Positions 1 through 64,000 of a DNA stretch of 64,000 nt are shown here, piece by piece. Under the pieces are notes generated by a model. The model worked only from the letters and a program-made list of their open reading frames with translations. It made no database searches and was not told the origin of the DNA. The position numbers were made by a program, and so were the translations under genes. The DNA is from a virus: IMG/VR virus record IMGVR_UViG_3300028025_000092. The stretch is one strand, 5' to 3'. The stretch's first letter is position 1; each line of letters begins with the position of its first letter.

Positions 1-2
1 GT

Positions 3-1412
3 GTAGAGAGAGGTATTGATCCTTCAATTTTTAATCTCTATGTTAACGATACCCTTTATGATAAAGCAGGATCCAGATCTGTTCAGGAATATTTAACCGA
101 TGATATTATTCAGATTCCAAATTACGTTTTTAATAATACGATTTCTCTTTCAATCAACGATTTTAAGAGCTTTCTTAAAATGTCACCAGCAGACAAGAAA
201 TCTATTATTGATAAAATATTCGGATTCTATGTAATCAACGAGATGAGGGATCTTTTAAAGGACGAATCTAAAGCTATCAAAGAAAATATGGCTAGATTAA
301 GTGGAGAAATAGATGGTCTCACACGTACACTTTCCAGAACTCAAGAAGAATTACAGTCTCTTTCAGAGAAGATAAAAGAGGATTCAAAGGGTAAAACCGA
401 GGATTTGGAAGAAAAGATTTCAAAATTTTCTTCTCTTCTTGATATGCACAAAGAAAAGGTCTCACAGTTTAATTCATTAGAGACAGAGGTTTCTGATCAG
501 GTAAAATCCGCATATAGAGCAGTAACAACGGCAAAAGAATCCAAGAGAACCATAGAGCAAAAAATTAGACTTTACGAAAACGATAAATGTCCGACATGCA
601 CCACGGATCTTTCCGGATTATTTCACCAAGGATTAAAAGACGAACTTAATAAACAGTTATCTGATTTTAACTCTGTTATAGATTCACACCAAGAAAACTA
701 TGATAGCGCATTAAAAAAAGAAGCAGAAATAAGAAAAGAAAAAACCTCAATAACGGAAAAAGGAAATAAAATCATAGTTAACATAAATTCTATTAAAGAG
801 GAGCTTAAAAAACTAAAATCTGTATCAGCAGTGCGTGGTTTAGACTCTTTAAAGAAAATATCAGAAGATACAAGGGAAAGTATACAAGAATTCTCACAGG
901 AAAGATCAAAGGAGGAGAAAAAATCCGAATGGATAAAGAAAATAGAGGATATACTAGGGGATAAGGGTGTTAAGCAATTGGCTCTAAGAACTATTCTTCC
1001 CTCATTAAACGGTAATATAGCAGAACTAATGGGGTCATTACATCTTCCTTATACTGTCACATTCGACGAAGATTTTAACGCATCTGTAGTTCATATGGGA
1101 GAGGAGATATCAACATCGACCCTCAGCACGGGCGAAATGAAAAAAGTTGACTTTGCAGTTTTGCTTTCTGTCATTAAATTAATGAAAATTAGATTTAGCA
1201 GCATAAATCTTTTGTTTTTGGATGAGATATTTAGCTCAGTTGACCCTGACGGGGTTTATACAATTCTAAACACGCTCAGAAAAATATGTGACGACTTAGG
1301 GTTAAATGTTTTTGTTATAAACCATGCTCCTATGCCGACAGAGATTTTTGATTACAAAATTGAGATCCAGAAAAGAAATAACTTCTCGGATCTCCTCGTA
1401 GAGAAGGTTTAA
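3..1412 (+). CDS. gp46: Recombination endonuclease ATPase subunit (T4 gp46 / SbcC-Rad50-like), 5'-truncated by window edge
   Basis: Frame is open from position 3 (VERGIDPSIF...) through to 1412. Long coiled coil with CPTC zinc hook, signature LSTGE, Walker B LLFLDEIFSSVD, H-loop VINH. Confidence 0.92.
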   Translation, partial: VERGIDPSIFNLYVNDTLYDKAGSRSVQEYLTDDIIQIPNYVFNNTISLSINDFKSFLKMSPADKKSIIDKIFGFYVINEMRDLLKDESKAIKENMARLSGEIDGLTRTLSRTQEELQSLSEKIKEDSKGKTEDLEEKISKFSSLLDMHKEKVSQFNSLETEVSDQVKSAYRAVTTAKESKRTIEQKIRLYENDKCPTCTTDLSGLFHQGLKDELNKQLSDFNSVIDSHQENYDSALKKEAEIRKEKTSITEKGNKIIVNINSIKEELKKLKSVSAVRGLDSLKKISEDTRESIQEFSQERSKEEKKSEWIKKIEDILGDKGVKQLALRTILPSLNGNIAELMGSLHLPYTVTFDEDFNASVVHMGEEISTSTLSTGEMKKVDFAVLLSVIKLMKIRFSSINLLFLDEIFSSVDPDGVYTILNTLRKICDDLGLNVFVINHAPMPTEIFDYKIEIQKRNNFSDLLVEKV

Positions 1413-1420
1413 TAATTTTC

Positions 1421-1428
1421 AATATATA
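1421..1428 (+). promoter_or_regulatory. Late-type promoter variant AATATATA
   Basis: One mismatch to the recurrent GATATATA box; 5 nt before ATG 1434. Confidence 0.5.
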
Positions 1429-1433
1429 GGGAT

Positions 1434-1754
1434 ATGGCACTACTATCAAGAAACGATATAGAAAAATATTCCTATTTTTTTGTTACAAAAAATAACAAAA
1501 GAACCCTTTCTAGAATATCATTAAGTGAATTTTTTGTTTATAAATTCGAAAATCCGGTAACAGAGCAAAGGGGGAAAGCGTATCTAACTGACGAATACGT
1601 TACTAATGTTTACGCAATGTCTGACGATTTTTACAAAAAGGAATCTTTCCTTCATCCCAAGTATACAAACCAAAAAAACCTACCAATATTATTTAAGTAC
1701 ACGGAACTGCCCGTGACTGAGGTTAGCGTGGAAATGAGCAGAACACTAAAATAA
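1434..1754 (+). CDS. Hypothetical protein
   Basis: 106-aa ORF filling the gap; no recognised motif. Confidence 0.7.
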   Translation: MALLSRNDIEKYSYFFVTKNNKRTLSRISLSEFFVYKFENPVTEQRGKAYLTDEYVTNVYAMSDDFYKKESFLHPKYTNQKNLPILFKYTELPVTEVSVEMSRTLK

Positions 1755-1758
1755 GCAT

Positions 1759-2556
1759 ATGAATTTTTTAGACAAATTTAACAGCGATGACATATTTTTC
1801 AGAGGAATGATTATAGGAATGCTAAAATCATTGAACGAAAAAATCACATATTTCCAAACAACATCAGCGGGAAAAATTCAAGAGATATACATCCCATTTT
1901 TTTATTCCTTAGCAGGAGATGAGTCATTTCTTCAAGATTTTTATCTTAATTACGGGGATTGTGACGGAAATCCAGCATTTGCGGAGGGTAACTATGATGT
2001 TATACCGAGAGGTATTTTAGAATACGCAAGCTCTAGAATAAACACGGCATCATCCACAAATAAATACGTAAGAGGAACCTACGAAAAAGAGATAGTACAA
2101 GATACTGGGGGATCCGAAATGAAGGCTTATTCTGCGTACCTATCCCCTATTCCGATTGATGCATCATTTAATCTAAAGATCAAGGTTGACACTAACACTG
2201 ATGCTATGAAGATACAGGCAAGGGTAATTGAGGTTCTATTTAAAAACTTTGTTTATTACTTTGAGTATAACGGATTTAGAGTTCCTGTACAGGTTTCTTT
2301 ACCCGACCAAGTCCCAGAAAAAAGCCCAAATCAATTTAATTTCAGCTATGGAAGTACTAGAGGAGAGGGCATAACATTAAGTTTATCGGTTAATGCTGAA
2401 ACCTACCTACCTCAATTAGATATGTCTACTGAAAGGTTCAGGGGTAATTTAATGCAAGGTGGGATTAGGGTTAAGACTGAACTTGGGGTAGTCCCGCCAG
2501 ATAATTCAGCAATACTAAAGGGCGTGGATATTCTTTCCAATAATACTATCAGATAA
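1759..2556 (+). CDS. gp15: Tail sheath stabiliser / tail completion protein (T4 gp15-like)
   Basis: EIYIPFFYS, VIPRG and YLSPIPIDASFNLKIK...DAMKIQARVIE resemble gp15; adjacent to the gp14-like gene and terminase. Confidence 0.65.
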   Translation: MNFLDKFNSDDIFFRGMIIGMLKSLNEKITYFQTTSAGKIQEIYIPFFYSLAGDESFLQDFYLNYGDCDGNPAFAEGNYDVIPRGILEYASSRINTASSTNKYVRGTYEKEIVQDTGGSEMKAYSAYLSPIPIDASFNLKIKVDTNTDAMKIQARVIEVLFKNFVYYFEYNGFRVPVQVSLPDQVPEKSPNQFNFSYGSTRGEGITLSLSVNAETYLPQLDMSTERFRGNLMQGGIRVKTELGVVPPDNSAILKGVDILSNNTIR

Positions 2557-2586
2557 TTACGGTCTTATAATAACCGTGATTTTTTT
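2556..2586 (+). terminator. Putative intrinsic terminator
   Basis: ATTACGGT...ACCGTGAT stem followed by a T-run, right after the gp15 stop. Confidence 0.5.
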
Positions 2587-2590
2587 CGCT

Positions 2591-2598
2591 GATATATA
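2591..2598 (+). promoter_or_regulatory. Late promoter box GATATATA
   Basis: Exact recurrent motif 6 nt before ATG 2605. Confidence 0.65.
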
Positions 2599-2604
2599 GG
2601 AACA

Positions 2605-4761
2605 ATGACAGATCCTATTATTTTTTCAAGCATAGGTAACTATAGAATAATTAACTATAATTCCGCGTTCAAAGACGTTAACCGGTTTAGAGGGTGGATT
2701 ATAGAAACATCGGGAGAGGTTGAAAATTCTAGTTATCTATTAAAGGAATTCCGATGGAGTACCAATAACAGCAATTGGTCTCTGTGGATGCCTTTACTAC
2801 AGGAAAATATTGATGTGATAGAGCTAGATCCAGCTAAAGAATTTTATGTTGAATTTAAGTTTACTGCAAATTCGGACGAAGATTCTAGTCCTTATTTTCC
2901 GGAGGGTACTAACCTAGAAACACCAATAGTTCTAGAAAACTTCGACGTTGATTTAGTTTATAGGGAGATAGATTATAGGGATTTAGCGACAAAACCTGCT
3001 ATTCTTTGTTCGAAGGAACTTTATACAAAGTCCGTAATATTCAATCCAACTTGTACCGATAAATTATTTAAACCCTACGACGTAAATAAGGGAATAAATG
3101 TTTATCAGGATCTAAGCAGAACAGTAAACGAACTTTTTGGCCACGAAATTAATTATTACTCAATTCAGCCTAATGGAAGAGGTAAGGATGTAATATTAAA
3201 GGAATACAGTCTTTTTGATGTTGTTGCGGAGAAATGTGTTAAAGTTATGGTTCCAGGGAATAACTTCCCGGACAATAAGCCAATTTATGACACGTTCGGA
3301 ATACAATTTGAACAGCCATTAGAGATTCACATTGATAGAAAGTATTTTGAAAGTATATTCGGAAAAGGAGCATCACCAAGGAAGAGGGATATTATTTTCT
3401 TCCCACTTACAAACAGAATTTATCAAATAGAATCAACATATCTACATAGGGATTTTAATTTATATCCGGTATTTTTTAAATGCCAATTGATGAAGTATGA
3501 GGTTAAACAAAACACCCAATTTCTCAATCCTGTTGCAGAAAAAGAATTACACGATTACACGGTAAATACAAAAGATCTATTCGGCGAAGAGACACAAGAT
3601 GAAATAGAAAAAGTAACAAAGAAACAACAATACTTTATTTCGTCACAGAGAAGAAGTGAAGATCCTACTAGAGCTTATATAGACCATTATTTACCTATTA
3701 TAGAATTTGATTTAAACAACAACTACACGATCGTATTTAACAGTTATTATGATTTAGAAAGATATCTTTATGATGATCCTTTATCTAATTCAAAAACAGA
3801 AGAGCAAAGGGAAGCAGTTAGATATAAATCAGTTCCAATTTTAGGTGATAATGATGAATTGTCGTTTACCTGTTGGTTTAAAACAAGAAACTATATCGAC
3901 AAAACCAAACTTGTAAATAGGCCATCAGCAAAATTATCGATATCTTCATACGTTCAGGGTAGCGGAACTATAACATATTCATCATCAACCCCACATAAGT
4001 TAACTATGGCGGATGGGTATGTCTCGATACTTGCGGATTCGGCAAGATCTGGTGGATTCAAGATCTTAAGCATCCCTGATCAATATTCATTTAGGGTTGC
4101 AGATAATGGATCTACCATATCTGGATCGATAGCAACCTGGAAATTCCAAAAAGCACAGGCAAGAAATTTAATATACGGGAGAAAAGACGGAAATGGCATA
4201 TCAATACAAATGATATGGTCAGGATCTAATCTTACCCCAACAAGTACTGAATACTTACAAACAGGATCATTTAGAATACTAATTAACGACTTAGAAATAT
4301 TATCACCATTTGGTGCTGGTACTAATTCTCCGATAGGGAATTTTATACCTACTCTTGACGATTGGTACGGATTCGTATTTAATTTCTCAAATATATTTAA
4401 ACAATATTCTGTGAATGTTTGGCAAATGCTTTATGACCCCGAAAATCCTGATGCACAAACTTCAGATCTCGGTATAGTGCATTTTAAAGAAGGATTAATT
4501 TCTCAAAAATATACATATGAAATTCCTTCAGATATAGAACAAAGTAACCAGGTAGAAACATGGAAAAGTGATAATAACTCATATAAAATACTAGGAAGTC
4601 CTTTGTATTTGACTAATCTAAGAATTTTTCAAAATATGATTGAAAAAGAAAAGCAATCAGCAATTCTAAACCAGAACGTGGTAGGAGATTCCCAATTAGC
4701 AATAATTATTGATAATGCTAAACCAGTTCTTAAGCTTCCTAAAATAGCTAAAAACAGATAA
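2605..4761 (+). CDS. gp14: Neck protein (gp14-like core) with N-terminal extension and C-terminal LamG/concanavalin-like domain
   Basis: gp14-like FGIQFEQPLEIHIDRKYF...PRKRDIIFFPLTNRIYQIE; the C-terminal part has LamG-type motifs SFTCWFK, WYGFVF and LTNLRIF. Confidence 0.7.
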   Translation: MTDPIIFSSIGNYRIINYNSAFKDVNRFRGWIIETSGEVENSSYLLKEFRWSTNNSNWSLWMPLLQENIDVIELDPAKEFYVEFKFTANSDEDSSPYFPEGTNLETPIVLENFDVDLVYREIDYRDLATKPAILCSKELYTKSVIFNPTCTDKLFKPYDVNKGINVYQDLSRTVNELFGHEINYYSIQPNGRGKDVILKEYSLFDVVAEKCVKVMVPGNNFPDNKPIYDTFGIQFEQPLEIHIDRKYFESIFGKGASPRKRDIIFFPLTNRIYQIESTYLHRDFNLYPVFFKCQLMKYEVKQNTQFLNPVAEKELHDYTVNTKDLFGEETQDEIEKVTKKQQYFISSQRRSEDPTRAYIDHYLPIIEFDLNNNYTIVFNSYYDLERYLYDDPLSNSKTEEQREAVRYKSVPILGDNDELSFTCWFKTRNYIDKTKLVNRPSAKLSISSYVQGSGTITYSSSTPHKLTMADGYVSILADSARSGGFKILSIPDQYSFRVADNGSTISGSIATWKFQKAQARNLIYGRKDGNGISIQMIWSGSNLTPTSTEYLQTGSFRILINDLEILSPFGAGTNSPIGNFIPTLDDWYGFVFNFSNIFKQYSVNVWQMLYDPENPDAQTSDLGIVHFKEGLISQKYTYEIPSDIEQSNQVETWKSDNNSYKILGSPLYLTNLRIFQNMIEKEKQSAILNQNVVGDSQLAIIIDNAKPVLKLPKIAKNR

Positions 4762-4765
4762 ATTT

Positions 4766-5560
4766 ATGCCGAGAAGACCACCGAAAATTAAATCAACAAG
4801 TCTAAGTAAAGAAGATGCGTTGAAGAAAAAACAGGAGCTTGAGGATCTTATTTTTAATAACGAAACATTAGACGGACTTGGATCACCGGATATACCACCG
4901 ATGAAGCCTTTACGCGTTATGAATTTCGACAGTTTAAAAACTGAGGTAGAAACGGAATCCAAAAGTATATTAGGTTCATTGATCAAGTTCTATATGGACA
5001 CTGATATTATAGACGAAAACGATTATATCCATTTTAGAGCTAAGATAGATGCTTTAAGTATATCAACAATGGCATTTCAAATAAGAACAGCCCAACACGC
5101 TGTTACTAAAATGCTAGACGAAATAGATGCAGGAGGTCAATATCAGGCCAGAAACTTTGAGGTTCTTGCCCAGATGCAGAATCAGCTAATGCAAATGCCC
5201 TCCAAATTCCAGGCATATTTGGCAGAAATGGAAAAAACATATAAGACATTAAACACCGAATCCAAAAATTCTGACAATAGACAAAAACCCCTGATGACTG
5301 ATGATGATGGAAACACAGTTACTATTCCTGGTATATCTGGAGAGGGCGGAACTGTTAAGGTTCGTGGAAATAAGAATTTAATGGAGGGATTACAAAACGT
5401 AATCAAGACCGAAGTTATAGTAAAAAGAGCTCAGATAATAGATGGCCCAGATAAAAATTTGATAGATCCCAAGATGAAAGATCTTATCACTCCAGAAGAT
5501 GAGCTAAGACAAATGAAGGAGGAGGAAACAAAGATTGAACTCGACGAAGATCTATTTTAA
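4766..5560 (+). CDS. gp16: Probable terminase small subunit (gp16-like)
   Basis: Directly upstream of the large terminase; helical ARNFEVLAQMQNQL segment resembles the gp16 PRAYEV region. Confidence 0.6.
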   Translation: MPRRPPKIKSTSLSKEDALKKKQELEDLIFNNETLDGLGSPDIPPMKPLRVMNFDSLKTEVETESKSILGSLIKFYMDTDIIDENDYIHFRAKIDALSISTMAFQIRTAQHAVTKMLDEIDAGGQYQARNFEVLAQMQNQLMQMPSKFQAYLAEMEKTYKTLNTESKNSDNRQKPLMTDDDGNTVTIPGISGEGGTVKVRGNKNLMEGLQNVIKTEVIVKRAQIIDGPDKNLIDPKMKDLITPEDELRQMKEEETKIELDEDLF

Positions 5561-5562
5561 TT

Positions 5563-7371
5563 ATGGTAGAAGAAAAACAACAAAGTAATTATTGGACAAC
5601 CGAGAGGGTCAATAAAATTATACAGAATGCTGATGAAAATGGTGTAGACTTTAAAGATGTCGACAATCCATTCCATGAGAACGATCCCGAATTAAGACGG
5701 GGAGGAATATTATATGAGTATACAGAATGGGAAGTTGAAGAATTTAAAAAATGTGCTTCTGATGTTACCTATTTTGCCAATACCTATTGTAACGCAATGA
5801 CCGATGAGGGGATTAGAAAGATTACACTTAGAGATTATCAGGAGCAAATTCTAACACAATATCAGGAACATAGATTTAATATATTCTTAAGTCCGAGACA
5901 GAGTGGTAAGACAGTAACTTCTTCAATATTTCTTTTGTGGTATCTTCTTTTTAATTTCGACAAGAATGCGATGATCCTTGCGAACATCGGAGATACAGCA
6001 ACGGAATTGATGGATAAGATTAAGATTATCATGAAGGGTCTGCCATTCTTCTTAAAGCCCGGTGTATTTGTGTACAACGTCATGACCATGAAGTTTGATA
6101 ATGGATGTAGAATAATGGCTAAGACGACAACTAAACAGTCCTCTATCGGTTTTACTGTTCACTTTCTATACATGGATGAGTTTGCACACATTAATCCAAA
6201 CTTTATTGGGCAGTTCTTTAAATCTGTATATCCTACCATCTCATCTTCTAAAATATCAAGGATTATTATAACTTCAACCCCTAACGGGATGAATAAATTC
6301 TATGAGATATACAAATCTGCTATAGACGGGGAAAATGAATTTAACCCAATTAGAGTAGATTGGTGGCAAGTACCAGGAAGGGATGAAGAGTGGAAAAGAA
6401 AGGAAATTGCAAACTTAGGATCCGAAGAGGACTTTAACCAGGAATATGGTAATCAATTTTTAAGCTCTTCTAAATTATTGTTAGATTCATATACACTTAA
6501 AAAGTTAAAAAAGACCGAGGTAGAATTTGTACACAAAGAATTACTTCCTTTCCAAAATTCTATTGTTGATTATGCAGATCTTAAATGGCATCCCAATTTT
6601 GATCCTTCTAATTTATGGGAGGATGGAGAAAATAAAAGATTTGTAATCTCAGTCGATACCGCAGGAGGCGGGGGAGGTGATTATACAGCGGTTAATATAT
6701 TAAAGGTATCACCTAAACCTATATCTCTTATTGAAGAAAAAAAATTCTTCGAAGATGAGTCCGACTTTTTCTCCCTTTTACAAGTTGGACTTTACAAATC
6801 AAACACTATCCAGATAGAAGAGCTAAAAGTTTTTTTAGAAGTGCTTTGTACTGAGGTTTTTAATCCCGAACAGATAAAAGTTGCAGTAGAGGTTGATTAT
6901 AGGGGGGAATATTTGATAGAAAAACTTCTTTTGGGTGAGAAATTCTTTTCAGAAATGCTAGTATTTACAAGGCACACAGAGAGCTCGAAGCAAATGAAAA
7001 TGGGTGTTAAAATGACCCCAAAGACCAAGGAAAAATATTGTGAGGATCTAAAAATAAACACCAGAAATTCTAGAATAATTCCTACGGAAAAAACAACAAT
7101 AATGGAATTAAGTAATTTTGGGGAAACCAGCAAGGGAATATATCAAAGTCAGGTGGGTAAAGATGATATAGCTATGACCCTTGTAGTTGCCAATTCTGTG
7201 TTTGAATATCAGGATTTTAATTATCTGGTGATGGATATTTATGATAGTATACCAGAAAAATATAAAAATGCCATCAATAAAAAAATGGGTGAATCTGGGG
7301 AGAATGGCAATATTGGAGACCCTGCATCTAGGGAAATGGAAACATATAACGTTTTTAAGGACTTCTTTTAA
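5563..7371 (+). CDS. gp17: Terminase large subunit
   Basis: LRDYQ adenine-binding motif, Walker A PRQSGKT, Walker B LYMDEFAHI, ITSTPNG, nuclease VDTAGGGGGDY and DDIAM. Confidence 0.97.
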   Translation: MVEEKQQSNYWTTERVNKIIQNADENGVDFKDVDNPFHENDPELRRGGILYEYTEWEVEEFKKCASDVTYFANTYCNAMTDEGIRKITLRDYQEQILTQYQEHRFNIFLSPRQSGKTVTSSIFLLWYLLFNFDKNAMILANIGDTATELMDKIKIIMKGLPFFLKPGVFVYNVMTMKFDNGCRIMAKTTTKQSSIGFTVHFLYMDEFAHINPNFIGQFFKSVYPTISSSKISRIIITSTPNGMNKFYEIYKSAIDGENEFNPIRVDWWQVPGRDEEWKRKEIANLGSEEDFNQEYGNQFLSSSKLLLDSYTLKKLKKTEVEFVHKELLPFQNSIVDYADLKWHPNFDPSNLWEDGENKRFVISVDTAGGGGGDYTAVNILKVSPKPISLIEEKKFFEDESDFFSLLQVGLYKSNTIQIEELKVFLEVLCTEVFNPEQIKVAVEVDYRGEYLIEKLLLGEKFFSEMLVFTRHTESSKQMKMGVKMTPKTKEKYCEDLKINTRNSRIIPTEKTTIMELSNFGETSKGIYQSQVGKDDIAMTLVVANSVFEYQDFNYLVMDIYDSIPEKYKNAINKKMGESGENGNIGDPASREMETYNVFKDFF

Positions 7372-7381
7372 CAAATTATTT

Positions 7382-7444
7382 GATATATACTTAAAGAGAA
7401 GGACTTTGAGACAACTCTAAAGTTCTCCCTCAAAAAGATATATA
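7382..7444 (+). promoter_or_regulatory. Tandem late promoter boxes GATATATA (7382-7389 and 7437-7444)
   Basis: Two exact copies flanking an imperfect hairpin, upstream of the sheath ATG 7462. Confidence 0.7.
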
Positions 7445-7461
7445 CAAGTAAAAAATACAAA

Positions 7462-10400
7462 ATGGCAAAGAAGTTAACTCTGGATCTATCCGTTTTTAAA
7501 AGTTCTGGTGTTTACACCTTAGAATTTGACGCTTCTGAAAACATTGTAGTAAATCCTCAAACTGTTAGATTGGTAGTTGGTTTTTCAACTAAAGGACCTT
7601 TTAACACCCCGGTTTATGTACCTGACATTCAGACAGCTCTCAAAGTTTTTGGTGACATTGACAGAGCTTTAGAGAAAAAAGGATCATTCTTTCATCGATC
7701 TATATTCACGTGCTTAAACAGTGGACCTGTTTTCGCTTTGAATCTACTTAAATTAAATAATACGGTTACTGAAACAGGAACTCCTGACGTAGCAAATGGA
7801 TCAGACGTTGCTAGATATAGAGCGTTTTCTATTGATACAGCAGAAGCTAACGGTGCAAACTCTACAGCGGATTACACAAGATCCAATGCACTTTTACCAA
7901 AACAGGATAAGTTAGTTTCCTCCTATTATAATAAAGAAAAATTCTGGTTTCCTGATCCGAATATGCTTCTTGCCACTATAGATACCACGGAACAGTCCAA
8001 ATTATTCAGCTTAGTTAACCTTAGCCAAAATCCAATTAGTATTATAATCAAGAAATCCCTTGATGCTAGAATCCCTATCAAAGGATTCGATATTACTGCT
8101 CAGGAATACTTCGGGTCAAACAATGTTCCAGTATTTATGAATCCTAATGATTACGTCTCAGATTACTTTATAGACGTTATTGCAGTTAGCGGAAATTGGT
8201 CTAATTATTCAGATCTTTCTTTGGATCCTATTTATTCTTCCTACTTTACTTCTAAAGGATTTATAAAATCAAAAATTGATGATTTTCTATCATTAAATGA
8301 AGTAAACGTTGTTCTTACGACTACCGGATGTTTAATCCCAGATTTTGCAGATCAAAACGGTATAACACAATACATTAAAACACTTATCAATAATCAAGTT
8401 GGTCAGACCGGAATTCTTTGTGCAGTAAACGAAGAGGCACTTGACGATCTTGAAAGCAATACATCATTTATAGATTTGGTTGGTCACCACTTGACAGGAG
8501 CATTAGATCCTGGATCTATCCAGATTGACAATATAGATTTCTTAAGCTACAGTGCACCACTAATTGCTGATTTTTCATATTCAGTAAACAGTCAAACTGT
8601 AAGTGATCTAGTTTCACCAAACGCTCAGTTACTTGAAGTTGGTACCACATACGAAGATTCTTTAGCAAATCCTGGGGTTAGTGGGGTTGATTCGGCAGAT
8701 TTTGCAGCTTATAATTATCAAAATGCAGATGCTGGATTACCTTATATACAAACTAATTTCCAAGGAGCTACAGCAGGAGACAGAAAAACTGCATTAAGAG
8801 AATTCTTAGCAGTAACATCTACTTCAATCGGACCTAAGTTTATTTTAGGAAAAGTTACATCAACTTTAGCTGGAAATGTAGAGGCTAGAAAATATTTTGC
8901 CGACGGAGACGTAGTTAAACTAAAAATAGAGGAAGTTAAGGAAGTTACGGTTGCACCAGGAAACGTTCAGGTTAGAATTAAATGGTCACATCCATTATTT
9001 AAATCTACAACACATCTAGTTGAGCCTTATGACGAAACAAATTTATCATCTGGAAAATATCAATTCTGTAAATCAGATTATTTTGATATTGTAGATCCTC
9101 TTGAAACTAGCCCAGGTTCTTTAGGAAGTCCGGTAGTTATACCTAATCAAACGATAGGAAACTTTAATTATTTCGGATATTCAGAGTCTAAAATCTACAC
9201 AGATTGGGATGGTGGATTAATTAGCGACGGAGATGTTATAAATAAAACATATGATGGATCCCTACTTCAATATATTAAACTTGAAAAATCTATCGATAGA
9301 GATGGATTTGAAGTTCTTGAATTAAAGGCTTATGTAGATTCAGATTTAACAACACAGGAAACCGTGGTTGGAACTGGATTAAGCTATCTTACAAATGCAA
9401 CAGGTGTTGCAGATACGATAGACCAAAATGGATACGATCTAAACATTATATCCTTAGCAGGAAACTTAAATCAATTTATAGAAATCGAATCAATTCCTAC
9501 TCCGAACGTTCAGGTTGAAATGACATTAGAAAATGTTACCGCGTCAGGATTAGCAGTTGGGGATCTTTTAGTTTCCGAAGATATTGATCCTATCACAGGT
9601 TCAAATAGATTGGCTAGAGTAATAGTATCTAAGAGAAATACAACAGGACCAGGAGAATACAGTGTATATGTAACAACCGATAGACCTATTAAAATCTACT
9701 CAGGACAAAGAGTTAATAAATTTAGACCGATTCACAAATTCGTAACAAATCTTAACTTTACATATCTTCCTGGATTCCAATTAAAGAACACACATAAACC
9801 AAACGGTAATGATGATAGATTGGATGAGATCCTAAACGTATTGACAGAAACCAATATTGCTAACACCTTATCTGATAGAAACATTATCACATTTAGATAT
9901 GTTGTAGACACATTTGACGGACAGATACAAACAGATTCTAAGCAGCAGCTTGCAAATCTTGCTAAAAATAGACAAAAATGTCTAGCATTAATTAATGCTC
10001 CTTCAATGGAGAAATTTAAAAACTCTATTGATCCTAGATTTACTACTGCACCATCTGCTACTGATCCAGCACCTTTGCTAAGCGCAAGATATATCGCAGA
10101 CGGCGGTAACCTTGATCTGAATCCTTCATTTAGATTCACACTACCTAGCGAAGATAACGGAGCTAAATTCTGCGGTGTGTTTGCTCCATTCTTAACTATT
10201 AGAGAAAATGGTAAAAACTTTAATATCCCACCAGCAGCTCACGTAAGTAACAATTTCATTAGAAAATTCGTTACTGGTGAACCTTATTCCATCGTAGCTG
10301 GTCAAAAAAGAGGGGTACTTTCAGGATCTAACTTAGTTGGACTTGAATATGATTTCTCTCAAGAAGATAGAGATTTCTTAGAGCCATTTGGTATTAATCC

Positions 10401-10812
10401 GATAGTAAGAAAAAGAAACATTGGATTAGTAATCTTCGGTAACCAAACAGGATATCAAAGAACTAACTCTGCATTTAACAACTTGCACGTTAGAGATCTA
10501 TTAATTACACTTGAAGAAAGCGTAGAAGATATCTTAGCTAACTACTTATTCGATTTCAACGAAGATTCAATCAGACTTGAAATTAAGACTATAGTAGATA
10601 ACTACTTATCAGGGGTTAAGAATGTAGGAGGAATTTACAATTTCTTAACTATCATGGACTCTTCTAACAACACTCCTGCTGTTATCGACCAAAATATCGG
10701 TATTATCGATATAATCGTAGAACCAGCTAGAGGTATACACAAATTTATAAATAGAATGACAGTTGCTAGAACAGGTGGTATAGCTTCTGGTGGATTTATT
10801 CAATTCAGTTAA
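7462..10812 (+). CDS. gp18: Contractile tail sheath protein with large insertion
   Basis: N-terminal SSGVYTLEFD...VGFSTKGPFNTP; C-terminal GINPIV...VIFGNQT...SAFNNLHVRDLL...YLFDFN...DSSNNTPAVIDQN...IIVEPAR. Confidence 0.95.
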   Translation: MAKKLTLDLSVFKSSGVYTLEFDASENIVVNPQTVRLVVGFSTKGPFNTPVYVPDIQTALKVFGDIDRALEKKGSFFHRSIFTCLNSGPVFALNLLKLNNTVTETGTPDVANGSDVARYRAFSIDTAEANGANSTADYTRSNALLPKQDKLVSSYYNKEKFWFPDPNMLLATIDTTEQSKLFSLVNLSQNPISIIIKKSLDARIPIKGFDITAQEYFGSNNVPVFMNPNDYVSDYFIDVIAVSGNWSNYSDLSLDPIYSSYFTSKGFIKSKIDDFLSLNEVNVVLTTTGCLIPDFADQNGITQYIKTLINNQVGQTGILCAVNEEALDDLESNTSFIDLVGHHLTGALDPGSIQIDNIDFLSYSAPLIADFSYSVNSQTVSDLVSPNAQLLEVGTTYEDSLANPGVSGVDSADFAAYNYQNADAGLPYIQTNFQGATAGDRKTALREFLAVTSTSIGPKFILGKVTSTLAGNVEARKYFADGDVVKLKIEEVKEVTVAPGNVQVRIKWSHPLFKSTTHLVEPYDETNLSSGKYQFCKSDYFDIVDPLETSPGSLGSPVVIPNQTIGNFNYFGYSESKIYTDWDGGLISDGDVINKTYDGSLLQYIKLEKSIDRDGFEVLELKAYVDSDLTTQETVVGTGLSYLTNATGVADTIDQNGYDLNIISLAGNLNQFIEIESIPTPNVQVEMTLENVTASGLAVGDLLVSEDIDPITGSNRLARVIVSKRNTTGPGEYSVYVTTDRPIKIYSGQRVNKFRPIHKFVTNLNFTYLPGFQLKNTHKPNGNDDRLDEILNVLTETNIANTLSDRNIITFRYVVDTFDGQIQTDSKQQLANLAKNRQKCLALINAPSMEKFKNSIDPRFTTAPSATDPAPLLSARYIADGGNLDLNPSFRFTLPSEDNGAKFCGVFAPFLTIRENGKNFNIPPAAHVSNNFIRKFVTGEPYSIVAGQKRGVLSGSNLVGLEYDFSQEDRDFLEPFGINPIVRKRNIGLVIFGNQTGYQRTNSAFNNLHVRDLLITLEESVEDILANYLFDFNEDSIRLEIKTIVDNYLSGVKNVGGIYNFLTIMDSSNNTPAVIDQNIGIIDIIVEPARGIHKFINRMTVARTGGIASGGFIQFS

Positions 10813-10835
10813 TTTGATTAAAAACACTATAGAGA

Positions 10836-10843
10836 AATATATA
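10836..10843 (+). promoter_or_regulatory. Late promoter variant AATATATA
   Basis: Upstream of the first tube gene. Confidence 0.5.
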
Positions 10844-10852
10844 AAATAAAAA

Positions 10853-11425
10853 ATGGCAGGATTACCACATTATACATCTTCTAAGGCGGCGGTTAATAAA
10901 TTCGAACCGATTTTTACGAACCAGTTCGAGGTGTTAATCTCCCCACCTGCTGCTGTAGTAGCTCCGCAGGGGAATCCAAATAATGGAAACATCCTATTAG
11001 AACATGTAAAGAGTATAGAAGGATTAGGTGTTGACCAAAACCCTGGTGAAGTCTTTCAACAGTATAAAAACGCTAAAAGGTATTATGCAGGTGCTAAACC
11101 TCAACAAACCGGATTTGATTTAGGGATAAACTTTGAAGTCAATCTGGATGAAAATAACTCAATGTACGTTTTTAAAACAATGAGACAGTGGGCGGATTTA
11201 ATTTACAACCCACTTACAGGAGCTCTTGGCCTTAAAAAAGACTATACAGGAACTATAGTAATAAGTGTTTTTAATAAAGCTGGAGATGTTCATAGAAGAA
11301 TAACTTGTAAAGATTGTTTTATTATGACTCCTTTATCTCAAATGGATTTAAATTATACAAATCAAAGTTTATTTTCATTAAAGGTTCAATGGGCAGTTGA
11401 TTATTTTGATGACGTATTCTTATAA
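10853..11425 (+). CDS. gp19: Tail tube protein (gp19-like), paralog 1
   Basis: Follows the sheath; 190 aa; MRQWADLIYNPLTG...KKDY, and C-terminal MDLNY...VQWAVDYF are typical of gp19. Confidence 0.85.
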   Translation: MAGLPHYTSSKAAVNKFEPIFTNQFEVLISPPAAVVAPQGNPNNGNILLEHVKSIEGLGVDQNPGEVFQQYKNAKRYYAGAKPQQTGFDLGINFEVNLDENNSMYVFKTMRQWADLIYNPLTGALGLKKDYTGTIVISVFNKAGDVHRRITCKDCFIMTPLSQMDLNYTNQSLFSLKVQWAVDYFDDVFL

Positions 11426-11437
11426 TAAAATTAAAAA

Positions 11438-12016
11438 ATGGCAGGATTACCACATTTTACTAGTGCAAAAGCAGCAGTAAGTCTATACGAACCGGTATAC
11501 TTAAATCAGTTTGAGGTTATAATTCAACCACCCGCTGCGGTTTCCAATCCTGCAGGTAATGCTGGAAGAAGCTTATTGGTTGAAAATATCACCCAAATAT
11601 CTGGTCTAGAGGTTGACAAAACCCCAACACCAGTAGAGCAATTTTACAAATTTGCTAGAAGAAGATATGCAGGTGCTGGTGTAGATCAAACAGGGGTTAA
11701 ACTTAGAATCAACTTTCAAACCAATTTAGATGATAATAACTCCAATTATGTACACAAAACTTTAAGACAGTGGTCAGATTTAGTTTATAATCCTTTGACC
11801 GGTGCAATGGGGATTAAATCCAATTATGCTGGTGGTGCTTATGTTCTAGTTAGTATTTTTAATAAGCAAGGCGACGTTTTTAGAAGAATGAAATTCTTAA
11901 ATTGTTTCCCAACTAAAGCAATTGATCCTATGCCTTTAAGCTATGAGAACGTAGGGGGATTATACACAATTTCAGCAGAATTCAGAGCAGATTACTTTGA
12001 AGATGTGTTTAACTAA
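11438..12016 (+). CDS. gp19: Tail tube-like protein (gp19-like), paralog 2
   Basis: Clearly homologous to the previous ORF (MAGLPHFTS, NQFEVII.PPAAV, LRQWSDLVYNPLTGA, NCFPTKAIDPMPLSY). Confidence 0.85.
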   Translation: MAGLPHFTSAKAAVSLYEPVYLNQFEVIIQPPAAVSNPAGNAGRSLLVENITQISGLEVDKTPTPVEQFYKFARRRYAGAGVDQTGVKLRINFQTNLDDNNSNYVHKTLRQWSDLVYNPLTGAMGIKSNYAGGAYVLVSIFNKQGDVFRRMKFLNCFPTKAIDPMPLSYENVGGLYTISAEFRADYFEDVFN

Positions 12017-12034
12017 TCAAAAATATACAAGATA

Positions 12035-12042
12035 GATATATA
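12035..12042 (+). promoter_or_regulatory. Late promoter box GATATATA
   Basis: Exact motif, abutting the terminator hairpin. Confidence 0.5.
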
Positions 12043-12071
12043 AAAGGCTTATCCTACCGATAAGCCTTTTT
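12042..12071. terminator. Intrinsic (likely bidirectional) terminator
   Basis: AAAAGGCTTATC-CTACC-GATAAGCCTTTTT perfect stem after the tube genes. Confidence 0.8.
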
Positions 12072-12118
12072 ATATGTTTGACATTTAAGAAGCCACCACT
12101 ATTAGCAAATGGACGAGA

Positions 12119-12373
12119 GTGATAGTAAAAACCATAAAAAAATTAAAGGAAAAAGAGAAAAGACTAACCCTTTACAAGGATACATCTCTTATGTTAGCAA
12201 TGTTCTTTCTTCCGCTTGGGTACGACGCCCTATTCAAACTAATAATGGATTTGAGTGGTTCATATTGGGTTGCAGATGTAATCTTTTACTCAATTTCAGG
12301 ATGTTTTTGGTTATCGTATATCTTGCTTACGAGGCATTTAAATAAAAATCCTAAATCTTCATCCAATTTTTGA
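12119..12373 (+). CDS. Small two-TM membrane protein
   Basis: Basic N-terminus and two hydrophobic segments; GTG start; almost fully overlapped by the 12109-12345 ORF in another frame. Confidence 0.55.
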   Translation: MIVKTIKKLKEKEKRLTLYKDTSLMLAMFFLPLGYDALFKLIMDLSGSYWVADVIFYSISGCFWLSYILLTRHLNKNPKSSSNF

Positions 12374-12426
12374 ATTATATTTTATTCTAGATACTACAAT
12401 CAAAGATAGATAAAATATAAAAAGTC

Positions 12427-13407
12427 ATGGATAATAATTTAGATCAAATTGCTTTAGAACAGCTAAGTAGAAAAGAACAAGAAAGTGGCCTTGATTATTC
12501 AGATCTACCAAAAGAAACACAAACCCCTAAATCCCTAGGAAAAGCATCCTATGTAGAGGAAATGGAAAGCATCCAAGGGATGGAATCCCCATGGAAAAAG
12601 CTTCCTATAGAAAATCTTCCATCTGGAGGATTTGGATATCCTAGAGGAATGGAAATGAGCATCAGATCAGCAGAGGTTGGAGAAATTAGGCATTTTTCTA
12701 CTATAGACGAAAATGATCCAATAAACATTGATGAGAAAATTAATCATATAATCTCTAAGTGCTGTAATCTTAAATGGCCAGAAGGTGTTTTAAATTATAT
12801 GGACATTTATCAAGAGGATAGATTTTACATATTTATGGCAATAAGGGATCTAACATTTGTCAAAGGTGAAAATAGAATTTTTATACCAGTCAAAAAGGAT
12901 TGCGCTAAAGGTGATTGTCCTATTCCGTCAGACATTGAGTTAACCTCTGGTATTTTATCCTCCTTTAAATTAGATCCTAAAATCGTTAAATTCTACGACC
13001 AAGAAAATGGATATTTTAATTTAGTTCCAAAAAACGGGGACACAGCCATTCAGCTATTCATTCCAACCATTGGGGTTTCCACTAAAATCCGGAAAATTAT
13101 AAAGGATAAGGTGAAGGGCGGGAAAAAATACGATCAGACTTTTGCTAAAATATCCCCATATTTAATACCAAATTGGAGGGATTTGGACGAAAGAGCATAT
13201 GATGAGTATGAGTTCAATTCTAAAAATTGGACATATACGCAATTTGTTTTAGCTGATAGTATATCAGAGCAAGTAACTTTTGCAACTAAAAACTCTTTAG
13301 AAATAACTTGCAGTAAATGCGGTGCCGAGGTCACTGCTCCTATCCGATTTCGCGGAGGAATCCGATCCCTTTACATTATTTCAGATATCTTTGGACAACT
13401 ACTTTGA
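12427..13407 (+). CDS. gp26: Baseplate hub / tail assembly protein (gp26-like)
   Basis: LPS.G..YP motif, DRFYIFMAIRDLTF, C-terminal CSKCG zinc finger; position after the tube genes. Confidence 0.7.
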   Translation: MDNNLDQIALEQLSRKEQESGLDYSDLPKETQTPKSLGKASYVEEMESIQGMESPWKKLPIENLPSGGFGYPRGMEMSIRSAEVGEIRHFSTIDENDPINIDEKINHIISKCCNLKWPEGVLNYMDIYQEDRFYIFMAIRDLTFVKGENRIFIPVKKDCAKGDCPIPSDIELTSGILSSFKLDPKIVKFYDQENGYFNLVPKNGDTAIQLFIPTIGVSTKIRKIIKDKVKGGKKYDQTFAKISPYLIPNWRDLDERAYDEYEFNSKNWTYTQFVLADSISEQVTFATKNSLEITCSKCGAEVTAPIRFRGGIRSLYIISDIFGQLL

Positions 13408-13585
13408 GATTAAACTCAAATTTGCAAAGGATTATAATATCCCATTCTCAGAACTAGAAAAGCTCCCCTATTTTGAATACCAAATTCTTTTAGAAAAGCT
13501 TAATAAAGAAATAGAGGAAAAAAACAAAAAGATAGTAAAAGAGAAAGATGGCATGGTTCCTTTATTTAATTTAGGCAACTCTTAA
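13391..13585 (+). CDS. gp51: gp51-like small baseplate/tail assembly protein (TTG start at 13391, or +1 frameshift extension of gp26)
   Basis: SLDNYFEIK...YNIPFSELEKLPYFEYQILL resembles the small SLENYY...YSLTELENM.PWER protein that follows gp26 in T4-like phages. No ATG near the 5' end. Confidence 0.6.
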   Translation: MDNYFEIKLKFAKDYNIPFSELEKLPYFEYQILLEKLNKEIEEKNKKIVKEKDGMVPLFNLGNS

Positions 13586-13593
13586 CTCCCTTT

Positions 13594-13601
13594 AATATAT
13601 A
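13594..13601 (+). promoter_or_regulatory. Late promoter variant AATATATA
   Basis: 19 nt before TTG 13621. Confidence 0.5.
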
Positions 13602-13620
13602 CAGGAAATAAGTTCCAATT

Positions 13621-15102
13621 TTGGCAGATTCATTAGAAACAGAACAGGGTAGGTTTGAATACTACAAGAAAAAGCTTGAGGAAGAAAAAGCTAATGTTCC
13701 TCAATTAACCGAGGCTTCCTCTAAAGTTGTAGAATTAGCAATGCATGAGGCAAATAGGGATATATTCCCCCCTATGGGCTTTATAAATTTTAATAAGGTT
13801 CCAGCGGGGGTAGATGCAGAGAAATTCATAGGATATAAGATTGATGATATCCTTAGAGGAACAGTTAAATACATTGAAGAGTTAGAAGAGCAACCACCCG
13901 CATATTTACAAGGATGGGGTATTGCAAATCTTCCTGTTTTTGAAGATTCTGCAGCAGTTAAAGATCTGGTTGCAAAAACAAAAACAGATTATAGCAAGAT
14001 TTCAGAGGAAATATACAATCTAGAAGACGGTGATGAAGCTGATTTCAATAATCCTGTGATGAAAAATTTGAACTCTAAAGATCTTCACGATCTTTTAGAT
14101 TCCACCATGTTAAATTTTCTTAAAGAAATTGGGGTTGAAAGATCAGAATCTGGGGTATCTAATGACAACTATATTCTAGAAAAATCACAAATGCTTTATG
14201 ATTTTTTAACCAAAGCAAATTCCCAAACACAGACAATACCATCAGTAGAACCAAGTGCTACTAAAACAGAGGAAACCCCAACAAGTGTTAAAGAGGCAGA
14301 GAAAATAGAACCAGTTCCTACTTCTCCTATTATCCCAGTAGAAATACCGCAAGCACCGCAAGTTGTTGTAGCGGAAAAAATACAGAATAACGTCGTTGAA
14401 AAATCACAGCCTCCTATAGAACCTCCAAAATCTGAGGTTATACAACCAGTACAAAATATTGAATCCACCCAAACCGTTAGTATAGCAACTCCGGAGACTG
14501 CAAATCAACCAGTATCTCCCTTAGCAGCGGAATCGCCTATGGAATCTAGCTCAACAACAGAATCCTCCGTTAGTACTCCTCTTTTAGATATGCTTGCTAA
14601 TTCTTCTGGTATGAGCTCAGAAGAAATAGCTAAAATGTTTCAGGATCCAGATGCAGCTGGTAACTTACAAAAATCGTTGGATATTTCTTTACCTGGATTA
14701 CCAGAGGGTTTAGCACCAGAAACTGCTAATACAGGATCACCTGCTGCTATTGAAGCAGGCGCACAGACATTAAACCAAACGCAAACAGCAGAGGTAGCAT
14801 CAAAGGTTTCTGAAACTATCAAAATGGCAGAGCCTATTCAGGCTCCCCCAATTACCCCAGTTATTCAACAGGAAAATACCCCTAAACCCGCATCAGCTGA
14901 ATCCCCGGTGTCACAAGAGCAAAAAGTATCAACTGAGGAAAATAAGGAAACCACACCGGCACCAGAAACTAAATCGATGGAGGATAATAAGGACAAAGAG
15001 CAGGATCAGACTAATGCTGAGCTTCTTAAAGTCATGAGAGACGTGTTGAAGACACTACAGGGTCCTTTGATCTTTACTGACGGTAAGCACAACTTTTCAT
15101 AA
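13621..15102 (+). CDS. Acidic, Pro/Glu/Thr-rich hypothetical protein (possible tail hub / tape-measure-related)
   Basis: 493 aa, TTG start, low-complexity disordered C-terminal half; follows the chaperone pair. Confidence 0.65.
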   Translation: MADSLETEQGRFEYYKKKLEEEKANVPQLTEASSKVVELAMHEANRDIFPPMGFINFNKVPAGVDAEKFIGYKIDDILRGTVKYIEELEEQPPAYLQGWGIANLPVFEDSAAVKDLVAKTKTDYSKISEEIYNLEDGDEADFNNPVMKNLNSKDLHDLLDSTMLNFLKEIGVERSESGVSNDNYILEKSQMLYDFLTKANSQTQTIPSVEPSATKTEETPTSVKEAEKIEPVPTSPIIPVEIPQAPQVVVAEKIQNNVVEKSQPPIEPPKSEVIQPVQNIESTQTVSIATPETANQPVSPLAAESPMESSSTTESSVSTPLLDMLANSSGMSSEEIAKMFQDPDAAGNLQKSLDISLPGLPEGLAPETANTGSPAAIEAGAQTLNQTQTAEVASKVSETIKMAEPIQAPPITPVIQQENTPKPASAESPVSQEQKVSTEENKETTPAPETKSMEDNKDKEQDQTNAELLKVMRDVLKTLQGPLIFTDGKHNFS

Positions 15103-15132
15103 TTACGTTTTTTTATTACGAAACTTTTCTTG

Positions 15133-15140
15133 TATATTTG
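15133..15140 (+). promoter_or_regulatory. Bacteroidota-type -7 promoter element TATATTTG (TAnnTTTG)
   Basis: Matches the established TAnnTTTG consensus; 19 nt before ATG 15160, heading the dCMP deaminase/sigma block. Confidence 0.6.
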
Positions 15141-15159
15141 TGTAGTATACTAAAAAGAG

Positions 15160-15408
15160 ATGCCTGAGACAAAAAAAATCTACACAGTTACGGAAGATTT
15201 AAGAAAAATTATCTCTGATTTTTTAGAAAGTCCCTTTGATAACACAAAGGAATCGATCGAAATGATCAGAAGTAAACGGTCGTTTACTGAAGAGGAAATA
15301 AATCAAATTATTAATCTTCTTGGTAAGTTTCCTGCTTATTTAGTTTATCCCATAATAGATTCTTTTAAAGGAAACTTAAAAATAGAAGAAATTGATCAAC
15401 CAGAATAA
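15160..15408 (+). CDS. Hypothetical protein
   Basis: 82-aa ORF, A-rich start context. Confidence 0.7.
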   Translation: MPETKKIYTVTEDLRKIISDFLESPFDNTKESIEMIRSKRSFTEEEINQIINLLGKFPAYLVYPIIDSFKGNLKIEEIDQPE

Positions 15409-15862
15409 CTACAAAGAGCACACAGAGGAAAATTGTCCAGACCTAAAACAATTCAGTCTGGATGTAGTGTATCTAAGAATGGCAAGGGAATGGGCTAAAA
15501 ATTCACATTGCAGAAGAAGCCAGGTAGGATGTTTGGTTGTTAAAAATAAAACGATAATTTCTGATGGATATAACGGAACTCCAACAGGATTTCCCAATAT
15601 TTGCGAAGATCTAGAAAATAATACTTTAGCATCAGTTCTTCATGCAGAAGCTAATGCTATTACTAAGTTAGCAATGAATACTGTTTCGTCACACGGTGGT
15701 ACGATGTATGTTACTCTTTCACCTTGTTTCGATTGTTCTAAATTGATTATACAATCCGGGATAAAGAGAATAGTATTTTCAGAGCTTTATAGAAAAATTG
15801 AATCACTAGATTTGCTTTCACAAGCAGGAATAGAAATTGTTTATATTAACTTACAACCATAA
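15392..15862 (+). CDS. cd: dCMP deaminase
   Basis: SHCRRSQVGC, GYNGTP, HAEANAI and SPCFDC zinc motifs. Confidence 0.95.
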   Translation: MINQNNYKEHTEENCPDLKQFSLDVVYLRMAREWAKNSHCRRSQVGCLVVKNKTIISDGYNGTPTGFPNICEDLENNTLASVLHAEANAITKLAMNTVSSHGGTMYVTLSPCFDCSKLIIQSGIKRIVFSELYRKIESLDLLSQAGIEIVYINLQP

Positions 15863-15874
15863 ACCAAACTAACA

Positions 15875-16498
15875 ATGGCAAAAAGCATCCAAGAATTAGC
15901 AGAGAAATTTTTAGAAACCTCTCAAGAAAAAGATTTTAAATCTCTTTATGATAGAATTAAACCTGGATTGCTTAACCATTGTAAATCTATATTAATAGAC
16001 GAAGAAGTTGCACAGGATGCTGTTTCTAAAACATTTGAAAAGATATGGGTTAAGGTAGCTCAGTATGATCCAGCAAGGGGTAATTTTTCTACCTGGGCAT
16101 ACAATATAGCAAGAAATGAATCCTTGCTAATTAAGAAAAATTCTAAAAAATTCACGCCTCTTGTTTATGAATCTGTCGAACTTGATGGAAGAGACTATGA
16201 TGAATTTATCCCTCTTTCTCATATTACGCCAGAAGGTATTTTCTCTGAACCCGAGTGGGAGATAAATAATCAAGAGGGTGGTTTTGATGATTTATACGAA
16301 GTAGTTCTAGAAAAAATGAGACACCTTCCTGCGATTTATAAGGATATTCTTATGGATAGAGAAATTCATAAAATGAAATATCAAGATATTGCAGATAAGT
16401 ATGACATGAAAAAAAGAGCAGTTGCAACAAGAATCAGAAGAGCTAGAATTAAAATCAGGGAAATGTTTCCAGGTATCAAATTAAATTTTATTGACTAA
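15875..16498 (+). CDS. ECF-type sigma-70 family RNA polymerase sigma factor
   Basis: Region 2 AQDAVSKTFEKIW...YDPARGNFSTWAYNIARN; region 4 LPAIYKDIL...MKYQDIA...AVATRIRRAR. Confidence 0.9.
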   Translation: MAKSIQELAEKFLETSQEKDFKSLYDRIKPGLLNHCKSILIDEEVAQDAVSKTFEKIWVKVAQYDPARGNFSTWAYNIARNESLLIKKNSKKFTPLVYESVELDGRDYDEFIPLSHITPEGIFSEPEWEINNQEGGFDDLYEVVLEKMRHLPAIYKDILMDREIHKMKYQDIADKYDMKKRAVATRIRRARIKIREMFPGIKLNFID

Positions 16499-16499
16499 T

Positions 16500-16961
16500 A
16501 TGTTTTCAAATCCTTTTAAAATTTTCGGGGTTATCAGAGACATTAGAAATTATTTTTTTCTAAGAAAGATAATCAAAAGAGAGATGATAAATTCACCTCT
16601 GTGGACAAAAAATAATCTTAGAGTGGATTGGATAGGCAGGATCTACACTGTTGTGAATCTTCCTCCAGAGGTTACTATGTCACCAGATCTACCTAGGGAG
16701 CTCTGGCCAGCATATCTTGTCGACCAATCCAAGGGATTGAACGAGTATCTAACCTCTCTCAATCTCCATGAGATTATCATACCCGAGTACAAAGAAATAC
16801 CAGAATCTACATCATATTTGCTAATTTATTATCCATACTTTAGAAATCTTACCAAATGGTGGATTATATCAAGGACTATTTTTTGGACAAGTGCTATAAT
16901 AATAGAATCAAAAACCCATTGGATATCAAATGGGTTTAATTGGATAATATCATTTTTTTAA
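16500..16961 (+). CDS. Hypothetical protein with C-terminal hydrophobic segment
   Basis: ORF 16491-16961; ATG at 16500, just after the sigma stop, is the likelier start. Confidence 0.7.
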   Translation: MFSNPFKIFGVIRDIRNYFFLRKIIKREMINSPLWTKNNLRVDWIGRIYTVVNLPPEVTMSPDLPRELWPAYLVDQSKGLNEYLTSLNLHEIIIPEYKEIPESTSYLLIYYPYFRNLTKWWIISRTIFWTSAIIIESKTHWISNGFNWIISFF

Positions 16962-17708
16962 TTGGAGTCAGAAGAAATTGTAAGAGAAAGTTATCCGTGG
17001 GGCAGAGCGTACGTTGTAACAAAATCAGATGGGACTAAGCTAGTTTTTCCTTCAGTCACTACCGTTTTAAAGCTCATTACTGAGCCTAAATTTAGACCAT
17101 TAAGAGAAAAGTTCGGTGAAGCTAGATGGCAAAAAATACTCGATGATGCATCTTTTAGGGGAACTGTTATGCACAATATGCTTGAGCATTTTCTTTTAGA
17201 GTATGCTGAATCTAGATCGGTAGAAAAGAGTTTAGTCATTGCGCAGGATATAGCGAAAGGAGAGGAGGTAAGTTCCCCAGATAAATTACCGTTAATCAAA
17301 AGGGGAAGAGACCTTTTTTGGAATTTTTATCACGAAGAATTTTGGGGCAATATTAAAAAGGTATTGCATAATGAGCTTTTTCTATGGACAGACTTTAGAG
17401 GTGGATGGGCAGGAGCAACAGATTTTATCTATTTAGATCTAAACGATTTAACGGTAGTGATAGATTTTAAATCATCAAGCTCACCGAAAGACGAAGAAGA
17501 TATCCTATCATACAAGTGTCAAATATCTGCCTACATGTTTGCATATGCTGAAAGATACGGAGTAATCCCAGACCGAGGTGAAATATGGATCGCAAACGAA
17601 AAGGATTCAAAACTACAAAGATTTATAGTTACGAAAGATGAGTTCAAAATATACCTTAGAAAATTCTTAGGTTTACTTGGGGAATTCAGAGAAATAAACG
17701 GGATTTAA
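16962..17708 (+). CDS. PD-(D/E)XK exonuclease (Cas4/RecB-like, T4-like exonuclease)
   Basis: FPSVTTVL, RGTVMH, AGATD, VIDFKSS, CQISAY. Confidence 0.85.
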   Translation: MESEEIVRESYPWGRAYVVTKSDGTKLVFPSVTTVLKLITEPKFRPLREKFGEARWQKILDDASFRGTVMHNMLEHFLLEYAESRSVEKSLVIAQDIAKGEEVSSPDKLPLIKRGRDLFWNFYHEEFWGNIKKVLHNELFLWTDFRGGWAGATDFIYLDLNDLTVVIDFKSSSSPKDEEDILSYKCQISAYMFAYAERYGVIPDRGEIWIANEKDSKLQRFIVTKDEFKIYLRKFLGLLGEFREINGI

Positions 17709-17755
17709 CGAAACTTAACCCCCACAAAAACTAAAATATAAATAAAATTAAAAAC

Positions 17756-18208
17756 ATGTCAGAAGAATTTTTACAAGAGGTAGTTGTTGACGAAGCTAAA
17801 GTAGCTGCACTACAAAAAGCATTAGAAACTAAAATGTCCGAACTTTCTAATAAAGTTTATGCCGTTTCTATGAATGCAGAATCCTTAGAGGTTTATTCTA
17901 ATGTTATTGAATCAATTACATGGAAAGGTAAAGAGGGATTAGGTATCTTAGAAATTACTAAGAAGCTAAAGGAAGTTACTAAAAACGGTATATCAAACGA
18001 TGTAATTTTCCTAAACGCACTTACTATAGAAGCAAGTCATTATTTTTTAAACAGATTTGAATCGTCCGGTAGTAGTGTTGCTGAGTCTTTTATTGATTTA
18101 TTCAAAAAGTTAGAGCAAGCATTATCTGCAGTTTCACAGGATAACAAAGATTTAGAAGATCTTAACAAGGATTTAGCTGCTGCACAACAGGGATTAGAAG
18201 CAGTATAG
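17756..18208 (+). CDS. Hypothetical helical protein
   Basis: 150 aa, A-rich leader with TATAAATA at 17737-17744, followed by a terminator. Confidence 0.75.
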   Translation: MSEEFLQEVVVDEAKVAALQKALETKMSELSNKVYAVSMNAESLEVYSNVIESITWKGKEGLGILEITKKLKEVTKNGISNDVIFLNALTIEASHYFLNRFESSGSSVAESFIDLFKKLEQALSAVSQDNKDLEDLNKDLAAAQQGLEAV

Positions 18209-18233
18209 GATAATTTTTACAACCAATTCATAC

Positions 18234-18266
18234 AAAAAGGTCCATTCTTAAGAGTGGACCTTTTTT
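18234..18266. terminator. Intrinsic terminator
   Basis: AAAAAGGTCCATTCT-TA-AGAGTGGACCTTTTTT. Confidence 0.8.
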
Positions 18267-18271
18267 CTGCG

Positions 18272-18279
18272 GATATATA
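18272..18279 (+). promoter_or_regulatory. Late promoter box GATATATA
   Basis: Exact motif just after the terminator, 23 nt before ATG 18303. Confidence 0.7.
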
Positions 18280-18302
18280 TCGATTAAGAAATATAATAAA
18301 GA

Positions 18303-19682
18303 ATGAAAGAAAACAAAATTTTCCCTTGGCTTGTGGCAATTGCTGCTGCTAGCATATCCTTTTCGGCTGCTTTCTATTCTATTTTCGGTATAGGTAAGAT
18401 GTTCGCTGGGGCTTCGACAAATGTGATGGTAATGGCTGCTAGCCTAGAATTTGCTAAATTAGTTATTGCATCATTTTTATACAGATTTTGGGATGACGTA
18501 AATAAAGGATTAAGAGCTTACCTAACAATTGCTTGTTTTATCCTAATTGTAATAACATCCGGTGGTATTTATGGCTTCCTGTCTTCTGCTTATCAAGAAA
18601 CCGCAAATAAGGTAGAAAACATTGATAAAAACACAACAGTGCTTGTTAAGCAAAAGGATATGATCCAAAAGCAGCTAACACAAGCAGAAAAACAATTAGA
18701 ATTTAAGAGTACCAGACAGAATACACTGTCTGATATGAGAAATAGGCAGCAATCAAACGCAGATAATCTTATATCACAAAATAAATCTGCATCATCCGTT
18801 AGAACACAGATGAATTCACTTGGTAAGGAATCAAAAGATCTTGATAATGATATTAAGATCCTCCAGGACACAATCTCTTCAAAAAATCAGCAGATTAGTG
18901 ACATTGAAATGAAAATTTTAAACGTTTCAACAAACAACGATCTTGCTAATGAGGTTGGTCCATTAAAGTACATAGCTAAGCTAACGGGAAAATCTTTAGA
19001 TCAAGTAGTTAACTGGTTTATCATCGCTTTAATGCTGGTCTTTGACCCCCTAGCGATAGCTTTAGTAGTTGCAGCTAACTTTGTCTTCTCGTATATTAGT
19101 AAGGATAAGACTGAACCAAAGAAAGAAGAAAAATCGGAAGATCCTAAAGAACCAGAAGTAGAAGAAACAGCGGATGAAGAAGTTGAAGAAGCCGTAGAAG
19201 AAGTTAATGAAGTCACTAAAGAAGAAACTACGATAAAACCTACTATTTTTATGATAGGGGATACACCTATAAAAAGTGTAGAAGATTCTATCGATTATTT
19301 TTCTGAAGATTATATTAAGAACGAACCTCTTTCTAATTCAACAGAGCCCGAAGAAGCTGAAGATGAAGTTAAAATATCTGAACCAGTTAATGACGATTAC
19401 GAATATGATGTATTCTCTCCGGATTTTACATATGATGAAATATACCCCACAGATTTTACTGAAGATGAAATTGTAGCAGAAGAAGAAATCCAAGAGGAAG
19501 TAATTAAGGAAGAAGAAATCCAAGAGGAAGTAATTAAAGATGCAGAGGATGGAGAATTTGGGGGATATAAACTTGGAAACGTTTATAATTCTAAAAGAAG
19601 TACCAATATAAAAGATTACAAGGATAGAAAAGATACTCCATTAGAGATTCTATTCACTAAGGGTGATCCAACAAGATTATAA
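18303..19682 (+). CDS. Membrane protein: 3 N-terminal TMs, coiled coil, fourth TM, acidic tail
   Basis: SLEFAKLV, TSGGIYGFLS, EVGPLKYIA, VFDPLAIALV; Glu-rich C-terminus. Confidence 0.8.
   Translation: MKENKIFPWLVAIAAASISFSAAFYSIFGIGKMFAGASTNVMVMAASLEFAKLVIASFLYRFWDDVNKGLRAYLTIACFILIVITSGGIYGFLSSAYQETANKVENIDKNTTVLVKQKDMIQKQLTQAEKQLEFKSTRQNTLSDMRNRQQSNADNLISQNKSASSVRTQMNSLGKESKDLDNDIKILQDTISSKNQQISDIEMKILNVSTNNDLANEVGPLKYIAKLTGKSLDQVVNWFIIALMLVFDPLAIALVVAANFVFSYISKDKTEPKKEEKSEDPKEPEVEETADEEVEEAVEEVNEVTKEETTIKPTIFMIGDTPIKSVEDSIDYFSEDYIKNEPLSNSTEPEEAEDEVKISEPVNDDYEYDVFSPDFTYDEIYPTDFTEDEIVAEEEIQEEVIKEEEIQEEVIKDAEDGEFGGYKLGNVYNSKRSTNIKDYKDRKDTPLEILFTKGDPTRL
19479..19538 (+). repeat. 30-bp in-frame tandem duplication (EEEIQEEVIK x2)
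   Basis: gaagaagaaatccaagaggaagtaattaa(g/a) occurs twice. Confidence 0.9.
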
Positions 19683-19690
19683 TTTGTAAT

Positions 19691-20245
19691 ATGCCAAACG
19701 TACTGTCAACTGACCCAAGATTTATTAGATATGCTAATTGTGATCCAGAAAAGCAGAAGAAAATAGTTTTCGAAGGATCTTTTTTAAAAATCATCATGGG
19801 ATCACAGGTATTAGACATGGTGGATCTTTCCAATTTTTTTCATCCAGCGTCCATAAACGGTGGGAGTTTTAAGAAAAGAGTTTATATTCCATCCGGGGGA
19901 TCTTATAATTTATATGGAGGAAATATTGCCCAGGATCAGGGAGAGGTTTCTATGATTGCTATTAGAGTAAAGTATGATCCATCCCTACCAGAGGTAGAAA
20001 AATTAATCTATTGGGAATACGAAGGAAATTTGTCACCGTGTAAAAATCTTTTATTTCTAACGGGTAAAACCCTTGATCATGTGAAACATCATGGATGGGA
20101 CTTGGAACCATATTCACCAGAGGCATCAACATTTTCCCCAGTATTAAGTCCGCAGCCAACATCACCAGATCTTAGCCTAGGCGGTATAGTACTTAAAAAT
20201 ACAACATTAAAAGAGGTTGAGGTAGAAATATTAGTAATGAATTAA
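19691..20245 (+). CDS. Putative virion structural protein (paralog of next ORF's N-terminal domain)
   Basis: Shares GEV.(F/M)..I.V.Y, (W/L)TG and GGIVL.N motifs with 20245-20877. Confidence 0.7.
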   Translation: MPNVLSTDPRFIRYANCDPEKQKKIVFEGSFLKIIMGSQVLDMVDLSNFFHPASINGGSFKKRVYIPSGGSYNLYGGNIAQDQGEVSMIAIRVKYDPSLPEVEKLIYWEYEGNLSPCKNLLFLTGKTLDHVKHHGWDLEPYSPEASTFSPVLSPQPTSPDLSLGGIVLKNTTLKEVEVEILVMN

Positions 20246-20877
20246 TGGCAACAGCACCACTTATATGTCAAGCAGATCTAGCAAACACCCTAATAGAAGG
20301 GGGACATTTCGACAAATGTACGCTGCTAGTAACCAAGGATTCAACTATAGTTAATTCGTTTAATTTCTGCGATTTCTCTTTGGACATTGATGAATTTTTC
20401 ACACAGAATTTAACGCTTGGACCTGGAAGTGCGTTTCTCCTCGACGATGGTGGCTTATCAAATTCTTTTGGTGAGGTTAAATTTCTCCTAATTAAAGTCA
20501 CATACCCGCAATCTTTCACAAAAGACAGCGACAAATACATCAATCTGGTACACGAAAATGTAACCTACCCAATCGGGGAATTACATGTTTGGACTGGAAA
20601 TCCTGGCGATTCAGCAGGAATGGGAATAGCAGTATCCCCTTCAGGAAGCCCACAATATAGTTCAGGCGGAATAGTGTTACATAATCCACACCTTAATTCA
20701 GTTAGTATTAAAATTATACTGGCATCAAGTGAGATTCAGGGAATTTATACTACTGCAGGGACAAGTGGAACATCGGGGGGTACTTCAGGATCATCTGGAT
20801 CATCCGGATCTAGCGGAATTGCAATTAATGCCGATTACTATGGAACTAGCGTTAATACAATAACAATACCAACATAA
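20245..20877 (+). CDS. Putative virion structural protein with C-terminal GTSGSS repeat
   Basis: Paralog of the previous ORF; short Gly-Ser/Thr triplet run. Confidence 0.7.
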   Translation: MATAPLICQADLANTLIEGGHFDKCTLLVTKDSTIVNSFNFCDFSLDIDEFFTQNLTLGPGSAFLLDDGGLSNSFGEVKFLLIKVTYPQSFTKDSDKYINLVHENVTYPIGELHVWTGNPGDSAGMGIAVSPSGSPQYSSGGIVLHNPHLNSVSIKIILASSEIQGIYTTAGTSGTSGGTSGSSGSSGSSGIAINADYYGTSVNTITIPT

Positions 20878-20885
20878 GAGAAAAA

Positions 20886-21926
20886 ATGCCATATTCCAAT
20901 ATATCACTAGTCACCGATCCTAATCTTCTGTTTCAGCAGTATGATTTTATACAACTGTCACATGACGCAAATAATTATATTATAGGAAGGGTTGTTAGTT
21001 ATAACCCAAATTCCGGGGAAATTGTTTTTACACCTTTGCAGATAAACGGATCTGGAACATACAGTTCGTGGAACATATCTTTAACAGGTTCCCCTGGACC
21101 GAGCGGAACTTCTGGCATTTCTTCATTGGTACCAGGTACCCCAAATGGCGTTATAAAAATTAATTCAGCAGGAACTGATATAGAGACCGATGGTAATTTA
21201 ACATTTGACGGACATACACTAACTATAGACCCATTTTCCTACAGCTTTGGTGGGGATCCTGTTTATAGGATAGTTTATCACGATGACGGAACTTCAGGAA
21301 AAGCAGGTATAGTAGTAAGAGGAGCAGTTCCGGGACAGCCATATGATGGAATTATAGAAAATACGGTACCACACGAATACCAGCATCAATTTGTCGTTGG
21401 AAGTAATAATATAGCTCACATAGATGCGCAGGGATTACATATTCAACAAGCATTAATAACCGATGGGGCAACACATTTTCAATATTTGGAAGAGGACACT
21501 TCCGCTAATAAATTTTTGGTTTGGAATCAAGGAACTAGCGGGGGATTAGTGGGTAAAGTCGGATGGACTACTTCTGGAACTGCAGGGGCTCAAGGACCAG
21601 CAGGGTCTTCGGGAACTAGCGGATCTAGTAATCTACCTGCATCAACGGGATGGAATATTAACAAGGAATATCAAATCAGCAACACAGAACAATTTACATT
21701 CTCTGGCGACTATGTTCTTGACGATTCCTATTTATATATAGAAGGTAGTAACGAACAAGTAGAATATTCAGCAAATAAATTTTTTAAAAAAACTGGTAAA
21801 ATTTTCATCGGAGGTAATTTATTACTCAAGAATTCACAGATAGAAAACGACGGAGAAATAAGTGTTGGAGGTGAAGTTATATTAACAGGTAATTCACAAA
21901 TAACAGGAACAGGAACAATAATATAA
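20886..21926 (+). CDS. Putative fibre/appendage protein
   Basis: Gly-X-Y stretches and beta-rich; N-terminal domain shared with the 39385-41934 fibre. Confidence 0.65.
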   Translation: MPYSNISLVTDPNLLFQQYDFIQLSHDANNYIIGRVVSYNPNSGEIVFTPLQINGSGTYSSWNISLTGSPGPSGTSGISSLVPGTPNGVIKINSAGTDIETDGNLTFDGHTLTIDPFSYSFGGDPVYRIVYHDDGTSGKAGIVVRGAVPGQPYDGIIENTVPHEYQHQFVVGSNNIAHIDAQGLHIQQALITDGATHFQYLEEDTSANKFLVWNQGTSGGLVGKVGWTTSGTAGAQGPAGSSGTSGSSNLPASTGWNINKEYQISNTEQFTFSGDYVLDDSYLYIEGSNEQVEYSANKFFKKTGKIFIGGNLLLKNSQIENDGEISVGGEVILTGNSQITGTGTII

Positions 21927-21932
21927 AAAGAT

Positions 21933-24251
21933 ATGCAATACATACAATTACAGGGACAAGTAGCAGCAGGATTGGACACCCCACTTGCTGGAGGTTTTAA
22001 TCTATTTGTCGACACGGCTGATAATACTATAAAAATAAAAGATTCTGAAGGCAATCTAACTGGTAGTGGAATTTCATTGGTCGAAATAACACGTGCAGAA
22101 TTATTGACAGCAATAGGTGATGAGGAATTAGTACCTGGTGCATTTTATAAAATATCGGGGGTAGCAACAGGTTCTGATGAGATTCTGCTACAAGAAGGAG
22201 GCACCACTATTATTTTACAAGCAATAACATCGTCTCTCCTTAGCTCAAAGGGATTTGGTTTATTCTGGAATCCTAATTACGACACTATAGATGTTTGGGA
22301 TAACACATTTCGTCTTGAAATGGCTGCAGGTGTTACTGGTCCATTTTTTGATATGGAAGAGCTTCTTAACTGTGATGCACCTTCAAACGTTGTTCTAAAA
22401 CCTAATGTTTATGATGTTTATGCAACCGTAACTTTAACCGATTACAGTGCTTCTGATTTCTTTACTGAACCAGATAATTATCCAATCTCATTTATAAGCG
22501 ATAACACTGGAATAGAGGGAGATTTCATTTCAGCAAGCTACACATCCTCTTATACCGTAGGGGATTTTGCTATTTGGGGTGGTAGAGTTTGGGGAAATTT
22601 ATCAGGAAATATTGGAAGCGTTGTAGATGAATTTGAACTTAACGAAGAAGATTGGCAATTAGTTCCTTTTGCAGAAGGTCCTTGTTATAATTTAGTAATA
22701 GACGAAATTGAATACGACTCTGCTAATAATCACATATCATACAGAAGAAATGCAAAGAATAATATCACTGTAATTTATCAATACAATTCTGGAGATACCG
22801 GAACAAGCGGAATTAGAAAATTTCCTTGGGGACACGGAGACGTAAAGAATGTGTATTTAGAAAATTCAGACACACAGAATCTAGTAAACTTACACAATTC
22901 GAATAGTATCAATAGCCTTCATATGAAAAACGATAGCAGATTTGAAGCAGACTATTGGGGCAGAAATAACGATTTTAATGACATATATGGGGATGTTGAT
23001 AGCGATATTGAAGGACTAAGATTAGGAAGCGGAACAGGAATTAATAATGTGAGACTTGGAATTAATACTACTCTTGGCGGCGGGGATCCTATCTATATGG
23101 CTGGTAACGACGGTGATAATGGATTATACGATCTTACCCTAGGAAATGACGTTGATATCTACGGGATTGAACTTTATGAGGATTCGTATATTACAAACTG
23201 TGTTTTATCTAACGATGCTGATATTTACAACATGGTTATGTATAATGGGTCATATTTGCAAGATATTATTATGGAATCTGACGGAACAATTAACTCCGTA
23301 GAGATGGGCGATGGTTCTCGTATTAACAATGCCAGGTTGGAAGAAAACGCATCTCTAAGCAATCTTAATCTGGATAAAAATTCTTATATTCAAAATGCTT
23401 CTATTGGAATTAGTTCCAATATAGAATACAGTTCTCTTGGAGAATCTTGTTATATCGACGAAGTTCATTTAGGCATAGATTCATCAATCAATTGCGTTAC
23501 CTTATCAAGACAGAATTCGTATAGCCCTTATATTCAAGGCGTTTCTTTAGGATCAAATTCTTCAATGTCTAACATAAATTTATCTAACAATACTTACATC
23601 AGTTCTGTTAAATTCTCAGACGATTGCGGGATTGGACAGATATCTATAAGCGGGGCAAGTGGGGGTTATATTTCTAATTTTGAAGTTGAACAAAACGGAG
23701 GATTTGGTAGTTTCGAGATCGACGCTTCAGAAGGAACCGCATTTCTTGATAATTTTAAAATAGGCCAAGACTCCGGATTTGGTAATATACCTGATGTAAC
23801 GTCAGGCGTAGAATCCAAAACAATTAGCAGAGAATTTAACAATCTTGGAGCAAGTGATTTTATTGCTGGGTTAACAGGTTCATTCGGAACTGGTGACATA
23901 TCTGCTATGCCACAATTAGATCCTACTAAAACCTTCCACATATTGGATACGACAGGATGGGACGGACAGGTAAATGCCTTAAATTATCATTTACCTGATG
24001 GAAACTGGGATGGTCAGACTGTTAAATTCTTTACAACGGACAATGGTATTAATATGGGTAATTTAGAAGATATTAGAATTTATCTAAATCTCGGAACACC
24101 TTTTAACGTTAGTAATAGTCCAATACTAGACTCTTGGTATCCTTTTATTACATATGATAGAGGAATTGGCGAAATTGTTCGTAGAAATGACGTACCAACT
24201 GCAATTTGGCTTGGTGATAGATGGATCATAGATAACGATCAGTGGGATTAA
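21933..24251 (+). CDS. Acidic beta-helix/solenoid protein (putative tailspike or adhesin)
   Basis: ~11-aa repeats (I.N..L..(D/N)S.I) over the middle third; lies in the fibre cluster. Confidence 0.65.
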   Translation: MQYIQLQGQVAAGLDTPLAGGFNLFVDTADNTIKIKDSEGNLTGSGISLVEITRAELLTAIGDEELVPGAFYKISGVATGSDEILLQEGGTTIILQAITSSLLSSKGFGLFWNPNYDTIDVWDNTFRLEMAAGVTGPFFDMEELLNCDAPSNVVLKPNVYDVYATVTLTDYSASDFFTEPDNYPISFISDNTGIEGDFISASYTSSYTVGDFAIWGGRVWGNLSGNIGSVVDEFELNEEDWQLVPFAEGPCYNLVIDEIEYDSANNHISYRRNAKNNITVIYQYNSGDTGTSGIRKFPWGHGDVKNVYLENSDTQNLVNLHNSNSINSLHMKNDSRFEADYWGRNNDFNDIYGDVDSDIEGLRLGSGTGINNVRLGINTTLGGGDPIYMAGNDGDNGLYDLTLGNDVDIYGIELYEDSYITNCVLSNDADIYNMVMYNGSYLQDIIMESDGTINSVEMGDGSRINNARLEENASLSNLNLDKNSYIQNASIGISSNIEYSSLGESCYIDEVHLGIDSSINCVTLSRQNSYSPYIQGVSLGSNSSMSNINLSNNTYISSVKFSDDCGIGQISISGASGGYISNFEVEQNGGFGSFEIDASEGTAFLDNFKIGQDSGFGNIPDVTSGVESKTISREFNNLGASDFIAGLTGSFGTGDISAMPQLDPTKTFHILDTTGWDGQVNALNYHLPDGNWDGQTVKFFTTDNGINMGNLEDIRIYLNLGTPFNVSNSPILDSWYPFITYDRGIGEIVRRNDVPTAIWLGDRWIIDNDQWD

Positions 24252-24276
24252 CAATAAAAAATAAAAAATAAATAAA

Positions 24277-24558
24277 ATGGCAAAGTACGAAAAGAGAGAC
24301 AGAGCAGCATTTGTAATAAATTTTGACGAGCCGGTTACCGAAAGTGTAATTGGGGGAAATGCTCTTAAAACTAAAAAGATCTTGATTGCAAAAATAATCG
24401 ACAATCCAGGAACAAAAACAGTGGCAGTAATGACTCTTAAGAATAAATTATATGTTCTATGGAGAGGAGATGCATACGATGCTATCGGAAACTGGACAAA
24501 CGAGCAAGTAGAGTCAAGAGTAAGAGAACTTGTTTTAGCAGGTCAAATGGGTGAATAA
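24277..24558 (+). CDS. Small hypothetical protein (fibre-associated)
   Basis: LW.GDAYDAIGNWT motif; lies between fibre genes. Confidence 0.7.
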   Translation: MAKYEKRDRAAFVINFDEPVTESVIGGNALKTKKILIAKIIDNPGTKTVAVMTLKNKLYVLWRGDAYDAIGNWTNEQVESRVRELVLAGQMGE

Positions 24559-24571
24559 ATAACACAAACAA

Positions 24572-26353
24572 ATGTTTGAAAGTAAATTAAATAGGGGAAG
24601 AGCAAACGGCTACGCTCCATTAGATTCTGAAGGCAAAGTCCCTTTAGATAAAACATACGTTGGTGCTAATGGAACGTCCGGGGTATCTGGTACATCCGGA
24701 ACATCAGGAGCTCAGGGTTCTTCTGGTAATTCAGGTTCTTCGGGAACATCCGGAGAAACCGGTACTTCTGGTGAATCTGGTACTTCTGGTACTTCTGGGC
24801 AAAACGGTACTTCAGGAACATCGATCTTATTGGACTCTATTTTAACATTTAATGACAATACAATACAAGGCGGTAATATTGGTGCAACTGGAACTAAAAT
24901 CACAATAAATCAATCCTATAATGCACAAACCAGCATGAACGGTAATGGTGTATTGGTAACTAATAACCCAACAAACAGTCAGGTACAGGTTGGATGGATT
25001 GTTAGATTTTATGACAACACAGTAAGAACAGTAATAGGGGCATCTGTACCTGTTGGGCAAAGCTATTTTAATATTCAGATAGATTCTAATGTAAATATAG
25101 ATCCAGGTTATCCTCTAACCGTAGAAAGTCCAGATTACTTCGAAGGTGACGATCCTTTTGTAGAGATTAAAGCTGGGAATAACAGTTTAGTTTTAGCTAA
25201 TGATGGAATTACAACATTTCCGGGTAGTATACATAAAACAACAGACGCATCGATTATAGTAGGTTCATTCCCAGTAGCAGAGAATATTATAGTATATGGA
25301 ATAGACTATCAAGCACCATTTTGGCGTATGTTTTTTCTCAGCCCTGTATATCCCAATCTTGGTACAGATGTTACAGTAGGTACTACGGTAACTACAACTT
25401 GGGGTACACCAGTAACTGCTACAGTACAAGAGGTGATAGACGACACAGGGTCTTCCTTTTGGGTGTTTCTCGTTGATGAAGATGTGCTTACGGGATTTGT
25501 TGGTGCAACAGGTTTAACAGTTACATTTGGTAATATACCTAAAACCTGGACATTCGGCACAAGTGGCTTGCTAACCTTACCTAATGGTGATGTGATACCA
25601 GGTTCTGCCGTTAATGGTACATCAGGTACAAGTGGTAGTGATGGTACTTCGGGACAAAATGGAACATCAGGTGAATCTGGTACTTCGGGTGAATCTGGAA
25701 CTTCAGGTTCATCAGGTAGTGCGGGATCTTCAGGATCGTCGGGTTCTACAGGAACGTCGGGAGTTAATGGATCTTCGGGATCTTCAGGGCAATCCGGTGC
25801 TGTTGGAACATCAGGTACATCAGGAAGCGCAGGATCTTCTGGATCAACGGGTGCTTCTGGATCTTCAGGATCATCCGGGTTATCTGGTAGTTCAGGTTCA
25901 ACAGGAACTTCAGGTTCATCAGGAACTAGTGGAAGCACCGGATCTTCTGGTAGTTCAGGTTCAACAGGAACTTCAGGATCTACTGGGACATCAGGAACAG
26001 CAGGTACTTCTTTTAGCTCTCCCTATTCTGGAAATTTTAACGGAACCTCAGGACAGGCTTGGATTTCATCATACGGTGCTACTACCTCAATTAACTGGAA
26101 TAATAGCAACGTTCAAACACGAACTCTTGCAGCTAGCGAGACTTTTACTTTTGCAAATCCTAATAATGGTGCGACTTATATACTAATAGTAAGACAGGCA
26201 GCTGCCGGAAGTTATACCATCACTTGGCCGTCAGTTTCGTGGAGTGGCGGATCCGCTCCTACTATGACAGCTACTGCCAATAAATATGATGTCTATACAT
26301 TCGTGTATGCTAATAGCATCTATTATGGATCATATGTACAAAACTTCACATAA
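24572..26353 (+). CDS. Collagen-like (Gly-Ser/Thr-Ser) fibre protein
   Basis: N-terminal ANGYAPLDSEGKVP fibre motif, two long G-x-S triplet runs, C-terminal INWNNSNVQ...TITWPS.V.W..GSAPT...DVYTF module. Confidence 0.8.
   Translation: MFESKLNRGRANGYAPLDSEGKVPLDKTYVGANGTSGVSGTSGTSGAQGSSGNSGSSGTSGETGTSGESGTSGTSGQNGTSGTSILLDSILTFNDNTIQGGNIGATGTKITINQSYNAQTSMNGNGVLVTNNPTNSQVQVGWIVRFYDNTVRTVIGASVPVGQSYFNIQIDSNVNIDPGYPLTVESPDYFEGDDPFVEIKAGNNSLVLANDGITTFPGSIHKTTDASIIVGSFPVAENIIVYGIDYQAPFWRMFFLSPVYPNLGTDVTVGTTVTTTWGTPVTATVQEVIDDTGSSFWVFLVDEDVLTGFVGATGLTVTFGNIPKTWTFGTSGLLTLPNGDVIPGSAVNGTSGTSGSDGTSGQNGTSGESGTSGESGTSGSSGSAGSSGSSGSTGTSGVNGSSGSSGQSGAVGTSGTSGSAGSSGSTGASGSSGSSGLSGSSGSTGTSGSSGTSGSTGSSGSSGSTGTSGSTGTSGTAGTSFSSPYSGNFNGTSGQAWISSYGATTSINWNNSNVQTRTLAASETFTFANPNNGATYILIVRQAAAGSYTITWPSVSWSGGSAPTMTATANKYDVYTFVYANSIYYGSYVQNFT
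25615..26010 (+). repeat. Gly-X-Y (GTS/GSS) coding repeat
   Basis: Long run of degenerate 9-bp units such as ggatcttca/ggaacatca. Confidence 0.85.
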
Positions 26354-27480
26354 TGTTTACATTTCCAATAAGTTTTATAAAAAGTTCAGTTCCGACATTT
26401 ACATCTGCAACCTTCACGGCAGTTGGTAGTACTTCATGGGTTGCACCTACTGGAGTTACTTCAATAGAGTATCTTGTAGTCGCTGGTGGTGGAGGTGGAG
26501 GCAATGGCTATGATAATGCTGGTGGCGGCGGAGGTGGAGCCGGTATGGTACTTACAGGAACACTATCGGTGACCCCAGGAAATTCTTACACGGTCACTAT
26601 TGGAGATGGCGGAGAAGGTGGTGCAAATGCTAGAGCTAATAATGCCGGTTCGTCAGGTAATAATAGTGTCTTAGATTCAATAACCGCTCTTGGTGGTGGT
26701 GCTGGACAAGGCAGTCGCACCGGCGGATCTGTTGGTGCTGCACAAATATCCAATACGACTGCACCAACAGGTGGAACAGGCACCGGCGGAGGTTTTGGCG
26801 GAAAGGGGGGTGGTGGCGCAGGCGGCGCTGGTAGTGCTAACTCTGGAACTACCGGTGGTGCAGGAGGTGCAGGTTTAGCGTCATCTCTAAGCGGAGCTTC
26901 GGTAACGTACGGAATAGGCGGTGCTGGTGCAAACAGCGGTACACAAAATGGTGGTGCAGCTGGATCAGCCAACACCGGTAATGGTGGGCAAGCTGGTGGT
27001 GCTGCATCTGCTAGCTCAGTAGGTGGCGGTAAAGGAGGCTCTGGTATAGTTATTATCAGAAATAGAGCAGTAACATTTTCTCAAGCATTTGTAGGCGGTG
27101 TTGCACCTTTATCAGCAGTAGAAACTGCATGGAATACTTTTAGAGCAGCACTTACTGGTACTTACACAAGTTTCACATGGTCGAGTACGAATGGTAGTTC
27201 ACTAACAGTATCGGATCCTACTAAAGTTCAAACCCTTGCAAATAATTTAAGAACCGCAACTGTAGGGAATGTTACTATTGGATCTACCCTATGGGCAGTA
27301 GGAACCGGTTGCGGTACACCTAAAATAGGTGGTGTTGCAGTTGAATTTTCTAATATTGGATCTTGTAGCGCTTCTAGTACCTATGCGCTAAGACCGATGA
27401 TCAACAATGCTAACTGGGGAGGTACTAATCAATCGACAGTCAACGCACCGTCACAGACAATAACATTAACATTCTTCTAA
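26353..27480 (+). CDS. Glycine-rich fibre-tip / receptor-binding protein
   Basis: YLVVAGGGGGG...GGGGAG...YTVTIGDGG...GGSGIVIIR glycine-rich domain plus a distinct C-terminal domain. Confidence 0.75.
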   Translation: MFTFPISFIKSSVPTFTSATFTAVGSTSWVAPTGVTSIEYLVVAGGGGGGNGYDNAGGGGGGAGMVLTGTLSVTPGNSYTVTIGDGGEGGANARANNAGSSGNNSVLDSITALGGGAGQGSRTGGSVGAAQISNTTAPTGGTGTGGGFGGKGGGGAGGAGSANSGTTGGAGGAGLASSLSGASVTYGIGGAGANSGTQNGGAAGSANTGNGGQAGGAASASSVGGGKGGSGIVIIRNRAVTFSQAFVGGVAPLSAVETAWNTFRAALTGTYTSFTWSSTNGSSLTVSDPTKVQTLANNLRTATVGNVTIGSTLWAVGTGCGTPKIGGVAVEFSNIGSCSASSTYALRPMINNANWGGTNQSTVNAPSQTITLTFF

Positions 27481-27481
27481 A

Positions 27482-27619
27482 ATGTACTATATAGCAAGAA
27501 CAAATAATTTATCTACCCCGGTAGACCCTACACTCGATAATTTAACTTACGAAGCTGCAATGGATTGGATACAGAACGTGGGCAACATAGTAGAATACAC
27601 TATTGTTCAAAGAAACTAG
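27482..27619 (+). CDS. 45-aa small protein below ORF-track cutoff (MYYIARTNNL...VQRN)
   Basis: ATG 1 nt after the previous stop, open to TAG 27617-27619, filling the gap. Confidence 0.55.
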   Translation: MYYIARTNNLSTPVDPTLDNLTYEAAMDWIQNVGNIVEYTIVQRN

Positions 27620-27631
27620 CCTTATATTTTT

Positions 27632-27700
27632 GATATATAATGGATATACTGACTTTAAACTCAGAATGCTTAAAAAATGGTTTTAGAACATAGATATATA
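27632..27700 (+). promoter_or_regulatory. Tandem late promoter boxes GATATATA (27632-27639, 27693-27700)
   Basis: Two exact copies before ATG 27722. Confidence 0.7.
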
Positions 27701-27721
27701 CAATAAAATAAATCCCTCAAA

Positions 27722-29980
27722 ATGGATAGAATTAATTTCGACGATAATCTGTCACAGATAAAAATGGAAAAAGCGAAAGCTGCTGCCGCTCTTTTAAACG
27801 AAAGCTGGGGTGGCAATGGCGGTTTTACATCAGGTGCTGCTGGCTCATATACAGACGGTTTACAAAAAGAGATTGAAAACATGTCTACAGAACACAGAAA
27901 AGCAATAAAATCTTCTTTTTCTGTTGGAGTTTTAGAGACTGCAATGGCTTTAAATAATACCTCTTTTGTTGAATTAGCAGAAGCTAAAATCTTAGTTGAC
28001 AAATACATCAATCACGTATCAATCAAAGGTCTTTCCGAGGCATTCCTTATAGAAGCAATGATCTCAGAATTGGAAAACTTTGCTTGGGAAAAGAACGTAA
28101 AACCAGCTTTATCTAATCTAAAAAAAGCATTCGAAAGCAACAGAAAAGAGATTGAGGTTGCTAAAGCAATCGAAGAAATCAACGGATCTGGCGGTAGAGA
28201 CTTATACTCTTCTATTGTTGAAACTATGAGAAATTGGTTAGCATCTGAAGACAGAGTTTCTGAAAAACTTTTGATGGATCTTAAGAAATGGGCATTTAAT
28301 CCATCTGTTAGATCCCTTGTTGAGAGAGTATCTAATTTACAAAACGAAACTGGAAATAAATTTAATGTTAAAGTTAATTCTTCTAACTGTGATGTCCAAT
28401 CTATCATCGCTCCAAGTCTAGTTACAGAAAACTCTTCGGTTTTCGTAACGTCAAATAGATTCTTTAGAGCAACAGAGGATGGTGTAAGAATCATGAAAAG
28501 AGAAGAAGCTGGAAGACTTTCAGGTAAATTCCTAAAAGCTGTTTTAGCTCTTTCTAACCCTAATGTTAAAATTAATGAAAGTGGTTTAGATCTTTATGTT
28601 GGTAAAAATAAATTATCAGTTGTATTTGAAAGCGAAACTGACACTAAGAATATTTTCTTTAATGGTAGAAGAGTAGCAGAAGATAAATTAGGATTTACAC
28701 TTTCTTTTGAATTAAGAAATGGATTTCAAGGATCTGCTAATGCAATAGAGCATGCAGTACAAGTAGTAGAAGCTGCTAACTACCTTTCTGAGATTGATTT
28801 TGGAAAGAAAATCGTTTCTAAAATATACGAGGGCGTAGAAGCTAACGTATTTAAATTTGAAAACAGGGTCTTTGTACACAAGGTAAACCCTGCTATGAAG
28901 AAGAATGAACTTTTAGAGGGTAACGGTAGTCAGGCAGTTAATGCAGTAAAAGAATTCTTAGGATTTGATCTTTCTGAGTCGATGACACAGATTTTAGACA
29001 AAGAAGATAGGATTCTTTCCATTATGAAAAACGACAAAAATGAAATTAGAAAGAATTTAGAAATAGTAGAAAGTGAAATTAGTAAAATAAACAAAGCACT
29101 AGAAACAAACCCATCTCTTCAGAATTCGGACGAAATCAAAGAGGCACAAAAAATGCTTTCTTCAGAATCTAACGTGTTAAAGGAAAAATGGAATCAGATC
29201 TCAGTAGAAATCGAAAGATTCGAAAAAGGAGCTAAAAAGACTGTAGTTACAGAAAGCGAGGGATATGGTATAAACACTGATGTTAAAATTAACAGAAACG
29301 GAGAAAAAGGTAAAGTAGTAGGTGTAAATGGAAATTCTAAAACATACACTGTTATGTTTGAAAATGGAAAAACCGGAGAATTTTTCTTTAACGATGTGAC
29401 TGATATCTCAGACGAAATTAGAAATATAGAATTAACTAGAGTTAATGATTTAGAGGAAGATCTTGATGAGACTAACGAAGGATTAGAAGCAGATATGGAA
29501 TTAGCAGAAGCACCGGACGCAACTGCAGCAGGCTCATCAAAAGATATTGAGGATTTAAAATCTCATAATTTAGCAGACTTAGACGTTAAGAGCGGTAAAA
29601 AATTAAAAGAAGATCCAAAAGGAACTTCAGGTAAACATGAATTAGCAGTTGCTCCTGGGCACACAGCAAAAACTGGAAAGAAATTCGTTCAAAAAGAAAA
29701 GAATGCTAATTTAGCTGATGCACCACACAGTACAGCTGCTGGATCTTCTAAAGATATTGAGGATTTAAAAGCTCACAATTTAGCAATTATCGAATCTCAA
29801 AAGAATGCTAACTACGAAAAAGCACCTTCTGGAAAGAAAGAAAAAGTTAAAAAATTAGTTCTTGGCAAAAAAGGAACTTTAGCTAAAGCACCAGGTAACA
29901 GCAAGTTAAATGGTAAAGGTGACCACGAGCCTCTTAATAGAGCAACTCTATCTAAAGCACCTTCTACAAAAAAAAAGTAA
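27722..29980 (+). CDS. Large late protein, probable prohead core/internal protein
   Basis: Coiled coil, SH3/KOW-like segment, repeated LAxAP units in a charged tail, LNE/INE/VTE/IIE motifs like gp21 cleavage sites. Confidence 0.7.
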   Translation: MDRINFDDNLSQIKMEKAKAAAALLNESWGGNGGFTSGAAGSYTDGLQKEIENMSTEHRKAIKSSFSVGVLETAMALNNTSFVELAEAKILVDKYINHVSIKGLSEAFLIEAMISELENFAWEKNVKPALSNLKKAFESNRKEIEVAKAIEEINGSGGRDLYSSIVETMRNWLASEDRVSEKLLMDLKKWAFNPSVRSLVERVSNLQNETGNKFNVKVNSSNCDVQSIIAPSLVTENSSVFVTSNRFFRATEDGVRIMKREEAGRLSGKFLKAVLALSNPNVKINESGLDLYVGKNKLSVVFESETDTKNIFFNGRRVAEDKLGFTLSFELRNGFQGSANAIEHAVQVVEAANYLSEIDFGKKIVSKIYEGVEANVFKFENRVFVHKVNPAMKKNELLEGNGSQAVNAVKEFLGFDLSESMTQILDKEDRILSIMKNDKNEIRKNLEIVESEISKINKALETNPSLQNSDEIKEAQKMLSSESNVLKEKWNQISVEIERFEKGAKKTVVTESEGYGINTDVKINRNGEKGKVVGVNGNSKTYTVMFENGKTGEFFFNDVTDISDEIRNIELTRVNDLEEDLDETNEGLEADMELAEAPDATAAGSSKDIEDLKSHNLADLDVKSGKKLKEDPKGTSGKHELAVAPGHTAKTGKKFVQKEKNANLADAPHSTAAGSSKDIEDLKAHNLAIIESQKNANYEKAPSGKKEKVKKLVLGKKGTLAKAPGNSKLNGKGDHEPLNRATLSKAPSTKKK

Positions 29981-30002
29981 ATACAATTTCTGAACATAGA
30001 GC

Positions 30003-30045
30003 AGAGTTCGTTTCCGAAGGAATGGGAGACGAACTCTCTTTTTTT
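30003..30045 (+). terminator. Hairpin/terminator overlapping start of 30022 ORF
   Basis: AGAGTTCGTTTCC...GGAGACGAACTCT stem followed by a T-run. Confidence 0.7.
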
Positions 30046-30237
30046 GCGGGGGATCTTGCACAAACCATAGGTAAATTAAAAGAATTAGAAACATCCAGTC
30101 ACTCTAACAGTAAGATAGGATTAAAGACTATACAAGAAACCATTAAGAAACTTGAGGCTTTAGAGGAAGATATTTCTAGACAGATTGAAAAACTAGAAAA
30201 TAGCTTTGCAAACGAAAATAATTCACACCAAAACTGA
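30022..30237 (+). CDS. Small coiled-coil hypothetical protein
   Basis: 71 aa; stop overlaps the gp55 start (TGATG); start uncertain. Confidence 0.55.
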   Translation: MGDELSFFAGDLAQTIGKLKELETSSHSNSKIGLKTIQETIKKLEALEEDISRQIEKLENSFANENNSHQN

Positions 30238-30593
30238 TGGAGTATGTTAAAAACAAAGAGCTAAAAAGAGCATTATTGGAATCAAAAGAAAGTGGAAAAT
30301 TAACAGCGGAAACTGTTAAAATGTTCACATTGATAGTAAATGGACTTTCAAAAACCAAATCATATCGAGATATAGAGGATAAAGAAGACTGTATAGCATT
30401 TGGAATGGAGGATCTTATTAAATATTGGGATAGATTCGATCCTAATAAATCTGACAATCCTTTTGCTTTCATTTCACAAATTGCTAAAAACGGAATGCAG
30501 AAGGGATGGAAAAAAATACACTCAACAAGGTCTATAAAAACCATACCTTTCTCAAGACTCACTAGGGACGATAATCAAAATTATAATGTCTAA
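30237..30593 (+). CDS. gp55: Late transcription sigma factor (T4 gp55-like)
   Basis: YVKNKEL...KEDCIAFGMEDLIKYWDRFDPNKSDNPFAFISQIAKN parallels gp55 YVNNKEL...EMIADG.E...NFD....NP.AYITQ. Confidence 0.85.
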   Translation: MEYVKNKELKRALLESKESGKLTAETVKMFTLIVNGLSKTKSYRDIEDKEDCIAFGMEDLIKYWDRFDPNKSDNPFAFISQIAKNGMQKGWKKIHSTRSIKTIPFSRLTRDDNQNYNV

Positions 30594-31080
30594 GACAGAT
30601 ATAAAGAATGTTAAGCCTAACGGAAGATACAAATCCGGAAAATTCGTTCCAAGGAAACCTGAAAAATATATTGGAGATATTCATAATATAATTTATAGGT
30701 CTTCCTGGGAAGGGAGATTCTGCTTGTATTGTGATCAAAATCCTAATATTATTAAATGGTCATCAGAGCCCGTACAAATAGAGTATTGGAACCCTATAGA
30801 TAAAAAAACGCACACCTACCATCCAGACTACTACATAAAGGTTCAAAAAATAGACGGAAGCACTGAGGATTGGATTCTAGAAATTAAACCATCAGCTCAA
30901 TACCAATTAGAGAAAAAACCAGTATTGACTGGGGCATTAACAGAGAAAAGAATTAGATCACATAATGAACAGATGCAAACATGGATAGTAAATAGAGCCA
31001 AGTTTGATGCTGCTATGAAGTTTGCTAAGTTCAATGGTTATAAATTTGGTGCAATAGACGAAAAATTTATTTTTAGATAA
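30586..31080 (+). CDS. gp4: Head completion nuclease (gp4, TnsA-like)
   Basis: GKFVPRKPEKYIGD..NIIYRSSWE, WSSE, YHPDY, EIKP, VNRAKF.AA. Confidence 0.93.
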   Translation: MSKTDIKNVKPNGRYKSGKFVPRKPEKYIGDIHNIIYRSSWEGRFCLYCDQNPNIIKWSSEPVQIEYWNPIDKKTHTYHPDYYIKVQKIDGSTEDWILEIKPSAQYQLEKKPVLTGALTEKRIRSHNEQMQTWIVNRAKFDAAMKFAKFNGYKFGAIDEKFIFR

Positions 31081-31652
31081 TGGACTTTAAAAGGGAAATA
31101 AGAGATGCTATAGAAAAAGCAGGATCCCCAGCAAAATTATCGGAAGAAAGCTTTATCAATTATACTAATAATTATTCTGTTCTTAAATCGTCAGATTCTA
31201 TTAGAAGCCTAATACAGGGTAAAATTTATACTTTTTATTATAATTCAGAGGTAAAGGCAGAGAGAGGGTTTATAAACAGAAGACCTGTTATTTTTTTAGA
31301 CTCAAGGGAAATAACGCCATCTAAAAGTATTATTAAAGGATTAGATTTAATTCTAATAACACCGAGAGATAGAATAAATTTTTTTATTAGACTTCATTCA
31401 ATTTACGGTAAAATCATGGATCAAAACGACGGAAAAGAGGCAGCTTCACAGATGCCTTTAAGATTTGATCCCCAATTATTAGAAACTTTAATGGGAGGTA
31501 TCAAGTATAATCATGCATATACAGGTTATAAGATAGAGAAAATTAAGGGATTAAAGGAAATACCAAGAGACGAATGGAAGCATTTAGTTTACTTAAACAC
31601 TAAATCTATCGAGGGGGCTGCTATAGACGATATATACAATAAATACAAATAA
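31080..31652 (+). CDS. gp2: DNA end protector (gp2-like)
   Basis: GKIYTFYY, RRPVIF, GLDL..I.PRDR, EIPRDEW; synteny with gp4. Confidence 0.65.
   Translation: MDFKREIRDAIEKAGSPAKLSEESFINYTNNYSVLKSSDSIRSLIQGKIYTFYYNSEVKAERGFINRRPVIFLDSREITPSKSIIKGLDLILITPRDRINFFIRLHSIYGKIMDQNDGKEAASQMPLRFDPQLLETLMGGIKYNHAYTGYKIEKIKGLKEIPRDEWKHLVYLNTKSIEGAAIDDIYNKYK
31629..31636 (+). promoter_or_regulatory. Late promoter box GATATATA (inside gp2 3' end)
   Basis: Exact motif 15 nt before portal ATG 31652. Confidence 0.7.
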
Positions 31653-33289
31653 TGGCCGGATTTTTAGGAGACAATAGGGTTAATCCTTTTTTTAGTAACA
31701 TGCTAACCAATCTTAGAAAAATAGGATCGTTTGGCATGAGCTATGGAGACATGGTTGTTAAAAACTCACAAGCTGTGGGTACAACAGAGGCCTTATTCCT
31801 TAAAAATGGTGGAATAGAGGATGAAAATTTCCTATATTCAATCAGAAAGGCAGATACTACAGCTAAACAATACATAGCATATTTTGACCGGGATTATATT
31901 AACAAAAAAACATATCTTAGGAATTTTTCAATTAATCCCGAAATAGAATTTATTTTAGATACCGTTTGTGACGAGGCTATAGTTTATGATGATAAGAATT
32001 TTTTCTCATATTTTACCTCATTCGATGTTATGGGCATCGGGGAGGAAATAGAAAACAAAATACAAGATAGGTATAAGGAGATTTATAATCTTTTCGGATT
32101 TAATGAGGGGATTTCTGGTTGGCATTTCTTTAGAAGTTTTCTTATCGATGGTATTTTAGCATTTGAGATAGTATTTGATACAAGGGGTAAAAACATTATT
32201 GGGTTTAAGGAATTGGATCCTTCTTCCCTATTGCCATCAGTAGAAAAACAACAAGACGGTAGTTTTATTGAGTGTTGGATTCAATATCCTGATAATCCGG
32301 CTCTTTCAAGAAAGTTGTACGATTCACAAATTATCTATATTTCATATGCAAAAGGAAATACCACAACTAGGGTAAGCTACGTTGAAAGATTAATTAGATC
32401 TTTTAACCTGTTAAGAATTATGGAGCACACCAGAGTAATCTGGAACGTAATGAATTCATCATACAGATTAACCATGACAGTACCTGTTGGTACAAAATCT
32501 CCTCAGAAAGCAAAACAAAGTCTTGCTGAATTGATGAGCATCTATAAAGAAGATATAAGATTAGACTCTGACAGTGGAGAATTATTTGTGAATGGAAGAC
32601 CTAATATACAATTCTTTAAGAATTACCTAATGCCTTCCACTCCTAATGGAACTCCCGATATAACACCTTTAACCGGTAGTGGCGATGCTACCCCGTTTAG
32701 TGATTTAAAAGCATTAGCATACTTTGCAGATAAACTAAAATTAGATTCTAAAATTCCTTATTCTAGATTCGACAGAGAAGATAGGGGAACACAGGGAACA
32801 TTTAGTGGAAACGCAGAAGGACTAGATCAGGAAGAAATCAGATTTTTTAAATTTATTACTAGATTAAGATCTATCTTCCAAGACATATTACTTAAGCCAC
32901 TTTGGGTTCAATTCTGTTTAGATTATCCAGAACACAGAAAAGACTTTATGATTAAAAGTCAATTTGGATTAGATTATGTAAAAGACAATTCATTTGCAGA
33001 AACAAGATATATGGAAATCTTAAACGCAAGAAAGGACCAGGTAACAAAGATTGCTGGACTTTTAGATGCGGAGGGTAAACCGTATTTTTCCATTAAATAT
33101 GTGCTGGACAAATACCTTGGAATGACGGATGATGATAGATTAGCTAATCAGAATGCAAAAGATGCTGCCTTAAAAAAGAAGAAAGAGGAAGAAGAAAAAG
33201 CATCTAAAGAAGCGGGAACAGAAACACCTCCAGCAGAAGGCGAGGAAACTCCACCAGCAGAGGGTGAAGAAACAGAATTTAAATTATAA
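31652..33289 (+). CDS. gp20: Portal protein, paralog 1
   Basis: PEIEFILDTVCDEAIVYD, FRSFLIDG, ELDP, SYVERLIRSFNLLRIME, KLKLDSKIPYSRF, QEEIRFFKFITRLRSIF. Confidence 0.92.
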   Translation: MAGFLGDNRVNPFFSNMLTNLRKIGSFGMSYGDMVVKNSQAVGTTEALFLKNGGIEDENFLYSIRKADTTAKQYIAYFDRDYINKKTYLRNFSINPEIEFILDTVCDEAIVYDDKNFFSYFTSFDVMGIGEEIENKIQDRYKEIYNLFGFNEGISGWHFFRSFLIDGILAFEIVFDTRGKNIIGFKELDPSSLLPSVEKQQDGSFIECWIQYPDNPALSRKLYDSQIIYISYAKGNTTTRVSYVERLIRSFNLLRIMEHTRVIWNVMNSSYRLTMTVPVGTKSPQKAKQSLAELMSIYKEDIRLDSDSGELFVNGRPNIQFFKNYLMPSTPNGTPDITPLTGSGDATPFSDLKALAYFADKLKLDSKIPYSRFDREDRGTQGTFSGNAEGLDQEEIRFFKFITRLRSIFQDILLKPLWVQFCLDYPEHRKDFMIKSQFGLDYVKDNSFAETRYMEILNARKDQVTKIAGLLDAEGKPYFSIKYVLDKYLGMTDDDRLANQNAKDAALKKKKEEEEKASKEAGTETPPAEGEETPPAEGEETEFKL

Positions 33290-33295
33290 TAATAA

Positions 33296-34987
33296 ATGGC
33301 AGGATTCATAGATAATTTTTCCCAGAGAAACCCCAACATGGGACGTATACTAAGGACTGTGAGTAAAATCGGATCTTTCGGGATGGAGTATAAGGATCTT
33401 GTTGTGAAAAATTCTCAAGCTATAGGGGTTTCAGAAGCTGCTATGAGACAAAAATTATCTCTGACAGATTCAGATGAGGATTTTATTTTCAATCTGGCTG
33501 CCCAAGACACATCAAATAGAAAATACATTGCTTATTTTGATAAAGATTACCCATTCAAAAGAGATTTTTTAAGAAGCTTTGCGTTAAATGCTGAGATCGA
33601 ATGGATTTTAGATATTCTAGCAGACGAAGCTATTGTTTATGATGATAGAAATTTTTGTTGTAATCTTTCCCTAGTTAATCTTGATTTAAAGGATGAAGTA
33701 GCGGATTCTTTAAGAGAAAATTTTAGAAAGATATATGTTTCTCATGGATTCAATAATGGTATTTCTGCATGGCAATATTTTAGACAATTTCTAATAGATG
33801 GATTTTTATCATTTGAAATTGTTTATTCTGATACTGGAAAACAGATAGTAGGATTTAAAGAATTAGACCCGACGTCTCTAACCCCTTCTATAGAAAGAGG
33901 ACCCGGCGGGGAAGCAGTCCAAATTTGGTATCAATATTTCAATGATAGTGTTAGGGAAAGAAAACTTTATGATGCACAGGTAATATACATTTCTTTTGCG
34001 AAAGGAAACACAACATCAAGAACAAGTTATGTTGAGAGATTAATCAGATCTCACAATCTTTTAAAAATTATGGAGCATACCAGAATTATCTGGAATGTTA
34101 TGAACGCATCATTTCGTCTTAAAATGACAATTCCTGTGGGATCAAGATCGCCGCAGAAAGCCAAAGAAACCCTTGGTGAATTAATGACCATGTATAAGGA
34201 AGATATAAAACTTAATACAGACTCAGGAGAATTAAGTGTTAACGGAAGACCAAATTTACAATTTTATAAAAACTATCTTTTTCCTGTACAAGGTGGGGAA
34301 TCACCTAAGATAGAGACAATTAATAGTGGAGGACCTAATTTAAACGTGATAGATGCTGTTGTTTATTTCTTTAATAAGTTAAAGGCAGATTCTAAAATTC
34401 CATTTAATAGATTCGCTGCTAGATCGGGTGGAACTGTTGGTACTTATAAAATAGGCGCAGAATCTGCAGAGAGAGACGAAATTAGATACAACAAGTTCAT
34501 TAATAGAATTAGATCAATCTACCAGGAGATATTACTAAAGCCCCTTTGGATTCAAATGACTTTGGATCATCCAGAATTGGACAACGATCCTGTTTTTAGA
34601 TCACAATTAGGTGTTAAATTTAACTCCGATAATCAATTCGGTGAATCTAAAGAAATCGAACAACTTATCAAAAAGATTGATTTTATATCAGGATTATCCG
34701 AAATTAAAGAAAAGAAGGGGGATGAAGAAATTCCATATTTCAGCCAAGACTTCCTAATAAATAAATTCTTAGATCTAACGAACGAGGATAAGAGGGTCAA
34801 TAGCATTTATAAAAAGAAAGAGGAAGAAGAAGGTAAAGAAGCAGCTGCAGCAGAACCTGCAGCGGGTAGTACTACACCTTCTGCTACCCCAGAGGCTACC
34901 CCAGCAGCTGAACCGGCAGCTGAACCAGCAGCTGAACCAGCAGCAGAGCCAGCGGCAGCTGAACCGGCACCAGAAGCCGCACCATAA
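33296..34987 (+). CDS. gp20: Portal protein, paralog 2, with AEPA-repeat tail
   Basis: Same portal motifs over the full length (RDEIRYNKFINRIRSIY); diverged from paralog 1. Confidence 0.92.
   Translation: MAGFIDNFSQRNPNMGRILRTVSKIGSFGMEYKDLVVKNSQAIGVSEAAMRQKLSLTDSDEDFIFNLAAQDTSNRKYIAYFDKDYPFKRDFLRSFALNAEIEWILDILADEAIVYDDRNFCCNLSLVNLDLKDEVADSLRENFRKIYVSHGFNNGISAWQYFRQFLIDGFLSFEIVYSDTGKQIVGFKELDPTSLTPSIERGPGGEAVQIWYQYFNDSVRERKLYDAQVIYISFAKGNTTSRTSYVERLIRSHNLLKIMEHTRIIWNVMNASFRLKMTIPVGSRSPQKAKETLGELMTMYKEDIKLNTDSGELSVNGRPNLQFYKNYLFPVQGGESPKIETINSGGPNLNVIDAVVYFFNKLKADSKIPFNRFAARSGGTVGTYKIGAESAERDEIRYNKFINRIRSIYQEILLKPLWIQMTLDHPELDNDPVFRSQLGVKFNSDNQFGESKEIEQLIKKIDFISGLSEIKEKKGDEEIPYFSQDFLINKFLDLTNEDKRVNSIYKKKEEEEGKEAAAAEPAAGSTTPSATPEATPAAEPAAEPAAEPAAEPAAAEPAPEAAP
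34849..34984 (+). repeat. 12-bp AEPA coding repeat in portal 2 C-terminal tail
   Basis: gcagctgaacc(g/a) units. Confidence 0.8.
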
Positions 34988-35022
34988 TACCTGAAACATT
35001 TTTTATAAACGGGGTTTTGACA

Positions 35023-35030
35023 TACATTTG
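35023..35030 (+). promoter_or_regulatory. Bacteroidota-type -7 element TACATTTG
   Basis: 19 nt before the ligase ATG; heads the replication block. Confidence 0.6.
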
Positions 35031-35049
35031 AGTTGTAAAATTTAAATGA

Positions 35050-36372
35050 ATGAAAAAAGAACTAGAATTACTCCTCGAAATAGAAAGATCCACAGGGGAA
35101 GGATCACAGAAGAAAAAGCAACAGCTAATATCGGAAAATCTATCAGTTGAGCTAGAATATATTCTAGCTATCTGCTTCGATCCCTTTATCACAACTAAAC
35201 TCCATAAAATAGATTTTGAGGATAAGGATTGTAATGAAAATTCAAACCTTTACTCTGAATTTGTTAGTCTATGTGAGGAACTAAAGAAAGCACCTGCAAT
35301 AAACGACAATTTAAGGGCCAAAGCCGCACGTTTGATCGAATCCACTGGTTATCATGCAGAATTAAAAAAAGTGTTTGCTAAGGTGCTTACAAAGCGAATG
35401 AACATAGGCATAGGTGCTAAGCTCATCAATAAAGCAGTAGGTAAAGAATTAATTCCAGATCCCAGCTTAATGTTAGCTGAAGATGATCATAAAGCTATTG
35501 ATAAATGGGATTCCATTGTATGTGAGGAAAAATATGATGGGGTCCGCGTTATTTGCGCCATCGAAGAACGCAAAGCAAAATTCTACACAAGAGCCTTTAA
35601 TGAACTTGACACTAAATATTTAACCAAGATTGCAGAACAACTTTTGCATCTAAGTAGGGATCTTGGAGACATATTCTTCGATGGTGAATTAACAGATAAA
35701 GACAGAAAAAGTGTAAGCGGAAAAGTCAATCAGATTCTAAAAGGATCTCCTAAAGAATCTATCGGTAACGATTTACTTTTTAATACGTTTGATATTGACG
35801 GAATGGCTTCTATTAGGACAGGCAAGGGCGAAGCCCCATATACGATCAGAAGACAGACACTCGAAAGGGTTTTTGAATGTGGTGGGGAAACCCCTAATGT
35901 TGTTCTGGCAAGAAAATGGGAGGCTAAGACAAAGGAAGAACTAATGCCAATCTACGAACAAATAGTTGCTGGCGGTGGGGAAGGAGTTATTATGAAAGAT
36001 CCCTCACACGTATACGAATGCAAAAGATCTAAGTCATGGATTAAATTTAAAGAAGTTGAGGACTGCGATCTGGTAGTTACTGGATGGTATCCAGGAGAGG
36101 GCAAAAGAGAGGGTTTTATCGGAGGATTTACTTGTATGGATTCTTCGGGTGAATATCAGGTTAAAGTTGGATCTGGATTTACTGAAAAAGATTTAATCGA
36201 ACTTTCTAAGGACCCTAATGATATAATAGGTAGAATTGTAACAATTCAGTATAATGTTCCTATAGAGGATAAGACCGGAAATAAATCTCTTTTCCTTCCC
36301 AGATTTATCGAGGTAAGAGCGGATAAAACGGAACCAGAAAATTTAGTAATAAGATTTAACAAGAAAAAATGA
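35050..36372 (+). CDS. gp30: ATP-dependent DNA ligase
   Basis: EEKYDGVR, FFDGEL, EGVIMK, WIKFKE, KVGSGF, LFLPRF. Confidence 0.96.
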   Translation: MKKELELLLEIERSTGEGSQKKKQQLISENLSVELEYILAICFDPFITTKLHKIDFEDKDCNENSNLYSEFVSLCEELKKAPAINDNLRAKAARLIESTGYHAELKKVFAKVLTKRMNIGIGAKLINKAVGKELIPDPSLMLAEDDHKAIDKWDSIVCEEKYDGVRVICAIEERKAKFYTRAFNELDTKYLTKIAEQLLHLSRDLGDIFFDGELTDKDRKSVSGKVNQILKGSPKESIGNDLLFNTFDIDGMASIRTGKGEAPYTIRRQTLERVFECGGETPNVVLARKWEAKTKEELMPIYEQIVAGGGEGVIMKDPSHVYECKRSKSWIKFKEVEDCDLVVTGWYPGEGKREGFIGGFTCMDSSGEYQVKVGSGFTEKDLIELSKDPNDIIGRIVTIQYNVPIEDKTGNKSLFLPRFIEVRADKTEPENLVIRFNKKK

Positions 36373-37313
36373 TCAATAACTTATTAACAGAGAAGCTAAG
36401 GCCTAAAGAATTAAAGCATATGATCCTTCCAAAAAGGATCAAAGATGCTTTTCAGAACGGATTGCAGCAAAATGTTTTATTGACGGGATCGCCAGGGTCG
36501 GGAAAAACTTCACTTGCTAAAATTCTATCAAACGATTCTCCAAGACTTTTTATTAACGTTTCTGATGAAAGTTCAGTTGATACTGTTAGAGAAAAGATCA
36601 CTGGATTTTGTTCTACCATTTCAATTATGAATGAGGAGAATGCAATGAAAGTTGTAGTTCTGGATGAGTTTGACGGAGCTTCTGATCAATTCTATAAAGC
36701 TCTAAGAGGAACAATGGAAAAGTTTGCTAAGAACACCAGGTTCGTAGCTACCTGTAATTGGATCAATAAGGTTCCTGATCCCATGAAAAGTAGATTTGAG
36801 GTTTTTGTATTTGATCCAATTAATAAAGAGGAGGAACAGGAGTTAAAAGAGGAGTGGCAAAAAAGAATAATTTTAATTCTATCCAAGCTTGGGATTACTA
36901 TAGAGGATAAAGCTTTAAATTCTTTTGTAAAAAGATACTATCCAGATCTAAGATCCGCTTTAAATTGCATACAGAGATGGCAGATACAAGAGATAACAGA
37001 GATAAACGAACAAAAGGTATCGGAGACTGCATGGGACTACGAAGAATTGTATGAAATGCTTTTCCAAAAACTAGACCCAATTAAGAGCTATCAAACTATA
37101 GCTGGACAATATTCAAATTCAGTTGGAGAAGTGATGGAATCTATGGGCAGAGAATTGATTGAATGGATCAAGGAAAAAAAGTCTGATAAGACCCAGATAA
37201 TTCCAGCAGTTCTAATACTTGTAGCACAACATCAAGCGCAGAGAACACAGGTAATAGATCCTGTTGTTAGTTTATTGTCTTTGTTTTATTCAATACAAAA
37301 ATTGACACAATAA
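36369..37313 (+). CDS. gp44: Sliding clamp loader large subunit
   Basis: EKLRP, GSPGSGKT, VVLDEFD, FVATCN, KSRF, YPDLR. Confidence 0.93.
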   Translation: MINNLLTEKLRPKELKHMILPKRIKDAFQNGLQQNVLLTGSPGSGKTSLAKILSNDSPRLFINVSDESSVDTVREKITGFCSTISIMNEENAMKVVVLDEFDGASDQFYKALRGTMEKFAKNTRFVATCNWINKVPDPMKSRFEVFVFDPINKEEEQELKEEWQKRIILILSKLGITIEDKALNSFVKRYYPDLRSALNCIQRWQIQEITEINEQKVSETAWDYEELYEMLFQKLDPIKSYQTIAGQYSNSVGEVMESMGRELIEWIKEKKSDKTQIIPAVLILVAQHQAQRTQVIDPVVSLLSLFYSIQKLTQ

Positions 37314-37318
37314 ATATT

Positions 37319-37807
37319 ATGGGAGAACAAACACATAATACCGGAAAGATAGTTATAGTTGGAAGAGGAGGATCCGGTAAAGATTTTTTAAGGAAAAAAT
37401 TTGAGGATAGGGGATTTAAATACTGTGTATCCTATACAAGCAGACCTATCAGAGAAGGAGAAGAAGACGGGAAGGATTATAGATTCACCTCGATAGAATA
37501 TTTTGATAATAACTTCTCGGATTTCTACGAAATAGATAAATTCAATGGATGGAAATATGGCACATTAATTAAAGATTTCAACGATTCAAATCTTTTCATA
37601 ATGACACCAAGAGGTGTTAATAATATCAAAGGGGAAGATCGTAAAAAATGCTTTGTCATATTTATAGATCCACCTAGAGAAATTATAAAAGAAAGATTAA
37701 CACAAAGAAAAGATGCTGATTCTGCAGACAGAAGAATAGACGCAGATGATAAGGATTTTTTCGAATTTTCAAACTATGATATGAGAATATCAAATTCAGA
37801 CTTTTAA
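37319..37807 (+). CDS. gmk: Guanylate kinase-like
   Basis: GRGGSGKD, VSYTSRPIREGEEDGKDYRF, WKYGT. Confidence 0.9.
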   Translation: MGEQTHNTGKIVIVGRGGSGKDFLRKKFEDRGFKYCVSYTSRPIREGEEDGKDYRFTSIEYFDNNFSDFYEIDKFNGWKYGTLIKDFNDSNLFIMTPRGVNNIKGEDRKKCFVIFIDPPREIIKERLTQRKDADSADRRIDADDKDFFEFSNYDMRISNSDF

Positions 37808-37808
37808 T

Positions 37809-38939
37809 ATGGTTTCAGTTATTGTTGATGGGAACTACTTATTTCATAAGACGTTCGCAATATTTTCAGACTTTGGATCTAAACAACCAGCAGAGGTTCT
37901 TTCCCAAAGTGCAGACCAAGGAATGTTTATGAGAAAGATCATAACAGATCTTTGTTATTCTCTAAATCAATTGCCAATAAACGGCCACGTTATTTTTTGC
38001 AAAGATTCAAGATCCTGGAGAAAAAACCTGGAGATAAAAAGAGCAGAATACAAAGGATCAAGAATTAAAAATGAGAAAGTAGATTGGGGTGCTTTTTTTG
38101 ATTTAATGGATGAGTTTGGAAAATTTTTAGAAATTAATGGTTATATCTATTCTACCGCTCAGGGAGCTGAGGGAGATGATTTATTATGGTTCTGGAACGA
38201 AAAACTTAGAAATCTTGGACATAACGTAGTTATCTATTCAGGAGATAAAGATAGTCACCAATTGGTTGGGTGCGATTCTACCTGGACAGTTTGCTGGAAT
38301 GCTAATTCAAAAAACAACAAGATATTTTGTTCTCCTAACTGGAAGCAGGATTATCTTGATACAGAAAGAGAAACATCCATATTTAATCTAGATTTTGTCG
38401 GGGATAGTGAAAAGGAGAAGATGATTAATATATCAACATCAGCAACATTGGAATTTACGGATCCTCTAAGACTAACATTCGAAAAGATTTTAACTGGAGA
38501 TAAAGGAGATGATGTTCCTAGTGTATTTTCTTATGAAAAAACCCCAGGTAAAGTATTTAAACTAACACCAACAAAGGCAAAATCTATTTACGAAAGTTTT
38601 ATACAGTCTGGATGGGGAAATTCTAAATTAGAAGAAATTTGGAAAGAAGATGAATTTAAGGATTGGATCTCTGGATATGTATTAAGATCAATGTCTTACA
38701 CTGATAACTCCACTAATAGAAAAGAAGTTGCAGAAAACTATCACGAAAATGCTCAACTAGTTTGGCTTTCCGATCAGGTTATACCAGAACAGGTTTTAGC
38801 AGATATGGAATTTTCTTTTAAAAGCACAGATTTAACTGTTAAACCAGTTTTAATAGACAAGAAGAATCTAATAGGAAGATCCCGCTGGGACACATATGAA
38901 GCACCTTCAGCATTCAACCCCTTTAAGAGTTTTAAATAA
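37809..38939 (+). CDS. rnh: RNase H / 5'-3' flap exonuclease (T4 rnh-like)
   Basis: VDGNY, DSRSWRK, YKGSR, AEGDD, SGDKDSHQL, GDKGDDVP. Confidence 0.9.
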   Translation: MVSVIVDGNYLFHKTFAIFSDFGSKQPAEVLSQSADQGMFMRKIITDLCYSLNQLPINGHVIFCKDSRSWRKNLEIKRAEYKGSRIKNEKVDWGAFFDLMDEFGKFLEINGYIYSTAQGAEGDDLLWFWNEKLRNLGHNVVIYSGDKDSHQLVGCDSTWTVCWNANSKNNKIFCSPNWKQDYLDTERETSIFNLDFVGDSEKEKMINISTSATLEFTDPLRLTFEKILTGDKGDDVPSVFSYEKTPGKVFKLTPTKAKSIYESFIQSGWGNSKLEEIWKEDEFKDWISGYVLRSMSYTDNSTNRKEVAENYHENAQLVWLSDQVIPEQVLADMEFSFKSTDLTVKPVLIDKKNLIGRSRWDTYEAPSAFNPFKSFK

Positions 38940-39337
38940 TGGAATTATTCGACATTTTAAAAGCATTTTTTTCTGAAAAGCAGTGGGAAGAGGTCTCTAA
39001 GATTGATAAATCTAGAAATTTCTTCATGATAAATAGAATGATGAGCATTTTCTTCCCTCTACAAGCAAATGCATTTAATAATACAAAGATAGATCCTGTT
39101 CCTGTTATAGATTTTTGGAAGATAACTCTTAACAGGTCATATAAAACCCCTCCTGGTTGGTTCTTTACCGCAACTAAAAAGAAAGAGAAAATTAAGAATT
39201 TTGCACCTTCCGAAGAAGCTGCGAATTTTATAAAGAGCAGGTATGAGATTTCGAATCGGGAAATAGCAGAACTTGGTAAATACTTCCCTAAAGAATTCAA
39301 AGAATTTTCCAAAGGTATAGAAGAATTAGTAGGTTAA
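38939..39337 (+). CDS. gp62: Clamp loader small subunit (gp62-like)
   Basis: MELFDILK...FMINRMMS resembles gp62; size and replication-block context fit. Confidence 0.55.
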   Translation: MELFDILKAFFSEKQWEEVSKIDKSRNFFMINRMMSIFFPLQANAFNNTKIDPVPVIDFWKITLNRSYKTPPGWFFTATKKKEKIKNFAPSEEAANFIKSRYEISNREIAELGKYFPKEFKEFSKGIEELVG

Positions 39338-39357
39338 TCTAGGTTCTTTTTTTTGTG

Positions 39358-39365
39358 GATATATA
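39358..39365 (+). promoter_or_regulatory. Late promoter box GATATATA
   Basis: 19 nt before ATG 39385. Confidence 0.7.
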
Positions 39366-39384
39366 AGTAAAGTATCCATTTGAA

Positions 39385-41934
39385 ATGAAAGAAATAACAG
39401 ATTTAACTATAAACTCCGTATCATCAGCAGGTGCAAATTTCGGGTTAATAGCTGACCAAAATTTTAGCCAAATAAAAGATGCGATAAATCTTCTCCAGTC
39501 TACTTTTGGTATAACTATTGAAATACCTGGATTTGATTCACAAAATTCAAATTTTTTATTAAATAGGGTAAATGCAAATGCCATAAAACTTCCAACCACG
39601 GGAGCAGTTAAAATAGGTCTAGATGGTGCTAATGGGGGTATTACAGGTTCTTCTTTCAATGTTACTAATAATGCATATGTTGGTGGGGATTTACTTCTTT
39701 ACAACAAAAACGGTACAGGCGGTAGAGTAAAATTTAGGGTAGACAGAAACACAGAGGTAACCAAACCAGCAGAACCAGGAGATGTTAGATTTACTGGTAA
39801 TGCGTTTCAGGGATATGTTTATCAAGGAGATGTTTCTTCTAAATTTGTTTTTTCTATAAACTCTGGTGTATCTGGAGGAACTATAAGCGTAGTATTTAAT
39901 GGTACTACAATCACAACAACAACATGGCAGGGTTCAGTTTATCAAACCGGACTAAAAATCGTTGCTGATATACTTGCAATAGACACTACTTTATATCCGA
40001 TTAAAGCATCATCTGATACAACTTCGGTAACTGTAGAGTCTTTACCCGGATATTCAGCTGCTCTTAATGGCGCAACAGTAGGATTAACATCCTCTAATAT
40101 TTCAGTTACCCCATCTTCGGGGGAAATGCTGGGAGGAATAGAAGGTGCTAAATCCTGGGTAAATTTCAGTGGATATATTGGATCCACTGGTGCAACAGGA
40201 CCTGCAGGACCTACGGGAACAACCGGACCTACCGGTCCTCCTAACGGACCAACTGGACCTTCCGGAACCTCAGGATCATCAGGACGCTCTGGGACATCGG
40301 GATCTAGCGGATTAAGTGGATCCAGCGGGATATCGGGATCTTCAGGTACTTCAGGAACTATGGGTCCAACTGGACCAACGGGGGACGGAGGATCACAGGG
40401 ACCGAGGGGTGTGACTGGAGCAGCGGGAACCTCTGGAATAAACGGAACATCGGGATCTAGCGGAAGTACAGGAACATCAGGATCATCCGGAACATCGGGA
40501 ACATCGGGATCTTCAGGGACTAGCGGATCTAGCGGTACCTCTGGTGCGAACGGAACCTTCGGAACATCAGGTACAACGGGTACATCCGGATCAAGCGGAA
40601 GTACGGGAACGTCGGGATCGTCCGGAACAAACGGAACATCGGGATCAAGCGGAAGTACAGGAACGTCGGGATCTTCTGGATTAGCAGGTGACCGATATTC
40701 ATCTGAAGCATTTTTTGTAGATAGCGGACATACAACTCAATTATCATTAAATCTTAGCACGGTAACTTTAGGATCTACAATTTATTTTAATACCAACGAA
40801 TTAAATCTTGCATATACCATAGCACAAAGTGTTATTGTAGCAGTAGATGAATCTAATTTTATAGCGGGAAACGTACTCTCATATAATGAGACAAATGGGG
40901 AGATGTCAGTTTTAGTTACTGACGTAGAGGGAACATCAACTTACCCAGCAGGTGAATTTTTAGCAATGAATCTAGATGGTGCAGTTGGTCCTTCTGGATC
41001 ATCGGGAACTTCTGGATCATCAGGAACTTCAGGGTCTAGTGGAAGAACAGGATCTTCAGGATCTTCAGGATCAACCGGCACCTCCGGAACATCAGGTGCT
41101 GATGGATCTTCAGGATCTTCTGGATCTTCAGGATCTTCTGGATCAACTGGCACCTCAGGAACATCAGGTGCTGATGGATCTTCAGGATCTTCTGGATCTT
41201 CTGGATCTTCAGGAGTGAACGGATCCTCAGGATCTTCAGGATCTTCGGGGGTATCAGGATCTTCCGGATCTTCCGGAGCAAGCGGTACGTCTGGAACCTC
41301 AGGAGCTAATGGTGCTGCTGGATCTTCTGGAACCTCAGGAGCTAATGGTGCTGCTGGATCTTCTGGAACCTCAGGAGCTAATGGTGCTGCAGGATCTTCC
41401 GGGACATCGGGCGCTAATGGTGCTGTCGGATCCTCTGGAACATCGGGTGTTGGTGGTGCAAGTGGAACTTCAACACAGGTTGCATTTTTTACCGGAACAA
41501 CAACTCTAGGATCTGACTCTGGATTATATTGGGACAACACCAACAAGAGATTAAGTATAGGAGCAGGTACAAACCCAGCCTATCCTCTAGAAGTTGAGGG
41601 TAACGTTTCCAATATTTCAATCTATGCAGATTTTGATATTGCTGCTTTCTCCGATATTTCAGTTAAGGAAAATATAGAAGAAATATCAAACGCTATAGAA
41701 AAAATAAAGGAAATAAGAGGAGTAACCTTTACGAGAAAAGACTCAGAGGATAAAGCTAGAAGAGCTGGGGTTATTGCACAGGAGGTTCAAAAAGTTCTTC
41801 CAGAAGTTATAACAGAAAAAGAGGACGGAACCTTAATGGTTTCTTACGGGAACTTAGCTTCCCTGTTGATACAAGCAATTAAAGAACAACAGGTTAAAAT
41901 AGAGGAATTAGAATCAATAATAAAGAAGAGATAG
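39385..41934 (+). CDS. Collagen-like tail fibre with C-terminal peptidase S74 intramolecular chaperone
   Basis: Two long Gly-X-Y runs; C-terminal SDISVKENI...IRGVTF...GVIAQEVQKVLPE...VSYGNL..LLIQAIKEQQ. Confidence 0.88.
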   Translation: MKEITDLTINSVSSAGANFGLIADQNFSQIKDAINLLQSTFGITIEIPGFDSQNSNFLLNRVNANAIKLPTTGAVKIGLDGANGGITGSSFNVTNNAYVGGDLLLYNKNGTGGRVKFRVDRNTEVTKPAEPGDVRFTGNAFQGYVYQGDVSSKFVFSINSGVSGGTISVVFNGTTITTTTWQGSVYQTGLKIVADILAIDTTLYPIKASSDTTSVTVESLPGYSAALNGATVGLTSSNISVTPSSGEMLGGIEGAKSWVNFSGYIGSTGATGPAGPTGTTGPTGPPNGPTGPSGTSGSSGRSGTSGSSGLSGSSGISGSSGTSGTMGPTGPTGDGGSQGPRGVTGAAGTSGINGTSGSSGSTGTSGSSGTSGTSGSSGTSGSSGTSGANGTFGTSGTTGTSGSSGSTGTSGSSGTNGTSGSSGSTGTSGSSGLAGDRYSSEAFFVDSGHTTQLSLNLSTVTLGSTIYFNTNELNLAYTIAQSVIVAVDESNFIAGNVLSYNETNGEMSVLVTDVEGTSTYPAGEFLAMNLDGAVGPSGSSGTSGSSGTSGSSGRTGSSGSSGSTGTSGTSGADGSSGSSGSSGSSGSTGTSGTSGADGSSGSSGSSGSSGVNGSSGSSGSSGVSGSSGSSGASGTSGTSGANGAAGSSGTSGANGAAGSSGTSGANGAAGSSGTSGANGAVGSSGTSGVGGASGTSTQVAFFTGTTTLGSDSGLYWDNTNKRLSIGAGTNPAYPLEVEGNVSNISIYADFDIAAFSDISVKENIEEISNAIEKIKEIRGVTFTRKDSEDKARRAGVIAQEVQKVLPEVITEKEDGTLMVSYGNLASLLIQAIKEQQVKIEELESIIKKR
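40180..41470 (+). repeat. Gly-X-Y (GPT/GTS/GSS) repeats, including 36-bp GANGAAGSSGTS units, interrupted by a ~100-aa globular domain
   Basis: Visible 9-, 36- and 72-bp periodic duplications. Confidence 0.85.
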
Positions 41935-41938
41935 AATC

Positions 41939-42469
41939 ATGTCAAAATTATCCGAGGTAGACAAAAGGCTAATCAATGGTGTAATATCATCTATTGATTG
42001 GGATCAAATAGCTAAGTTTTACAAGATACTCAACAAAAAAATAGGGTATGAACAGGTAAAAATCAAGGGCATAACTAGAAACGATAAAATCACAACAGAT
42101 TCTCTACAAGAGGAATTATTAAGGGTTTTAGAATACGTTATAGACAACGACCTTCCTGAGATGTCATATGGTCCCTGGTTAATTATTTGGACAAATGGAG
42201 AATGGGAGATAATGGAAAGCATCCAAGCAGGTTTAGAAGAAAGCCAAGAAGAAATACAAATTCCTATTATGGAATCTAAGCTTCAGGTTCATTTTATACC
42301 CCAGACTGTTACCATGAAGGAAGACGTTGATCTCCCACAGGATTTTTTCGAGATGGACGATACCGTTATTTTAGAGGGGAGGCTCAAGACGTGCATTGAA
42401 CAAGAAGATTATGTTTTGGCTGGCAAGATAAGAGACGTAATTGAAGAACTTAACAAAAGAAAGAAATGA
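41939..42469 (+). CDS. Hypothetical protein with C-terminal UVR (UvrB/UvrC) coiled-coil motif
   Basis: LKTCIEQEDYVLAGKIRDVIEEL. Confidence 0.7.
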   Translation: MSKLSEVDKRLINGVISSIDWDQIAKFYKILNKKIGYEQVKIKGITRNDKITTDSLQEELLRVLEYVIDNDLPEMSYGPWLIIWTNGEWEIMESIQAGLEESQEEIQIPIMESKLQVHFIPQTVTMKEDVDLPQDFFEMDDTVILEGRLKTCIEQEDYVLAGKIRDVIEELNKRKK

Positions 42470-43389
42470 AGATTAAAAAGCTAAACGAACAATTTTCCCA
42501 ATCATTCTCCGGGGATGGATTTAATAGTTCTAATGGGGTTTTTAAGGTTAGATATAAAGCCTATGACGACCTATCCCAGTCTAAAGGGAGGGAAATTCAC
42601 CCCTATGATCACGTTAATGGCGAGGAATTTCAGGTAGGGGATTTAGTGTTGGTTAATTTAGGTTCTAAAACCAAAAAGAAAATGAAAGCCGAGGTGGTAT
42701 CTTCTTTTAGAACTGAAGACGGAAAAACAACTAAGTTTAAGGTTAAAAGTACTGCTACTAATAAAATCTATGCAGTTCCTGTTTATGCTATTGAATTTTT
42801 ACAAGATAATGGTAACGCGATAACAAAAAAGGGTGCAAATGGAAGCACCATAGCGAATAAAGAAAAATGGTTAAACTCGCTAAAGTATAATAATGGTAAT
42901 TTTATTTGGGGATCATTAGAATCTAAAAAACTTAATATGAAATCAGATATGCTTCTTAAAGAGGGTGACTCGGTAATGGAAAGACCAAGCATAATAGACC
43001 CTGCTATGAGTGTGGTTTTAATAGATGATACACATCCAGATTATGCAACACACATAGAAAATTTTAAAAAACTAGGATCAATCTATACCATCCCAGAAAA
43101 TAAATCAATCTATATCCACAAAAAAGATCCATCTTTTGCAAAATTTAATGATAATCACCTAGTGGTAATAGAGGCTGTAGAAATAGCAAAAATTCTTTCT
43201 AATAAAAAAGACGTTATGGATGAAAAGTATAATGACGTTTTAGCTGCTCAGATTTTAAGAAACAAAGGTCTTAAAGAAGCGTATAAGATAATAGCTTCTA
43301 ATTTTCTTAAGAAATATGGGACATCATACGGAGAATGCGCCGATGAATTTATTCCTTCAATGAAGCAGTATTTACCAGAAAGAAAATAA
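42466..43389 (+). CDS. Hypothetical protein: SH3/KOW-like domain plus degenerate metallopeptidase-like domain
   Basis: FQVGDLVLV...; HLVVIEAVEIAK...DEKYNDVLA. Confidence 0.6.
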   Translation: MKIKKLNEQFSQSFSGDGFNSSNGVFKVRYKAYDDLSQSKGREIHPYDHVNGEEFQVGDLVLVNLGSKTKKKMKAEVVSSFRTEDGKTTKFKVKSTATNKIYAVPVYAIEFLQDNGNAITKKGANGSTIANKEKWLNSLKYNNGNFIWGSLESKKLNMKSDMLLKEGDSVMERPSIIDPAMSVVLIDDTHPDYATHIENFKKLGSIYTIPENKSIYIHKKDPSFAKFNDNHLVVIEAVEIAKILSNKKDVMDEKYNDVLAAQILRNKGLKEAYKIIASNFLKKYGTSYGECADEFIPSMKQYLPERK

Positions 43390-43391
43390 TA

Positions 43392-44099
43392 ATGTCGATA
43401 GAGAGAATAAGGAGAAGAATACCGATGCCTGAGGATTTCCCAAAAAAATCACAGGATTTAGTCCCCCCGCAAAAATATACAAACAGACCCATAGAATCCT
43501 ATAAACAATTTATAGGACTTCACAAAGAACAATCATTTGTGATATGTGCGTGTGGATCTTCGTTAAACGATTATACAGATTTTAACAATCATATAACTAT
43601 AGGTGTTAATGATTCAGGCACTAAGGTGTGGTGCAAATATCTCGTTGTAGTTAATGAGCCTAAAACATTTAAATGGAACAGATGGCCATCAGTTAGAATG
43701 AATAACTCTGATTTTGTTTTTACCCATCTCGCTGATTTACCGATTGACAATCCAGATGGAAGAAGAATAGTTGTAAATCTTGGAAAATACGAAGGACTGG
43801 ATCTTGATAATTATGGATCTATAGATTACACAACAAATTCTCCTTACATGGCTATTATTATAGCTTATCAAATGGGTGCTAGAAAAATAGCTTTAGTTGG
43901 TGTTGATTTTACCCCCAACCATTTTTTTGCAGAGACTGGAGATCATATTATTATGAGGGAAATAGAAAGGGTAAAAGAGCAATATTCAAAATTAGGAAGG
44001 GCCTTGATCGAAAAAGGAATTAGAATTGCTAACCTCTCACAGACAAGCTTAATTGAATCCTGGCCCAAAATGACCCTGGATCAATTTGAAACTCTCTAA
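43392..44099 (+). CDS. Maf/DUF115-like (GT29/GT42-related) glycosyltransferase
   Basis: FVICACGSSL, ITIGVND, MAIIIAYQMGARKIALVGVDF, IANLS. Confidence 0.7.
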   Translation: MSIERIRRRIPMPEDFPKKSQDLVPPQKYTNRPIESYKQFIGLHKEQSFVICACGSSLNDYTDFNNHITIGVNDSGTKVWCKYLVVVNEPKTFKWNRWPSVRMNNSDFVFTHLADLPIDNPDGRRIVVNLGKYEGLDLDNYGSIDYTTNSPYMAIIIAYQMGARKIALVGVDFTPNHFFAETGDHIIMREIERVKEQYSKLGRALIEKGIRIANLSQTSLIESWPKMTLDQFETL

Positions 44100-44114
44100 G
44101 ATTTATTAGTTATA

Positions 44115-44891
44115 ATGGAGATGAGTAACCAAAAAACGGGGATTTTAGTAAGATTCCCATTAGTACAGAAAAAAGGTAAAAAACCAGGATATCAGGTCTC
44201 CTTTGGAGATTTCATGTTAAGGAAAATTAGCGAGGGATTAAATATTGGATATAAATGTTTTGTTTTTGAAATAACAGACGACGATTTTGATTCATTAGAA
44301 TTTAACGTGACCGAGAGCGCAGGGGAATCCCTTAATAATTATATTAATAATCTAGGAGTTAGAGTAGCTTTATACATCAAGGGGAAAAAATACCTAACCT
44401 CAGATTCAGAGGCTGAAATTTTATCTGCACACTCCCAGATCGTATCATGCTTAGATTTTATAAAAAAACTTGACATAAAGGATTTTCAAGAAGTTCCTAT
44501 TATTCTGCACATAGGGGGTGCAAAGGGCGATAGAAGAGGAACCATGGAGGATTTTTGTAAAAAGGTAGAATGTTGGTTTCATGAGGACGATATTAAAAGA
44601 CTTGCAGTGGTAAATGATGAAAAACCAAGTTTATTCTCTGTAAAAGACTTACTTCCTGGTGTTTTTTATAGGATTAAAATACCCATAGTTTTTAGATCGA
44701 CATCATACCCAACAAATCAAGGTAACCTAACACTTAACGAATCTTTATTTTTAGCAGCATCCACCTGGAAAAGAACTGTAAATCCTATATTTTTATATCT
44801 TCCAGGTAATACCAATATCGGAAGCGAAGAGACTAGACCATTTGGTCTTGAGCTTGATTTTGTCTTCGATAATAGACTCCCAGAGCCTTAG
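44115..44891 (+). CDS. uvsE: UV-damage endonuclease (UvsE/UVDE) homolog with degenerate active site
   Basis: IILHIGGAKGD, RLAVVNDEKPSLFSVKDL, IPIVF, LAASTW; metal ligands substituted. Confidence 0.7.
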   Translation: MEMSNQKTGILVRFPLVQKKGKKPGYQVSFGDFMLRKISEGLNIGYKCFVFEITDDDFDSLEFNVTESAGESLNNYINNLGVRVALYIKGKKYLTSDSEAEILSAHSQIVSCLDFIKKLDIKDFQEVPIILHIGGAKGDRRGTMEDFCKKVECWFHEDDIKRLAVVNDEKPSLFSVKDLLPGVFYRIKIPIVFRSTSYPTNQGNLTLNESLFLAASTWKRTVNPIFLYLPGNTNIGSEETRPFGLELDFVFDNRLPEP

Positions 44892-44917
44892 CATTTTATT
44901 CTTCCGAGGATTTCTTC

Positions 44918-44925
44918 TATATTTG
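44918..44925 (+). promoter_or_regulatory. Bacteroidota-type -7 element TATATTTG
   Basis: 17 nt before the nei ATG. Confidence 0.6.
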
Positions 44926-44942
44926 TAAAAACAAATACAAAT

Positions 44943-45761
44943 ATGCCAGAAATCAGCGAAGTAAGAATTATGTCAGAGTTTATCAACAGGGTTTCTTCTG
45001 ACGTTGATTATTTTGTTGGGATATCTAAAAATCCTGAACACAAAAGCAAAACAAGTCTAGTTATCCCATTTAAGCATTTTCAGATTAAAGCCTTTTCAAG
45101 AGGTAAAGAATTAATGCTTAGGTTTGTAGTGCTGGATTTTTCATACGAATATTCGGATTTTCAATCCTTAGTTTTTACCATGGGAATGAGCGGCAATTGG
45201 AATTACTCAAAAACAATATTCGAAGTACCTAAACACACGCATCTTATGATTATGGATTGCCACGGAGGTGTATTAGGAATGAATGATGTCAGAAGATTTG
45301 CTCGTTGGGATTGGAGAGGATGGAACGAAGAAAGGGGACACGATCCGGTTCAAGAGACAGAACCTTTTAAGAGAGAGATATTAAATAACCTAACAAAAGA
45401 TCGGATCTTTCAAAAGCCTATTTACGAGGTGATGATGAATCAAAAATATTTTAATGGTGTTGGAAATTATTTAAGAGCTGAGATTCTTGGTAGAATAGAT
45501 TTAGATCCAAGATTATCCGCCAGAGATTATATCACGGAAGCAGGAGATAAATTTTTTAATATAACAGAAAAAATAATTGTTGAATCATACGAACTGGGGG
45601 GAGGACAATTTAAAGATTGGTACAATCAGGCGGACCTAGAAAAGAAGAAGAGCAAAGAATTCCAAGCATGGATGCAATTCTATTTTAACAGAGAAAGATG
45701 TGAACCGATTAAAGATAAACAGGATCGTAATTTTTGGATCGATAAAAAATGGCTAATATGA
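44943..45761 (+). CDS. nei: Fpg/Nei family DNA glycosylase/AP lyase, NEIL1-like (zincless finger)
   Basis: MPE..E catalytic N-terminus, RGKEL, GMSG, DVRRFARW, H2TH NQKYFNGVGNYLRAEIL; no CxxC zinc finger. Confidence 0.92.
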   Translation: MPEISEVRIMSEFINRVSSDVDYFVGISKNPEHKSKTSLVIPFKHFQIKAFSRGKELMLRFVVLDFSYEYSDFQSLVFTMGMSGNWNYSKTIFEVPKHTHLMIMDCHGGVLGMNDVRRFARWDWRGWNEERGHDPVQETEPFKREILNNLTKDRIFQKPIYEVMMNQKYFNGVGNYLRAEILGRIDLDPRLSARDYITEAGDKFFNITEKIIVESYELGGGQFKDWYNQADLEKKKSKEFQAWMQFYFNRERCEPIKDKQDRNFWIDKKWLI

Positions 45762-46453
45762 TAAGTAAAGACACGCTCAAGAAAATTCTATATTTTGATA
45801 TAGAAACAGCAGGAATACACGAAACGTTTTCAGATCTACTCTTAGCTGATTCTCGGCTAGCAAAGATCTGGGAAAAAAGATGTGTCTGGCTTAGAAAAAA
45901 CTCAGGGGAAGAATACAAGGATGCTACTCTGGATCAATTATGGTTAGATAAGTCTTCTTTGCATCCTGAATTTGCTAAGATTGTTTGTATCAGTTTTGGT
46001 GCATATAGTGGTGATGAGGTTAAAATACAATCTCTGATTGGGGAAGAGCATGAGATTCTATCTAATGCAAATAAAATATTTAACAATGCGGTTTCTAAAG
46101 GATGGAAACTAGGGGGGCATACAATTAAAAATTTCGACATTCCCTTTGTTGGAAAAAGAATGATAATCAATAAGATTGATCCCTCCCCTCTTATTGGTCA
46201 GTTAAACAGAAAACCGTGGGATTCTCCGGTAATAGATATTTCAGAGGTCTTTGCATTTGGAGGGTATGGACAGACCCATTCTTCATTAGATCTTATGTGC
46301 TCTGTACTGGGGCATGAGTCACCCAAGGACGAAATGGACGGATCTTTAGTCCATCCGTATTTTTATTCAGGAAGAATAGAAGAAATCAAGAAATATTGCG
46401 AAATGGACGTTAAGTACCTTATGAAGTGCTACGAGTCCTTCTCTTTCGAATAG
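45749..46453 (+). CDS. 3'-5' exonuclease, PolB-related DEDD family
   Basis: YFDIET, KIVCISFG, GHTIKNFDIPF, YCEMDV. Confidence 0.88.
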   Translation: MANMISKDTLKKILYFDIETAGIHETFSDLLLADSRLAKIWEKRCVWLRKNSGEEYKDATLDQLWLDKSSLHPEFAKIVCISFGAYSGDEVKIQSLIGEEHEILSNANKIFNNAVSKGWKLGGHTIKNFDIPFVGKRMIINKIDPSPLIGQLNRKPWDSPVIDISEVFAFGGYGQTHSSLDLMCSVLGHESPKDEMDGSLVHPYFYSGRIEEIKKYCEMDVKYLMKCYESFSFE

Positions 46454-46468
46454 CACAATATGTTAATG

Positions 46469-46476
46469 GATATATA
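46469..46476 (+). promoter_or_regulatory. Late promoter box GATATATA
   Basis: 15 nt before GTG 46492. Confidence 0.7.
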
Positions 46477-46491
46477 CAATAAAATATCCGG

Positions 46492-47238
46492 GTGGCTAGT
46501 CGCATCAAAAATTTTAATGATTGGATTTTAAATGAGGATCAATTCTACCAAAAAGAATTGAATACTGCATTTTGGCAGGATCAACAGTTTGATCCTTCTA
46601 TCAGAGAAAAACTTCTTCAGATAGCAGAGGAATTTTATGCCACCTTTAAATTGGAAGTTCCTATTAGTGATATCCAATTAACTGGATCCCTTGCAAATTA
46701 TAACTGGACCCCAAAATCAGATCTCGATGTCCACGTTTTAACAGACTTTTCTAAGATCAATCCGGATATAGCTTTAGTTAAAAAAGGCCTAGACGGGCAA
46801 AGATTCGTTTGGAATCTACGTCATAACATAGTTATCAGAGGGTATGACGTTGAGCTTTATCTGCAGGATATTAACGAGCCTCACGTTGCTTCTGGTCTTT
46901 TCTCATTATTAAATAACGAATGGATCAGGGTTCCTAAGTACAATCCGCCACAAATAGACGAAAGAGATGTTCAGCTAAAATTTGAGGGTATTGTTAATGA
47001 TATCAATCAATTAAACGTACAACTTCAAAACCCCGCCCCAGAAATGGATCCGAGAGATCTTTATAATCATGCAGAAAAAGTCAAATCCAAGATCATGAAG
47101 ATGAGAAAGGACGGGCTTGCAGAGAGAGGGGAATTTTCGGTAGAGAATCTAGTCTTTAAAAAGTTAAGAAACGAAGGATATATACAGAATCTGATAGATC
47201 TAATATCAAGATCCTACGAAAAAATATATAACGAATAA
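46492..47238 (+). CDS. Pol-beta superfamily nucleotidyltransferase
   Basis: TGSLANYNW...SDLDVH (GS...DxD) and third acid in GYDVELY; N-terminal IKNFNDWILNE. Confidence 0.8.
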   Translation: MASRIKNFNDWILNEDQFYQKELNTAFWQDQQFDPSIREKLLQIAEEFYATFKLEVPISDIQLTGSLANYNWTPKSDLDVHVLTDFSKINPDIALVKKGLDGQRFVWNLRHNIVIRGYDVELYLQDINEPHVASGLFSLLNNEWIRVPKYNPPQIDERDVQLKFEGIVNDINQLNVQLQNPAPEMDPRDLYNHAEKVKSKIMKMRKDGLAERGEFSVENLVFKKLRNEGYIQNLIDLISRSYEKIYNE

Positions 47239-47249
47239 AAAAAAATACA

Positions 47250-49829
47250 ATGTCGGGAATTTACAAAGGATATAATCCAATCTACGAATCTCTTAGAAAA
47301 GATCTATTTGAAGCGGAAAACAAAATTGACACTGATGCTCTTTTAAGAGCTATTTACGATACGTTTGTTAATACCCTAATGAATGGATCAGATGAAGCGG
47401 TAAGAACCCCAGACGGGTTTAAACTATTCATGGATAAGACCCTTCAGTCTAGTTCAATAGACGTTCTTAAGAGCGAATTGAATAATAAGATAGATGAACT
47501 TGCTAAACTTGATAAAAATCAAGCTGAGCCATTAAATCAAACTAAATCATATCTTAACACATTATTCGACACATTAAAAAATGCTATAGGTGAAGATGCC
47601 AAAGCAATAAAGAGTGCTATAGATAAAATGTCAGAATTTACAGGAACTACTATTGGTGGTTTACAAGCTGTTAAAACACAAATGCAACAGAATGAAAGCT
47701 TAACATCTAGATACGTTTCAGAGCAATCCGAGACAAGAACAGGGGAAGAAGCAAATTCAGAAGAAGGTGAAAATGATAAATGGTATTTCCAATTATCTAA
47801 AAACGTGTTAGATACCGCTACTTCTTTTGCAGGAGAAACAACAGCTGCTCTTTCTAATAAATCTTTATCCGGTGACTCTGGTATTCAAAAATTTGCACAG
47901 GACGGACAGGATTATCTATCAAAAGCTAAGGCTTTGTCTGTTACTGGCGGAAGAAAGGGATTTATCGTTATGGGCAAGGTTAAAACTGCTAGCGGTGATA
48001 TAAAAGGAAAGGATTATAGAATTCAAGTTAAAAATCTTATTAATGATATAATTAGACAGAGAGAAGAATTTCAAAAATTAAAGTATAGACTTTCAAATAT
48101 TCCAGCACCACCACAAGTGGTTACTGTTTGTCCTACTGGTATGACCTTTGATGCAGCTAAAAATGCTTGCGTGTATGTTAATATTCCAGCACCAGTCGTA
48201 AATCAGGGAGGTGAAGGTCCTCAACCACCAAAACCACCAAAACCAACTCCACCAGTTCCAACAACAGGATGTCAATTTCCTATTCAGATTACAACAAAGA
48301 AATGTTCTGAGGTTGCACAACTACAGGGCAAGTTGATGAGTATGGGAGGATGTATTGCTGATATACTTAATACAGCAGGAGGAGCAGATGGTAAATACGG
48401 CAATAAAACTGCTAAATTAGCAAATATAGCATATGCATATCTTACTAAATCATCAGCTTTTAATCCTACTGGAGACTTAACACAGGACATCTATAATACA
48501 ATAATGGCAGGAGGTCAAATGACATATCAAGCTCCTGCAAAAGAATCTTTAGAAATTAAAGCAGATTCTAAAATAGTAGAGAATAAAATATTTGAAAGAG
48601 AATATAAAACCGGTATGCCTGTGCTATCATTCTCGGATTTTTCTGAGGTACTATCAGAAGCAGGATACGTCATCGAGGAAGATGTTGCAACTAGCGGTAA
48701 ATCCATCGCAGATTGTATTTGTTCAACTTATGCTTCTGGCCAAATGGATACAGCATGTTTTAGTAACATAGTTCCTGTTCCAAATCCAACAGGAGGAACA
48801 GGCGGAACCGGCGGAACCGGAGCAACAGGAGCAACAGGAGCAACTGGTGGTGGGGAAGAAATACCAACAAGAGATGATTGGAAAGGTCTTAAGTATGTAA
48901 ATACTGGGTCTTATCCTATTTCCTTTGATGAGAGTCTTTTAAGCTTCTGGTCTAAAGAGGTAGCAATCACAGCATTAAGCTTTGCTATCCCAGGGTCTGG
49001 TTATCTGTTAAAAGCAGGATCAACAGGTCTTAGATCATTAGGGGTTAAAGCAGCAACTAAAGTAGGAGCTCAAAAACTTGCAACAAGAATTGCAGGTAAA
49101 GCGGTGACAACAGCAATTGCTAAGGGGATCACAAAGAAAACAGCAGCTCAAGCTTTAAGTGGTCTTACTAGACAATACTTTATGAAATACGGAGCTATTC
49201 CTATTGCAAAAAGAACAGCAGCTGGCTTAATCGGCGGTGCAGTTGGTGGTGCAGCATTAGACTTCTTATCAGGAAGAGACACTTTTGTTATTACAACAGT
49301 AGAAGGATTTATAGAAAGAAATCTATTGCTTGGAATAGCAAAAGGATTGGTGAATACCCTGGATGGATATGTTAGTGATGATGATTGGGCATCAATCTCT
49401 CAAACCCTTGCAGTAATTAAAGGAGGTTGGACGGTAGATGACAGCGATAAACAAGTATCTGCGTGGGGAGAACTTAAAAGGCTTTATGTTGAATCCGAGG
49501 GAGAAGATCTTGTAGCAGATATACAAAGTGTTAAAGCTAAAATGGGAGACGTTGAAGGATTCCCTAATATGAAATCAGTTTCCCCGCTATCAAGTTTAAA
49601 CGATGTTGATTGGGATCTTGCTAAAGCAGAAACGCTAAGATTTGTTGATGTACTAGAAAGAAACGAGAGTACTCTATCACAGAATTTAGATAAACTTCCA
49701 GGATCATATGTTACTGCTCACGTAGAAGGTAATTATCAAGAAATTGATGAGAATGGAGAAGAAGTTGGAGGAGAAGGTGGAGAAGAAGGAGGAGAGAAAG
49801 ACGATTCTCCAAAAAAATCAACCTACTAA
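47250..49829 (+). CDS. Large putative internal/ejection protein with peptidoglycan-binding domain
   Basis: EVAQLQGKL...GADGKYGNKT, Pro-rich linker, GGTGATG linker, Gly/Ala hydrophobic helices. Confidence 0.65.
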   Translation: MSGIYKGYNPIYESLRKDLFEAENKIDTDALLRAIYDTFVNTLMNGSDEAVRTPDGFKLFMDKTLQSSSIDVLKSELNNKIDELAKLDKNQAEPLNQTKSYLNTLFDTLKNAIGEDAKAIKSAIDKMSEFTGTTIGGLQAVKTQMQQNESLTSRYVSEQSETRTGEEANSEEGENDKWYFQLSKNVLDTATSFAGETTAALSNKSLSGDSGIQKFAQDGQDYLSKAKALSVTGGRKGFIVMGKVKTASGDIKGKDYRIQVKNLINDIIRQREEFQKLKYRLSNIPAPPQVVTVCPTGMTFDAAKNACVYVNIPAPVVNQGGEGPQPPKPPKPTPPVPTTGCQFPIQITTKKCSEVAQLQGKLMSMGGCIADILNTAGGADGKYGNKTAKLANIAYAYLTKSSAFNPTGDLTQDIYNTIMAGGQMTYQAPAKESLEIKADSKIVENKIFEREYKTGMPVLSFSDFSEVLSEAGYVIEEDVATSGKSIADCICSTYASGQMDTACFSNIVPVPNPTGGTGGTGGTGATGATGATGGGEEIPTRDDWKGLKYVNTGSYPISFDESLLSFWSKEVAITALSFAIPGSGYLLKAGSTGLRSLGVKAATKVGAQKLATRIAGKAVTTAIAKGITKKTAAQALSGLTRQYFMKYGAIPIAKRTAAGLIGGAVGGAALDFLSGRDTFVITTVEGFIERNLLLGIAKGLVNTLDGYVSDDDWASISQTLAVIKGGWTVDDSDKQVSAWGELKRLYVESEGEDLVADIQSVKAKMGDVEGFPNMKSVSPLSSLNDVDWDLAKAETLRFVDVLERNESTLSQNLDKLPGSYVTAHVEGNYQEIDENGEEVGGEGGEEGGEKDDSPKKSTY

Positions 49830-49842
49830 GGGTGATTTTATA

Positions 49843-49850
49843 GATATATA
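49843..49850 (+). promoter_or_regulatory. Late promoter box GATATATA
   Basis: 18 nt before the gp21 ATG. Confidence 0.7.
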
Positions 49851-49868
49851 CAAAAATAAATAATAATA

Positions 49869-51950
49869 ATGAGTCTTAACCCCGAATTCGTTTTAGTCTT
49901 GGAAAAATCTTCACACAATCTGAAGACCGAGAAAAGTGGTAACGAATACTATCTGGAAGGTATTGCAGCAGTTTTTGGTAAAGAAAACTCTAATCAAAGA
50001 ATATATGAGGAAAGAGAATATCTTCCTCATCTTCAATATTTAAAAGAAAAGATCGAACAAAAAAGATTGGTAGGTGAGTTAGACCATCCTAAGGAATTTG
50101 ACGTTTCCCTTAAAAACATTTCTCACCTAGTTGAGGAATTAGCATACAATCAAGGGGACAGAACCTTAAGAATTAAAGTAAAGCTTTTAGACACACCAGC
50201 AGGTAAAATTGCTAAATCTTTAGTTGATGCAGGTATTCCTGTTTCTATTTCTTCAAGAGCAGCAGGTAACGTAATGGAAAACAAAAAAGTACAGATTAAA
50301 AAGATCTTTACTTATGATCTAGTAGCTGATCCTGGATTCGAAAATGCACAATTAGAAAGAGTTTATGAAAGTCTTGGTTACAATTTAGAAGAAAAAAGTA
50401 TGGCTGAATCCATCCTAAAGGGTCTTCCTCTTATGAACGAAAGTTTAGGATTAGAAAATGATTCTAATTTTAAGATATATAGAATTAACGATCAAGAAAA
50501 AATACAAAAGCTTCTAGATAAGGAGCCAAATAAGAGTTTAATCATGGAAAATAATTTCGTTACAGCGGAAGAAATGAACGGATATTCTAGACTAATCAAA
50601 AAAGAAATGGATACTATTAAAGGATCCATTGAGTCTTTGAAGGGTGTTAAAGAATCTTCCAAAATAACAGAATCTTCCTCTCTTGAAGAGAGAGTATTAA
50701 AATTAGAAAAGTATGCTGATTATTTAGCAGAGAATTTAGAGGCTTCTATTAAGTATGGTGAATACCTAGCAGAAAACCTAGAAGACTCTGTTTCTTACTC
50801 AAAGTATTTAGCAGAAAATCTAGACAAGTCTATATCTTATGGAAAATATCTAGCAGAGCATCTAGACAATAACATTTCTTATTCCGAATATATTGCAGAA
50901 AATGTAGACACGAACATGACAGCAGTTAAAGGTTTAACAGAAAAAGTTGATCAATCTATTGCTTATGCAGAATATGTAGGAGAGAACGTAGATAAAAACA
51001 TTAGATACAGTGAGTATCTAGCAGAAAACCTAGATAAGAACATTTCTTACTCTGAGTACTTAGCAGAAAATGTTGACAAGAACATTTCTTACTCTGAGTA
51101 TTTAGCAGAAAACTTAGATAAAGGTTTAGCTTATTCTGAATACCTAGCAGAAAACCTAGACAAGAACATTTCTTACTCTGAGTACTTAGCAGAAAACTTA
51201 GATAAAGGTTTAGCTTATTCTGACTACCTAGGAGAAAATTTAGATAAGACTGTACATTACAGCGAATATATTGCAGAAAAACTATCTAACAATATTAGTT
51301 ATGCAGAATACATTGCAGAATCTGTAAATGCATCTTCAGGAACTAAAGAAGTTAAAGAAGCAGTAGTTAAAGCAGTTTCCGAGAGCGCAAACACTTCAGG
51401 ATTTGCAGGTAACTACACCGGAATTTCCAACAAAATCGACGATTTATTAAATACTGTCAGTAAACAAAAGACAGATGAAATAGCAGAAAATAAGAACTAT
51501 CCTTTCTTAAAGCTTATGGGCGAACAAGGACAAAGAGAATTCCTATCACTGCACGAAGGCCAAAAACAAAAGGTCGCAAAATCCTTAAACGAAAACAATT
51601 ATTCATCCGAAAAAGAAGTAATTGAACTTATGGGTAAAGCCTTGGTTGAACAAAATCAATCCGGCGAAAAATTCCTAGATCTAATGCCAGAAAAATATAG
51701 AACTTCATGGGAAATGATGACAGAGTCACAAAAGGCTTCAGTTATCGCTCAAAGCAAGTTTCATAAATTGGACACCCCTTATCAAATCCAGAATTTCTGG
51801 GCTACCAGAGGTATTTCAGTTACAAAGGCAAATATCGAAAGAATAGACGAATCCCAAAATCAAACAATCTCAGCCCCTCAGCCAAAAGGAGTTTCTAGAG
51901 AATATCTAGATAATCTTTCAGAAGCTTTAGGAGCTAGATTTAAAAAATAA
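49869..51950 (+). CDS. gp21: Prohead protease (gp21) fused to repeat-containing scaffold/core domain
   Basis: YLEGI...NSNQRIY, GELDHP, ISH, LDTPAGKI, ISSRAAG, TYDLVADPGFENA; then 14-aa repeats. Confidence 0.92.
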   Translation: MSLNPEFVLVLEKSSHNLKTEKSGNEYYLEGIAAVFGKENSNQRIYEEREYLPHLQYLKEKIEQKRLVGELDHPKEFDVSLKNISHLVEELAYNQGDRTLRIKVKLLDTPAGKIAKSLVDAGIPVSISSRAAGNVMENKKVQIKKIFTYDLVADPGFENAQLERVYESLGYNLEEKSMAESILKGLPLMNESLGLENDSNFKIYRINDQEKIQKLLDKEPNKSLIMENNFVTAEEMNGYSRLIKKEMDTIKGSIESLKGVKESSKITESSSLEERVLKLEKYADYLAENLEASIKYGEYLAENLEDSVSYSKYLAENLDKSISYGKYLAEHLDNNISYSEYIAENVDTNMTAVKGLTEKVDQSIAYAEYVGENVDKNIRYSEYLAENLDKNISYSEYLAENVDKNISYSEYLAENLDKGLAYSEYLAENLDKNISYSEYLAENLDKGLAYSDYLGENLDKTVHYSEYIAEKLSNNISYAEYIAESVNASSGTKEVKEAVVKAVSESANTSGFAGNYTGISNKIDDLLNTVSKQKTDEIAENKNYPFLKLMGEQGQREFLSLHEGQKQKVAKSLNENNYSSEKEVIELMGKALVEQNQSGEKFLDLMPEKYRTSWEMMTESQKASVIAQSKFHKLDTPYQIQNFWATRGISVTKANIERIDESQNQTISAPQPKGVSREYLDNLSEALGARFKK
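50474..50481 (+). promoter_or_regulatory. Intragenic late promoter box GATATATA upstream of in-frame ATG 50544
   Basis: Exact motif at the protease/scaffold boundary. Confidence 0.5.
50710..51325 (+). repeat. 42-bp (14-aa) tandem repeat YSEYLAENLDKNIS
   Basis: About 13 degenerate copies in the scaffold domain. Confidence 0.92.
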
Positions 51951-51964
51951 CATTTTTATAGAAA

Positions 51965-53722
51965 ATGCAACTTATCAATCAACATGAAATCTATGATACC
52001 TGGGCACCAATCTTGGAAAGCAAAACAGGTATTCAAGAGAGAGGTAAATTAGACTGGTTAACTAAATACTGTCATTACCACTCATTAAACGAATCTGCCG
52101 GAGCGTATAACTCTTTAGGCGTATTAAACGGTATGGGCCAAGTATCTCCTGCTTCTAACGTAGGTTTAAACGGCGGTCCTGCTGGATTCTATGCAGGCGG
52201 ATCTTATTCTGGAACTGGTCTTGGTTCTGGCGATAAATTCCCTTCTCTTTTACCTTTAGCTATTCAAGTAGCTGCTAAAACAGTAGGTTTTGATATCGTT
52301 CCAGTTATCCCAATGAGCGGTCCTACAGGCGTATTATCATACTTAGACTATGTTTACGCAGGTGGTAAATTATCTGGTACTGACTCTGTATCTCCATACA
52401 CAGCAAACACTCCAGATCTAATCAAAGTTCCAACAACAACAGCTTCTCCTGTTACTGGTTTAACAGTAGGATCTACTTACCTTTTAGGTGCTTCTGGTCT
52501 TTCTTCAACAAAAGATTTAGACTCTGCAGGTGTAGGTGCTTTAGTAGCTGGTAAATTCGTTGGTAACTCAAGAATTGATGGCTTCCCAATTTTCCAAGTA
52601 GTAGCAATCACAACTGGTTTCTCAATTGCTGCAGCTATCGACGCAGACGCAGTTATCTACTCTGGTTCATTCGTAACCTCAACAAACGTTTACACAATCT
52701 CTGCTACAGTAGGTTATGCAAATGGTGCTGCTCAATTAGTTAAAACTTTAGAAGATCACGTACAAGGATTTACTGGTCTTGGAACTGCTAACGACGGTAC
52801 ATGGTCTGGTCCTTATGTAGACGGTACTAAAGCTTACGATCCAATGTCAAGAGGAACTGCTGAAAGCACTTACTTCAAATCATTAGGTCTTTCTACATTT
52901 ACTAAATTTGTAGAAGCTGGTACTTTCCAAGTTGCTGCTTCTGTTACAACTGAGCAAATCCAAGATTTAAACAAGCAATTCGGTATCGACGTAGTTTCTA
53001 TGATCGAGAACGCACTTGTTAATGAGGTTTCTCAGTCTATCAACAAGCACATCTTATCTAGAGCATTTGCTTTAGGATGGTCTAACCACTATGAATTTGC
53101 AAACACCGAATTAGGTGGAGCATCTTCTGCTTCTCTAAACATCAACTTAAAAATTGGTGCTGGTGGAGCTTCAACCGCATCTTTCATCGGTAAGGACAAT
53201 GGATCTTTAACAATCTATACTCCTGGCGATATCGCTACAGGCGGATACGAGAACCAATCAACTGTACAAAGAAGATTATTCTCAAGAATCTTGGCTGCTG
53301 CTAACGTAGTAGCAAACAGAGGAAGAAGAGGACCTGCTAACTTTATTGTTACTAACGCTCAAGTAGCTTCTGCTTTACAAGATATCTCTCAATTCACATT
53401 TGCTCCTTTCACAAACACGTTAACTCAAAATAACGGTACTTTATATCCAGTTGGTTCAATCGCTGGTATGACCGTTTATGTTGATCAAAACATGTCTTTC
53501 GGCGATACGAGAGTATTGGTTGGAAGAAAAGGTGCTGATGACGAACCAGGTATGAAATTTATGCCTTACATGATGGCTGAGTCAATTCAGACTATCTCTG
53601 AAGGTACAATGTCACCTAAAATTGCAGTTAAGTCTAGATACTCTTTAGTAGAGGCTGGACATCATCCTCAAACGATGTACTTATGCTTTAAAGCTATAGT
53701 GCCTGCAACTGGTATCGCTTAA
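51965..53722 (+). CDS. gp23: Major capsid protein
   Basis: WAPILE, VPVIPMSGPTG, EQIQDL..QFGID, NEVSQSINK, RGRRGPANFIVTNAQVASAL, FMPY, PKIAVKSRY. Confidence 0.95.
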   Translation: MQLINQHEIYDTWAPILESKTGIQERGKLDWLTKYCHYHSLNESAGAYNSLGVLNGMGQVSPASNVGLNGGPAGFYAGGSYSGTGLGSGDKFPSLLPLAIQVAAKTVGFDIVPVIPMSGPTGVLSYLDYVYAGGKLSGTDSVSPYTANTPDLIKVPTTTASPVTGLTVGSTYLLGASGLSSTKDLDSAGVGALVAGKFVGNSRIDGFPIFQVVAITTGFSIAAAIDADAVIYSGSFVTSTNVYTISATVGYANGAAQLVKTLEDHVQGFTGLGTANDGTWSGPYVDGTKAYDPMSRGTAESTYFKSLGLSTFTKFVEAGTFQVAASVTTEQIQDLNKQFGIDVVSMIENALVNEVSQSINKHILSRAFALGWSNHYEFANTELGGASSASLNINLKIGAGGASTASFIGKDNGSLTIYTPGDIATGGYENQSTVQRRLFSRILAAANVVANRGRRGPANFIVTNAQVASALQDISQFTFAPFTNTLTQNNGTLYPVGSIAGMTVYVDQNMSFGDTRVLVGRKGADDEPGMKFMPYMMAESIQTISEGTMSPKIAVKSRYSLVEAGHHPQTMYLCFKAIVPATGIA

Positions 53723-53745
53723 TCTTAATTAAGTTAACCTTTAAT

Positions 53746-53777
53746 AAAAAGCCTCTGAGAAATCAGGGGCTTTTTTT
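53746..53777 (+). terminator. Intrinsic terminator after capsid gene
   Basis: AAAAAGCCTCTGA-GAAA-TCAGGGGCTTTTTTT. Confidence 0.88.
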
Positions 53778-53800
53778 ATTGTCTTTTATTATGGATGTGG

Positions 53801-53808
53801 GATATATA
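53801..53808 (+). promoter_or_regulatory. Late promoter box GATATATA
   Basis: 16 nt before ATG 53825. Confidence 0.7.
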
Positions 53809-53824
53809 AAGAAAAAGTTGTATC

Positions 53825-54943
53825 ATGAGCATTATTAACGATTTTAGATTCTATAATGATTGTAAGAATTCCCTTTTAGAATCTTTCGGTGATGTTGAAA
53901 TAGCAAAAAACAAATTATCACATAAGGGCTACGAAAATAACGAAGATTTAGAGGAAACCCTAATTGCAATTAAAGAATCATTAGGGGATAAAATTATTAA
54001 CTTCTTTTCAAAGAATCTAGGAGGAGATATTTCTAAGGTATCAAAAATCTTACAGGATATGAAATCCGAAGAAATTAAATTCATTACCGATGAGCACGAA
54101 TCAGAATCTAAGTTTTATAAGCTAAGTGCAGCTTTATCCCAGCTTAAAAAGGACAAAGCAGATTCTAGTGAAGTCACACAATATGCTGATAAGTTAAATA
54201 AGCTAAAGAAGTTTATTAAAGATTTAATGTCATCACATAATTCAATCATGGATGATCTAGAAAAACAAGTTAACATTATTACTAAAAAGAATAATAGAAA
54301 AGCTGACTATTACAATCTTAAAAGAGCGGAGGATTCAGTGGAGACTAAAAAATTAAGAGCTGATTATAAAAAGAAGCTTATTACACAGGCAGAGGATTCT
54401 GAATACCTGGATGATATCCAAAAGATTCTAGGTAATCCTAAAGATGCACAAAAAGATCTAGATGCTGCAAAAGAAGTATTAGCAAAAGAGAAGGATAAAA
54501 TAGGAGCTGCAGGAGAGACATCTTCTTTGGTTAAACCAGATCTTGACGAAAAAAATGAAGATTTTTATAAGGAAATAAGAGCAACAGTTAAGGATATAGA
54601 AGACTATACAAAAAAATCTTTAAGCAAGTTCGAAAATAAGGAAGAAGCTAAAAAGATAAACAGAGGAACCTTTAATATGATGCAAAAAGCATTTGATACA
54701 AAGGTAAGAAGAGCATCCAATGTAATAGAGACATTTAAAAGTAAGATCTCGCAAGTTAACTCAACTTCTGATAATGAAACATCATCTGAGACAAATAAAG
54801 CTATAACCAATCTTTTAAATTTAGAGAGACAGGTAAGTAACCTTAAATATTTCACCTGGCCAGCGTCTGATTTAGAAGTTCAGAAAGAAACGATTCTTGC
54901 TATCATAGGTAAGGTTAATAAACAAATAGAAGTAGCTGCATAG
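53825..54943 (+). CDS. Helical putative internal head protein (paralog of next ORF)
   Basis: Late box; LLE/IKE motifs; shared segments with 54948-55787. Confidence 0.7.
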   Translation: MSIINDFRFYNDCKNSLLESFGDVEIAKNKLSHKGYENNEDLEETLIAIKESLGDKIINFFSKNLGGDISKVSKILQDMKSEEIKFITDEHESESKFYKLSAALSQLKKDKADSSEVTQYADKLNKLKKFIKDLMSSHNSIMDDLEKQVNIITKKNNRKADYYNLKRAEDSVETKKLRADYKKKLITQAEDSEYLDDIQKILGNPKDAQKDLDAAKEVLAKEKDKIGAAGETSSLVKPDLDEKNEDFYKEIRATVKDIEDYTKKSLSKFENKEEAKKINRGTFNMMQKAFDTKVRRASNVIETFKSKISQVNSTSDNETSSETNKAITNLLNLERQVSNLKYFTWPASDLEVQKETILAIIGKVNKQIEVAA

Positions 54944-54947
54944 TAGG

Positions 54948-55787
54948 ATGAAAAAGTATTCAGAATTCATAGCAGAAAACGTTAATGAAGGATTTATAAA
55001 AAATCTTATAGGAGGAATTACATCATTTCTAAGAGGTGATAAAAACTCGATTTTGGCCAACATAGAAAAAATGAAGGAGGTTGAAAAAGATTTTATAAAT
55101 AAATCTGATGAACTTAGTTATGATATATTCTATGCAGAAACCAAAAGAGGTCAAACATCAGATATTACCGCTTCTGCTAAACAAAAATCACTAATGAGTA
55201 AAAGAGCATTGGATGCTCTAAGAATATCGAAAGATGGTGAAATGAATCTTCTAGTAAAAACTATTTCTAGAATATGCAAAGATAACCCAAAACTTATAGA
55301 TTTTTATAATCAGGAAAAAGCATCAGCTGATGTTGAAATAGCACAATATGCTTATGAGAAGGCCAAAAAATTCAAAGACTCCCAATATGAGAATGAGTTT
55401 TATGACCAGTGGAAAAATCTAGAGACTTCTGCCAAAAAAATGAAATATGATTCACCAAATCTGGATGATGATACAATAGGGGAGAATAATGGTATGTGGG
55501 ATCTTTCCCTAAGAGAGTTTACGAATCAAATAATGGGTTTACCCAAAGCTGATTTATTAGATCTTGTAGAGGATGGTTCGGATCTAAGATGGAAATTAGC
55601 AGATGATCTAAGAATCAAAGACAGTAGTCTAAAGGAATTCAAAACAAGATCCTACAGGAGCGGAGATATGGCAAGCTATAATTTCACAAAAGAAAAAATT
55701 GCGGAAATAAAAAATAAATACAGGGTAGCCATACAATCTATTGATAATAAAGTGTCAATAATAAAGAGTCGACTTCGGAATATATAA
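54948..55787 (+). CDS. Putative internal head protein with T4 IP-like capsid-targeting N-terminus
   Basis: Begins MKKYSEFIAE, versus T4 IPII/IPIII MKTYQEFIAE. Confidence 0.75.
   Translation: MKKYSEFIAENVNEGFIKNLIGGITSFLRGDKNSILANIEKMKEVEKDFINKSDELSYDIFYAETKRGQTSDITASAKQKSLMSKRALDALRISKDGEMNLLVKTISRICKDNPKLIDFYNQEKASADVEIAQYAYEKAKKFKDSQYENEFYDQWKNLETSAKKMKYDSPNLDDDTIGENNGMWDLSLREFTNQIMGLPKADLLDLVEDGSDLRWKLADDLRIKDSSLKEFKTRSYRSGDMASYNFTKEKIAEIKNKYRVAIQSIDNKVSIIKSRLRNI
55779..55786 (+). promoter_or_regulatory. Late promoter variant AATATATA
   Basis: Upstream of ATG 55810. Confidence 0.45.
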
Positions 55788-55809
55788 AGACATAAAATAA
55801 AAAATAAAG

Positions 55810-58065
55810 ATGCAGAATCCATTATTTGAAAGTTTGATAAGAAAAGTTCAAACCTACGAAAATCCACAGATGTCAGAGCAAACAACACCTCCAAAAGGAA
55901 CAGTATTTTCTGATTTCGTTAAATCCCTTGCACAGATTGGTACAAAATTAGTTGACCAGTATATAGCAGCAATTAAGTCGTACCCTGATACAAAAATTAA
56001 AAAGGAATACGAAAAAGGACTTCCCGATAAATTGGCAGCTATTCTTGCTTCTGTAGATAAAACTAAAACTGTTGGTATTCAGGTAGATTCACTTTTTAAA
56101 GCAGTTAAAGCAGAAGCAACCGCTTTCTTTAAACTAGGAGAGGGTGACACTGAAGTTGTTAAATTTTTAAAGCCTTGGAGAGAATCATTTAGAGCTGGAT
56201 TTAATGCTTATCAACAAGCAGTAAATTCTGCAATGGAATATGTTAAAAAACAGGAAGATGCAAATACCGCAAAAATGTCAGATGCTGAATATGAAATGAT
56301 ATCAAAAGCAGTGAGTGCTTCTATTGACGGGTATAATAAATCAACAAAGGTAGAATCAACACTAAAGGATGATTGGGGAAGTAATGAAAGTTATTCATAT
56401 AAAAGTGCTTCTATGGAGATGAACGAGTCTAGTCCAGTATTAGATCAATTAATTTCAAATAAGATTTGTGTTGATTTTAACACATACAACAAGATAATTA
56501 ATGAAGCCAAAGAAGATAGAGTAGCAAGAAGAGCAGCAAAAGCATCCAGAATAAACGGAGAAAATTTAGGTGCTCAGATTGATGCTGTACTTTCTGTAAT
56601 TGGTTCAAGATTATCTGATCCAGCTAAAGCTAAGTTTAAATCATTAGCTATGAAAGATCAGTTTATGTCAATAGCTACCAACCTATCTCAAATTCAAACT
56701 GAATTGGCAATTGATGATAAAGAATTAAAGAATGTTAATTTTGGTGAGATTGATAAACAAATATCAAACTTAGAAACACTGTTTGCTGATAAGAAGAAAG
56801 CTTTCGATGAGGCGTATGCTGGCGAAGAGAAAAATTCAAGAAGCTTTAAGACTCTAGAGGTAGCAACACCAGAGGTAACTAAATTTCTTTCAGATGGGGA
56901 CGTTCAGTTTGGTCAACTTTCTATTCTTGCACAAAAAGCAGCTAATCTGGCAGCAGAAGAAGCTAAGAAGCCAAAACCTGCTACAGGCGGAACGGGCGGA
57001 ACAGGAGCAACTGGGGGAACGGGAGCTACAGGAGCAGCACCAGGAGTAATTAAACTTACCTCCTCACTTAAAAGAGGTGCTAAGGGGGATCAAGTTAAGG
57101 CAGTTCAGGAATTGATCATAAAAAAAATGGGTACTAAATTAAAAGATGTACCTCAGTATAAGAAGTTTGCTGGATATGGAGCAGATGGTAAATTTGGCGG
57201 ATCTACAGAGTCGTTAATACCAGCATTAAAATCAGGTCTTGGTCTAACCGACACATCATCAGAGATCACACAGGAGTTAGTTGATAAATTAGCAGCAGTT
57301 AAAGAATCTTTTGTTTTTGAGCAGGAGTTTAATATGGATGCTTTTAATAAAACAATCAGCGGTGGAGGTGGATCATCTTCAGCATCATCAGGATCTGGGG
57401 AAGGAAAAAAACCGGGTGCTTTTAATTGTATTAGAACTGCAGATAACACAACTAAAATCTCAGGGGGTAAAGCAATAATAGAAAGATCAAACAAAAACAA
57501 GCACACTTTTAATGCTGATGGAACTTATTCTTATTTCTCCGCAGGAAAAAACGAAACAATGAAAGGAACATGGAAATGTACCCCGGAGGGATTTGAGGCT
57601 TATACGGATTCCGATAAGGACACGTTCTACGGAAGACCTGGGGTAATGGATTGGAAAAGTAACATGGACAATGCCGAGAAAGCAAAAATGGATGCAGCAA
57701 CTAAGGCAGCTGCAGATCTTCAGGTTAAGGCAGGTGAGATATGTAAAAAGATTATAGTTAAGATGTCAGGAACAAAGGAAAGGGAAGAAGAAGCTGCTGC
57801 GATATTTAGAGATGAAGTGACAACGGTGGAAATGTTTAAAGCTGTTGAGACCTTTTGGAATAATAAATGGTGGCCTTCCCAAGTACAGTTACAAAGTAGT
57901 CCACTCTATTTTGAGAAAAAATCAGTGGACGAAATAACAAAGATTATGGACTATAAAGCTGGAAAGAAGGGATTTAGTTTGAGATATTTAATTGAATTTT
58001 TCTTCGATACTGACCAAATAGCCTTGCTAAATGGGTATCTTCCAGCAGGTGTGAAGAAGTTCTAA
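55810..58065 (+). CDS. Large putative internal/ejection protein with peptidoglycan-binding domain
   Basis: LKRGAKGDQVKAVQELI...GADGKFGGST; the same GGTGGTGATG linker as 47250-49829. Confidence 0.7.
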   Translation: MQNPLFESLIRKVQTYENPQMSEQTTPPKGTVFSDFVKSLAQIGTKLVDQYIAAIKSYPDTKIKKEYEKGLPDKLAAILASVDKTKTVGIQVDSLFKAVKAEATAFFKLGEGDTEVVKFLKPWRESFRAGFNAYQQAVNSAMEYVKKQEDANTAKMSDAEYEMISKAVSASIDGYNKSTKVESTLKDDWGSNESYSYKSASMEMNESSPVLDQLISNKICVDFNTYNKIINEAKEDRVARRAAKASRINGENLGAQIDAVLSVIGSRLSDPAKAKFKSLAMKDQFMSIATNLSQIQTELAIDDKELKNVNFGEIDKQISNLETLFADKKKAFDEAYAGEEKNSRSFKTLEVATPEVTKFLSDGDVQFGQLSILAQKAANLAAEEAKKPKPATGGTGGTGATGGTGATGAAPGVIKLTSSLKRGAKGDQVKAVQELIIKKMGTKLKDVPQYKKFAGYGADGKFGGSTESLIPALKSGLGLTDTSSEITQELVDKLAAVKESFVFEQEFNMDAFNKTISGGGGSSSASSGSGEGKKPGAFNCIRTADNTTKISGGKAIIERSNKNKHTFNADGTYSYFSAGKNETMKGTWKCTPEGFEAYTDSDKDTFYGRPGVMDWKSNMDNAEKAKMDAATKAAADLQVKAGEICKKIIVKMSGTKEREEEAAAIFRDEVTTVEMFKAVETFWNNKWWPSQVQLQSSPLYFEKKSVDEITKIMDYKAGKKGFSLRYLIEFFFDTDQIALLNGYLPAGVKKF

Positions 58066-58100
58066 TTCTGTACACATTTTAATAAATCCGAAATTTTTAG

Positions 58101-58108
58101 TACATTTG
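58101..58108 (+). promoter_or_regulatory. Bacteroidota-type -7 element TACATTTG
   Basis: 21 nt before ATG 58130. Confidence 0.6.
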
Positions 58109-58129
58109 GGGATATAAAATATAAATTTT

Positions 58130-58669
58130 ATGTCCCTTTTTGTTATAGAAGGAGCTAGAAAATCTGGTAAAACACATTTCGTTAGTTCCCAAAACTGGAT
58201 TCCAGTATTTAAATTTGATTTCAATGGTGTTTATACATCATTAAATCTACCCCCCACTGGTGATAAAACACATCACATAGGTTTAGGTAAGGAACTAATG
58301 GTTCAACAGCTAAATAGGGATGGGTTTCTACCAGACCTAATGATGGATCGGGGGGTATTAACAAATTCGGTTTGGGGCATTCTAAATAAAAGGGTAACTA
58401 AAAAATCGGTTTACAAAGAACTTGATTATATGTTAGGCAACGGTCTTTTTAAAAATACATTTTTTTTCCTCGTAACTGGTACGCATCCAGAGAAAAGAGA
58501 AAAAGATGTGTGGGATGATATGGATGAAAGGATACCAGAAGAAAGTGCTCTCTTTATTGAATTTACCCAGCATCTTATAGATGGTGGTGTAAATATACAA
58601 ATCATAGAAAATAAGTTTGACGCAGAATCCCTATCAAATTTTCAAACCATAATTAAGAATTTAAAATAA
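58130..58669 (+). CDS. P-loop nucleotide kinase (thymidylate/dNMP-kinase-like)
   Basis: VIEGARKSGKT Walker A, MMDRG motif. Confidence 0.7.
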   Translation: MSLFVIEGARKSGKTHFVSSQNWIPVFKFDFNGVYTSLNLPPTGDKTHHIGLGKELMVQQLNRDGFLPDLMMDRGVLTNSVWGILNKRVTKKSVYKELDYMLGNGLFKNTFFFLVTGTHPEKREKDVWDDMDERIPEESALFIEFTQHLIDGGVNIQIIENKFDAESLSNFQTIIKNLK

Positions 58670-60093
58670 TGTGCGGAATACTAATTGCCAATAATCCCTC
58701 CGAGGAAAGAATAAACTCCATTGCACACAGGGGTATAGAATACTCAACACATTCTGATGAATCTGGTTTAACCCTTGTACACCACAGATTGCCTATCCAG
58801 ACAGCAATTGGTGATAAGTGGATACAGCCTATAGAGGTATCAAAAGATCGATATCTTTTATTTAATGGGGAGATTTTTAATTATCCCCTTGGATTTAGCT
58901 CAGATACTGAGTATTTAGTGAGTCTTTTTTCAACCTTTGACTTTTCATCACTTGAGATGTTTAGCGCTATCTACGAGCCTTATATTAAGTCTTGGGATGG
59001 ATTCTGGGCTATCTGTCTGGTTGACATGTCAAAAAAAGATGTATTCTGCTTTACCGATCCTCTAGGAAAGAAATGCCTATATTATAATGAAATGGGAGAG
59101 ATATGCTCTGAGATGAAAGGATTGATTACGGGGAACTCTTTTATAGATAACGGTTTTATGGGAGGGGTAAGAAAATGGGGATACATTCCTAACGAATCTA
59201 CCCCGTTTACTGATATCAAAAAAATAAAACCAAACACCTTTTATAAGTGGAATTTCTCCTCCCCGTCTTTCAAACAGGAGTACGGTCCTTATTTCGCATT
59301 TAAACCATCCAAATTTGCATTTGAATCCGAAGACATATTATTGGATTGGGTATGGGAAAAAACTGAAGCAGCGACAAGAAATAGACTGTTAAGCTTAGAT
59401 TATCCTATATCTATTCTACTGTCCGGAGGATTAGACTCTTCTATCATAGGTGGACTCCTATTAAAACTGGGGGCTGATGTTAGCTGGTATACCATAAATA
59501 ATGGGCCAGATAATGATTATGTTAAAGAATGTGAGTCTTATTGGGGAATCAAGGTAAATCGATTGGATTATACCATGAATGAGGATTCAATGAATTTACC
59601 AGATCTTTATTTTAAGTGGAACGAAAGCCCGGTAGATCTGGGAAGTGTTATTCCACAGTACCTCCTATTTGATGCAATTAAAAAAGGGACTGATACACGT
59701 ATAGTATTATCGGGTGACGGGGCAGACGAAATGTTTGGAGGATATAGAAGAATTAACGAGTATGATTCACAGGCATCTGATGTTTTTCATGAATTAACTT
59801 ATTACCACCTTCCTAGACTCGATAAAATGAGTATGGCTCATACTTTAGAACTTAGAAATCCATTTTTAAATCTAGAACTTATGCAATTAGCTTTGGCTCT
59901 TCCGTTTGAAATGAGAAAGAATAAAACCATACTTAAGAAAGCATTTAAGGGTTTAGTTCCGGATTCGGTCATAGAAAGAAAAAAGCATCCTCTTAAGAAC
60001 GAAAAAATAGCAAAAGACCCTATGGAATATAGGATAGAATCTTTAAAATATTTCGAAGAAGGATTTAATCAATACAAGGAAGGTCTAAAATAG
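58669..60093 (+). CDS. asnB: Asparagine synthetase B-like glutamine amidotransferase
   Basis: MCGI Ntn cysteine, HRG, FNGEIFNY, LSGGLDSS, SGDGADEMFGGY, DKMSMAHTLELRNPFL; stop/start overlap (TAATG) with the kinase. Confidence 0.92.
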   Translation: MCGILIANNPSEERINSIAHRGIEYSTHSDESGLTLVHHRLPIQTAIGDKWIQPIEVSKDRYLLFNGEIFNYPLGFSSDTEYLVSLFSTFDFSSLEMFSAIYEPYIKSWDGFWAICLVDMSKKDVFCFTDPLGKKCLYYNEMGEICSEMKGLITGNSFIDNGFMGGVRKWGYIPNESTPFTDIKKIKPNTFYKWNFSSPSFKQEYGPYFAFKPSKFAFESEDILLDWVWEKTEAATRNRLLSLDYPISILLSGGLDSSIIGGLLLKLGADVSWYTINNGPDNDYVKECESYWGIKVNRLDYTMNEDSMNLPDLYFKWNESPVDLGSVIPQYLLFDAIKKGTDTRIVLSGDGADEMFGGYRRINEYDSQASDVFHELTYYHLPRLDKMSMAHTLELRNPFLNLELMQLALALPFEMRKNKTILKKAFKGLVPDSVIERKKHPLKNEKIAKDPMEYRIESLKYFEEGFNQYKEGLK

Positions 60094-61569
60094 ATAGATT
60101 CCACCTAGAGCATTTCCTTTTGATTTAAGCGGGGAGTAATCAGATGGCTCTTTCGTTAAGATAAACGTCTTGCTTGAGTCTACTACAAGACCTGCCATTT
60201 CCATTAAAGCTCTATTAATTAAAATCGGAGTACTTTTGTTTATTCTATCAACAAGAGAGAATTTAACTTTTTTATACACCATTTCTCCAAATTCTATATC
60301 TAGAAGAATAACTGGTCTTTTGTCGGTTTGATCCCCTACCTCTGCATAGGAGTATTCTATAATTCTGTTACTATAGCTTTTACCCCCTATTGTCCAGTTT
60401 AAAAATCCATCAGCTTCTTCTGAAAAATCAGCATGCAGAGAGCATGCTAAAGCTCCGTTTCCAGTGTCAAGTTTACCTACGAAATTTCCTATTCCTTTAA
60501 CCTCGAACATTTCTCTAAATCCTACCATTTTTCTCGGGTAGTTCCAGTTTTTCTTGTTTAAAATAAAATCTAGTATAATTCCCGTTACATCTAATCCAGT
60601 TGCCGTTTCTATACCATCAGTACCCGGTGAAGCATTAACTTCTAATACGTATGGTTGACCTGTATTTTTTTCTAATATAACATCAACCCCACACCATGAA
60701 CATTCTGTAGCTTTTGCAGCTTCTATCGCTATGTTTTCAATTTCTTCTGGTATTTCGACGGATTCTGCTTGACCGCCGAGAGAAACGTTTGTTCTAAAAT
60801 CATTCTCTATTCTATTTCTTCTCATAGAGGCTATGATTGTATAATTATCGCCGTTATATGAGTTTTTAGTTCCAACCACATGAATTCTTAAGTCGTAGTC
60901 TGCTTCTATTTTTTCTTGTAAAATTAGCTCAGTCTGTGGGGAAAGCTTCCATATTGTTTGTAGTGTGGAAAGCAAAGATGCTATGGAATCTACCTGGAAA
61001 ACACCTATTCCCTTTGTACCACTTAGTAATTTTACTACAATAGGAAATATTCCTCCGACTTTCTTTACTGCATTTTCTATATCCTCCTCAGATGATACTA
61101 AAGCTGTTTTTGGTGTTGATATCCCCTTCTCTTGTAGTTTTTGTACTGTATCAAGTTTATCCTCACAAAGAAGAACGGATTTTAAAGAATTAACGGAAAC
61201 GAACCCAAGGGATTCTAGTTTTTCAAAGAATTTAACTGCACCCGTAGAATTAATAGAAGATCTTCTAGCCAATACGACAGTATTTCTAACGTCTATTTCA
61301 TATTTATTTTGGCTTCCCTTGTTTCTGATAAAAAAACTACCAGTCTCTGTTCTTTCTATTTCACCATGCGAGGTATTAATTATAATACACTTAAATCCTA
61401 ATGAAGAGGATTTTTGCATCATTTTTTTAACCGTTGGAGCCAAAGAATTTTTTTTTGATTCTAACTCAGTTGTTAGAATAACCAGAGAGACCGGTTTCTT
61501 GCTTGGAGCAGGAACCTTGTTAGCCCCATGGAAAATAAAATCGTCCTCGTTTTCTGTTAAATAGTGCAT
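60085..61569 (-). CDS. rimK: RimK-family ATP-grasp ligase fused to RimB-like (retropepsin-fold 'ATP-dependent Zn protease') domain
   Basis: EDKL...TPKT, PIVVKLLSGTKGIGV, LQEKI..DLRIHV, FRTNVSLGG, GVDVI, LEVNASPG; C-terminal KLDTGNGA..SLHA, RPVI, FSLVDR, PILINR. Confidence 0.92.
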   Translation of the reverse strand: MHYLTENEDDFIFHGANKVPAPSKKPVSLVILTTELESKKNSLAPTVKKMMQKSSSLGFKCIIINTSHGEIERTETGSFFIRNKGSQNKYEIDVRNTVVLARRSSINSTGAVKFFEKLESLGFVSVNSLKSVLLCEDKLDTVQKLQEKGISTPKTALVSSEEDIENAVKKVGGIFPIVVKLLSGTKGIGVFQVDSIASLLSTLQTIWKLSPQTELILQEKIEADYDLRIHVVGTKNSYNGDNYTIIASMRRNRIENDFRTNVSLGGQAESVEIPEEIENIAIEAAKATECSWCGVDVILEKNTGQPYVLEVNASPGTDGIETATGLDVTGIILDFILNKKNWNYPRKMVGFREMFEVKGIGNFVGKLDTGNGALACSLHADFSEEADGFLNWTIGGKSYSNRIIEYSYAEVGDQTDKRPVILLDIEFGEMVYKKVKFSLVDRINKSTPILINRALMEMAGLVVDSSKTFILTKEPSDYSPLKSKGNALGGIYLF

Positions 61570-61586
61570 CTAAATCTTAATTGATC

Positions 61587-61594
61587 TATATATC
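61587..61594 (-). promoter_or_regulatory. Late promoter box GATATATA (minus strand)
   Basis: TATATATC on +, 17 nt before the rimK start. Confidence 0.7.
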
Positions 61595-61604
61595 CTTGGG
61601 AAAC

Positions 61605-61629
61605 AAAAAAGGGATCCTAAGATCCCTTT
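61605..61629 (-). terminator. Intrinsic terminator of the acidic-protein gene
   Basis: AAAAAAGGGATC-CTAA-GATCCCTTT; U-tract on the minus strand. Confidence 0.75.
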
Positions 61630-61649
61630 GTATTGCTATTATTTATTTA

Positions 61650-62192
61650 TTAGTTAAAAAATTGATTAAAAGAGGGATTTGCAATAGATTCTTGCTCTTC
61701 TTCTTCCATGTCTTCTTCCATGTTCTCTTCCATGTCCTCTTCCATGTTCTCTTCCATGTCTTCGTCTTCCTCTTCTGTTAATTCTTCACCATCAAACTCG
61801 TCTTCGTCTTCTTCATCTATGTTATACTCATCGGCGATTGATTGAAATTCATCTTCATCCATTTCGTAGATATTAGATTCTTCTTGTTCTTCTTCCTCGT
61901 TATCGGAGTCTTCGTCAAATTCCATATCATCAGATTCGGTGTCGTCGTCATCAGATTCTATGTCACCATCCTCAGATTCCATATCGAAAGATCCCTCTGA
62001 TCCTTCGGTTTCCTCATTTTCATCTTCAGTTTCATCATCAGATTCTATAGAGTCCGCACCACCATCAGAGTCCATTTCTGTGTCCATATCCATCTCATCA
62101 TCGGATTCAATTTCAGTGTTATTGTCTTGGTCAAGTGTTCCTTCAGTGTATTGTTTAGAAAACTCCTCAAAACTTAAGATCTTTTTTTCCAT
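61650..62192 (-). CDS. Hyper-acidic (Asp/Glu-rich) protein with capsid-targeting-like N-terminus
   Basis: MEKKILSFEEF...; roughly half the residues are D/E; MEE(N/D) 12-bp repeats; own late box and terminator. Confidence 0.8.
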   Translation of the reverse strand: MEKKILSFEEFSKQYTEGTLDQDNNTEIESDDEMDMDTEMDSDGGADSIESDDETEDENEETEGSEGSFDMESEDGDIESDDDDTESDDMEFDEDSDNEEEEQEESNIYEMDEDEFQSIADEYNIDEEDEDEFDGEELTEEEDEDMEENMEEDMEENMEEDMEEEEQESIANPSFNQFFN

Positions 62193-62210
62193 TTTTGAAT
62201 TATTTATATC

Positions 62211-62218
62211 TATATATC
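62211..62218 (-). promoter_or_regulatory. Late promoter box GATATATA (minus strand)
   Basis: 18 nt before start 62192. Confidence 0.7.
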
Positions 62219-62239
62219 TTTTTTCCGTGTATATCCTTA

Positions 62240-62494
62240 CTATTCGCCGGGTTCTCCCATAGAAGCAGCACTTCCTGATTCAACAGCACCATGCCCTGGA
62301 TAATCTATCTTAGATTGATGTTTAAATATTGCATCACCATATCCTACATACTCATAAGGCTTTTCCAGCTTTATTTCGTGGAAAGGAGATCTATCCTCTT
62401 TGCTCATATTTTTAGGATTCCACGGATCGCTTATAACTTTTAGAAATTCTTTGAATTCTAAAATCTCCCTCTTTTTAACGTCTTTCTGATGCAT
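62240..62494 (-). CDS. Small hypothetical protein (ILEFKEFL motif)
   Basis: 84 aa, co-oriented with its neighbours. Confidence 0.7.
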   Translation of the reverse strand: MHQKDVKKREILEFKEFLKVISDPWNPKNMSKEDRSPFHEIKLEKPYEYVGYGDAIFKHQSKIDYPGHGAVESGSAASMGEPGE

Positions 62495-62508
62495 ATCTTT
62501 TTTAATTT

Positions 62509-63201
62509 TTAGTTTAAGCCTAATAGACTCATTATTCCTCCGCCCATTCCAGTATCCCCAGTTTGAGCTTCCGGTTTAGCAGCTTTAGCTATATCTTTTT
62601 CAGAAAATTTACCACCTCCAAATATATCTTTGAATGATGTACCTTCCCCACATACTACTCCTTCTATCTTTTTATTTATCATCACTGAGAATTCAGTAGT
62701 ATTTAAATAGTTAGTCGCGGTTTCTCTAACCGTTGCTGCTGCCGTTCCTAGAATGCCGCTATTCATGTTAATATCCAGTCCTAATCCTCTAGCCAGTATA
62801 TCTATTGCTTTTTCTTCAAGGGTCTCTTTGAGTCCATCCGCTATTGCCTGAACCCAATATTTGCATGATCCTTCTCCAAAGTAATCTCCTATTTTTGTAA
62901 ATTGAATTTGTTCAACCACGTTCTTTGCAAATTCAGTAAAGAATTCATTATTATCTGGTAGACCCATTTTTTGAAGTAACCATCCTGCAGCATAGTTTTT
63001 CATTCTGTCGGTAAAACCGTCAGAAAGGGTTGAACCTAAGCTTTTTATAAGATCCCAAATTCCTTCATTAATTTCTTCTACAGTGTTTCCCTTAGACACC
63101 ATATCATTATAATGGGCTTCTAATCCCTCAACAAGTCTCACGTATTGTTCGTTGTTAATTGATTCGTCTAATTTGAACTGAGAATATTTGATAACTTTCA
63201 T
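62509..63201 (-). CDS. Putative internal head protein
   Basis: MKVIKYSQFKLDE N-terminus; INEGIWDLIK; late box. Confidence 0.75.
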   Translation of the reverse strand: MKVIKYSQFKLDESINNEQYVRLVEGLEAHYNDMVSKGNTVEEINEGIWDLIKSLGSTLSDGFTDRMKNYAAGWLLQKMGLPDNNEFFTEFAKNVVEQIQFTKIGDYFGEGSCKYWVQAIADGLKETLEEKAIDILARGLGLDINMNSGILGTAAATVRETATNYLNTTEFSVMINKKIEGVVCGEGTSFKDIFGGGKFSEKDIAKAAKPEAQTGDTGMGGGIMSLLGLN

Positions 63202-63218
63202 TCCTACATTCTTTTTAT

Positions 63219-63257
63219 TATATATCTCTCCCTAATAATAAAACCCCTAGATATATA
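63219..63257. promoter_or_regulatory. Divergent pair of late boxes (minus 63219-63226, plus 63250-63257)
   Basis: TATATATC and GATATATA back to back between divergent genes. Confidence 0.7.
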
Positions 63258-63278
63258 GACATAATTAAAACCCAAGCA

Positions 63279-63884
63279 TTGAAACACCTATTCTCTTATA
63301 AAGATCTATTCGAAAGTACCTCTGCAGGATCACAGGATAGGGGTACGGTGGATTTATCCACTTTTAAATTTGCGATCAATTATGATCCTAGGCTTGGTTA
63401 CACCAAAAAAGATTTCTCAATGGATCTTATTGAGATCTATAAGGGTATGTCAAAAAGGGAAAGATCTGAATTAATGGATGTGATTTTTAAATCAGGTGGG
63501 GTGTTTAGGATTTCAGAGATATCTGAACTTTCCCAAGAAATCGTAGATGAAATCATAAAAAATGTAGAAACCCTTCTGGACAGTAAATCTGTTTATAAAA
63601 TGCAGGTACTCCCTGATGGGTATATTCTTTGTTATGAGGGGTTAAAACATAAAGGAAGGATTTGTGATGTCTATTATTCCCCTTCGGATGAAAAAGTTAA
63701 AATATCATACACTGACACATATCCAGAAATGGAGACTGTTACGATTTCAGCGGAATCTTTTAATCCTTCCTCGGTAAACATCGAAACTGATGATTTCTTA
63801 TCAACAAAAAATAAATGCGATAATTTTATAGGAACAAACCAAATTATAGCATCGAAAGATAGTCCCGATAATTATTCACTATAA
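63279..63884 (+). CDS. Hypothetical protein with capsid-targeting-like N-terminus
   Basis: TTG start, MKHLFSYKDLFES. Confidence 0.7.
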   Translation: MKHLFSYKDLFESTSAGSQDRGTVDLSTFKFAINYDPRLGYTKKDFSMDLIEIYKGMSKRERSELMDVIFKSGGVFRISEISELSQEIVDEIIKNVETLLDSKSVYKMQVLPDGYILCYEGLKHKGRICDVYYSPSDEKVKISYTDTYPEMETVTISAESFNPSSVNIETDDFLSTKNKCDNFIGTNQIIASKDSPDNYSL

Positions 63885-63999
63885 ATTCTATAGATTTATC
63901 CTTAATTATATCAAAAGATATTTCTTCCTCCCCTTTATTTTTTTCTAGATCTACCATAATAAAACAATGGGAGTTTTTAGGGGATATGCTAATTTCTTT
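63844..63999 (-). CDS. 3' end of a minus-strand gene running off the window
   Basis: Open frame KEISISPKNSHCFIMVDLEK...YLSML* ending at TAA 63844-63846. Confidence 0.45.
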   Translation of the reverse strand, partial: KEISISPKNSHCFIMVDLEKNKGEEEISFDIIKDKSIEFIVNNYRDYLSML

Positions 64000-64000
64000 A

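Follow-up and report, generated by a model that had tools for sequence, protein, structure and literature searches.

Two conserved, diverged portal genes in tandem in an uncultured jumbo-phage clade suggest a DNA-entry ring built from two kinds of subunit

The window analyzed here, a 64,000-nucleotide stretch of viral DNA (IMG/VR record IMGVR_UViG_3300028025_000092), carries on its + strand two adjacent intact ORFs, referred to here as A (31652-33289, 545 aa) and B (33296-34987, 563 aa), with the stop codon of A separated from the start codon (ATG) of B by only 6 nt (TAATAA, 33290-33295, + strand). An earlier note on this DNA had read the two as adjacent full-length portal genes, and the database searches bear this out with the coordinates exact. 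Both ORFs match the Pfam family PF07230 (Portal_T4), at 224.6 bits for A and 218.5 bits for B against a gathering score of 22.9, with the matches covering positions 7-428 (A) and 9-424 (B) of the 433-position profile, and both match the portal family PHROG 213 (E 5.6e-65 for A and 1.1e-61 for B). The two products are 50% identical across 505 aa with 9 gap positions (BLASTP), and neither gene contains an internal stop codon or frameshift, in agreement with the note's description of a clearly diverged pair in which neither copy is disrupted. The motifs SYVERLIRS and NGRPN.QF.KNYL, which it had listed as common to A and B, are present in both translations, and the low-complexity tails differ as it had described: the tail of A has ETPPAEGE twice and ends in EFKL, whereas B carries a longer Ala/Pro/Glu repeat tail, (AEPA)n, which has no conserved tip and is encoded by 12-nt tandem DNA repeats (34827-34979, + strand).

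The AF2 monomer models of the two products are of moderate confidence (mean pLDDT 62 for A and 64 for B), with the clip and stem the weakest regions. The best Foldseek matches of both models are nevertheless T4 gp20 chains (E about 4e-19, probability 1.00, TM about 0.45-0.58), and other phage portals rank after these. The predicted secondary structure of A and B fits the wing, stem, clip, and crown layout of gp20, and as modeled both paralogs keep all four regions. A and B belong by HMM and fold to the same family as T4 gp20 (PF07230; PDB entries 3JA7, 6UZC, 9MKB, 9LU6, and 9LU7) and, with the PDB sequence match added, are bona fide T4 gp20-family portal genes.

Directly upstream of A on the + strand is a gene for a gp2-like DNA-end protector (31080-31652), preceded on the same strand by genes for a gp4-like head-completion nuclease (30586-31080) and a gp55-like late sigma factor (30237-30593). 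The stops and starts of these three genes (30237-31652) overlap as far as the ATG of A, and as such the gp55-, gp4-, and gp2-like genes, A, and B probably form one transcription unit. In the clade described below, 27 distinct A-B junctions were found, and in each the ATG of B follows the stop of A after 2-8 nt. The whole gp55-gp4-gp2-A-B block is preceded by the sole + strand terminator-like site, at 30024-30038, and a terminator separating A from B was dismissed, there being no + strand terminator-like site between them. A promoter belonging to B alone was also considered and rejected, with promoter-like matches occurring at chance level (22 found vs. 20.8 expected) in a scan that may not suit the host's promoter type. 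The T4 late-promoter motif TATAAATA was likewise not enriched in a motif scan, which may not fit that promoter type either. The host itself probably belongs to the Bacteroidota. Elsewhere on the + strand, the large terminase (TerL; 5563-7371), tail sheath (7462-10812), prohead protease (49869-51950), and major capsid protein (MCP; 51965-53722) are each present in a single copy in the window. The portal pair thus lies in a head and packaging morphogenesis context, given the gp55-, gp4-, and gp2-like genes upstream and the TerL, sheath, tube, protease, and MCP genes in the window. This context resembles that of T4 both in the upstream genes and in the T4 order of TerL, sheath, and tube.

Many metagenomes contain the same ordered pair, which was found at about 100 loci with identities of 63-100%. 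A is followed by B in 97 IMG/VR loci of the clade, and the end of the partner gene could be seen in the short flank of 7 more; none of the 104 informative loci lacks its partner, and 3 further loci were uninformative. For the 42 distinct A and 57 distinct B sequences sampled, phylogeny, which the earlier note had suggested as a check, recovers the pair as two fully supported clades (SH-aLRT 100 each) with matching internal topologies and symmetric post-duplication stems (0.89 and 0.86). On the strength of this support, congruence, and symmetry, A and B trace back to a single tandem duplication at the base of the clade. The tree lengths of A and B, 2.42 and 2.46, are the lowest among six syntenic genes, and comparisons with dS <1.5 give A a dN/dS of 0.014-0.024 and B one of 0.026-0.039. 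The two genes are therefore under strong and equal purifying constraint across the clade, and the relaxed selection that the earlier note had named as evidence against its proposal (a heteromeric portal, e.g., 6+6, or two specialized rings or vertices) is seen in neither copy, dN/dS being 0.014-0.039 over both. No gene conversion between A and B was seen; their best common DNA is 300 nt at 74% identity, and they have no identical DNA tract in common.

We also compared evolutionary rates among genes in a rate-covariation test, with branch lengths taken on a fixed FastTree topology. The covariation between A and B (rho 0.64) is the highest of all gene pairs tested, and both covary with the gp2-like head protein (0.62), whereas covariation of A and B with the ligase or clamp loader is just 0.09-0.23. 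Covariation together with co-inheritance is also what would be expected from two separate rings in one virion, as well as from adjacent genes recombining as one block.

A and B differ in a fixed manner at 38 sites, with the ancestral state in A at 8 of these, in B at 12, and in neither at 18. The clip shows a modest enrichment, accounting for 11 differences in its 78 sites compared to 38 in 526 sites overall. Among the fixed differences are sites of opposite charge, D336 in A corresponding to K338 in B and D441 in A to K441 in B. Two canonical portal features are a channel-loop Thr (T349 in T4 and T319 in SPP1) and, at the base of the tunnel loop, an Arg-Asp pair (R398-D399 in T4) (PMC4493910). 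In our alignment, the equivalent of T4 T349 is T341 in B and P339 in A, and the equivalent of R398-D399 is R393-D394 in B and Q393-E394 in A, i.e., both T4 features are retained in B and replaced in A. Single-copy outgroups have the Thr in 24/27 cases, the Arg in 27/27, and the Asp in 24/27, and the core of A is the more derived at these deeply conserved channel sites. The opposite holds for the C-terminus, where the ancestral acidic tail with its hydrophobic tip (EFKL) is kept in A and lost from B. Judged from these alignments, the divergence is complementary and not one-sided, with B keeping the channel residues and A keeping the C-terminal tip. The clip tip K-SPQKAK is found in the consensus of both paralogs, and SPQKAK aligns (by alignment only) to T4 N291-K296, residues which contact gp17 and gp13 (PMC4493910, PMC12929587). 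Both A and B thus seem to keep the clip tip which in T4 docks the terminase and neck.

Portals are normally homododecamers of a single gene's product, and to our knowledge all portals characterized so far are homo-oligomers encoded by one gene. T4 has one portal gene and a homo-dodecameric portal, whereas the clade of the window has two portal genes 50% identical to each other. Among 1522 deposited phage records matching the portal query, none has a second full portal copy; an extra 101-aa portal fragment is present in two of them, with identical length and match coordinates. The only candidate for a second portal in the reference huge phages was the 101-aa fragment in LR756501, and it was rejected as such. 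The closest deposited relatives are LR756500, LR756501, and LR756504 (462-735 kb) and the Lak phages, whose portals are 33-46% identical and whose tube genes are homologous; in each of them, a single full portal gene and a single tube homolog are present. One portal is likewise all that is found in three complete genomes of huge phages and in the nearest lineages with a single portal. Nothing on paralogous portals, on paired portal genes, or on hetero-dodecameric portals in phages turned up in the full-text literature searched, which takes in only a minor part of the subscription journals.

A second doubled gene was found next to the sheath gene, where two putative tail-tube-fold paralogs are encoded on the + strand: T1 (10853-11425, 190 aa), which adjoins the sheath gene and is the more ancestral-like with a short stem in the tree, and T2 (11438-12016, 192 aa), which belongs to a derived clade with a long stem. 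T1 and T2 are 52.6% identical. Their profile matches T4 gp54 (E 5.8e-6) and gp19 (E 0.012), while their PHROG tail-tube matches are weak (E about 3-5e-5) and no Pfam match was retrieved. The tube gene is doubled in the portal-pair clade and only there, with one detectable tube homolog in each of the single-portal relatives, and in a 245-kb relative the portal and tube are the only full-length pairs at about 50% identity. A genome-wide pairing of structural genes was rejected, as the candidates 53825/54948 and 47250/55810 are without similarity (E at least 0.5). From these comparisons, portal and tail tube are the only clear paralog pairs found, and both duplications are specific to the window's clade. 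Because only one clade shows the two together, their co-occurrence amounts in effect to a single evolutionary event. T4 is also a contractile system with multiple tube-fold proteins (gp19 with gp48, gp54, and gp3), two of which the T1/T2 profile matches; however, T1 and T2 are far closer to each other at 52.6% identity than T4 gp19 is to its own initiator or terminator paralogs.

Hetero-oligomeric rings have arisen from duplicated homomeric ancestors in the proteasome (alpha/beta), CCT, MCM2-7, RuvBL1/2, and the V-ATPase c-ring, and co-expressed paralogs of homomeric-ring origin usually still cross-assemble (proteasome, CCT, MCM, RuvBL1/2). We know of no documented case of such a ring for a viral portal. 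Nevertheless, A and B resemble these systems in being copies of a duplicated ring subunit, both constrained, probably co-expressed, and divergent in a complementary manner. The close coupling of the two genes, their equal constraint and covarying rates, and the complementary way in which they diverged favor, only indirectly, a single mixed ring. The doubling of the tail tube, a second ring protein that forms a channel, also counts in its favor, and we put the chance that A and B co-assemble into one mixed A6B6 portal ring at about even. Taken together, the pair suggests, but does not prove, a DNA-entry ring built from two kinds of subunit. According to this proposal, an ancient tandem duplication at the base of an uncultured jumbo-phage clade would have yielded two paralogs, both of them essential portal subunits. 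Probably co-transcribed and translationally coupled, A and B should be made in similar amounts, and they would alternate in one dodecamer (A6B6) at the single portal vertex, giving a ring with true six-fold instead of twelve-fold symmetry. Its six B subunits would keep the canonical DNA-channel residues, its six A subunits would contribute altered channel loops and the ancestral C-terminal tip inside the head, and the clip tip docking the terminase and neck would be retained in all twelve.

The mixed ring has to be weighed against A and B forming two separate homo-dodecamers with divided roles (a prohead initiator or scaffold organizer and a packaging/ejection portal) or serving as alternative portals by particle or condition, which we regard as unlikely, if still worth serious consideration. 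No domain is missing from either paralog, the clip tip is retained in both, and each could in principle form a ring alone, and the C-terminal tip found only in A and the channel Thr and Arg-Asp found only in B could mean distinct jobs. However, icosahedral heads carry a portal at just one vertex, and the window was found to encode one MCP, one protease, and one TerL; no specific support was found there for a second portal-bearing vertex, although a distant vertex paralog could escape detection. Genes coupled at 2-8 nt are predicted to be expressed at nearly equal levels, a waste if one of the rings stays unincorporated, and co-expressed ring paralogs at 50% identity would need to have evolved barriers against mixing. 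The near-identical tree lengths and covarying rates also fit one shared structure better. It is more doubtful still that one copy took on a new role off the portal vertex, as a neck or DNA-conduit ring or an internal head component, leaving the other as the sole true portal. Such a change of role would agree with the replacement in A of residues that T4 shares and that vary little or not at all among single-copy relatives (Thr to Pro and the R398-D399 equivalents to Gln-Glu), as well as with the remodelling of the conduit hinted at by the doubled tube gene. On the other hand, the symmetric stems (0.89 and 0.86) and the spread of derived states over both copies (8, 12, and 18) are unlike the typical one-sided acceleration, the wing, stem, clip, and crown with the docking clip tip are present in both copies, and A and B score equally well against the gp20 HMM.

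That A and B are redundant or kept for dosage, with either able to build the portal and two maintained for higher expression or robustness, is a poor fit, even though both genes look fully functional and probably sit in one operon. Redundant copies are not normally kept intact at 50% identity, with dN/dS of 0.01-0.04, throughout a deep clade with zero losses, and they would not be expected to show 38 fixed paralog-specific differences at otherwise conserved sites; a need for dosage is implausible because only twelve portal subunits are needed per virion. An artefact, whether an assembly chimera of two co-occurring strains or a live gene beside a pseudogene, might be suspected given that the data are metagenomic and that the A gene of one contig, L139, contains an in-frame TAG, yet we regard its likelihood as negligible. 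Chimeric assembly, which the earlier note had named as a possible objection, is excluded by the recurrence of the A-then-B pair across so many loci, which come from many samples and differ widely in divergence, and a chimera or pseudogene is also ruled out by the congruent A and B trees and the low dN/dS. Two copies at 50% identity without an identical tract are also not what a chimera of strains would give, and the stop in L139 is a single codon change (a conserved Ser to TAG) in a frame otherwise intact to the conserved EFKL.

A more far-reaching version of the mixed ring, namely that it is an obligate alternating hetero-dodecamer (A6B6) which co-evolved with a two-protein tail tube, such that the entire DNA conduit is made from paired subunits, is one we put forward tentatively and at somewhat short of an even chance. 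If true, this would be the first portal known from two gene products, its symmetry would have passed from 12-fold to 6-fold, and six canonical and six modified channel loops would gate the DNA. Among the machines of tailed phages and herpesviruses, none is more conserved than the portal, and its 12-fold symmetry, with its mismatches to the 5-fold vertex, 5-fold motor, and 6-fold tail, lies at the heart of models of assembly, packaging, and DNA gating. A lineage that has long kept two subunits, with complementary changes at channel residues important in T4 and SPP1, would amount to an experiment made by nature, one that could reveal how many canonical subunits are required in a portal and whether lowering the symmetry serves a function. 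The A and B sequences provide defined pairs for co-expression and cryo-EM without culturing the phage.

What we infer from this pattern is co-assembly, the ratio of the subunits, and any connection with the neck, tail, and tube, which are six-fold, and the T4 neck offers a point of comparison. A twelve-subunit portal must be joined to neck and tail parts of six-fold symmetry. The neck genes of the window are weakly identified (2605-4761; PF11649 at 22.5 bits, cut-off 25). The T4 neck comprises a gp20 12-mer, a gp13 12-mer, and a gp14 6-mer, a 12-to-6 symmetry transition in which the gp13 arms insert between neighboring portal clip helices (PMC12929587). In T4 the symmetry step is thus made by separate neck proteins beneath a homomeric portal, whereas in an A6B6 ring it would fall within the portal itself, and such a ring would offer two alternating clip environments.

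The claim of the earlier note that two adjacent portal ORFs lie in tandem in this DNA holds at exactly the coordinates it gave, with portal paralog A at 31652-33289 (545 aa) and portal paralog B at 33296-34987 (563 aa), both on the + strand and 6 nt apart, and the motifs and the two differing low-complexity tails that it quoted can be read in the sequences of A and B. Both proteins match PHROG 213 (portal) and Pfam PF07230 (Portal_T4, gp20), the latter over nearly its entire profile and at 224.6 bits for A and 218.5 bits for B (cut-off, 22.9 bits), and T4 gp20 chains in the PDB are matched by sequence from either one. A and B are 50% identical across 505 residues, with 9 gap positions. The AF2 monomer models have mean pLDDT values of 62 and 64, with a confident wing and a weak clip and stem; in Foldseek, both rank T4 gp20 chains first (E about 4e-19), with the portals of other phages next. 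DNA repeats of 12 nt encode the B tail.

The nearest deposited phages are the huge uncultured phages LR756500 (43% identity), LR756504, LR756501 and LR756503, with Lak phages at about 35%, and the three complete genomes searched have one full portal each, LR756501 with an extra 101-aa fragment beside it. A gp20-type match to A is present in 1522 deposited phage records; two places are matched only in LR756501 and LR756503, which are equal in record length and hit coordinates, and the second place in LR756501 is the 101-aa fragment. In this 735-kb huge phage, the fragment is an isolated ORF (LR756501.1, 15166-15351) located about 57 kb from the full portal gene, and it matches the gp20 portal profile only C-terminally (profile positions 374-431). 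IMG/VR holds many closer relatives, and all fetched loci were scanned for portal ORFs, some contigs being fetched twice. Where a portal shares 63% identity or more with A or B, the pair is universally retained: 97 loci carry both genes in the order A then B, in a further 7 a short flank still includes one end of the partner (the A terminus EFKL or EFTL directly before B, or the B start MAGFI after A), 3 that end within 2 nt are uninformative, and no locus lacking the partner was found. Distinct full-length sequences from these loci number 42 for A and 57 for B. In a separate group, whose portals are about 45-47% identical to A and to B alike, 40 loci have only one portal each, and in 27 of these loci the flank on either side is 1.5 kb or longer. 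On one 5-kb contig (L139:1527-3161), an in-frame TAG replaces a conserved Ser codon of A, the frame being otherwise intact to the conserved end. This is the only apparent disruption of either copy among the loci, and it is not decay but could be a recent SNP or nonsense variant, an assembly error or a minor-allele assembly.

The pair goes back to one old duplication. The phylogeny that the earlier note had proposed, here a maximum-likelihood tree built by quick search from representatives of A (20), B (19) and the single-copy portals (10), with support from SH-aLRT only, recovers A and B as each monophyletic with SH-aLRT 100. The two subtrees match in internal topology and sit on long, nearly equal stems (0.89 and 0.86), and A, B and the long-branched single-copy portal of locus L047 group together (support 98), to the exclusion of all other single-copy lineages. 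Both copies are under equally strong purifying selection, with dN/dS, also proposed earlier, at 0.014-0.024 in A and 0.026-0.039 in B (Nei-Gojobori, within each clade, pairs with dS <1.5). Synteny of gp4-gp2-A-B-ligase-clamp loader is kept at 45 loci, where A and B are both more conserved than neighbour genes. On a fixed topology of 29 genomes, A and B have the lowest total tree lengths (2.42 and 2.46) of the six genes. No gene-conversion tract between A and B is visible in the window, the best shared DNA being 300 nt at 74% identity. We also correlated residual branch lengths after regression on the other genes (46 branches, Spearman), and A and B gave the highest rho of the 15 pairs (0.64), next to 0.62 for the gp2-like gene with either A or B, 0.56 for ligase with clamp loader, and 0.09-0.23 for A or B versus ligase or clamp loader. 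Thus, A and B have a rate history in common with each other and with a head protein and not with the adjacent replication genes. The covariation of A and B fits a common structure; a block recombining as a unit would give the same.

The pair lies in a T4-like late and morphogenesis region, where a gp55-like sigma factor (30237-30593), a gp4-like head-completion nuclease (30586-31080), a gp2-like DNA-end protector (31080-31652), A and B are five consecutive genes (30237-34987) whose junctions are stop/start overlaps or 6 nt. Downstream of B follow a DNA ligase, a gp44-like clamp loader, a guanylate kinase (assigned by PHROG; 37319-37807, +) and a 5'-3' exonuclease. TerL (5563-7371), the 1116-aa sheath (7462-10812), the prohead protease (49869-51950) and one major capsid protein (51965-53722) are encoded elsewhere in the window. 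A and B are tightly coupled: in the scanned region, the sole + strand terminator-like site (30024-30038) is upstream of the sigma-to-B block, none was found between A and B, and promoter-like matches do not exceed chance level. Across 27 distinct junctions, the gap from the A stop to the B ATG is 2-8 nt, most commonly 3, and the A and B leaders inspected are A/T-rich without a Shine-Dalgarno motif at the usual spacing. Together, these junctions and leaders suggest termination-reinitiation and roughly equal synthesis of A and B. Such leaders would also fit a Bacteroidota-type host.

The divergence of A and B is complementary. Of the 526 core columns aligned, 171 hold one conserved residue common to both paralogs and 38 are fixed within each but different between them, most frequently in the clip (11 of its 78 columns; domain limits from PMC4493910) and especially at A 327-349, which aligns with the inner clip and channel loops of T4, with further fixed differences in the crown and where the tunnel loop meets alpha-8. 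Polarized against 27 single-copy sequences, the ancestral state is kept by A at 8 of these sites, by B at 12 and by neither at 18, so both copies have moved. At the channel-loop position equivalent to T4 T349, 24/27 outgroups and B (T341) have Thr and A has Pro (P339); T4 T349 corresponds to SPP1 T319, mutation of which impairs ATPase stimulation and packaging (PMC4493910). At the tunnel-loop base, the Arg-Asp of T4 (R398-D399), with Arg in 27/27 and Asp in 24/27 outgroups, is kept in B (R393-D394) and is Gln-Glu in A. The C-terminus of single-copy portals is an acidic or Gly-rich tail closed by a hydrophobic tip (e.g., GGDIDF, GEQFEL); A keeps an acidic tail (33230-33289 in the window, and A in loci L008-L154) with the tip E-F-K/T-L-COOH, and the tail of B is longer and variable, consists of Ala/Pro/Glu repeats and lacks a conserved tip. 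The acidic tail and hydrophobic tip of A and the single-copy portals resemble partner-binding acidic C-terminal tips. Both paralogs keep the clip-tip segment K-SPQKAK, which aligns with T4 N291, M292, R295 and K296, residues that contact terminase and the gp13 adaptor (PMC4493910, PMC12929587).

The doubled portal co-occurs with a second doubled gene, most likely for the tube. When all ORFs of the window were compared with one another, a single further strong tandem pair emerged, T1 (10853-11425, 190 aa), directly after the sheath gene, and T2 (11438-12016, 192 aa), which are 52.6% identical. T1 and T2 match PHROG 32623, their matches to tail-tube PHROGs are weak, and no Pfam match was found. 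Their family profile matches T4 gp54 (E 5.8e-6) and gp19 (E 0.012), and they are therefore called putative tail-tube-fold proteins, most likely the tube itself. The same tandem pair is present in 5/5 long two-portal contigs, and a single homolog was found in each of three complete huge-phage genomes with one portal and in each of three contigs from the nearest single-portal group. In the tube tree, T1 and T2 group together (support 80/88) apart from single-copy tubes, T2 as a well-supported derived clade and T1 almost without a stem. In the 245-kb relative IMGVR_UViG_3300032331_003609 (CheckV completeness 86%, 263 ORFs), no pairs other than portal (50.7%) and tube (52.1%) are both full-length and close to 50% identical.

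We infer that A and B co-assemble. Paralogs that derive from a homomeric ring and are expressed together normally go on cross-assembling, the capsid genes for the head appear to be a single set, all portal parts are kept in both A and B, and the divergence is not one-sided; for these reasons, of the heteromeric ring and the two rings or vertices that the earlier note had proposed, we favour a mixed, probably alternating A6B6 portal ring, to which we give about an even chance. Two separate homo-dodecamers with divided roles are a distinctly less probable arrangement, and recruitment of one copy to a new role away from the portal vertex, with every portal part still present in each, is improbable. 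Redundancy or dosage seems more doubtful still, and that a pair recurring in the same order across the clade is an artefact is hardly credible. The A6B6 ring would have six-fold symmetry. T4 takes its 12-to-6 step below the portal, with a gp13 12-mer on a gp14 6-mer (PMC12929587). An A6B6 ring would put the step inside the portal, and that this phage combines such a portal with a tube of two proteins is an attractive hypothesis. A full-text literature search of incomplete coverage returned no description of portal paralogs or of a hetero-oligomeric phage portal.

Among other candidate paralogs, the window pairs 53825/54948 and 47250/55810 were not supported. A weak tandem pair of 184 and 210 aa at 19691-20877 (26.6% identity over 124 aa, E 2e-5; no PHROG match) is also present in the 245-kb relative at 133053-134269, where four neighbouring genes of 461-481 aa on the minus strand (69827-76086) make up two further paralog pairs, 35.7% and 30.5% identical. 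Elsewhere, the auxiliary genes of the window include a sialyltransferase-like gene by PHROG (43392-44099, +) and a member of a PHROG family named ribosomal protein S6 glutaminyl transferase (60085-61569, -). Two collagen-repeat tail-fibre-like genes (24572-26353 and 39385-41934) fall in bins with a GC of 0.40-0.45, versus about 0.34 elsewhere.

Follow-up and report, generated by a model that had tools for sequence, protein, structure and literature searches.

The window analysed here, a stretch of 64,000 nucleotides (IMG/VR record IMGVR_UViG_3300028025_000092), is part of an uncultured jumbo phage, the host of which probably belongs to the Bacteroidota; the phage itself is probably a distant relative of the Lak megaphages. 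A megablast search of the region for close relatives in a phage collection gave no match. The head of this phage follows the T4 plan: a capsid protein of the gp23 type is combined with a serine protease of the gp21 type, which is fused to a repeat scaffold (Table 1). The protease falls into phrog_207, yields Pfam matches to S77 and S80 and, at 29% identity (E 1e-7), matches the gene 21 region of T4. The scaffold repeats, visible in the translation and also detected by TRF, are conserved across relatives and degenerate in LR756500, and each unit carries its own L/I-A-E site. At the N-terminus of the capsid protein, a site W-A-P-I-L-E followed by Ser (aa 13-19) is conserved in all relatives and resembles K-W-K-P-L-L-E-G of T4 gp23. 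Like the capsid protein, the protease has its own N-terminal aliphatic-x-Glu site.

Table 1 Head genes, N-terminal leaders and GATATATA boxes in the window. Genes are named in the text after their lower coordinate
Feature	Position	Strand	Gene and product	Remarks
N-terminus of uncertain member	42466..43389	+	307-aa protein	starts IKKLNE, with L-N-E inside the motif
GATATATA box, late-promoter-like	46469..46476	+		upstream of gene 46492
Leader, aa 1-15	46492..46536	+	46492-47238, 248 aa, GTG start	strong group; ends ILNE
Second leader type, aa 1-13	47250..47288	+	47250-49829, 859 aa	N-P-[ILV]-[FY]-E-S leader; ends NPIYE, then Ser
Further GATATATA boxes	49843, 50474, 53801-53808, 63250-63257	+		53801 ahead of gene 53825; 63250 ahead of gene 63279
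Prohead protease-scaffold fusion	49869..51950	+		protease domain aa 16-210
Scaffold repeat array, aa 281-483	~50709-51317	+	in gene 49869	~14 tandem 14-residue units, consensus ISYSEYLAENLDKN
Major capsid protein, Gp23 family	51965..53722	+		PF07068, E 3e-39
Leader, aa 1-19	53825..53881	+	53825-54943, 372 aa	strong group; ends LLE, then Ser
Leader, aa 1-14	54948..54989	+	54948-55787, 279 aa, helical	strong group; MKKYSEFIAENVNE
Second leader type, aa 1-7	55810..55830	+	55810-58065, 751 aa	NPLFE, then Ser
Further GATATATA boxes	61587, 62211-62218, 63219-63226	-		62211 ahead of gene 61650; 63219 ahead of gene 62509
Leader-like N-terminus	62142..62192	-	61650-62192, 180 aa, very acidic	partial; ILSFEEF core
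84-aa protein	62240..62494	-		residues 11-17 form the hydrophobic motif, not followed by a cut site
Leader, aa 1-13	63163..63201	-	62509-63201, 230 aa	strong group; ends LDE, then Ser
Probable leader, aa 1-12	63279..63314	+	63279-63884, 201 aa, acidic, TTG start	ends LFE, then Ser

Unrelated, presumably late genes near the head genes, at least four and probably six in number, start with a leader of 12-19 residues. In the strong group (genes 46492, 53825, 54948 and 62509), residues i, i+3 and i+6 of the leader are hydrophobic or aromatic and an aliphatic-x-Glu site comes after them; the leader is retained in orthologues down to 64% capsid identity. The motif was described by the pattern [ILVM]xx[FYL]xx[FWY] with a start within the first 10 residues, and genes were called with a simple longest-ORF caller. 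The motif patterns were written after the data had been seen; the relative G003 (complete, 373 kb) is largely independent in this respect outside the head region. An EM motif search on the N-termini of a second relative, G001 (245 kb), turned out to be overfitted, with top width-7 consensus strings that shared aliphatic-aromatic-Glu-Ser, and explicit patterns with shuffle and internal-window controls were therefore used. A PSSM derived from the 54948 family alone was too narrow (6 matches versus 1 expected at a score ≥ 6) and was rejected as well.

The pattern fits genes 46492, 53825, 54948, 61650, 62509 and 63279, and it fits gene 62240 further in. The motif mostly begins with residue 1 or 4; L, F or Y occupies leader position 4, and F, Y or W occupies position 7. 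Within the window, 11/60 proteins matched the pattern, compared to 3.4 ± 1.7 in composition-preserving shuffles, and 5/60 matched a stricter pattern (0.8 ± 0.9 in shuffles). The N-terminal leaders are thus beyond chance for about six genes of the window and looser for the rest. All N-termini quoted in the earlier note on this DNA are present where it had placed them. Its treatment of eleven examples as one motif holds for about six genes by pattern; genes 47250 and 55810 have a different leader, and RimK lacks the motif. RimK was accordingly rejected as a carrier in the window, its N-terminus not being conserved as a motif in the clade. The orthologous RimK-like ligase of G003 has a leader-like start.

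The product of gene 46492 is a nucleotidyltransferase of the Pol-beta fold, which features a GS...SDLDVH motif, matches Pfam NTP_transf_2 and gave Foldseek matches to CD-NTases and ANT enzymes; the notion that enzymes are among the carriers is borne out by this gene. The motif was found in 88% of 43 distinct orthologues, and [LIVMF]xE follows within 13 aa of the aromatic residue in 38/38 motif-bearing members. Gene 53825 is the first gene downstream of the capsid gene. In its family, the motif was present in 55% of 47 distinct orthologues and the cut site in 25/26 motif-bearing members; the predicted leaders have a median length of 18 aa. Gene 54948 has a leader that equals MKTYQEFIAE of T4 IPII/IPIII at 7/10 positions, including positions 4, 7, 8 and 10 (Tyr4, Phe7, Ile8 and Glu10). 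Glu14 is the only invariant column in an alignment of 41 sequences of this family (39% mean identity), and the cut site was found in 32/32 motif-bearing orthologues. The predicted structure of this protein is a long helical bundle like those of scaffold or core proteins; a tblastn search against phages gave no match, and a fold search of the model against viral predicted structures yielded nothing below E 0.2. For gene 62509, the motif occurs in 82% of 34 distinct orthologues and the cut site in 24/28.

The leader of gene 63279 is identical in the 76%-identical relative G001, and support for it is weaker because few orthologues were found. The product of gene 61650 has no conserved aliphatic-x-Glu past the motif, and positional orthologues retain its N-terminus although their bodies no longer give a BLAST match. 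In the family of gene 62240, which has a weak HMG-box-like match, the motif was present in 30/30 orthologues and a cut site after it in 1/30; here the motif is probably part of the fold and not a removable leader. The N-terminus of the 42466 family is conserved; the strict motif was found in 24% of the orthologues, and a cut site follows it in 1/9.

Motif retention per orthologue group is bimodal, ranging from 0.55 to 1.0 in leader families and from 0 to 0.16 in the capsid, protease, Fpg-like, AsnB-like, RimK-like and exonuclease families. Together with two further families (20/20 and 8/8), six families feature the cut site past the motif in 147/152 motif-bearing members, with median predicted leader lengths of 12-18 aa (range 9-29). 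In the 62240, 42466 and MARIYDY families, no conserved cut site was found past the motif. The (I/L/F)xE site proposed as common to all examples is shared by the strong group, and it does not extend to genes 42466 and 62240. Codons at positions 4 and 7 include TTT, TTC, TAT, TAC, TGG, TTA and CTA; selection acts on the amino-acid class at these positions. In the two AlphaFold models, the leader is predicted to lie outside the protein fold: pLDDT is < 50 for residues 1-16 of the 46492 product, with ~90 for the body, and < 50 for residues 1-27 of the 54948 product, with a short helix at 4-10 and a body near 90. N-terminal similarity to orthologues was not uniformly above body similarity, a comparison that gave no clear outcome because the leaders differ in length.

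The box GATATATA, a putative late promoter, occurs at 19 sites in the window compared to 5.0 ± 2.2 in shuffles, and its strand is always that of the gene downstream. Its distance to gene starts is 23-31 nt, and 23-29 nt for genes 46492, 49869, 53825, 60085 (minus strand), 61650, 62509 and 63279; genes 54948, 62240 and 42466 are located within operons led by such a box. This agrees with the earlier note, according to which most examples have the box just upstream or belong to an operon headed by one. The box also precedes sheath, portal, protease and fibre genes. Inside the protease-scaffold gene, 44/44 relatives have it ~70 nt ahead of a conserved in-frame Met. In G003, it was observed upstream of 20/42 motif genes versus 39/483 others (odds ratio 10.3, p 3.6e-10), and the association was also found in G001 (p 0.0024).

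In these two whole relatives, the motif begins 8-9% of the proteins compared to 1.1-1.3% of internal windows. It was found in 42/525 proteins of G003 (internal windows 1.3%; shuffles 7.7 ± 2.8) and in 25/273 proteins of G001 (shuffles 4.2 ± 2.0), which corresponds to a shuffle z of ~10-12; the enrichment over internal windows is ~8-fold (p about 1e-15). Roughly 4-8 matches per genome are expected by chance, and about half of the genome-wide matches have no aliphatic-x-Glu nearby. The test suggested earlier, of N-terminal motifs genome-wide and of their co-occurrence with the box, came out positive in the relatives. The motif is not enriched in the similarly AT-rich Tenacibaculum phage PTm1 (10/304 versus 5.6 ± 2.4), in the head region of which no synteny was found for the carrier genes. 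It is also not enriched in T4 overall, where the same regular expression recovers IPI, IPII and IPIII. When 25 residues were removed from 36 carriers, the remainders formed 30 unrelated families that are scattered over the genome. The carriers are mostly acidic and also include an AAA+ ATPase as well as, outside the window, peptidoglycan-binding and OmpA-domain proteins, the latter two fitting ejection proteins. All homologues are hypothetical metagenomic proteins.

The scaffold unit is almost the same as the leader of gene 54948, which scores BLOSUM 37 against the repeat core; internal blocks of the window all stay below 24 in this comparison. Four N-termini of G003 score ≥ 24 against the scaffold repeat, with 0.23 expected. 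Given that the scaffold is a chain of ~14 leader-like units, the leader may co-assemble with the scaffold repeats. The N-termini of PTm1 show no family resembling its own, different scaffold repeat, so that the idea of scaffold mimicry did not generalise. Co-variation of leader and repeat was negative or uninformative, the repeat being nearly invariant within the clade.

In T4, a capsid-targeting sequence is carried by the internal proteins IPI, IPII and IPIII and by the Alt propeptide and is removed by the gp21 prohead protease. The leaders described here resemble this sequence in being located at the extreme N-terminus, in the hydrophobic or aromatic nature of residues 4 and 7, in aliphatic-x-Glu at positions 8-10, and in their occurrence on unrelated, fast-evolving proteins. 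The genes of these proteins may also be late, as suggested by the association with GATATATA. Their length falls into the range of T4 leaders (10-19 aa, PMC9026906), and in T4 IPIII it is residues 4 and 7 that direct targeting and residues 8 and 10 that direct processing (PMC9026906). As in T4, there are genes for a protease of the gp21 family and a capsid protein of the Gp23 family, and the likeness to T4 targeting N-termini claimed in the earlier note is supported in these respects. Compared to T4, however, the leaders are degenerate rather than identical, the spacer to the cut site varies and the protease is fused to a scaffold of ~14 leader-like repeats. T4 has three or four carriers, whereas ~8% of the predicted proteome carries the motif in the relatives. 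Acidic proteins predominate among the carriers, in contrast to the basic internal proteins of T4; some carriers have enzyme folds, and their bodies are without sequence homology to the T4 internal proteins.

In phiKZ-like giant phages, many head proteins are processed after Glu by related proteases (phiKZ gp175, SPN3US gp245), and the propeptides, mostly > 100 residues long with an A/S/G-x-E motif, are considered to direct proteins to the prohead interior (PMC5694885). The protease described here is related to that family (Pfam S80 match), but leaders of 12-19 residues with an aliphatic P3 do not fit the phiKZ pattern. The order of protease and then scaffold in one ORF is shared with nested or fused protease-scaffold genes of the lambda C/Nu3 type and with the gene annotated as 'prohead core scaffolding protein and protease' in PTm1; the internal GATATATA box ahead of the conserved Met is a further likeness to such genes. 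In contrast to PTm1, the repeat sequence of which differs, the scaffold is a regular 14-residue array with a unit resembling the cargo leader.

Based on these comparisons, we favour the interpretation that the leaders are capsid-targeting propeptides of the T4 type, with a probability of about 0.6. Given the close resemblance to the T4 capsid-loading tag, the leader-bearing, presumably late genes beside the head genes probably encode packaged head proteins. The leader would form a short amphipathic helix followed by aliphatic-x-Glu and would dock its carrier onto the scaffold core during prohead assembly; the head protease would then cut past the Glu, and the mature carrier would remain within the head. 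We infer scaffold binding, cleavage and packaging in this way, as well as any ejection into the host. The earlier note had counted about ten loaded proteins, a number that has to be lowered, as the carriers in the window are nearer to four to six.

The two strongest carriers, genes 53825 and 54948, directly follow the capsid gene, and the helical bundle of the latter resembles scaffold or core proteins. Both observations would fit leaders that, instead of being cargo tags, are propeptides cut by the protease from ordinary head proteins with a structural or assembly role (core, vertex, decoration or scaffold-accessory); the capsid protein and the protease have an N-terminal aliphatic-x-Glu, yet are not cargo. 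We regard this explanation as unlikely, since the leader is carried by a nucleotidyltransferase, an AAA+ ATPase and the RimK-like ligase of G003 and is portable over ~30 unrelated families across the genome. Chance, or common descent of a small number of paralogous families whose first helices are alike, is very improbable and already disfavoured: genes 53825 and 54948 join in one BLAST cluster and orthologues from related contigs are not independent, but the number of unrelated families after trimming, the ~8-fold enrichment and the promoter association in G003 all argue against it.

Quite unlikely, in our view, is a purpose of the motif outside the head, such as docking to another late complex or to the membrane, a chaperone or degradation signal or a preference in translation initiation. 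In AT-rich genomes, N-termini tend towards Lys, Asn, Ile, Phe and Tyr, which would fit such a purpose, but z values of 7-12 against composition-preserving shuffles and the missing enrichment in AT-rich PTm1 speak against it, as do codons that vary within a conserved residue class. The matches without a nearby cut site, about half of the total, and the retention of the motif without a cut site in the 62240 and MARIYDY families also point to a non-head purpose; the conserved Glu past the motif in six families and the agreement of the motif with mapped T4 targeting positions (PMC9026906) speak for propeptides.

Capsid targeting of the T4 type may be taken further. Tentatively, the scaffold could be a polymer of address-tag units with which proteins carrying one N-terminal unit co-assemble, so that ~20-35 proteins (about 8% of the genes) are loaded; we hold this to be possible, not probable. 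The loaded set would comprise the nucleotidyltransferase, the AAA+ ATPase, peptidoglycan-binding proteins and, in some relatives, the RimK-like ligase. If this were true, the proteins that uncultured huge phages package and probably inject could be read directly from sequence. The targeting principle is already known from T4, and its extension to relatives was predicted by specialists. If the leaders work as in T4, proteins that are carried in the head and possibly delivered to the host, including enzymes of unknown target, can be listed from sequence alone. A tag resembling one scaffold unit suggests a simple physical basis of targeting and might find use in filling capsids with foreign proteins.

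Genes 47250 and 55810 feature the second leader type. Gene 47250, directly upstream of the protease gene, encodes a low-complexity hydrophobic protein, and N-P-[ILV]-[FY]-E-[SQ] is conserved in its family and in two other families. At the N-termini of relatives, the shorter pattern [LIV][LIFYV]E[SQ] was found at a frequency of 3.8% versus 1.2% (p 1.4e-5).

All N-termini quoted in the earlier note are present in the window, and its reading of eleven examples as one motif holds in part. Six share a hydrophobic, an aromatic or Leu and an aromatic residue at positions i, i+3 and i+6, starting from residue 1–5 (46492, 53825, 54948, 61650(-), 62509(-) and 63279; genes are named by coordinate, with (-) for the minus strand). 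Another, 62240(-), carries this pattern deeper in from the N-terminus, while 47250, 55810 and the RimK-like gene do not fit. The start Asn-Pro-aliphatic-aromatic-Glu-Ser is common to 47250 and 55810, both of which encode large proteins, and is best explained as a second type of leader; the RimK N-terminus has no conserved motif in the window's clade. The motif is absent from every replication or repair gene in the window. We consider it probable (about 0.6) that four to six window genes, rather than the 'about ten' proposed earlier, carry a T4-type leader for capsid targeting plus cleavage. Delivery of the leader-bearing proteins into the host is less certain than these two functions.

Packaging of T4 IPIII needs no more than its ten N-terminal residues; residues 4 and 7 mainly govern targeting, residues 8 and 10 processing, and T4 leaders are 10–19 residues long (PMC9026906). 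The start of 54948, MKKYSEFIAE, is identical to the T4 sequence MKTYQEFIAE at all four mapped positions. Codons at leader positions 4 and 7 vary (TTT, TTC, TAT, TAC, TGG, TTA, CTA), indicating selection on residue class and not on an RNA element. Both the window and T4 capsid proteins have W-x-P-aliphatic-L-E near the N-terminus, and both proteases have aliphatic-x-Glu around residue 9–12. In contrast, phiKZ-type giant phages have long propeptides with an A/S/G-x-E motif (PMC5694885). The use of such leaders by T4 relatives for varied cargo was already anticipated in the T4 literature (PMC9026906); a literature search found no paper in which 'capsid targeting' is linked to huge phages or megaphages.

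No close DNA relative of the window was found in the phage collection searched, and IMG/VR yielded 230 related contigs. Two of these served as whole-genome proxies: G001 (a 244,850-bp contig, colinear with the window at ~76% nucleotide identity) and G003 (a complete genome of 373,467 bp with terminal repeats). A stricter pattern was counted against internal 10-residue windows and composition-preserving shuffles. The N-terminal motif was found in 25/273 proteins of G001 (internal windows 1.1%, shuffles 4.2 ± 2.0) and 42/525 of G003 (1.3%, 7.7 ± 2.8), with 37 of these 42 beyond the head region where the pattern was devised. The upstream box GATATATA, proposed earlier to accompany the motif, was associated with it: scored at up to 60 nt upstream, in G003 it precedes 20 of 42 motif genes compared to 39 of 483 genes lacking the motif (odds ratio 10.3, p 3.6e-10), and in G001 8/25 compared to 22/248 (p 0.0024). 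In the window it occurs 19 times (5.0 ± 2.2 expected), always in the same orientation as the gene that follows and 23–31 nt upstream of structural or late-looking gene starts. As controls, the AT-rich Tenacibaculum phage PTm1, which has a protease–scaffold fusion, showed no motif enrichment (10/304, 5.6 ± 2.4 in shuffles), and T4 showed none overall (7/277, 3.9 ± 2.0); the T4 matches include IPI, IPII and IPIII.

Conservation was assessed at 80 related loci, each covering the capsid gene ± 10 kb, by calling ORFs and clustering their proteins. Motif retention across orthologue families was bimodal. The fraction of distinct orthologues with the motif was 0.88 for 46492, 1.0 for 62240, 0.82 for 62509, 0.68 for 54948, 0.55 for 53825 and 0.62–1.0 for three small families not in the window. 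It was 0–0.16 for the capsid, protease, Fpg-like, UvdE-like, AsnB-like, P-loop, RimK-like and exonuclease families, and 0.03–0.14 for shuffles.

Chance or paralogy is a very improbable source of the resemblance; after trimming of the first 25 residues, 36 carriers fell into 30 families without BLAST relationship. That the N-terminal helix has another role is unlikely. The hydrophobic motif is kept without a later cut site in 62240 (1/30 with site), 42466 (1/9) and the MARIYDY family (0/10), which are therefore not full members. In six families, a cut site, scored as [LIVMF]-x-Glu up to 13 residues after the aromatic position, is present in 25/26, 32/32, 38/38, 24/28, 20/20 and 8/8 motif-bearing members, with median predicted leader lengths of 12–18 residues. 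Glu14 is the sole invariant column of the 54948 family alignment (41 sequences, mean identity 39%, pairwise down to 16%) and is the predicted cleavage residue. Cuts in the window proteins are predicted after Glu15 of 46492, Glu19 of 53825, Glu14 (alternatively Glu10) of 54948, Glu13 of 62509(-) and Glu12 of 63279.

The leaders may instead be propeptides of ordinary head components, an option we rate as doubtful, though marginally ahead of another helix role. Among the carriers, 46492 belongs to the Pol-beta-fold nucleotidyltransferases, with a GS...SDLDVH motif, a borderline Pfam NTP_transf_2 match and Foldseek matches exclusively to CD-NTases, ANT enzymes and TENT-like proteins; pLDDT in its AlphaFold model is below 50 at residues 1–16 and ~90 in the body. 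The model of 54948 is a long helical bundle with residues 1–27 unpacked and a short helix over the leader; its fold search gave no match and its homologues are all unnamed. Carriers in relatives include a peptidoglycan-binding-domain protein, an OmpA-domain protein and an AAA+ MoxR-like ATPase, and the peptidoglycan-binding carriers would suit a role as ejection proteins. The RimK-like ligase is a carrier in G003 only.

Cleavage of the leaders would fall to the head protease, whose domain matches the T4 gene 21 region (E 1e-7). Across residues 281–483 of its ORF, a 14-residue unit (consensus ISYSEYLAENLDKN) is repeated in tandem ~14 times, an array kept across the whole clade. The unit core very closely resembles the 54948 leader (BLOSUM score 37; 0/2,174 internal window blocks reach 24), and four G003 N-termini score at least 24 against 0.23 expected. 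This similarity suggests that the leader may dock by mimicking one scaffold unit. The PTm1 scaffold repeat differs in sequence and has no echo at N-termini, so the mimicry idea does not extend to that phage. Since every unit contains L/I-A-E, the protease could cut the scaffold into short peptides. A GATATATA box inside the ORF lies ~70 nt before an in-frame Met (MENNFVTAEE). All 44 of 44 distinct relatives retain both, down to a rare ATA Ile codon, as would fit a predicted nested gene from which the scaffold is expressed on its own. The T4 scaffold protein gp22 (gene 22) starts MLKEQLIAEA and shares a Q-x-aliphatic/aromatic-I-A-E-A core with the T4 leader, a likeness that echoes the one in the window phage.

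The capsid protein shares 39–43% identity with its counterparts in Lak megaphages and in the uncultured phage LR756500, and ~30% with those in jumbo phages of Tenacibaculum and Flavobacterium. The presence of a fusion with degenerate repeats in LR756500 indicates that the protease–scaffold architecture predates the window's clade.

Positions of features in the window and in two related phages
Feature	Position	Match or remark
SbcC-like gene	before head region	
Large terminase	5563-7371	
Tail sheath	7462-10812	
Tail-tube-like paralogues, tandem	10853-11425; 11438-12016	N-termini almost identical (MAGLPH...)
Tail fibres	before head region	
Ligase and clamp loader	before head region	
Portal paralogues, tandem	31652-33289; 33296-34987	phrog_213, E 6e-65 and 1e-61; N-termini alike (MAGF...)
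UvdE-like, Fpg/Nei-like and PolB-type 3'-5' exonuclease genes	44115-46453	co-directional with head genes, same block; leader absent
859-aa protein	47250-49829	directly upstream of protease
ORF with N-terminal prohead protease domain	49869-51950	phrog_207; Pfam S77 and S80
GATATATA box within protease ORF	50474-50481	
In-frame Met	50544	
Major capsid protein, Gp23 family	51965-53722	PF07068, E 3e-39
RimK-like copy	60085-61569	C-terminal Zn_protease-like match
RimK-like ATP-grasp protein, G003	217114-218577 (-)	full leader-like start VLNFVSFLNE, then Ser; absent in window's clade
Protease-scaffold fusion, LR756500 (462 kb)	18052-19950	degenerate 14-residue repeats; capsid protein closest in GenBank

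The window has a G + C content of 34%, and almost all genes lie on a single strand. A second portal copy is unusual. The 859-aa protein, a candidate for a core or ejection function, contains low-complexity stretches rich in Pro and in Gly/Thr, as well as a long hydrophobic segment dominated by Ala and Gly. More distant relatives have an unrelated protein of 830–920 aa in its place.
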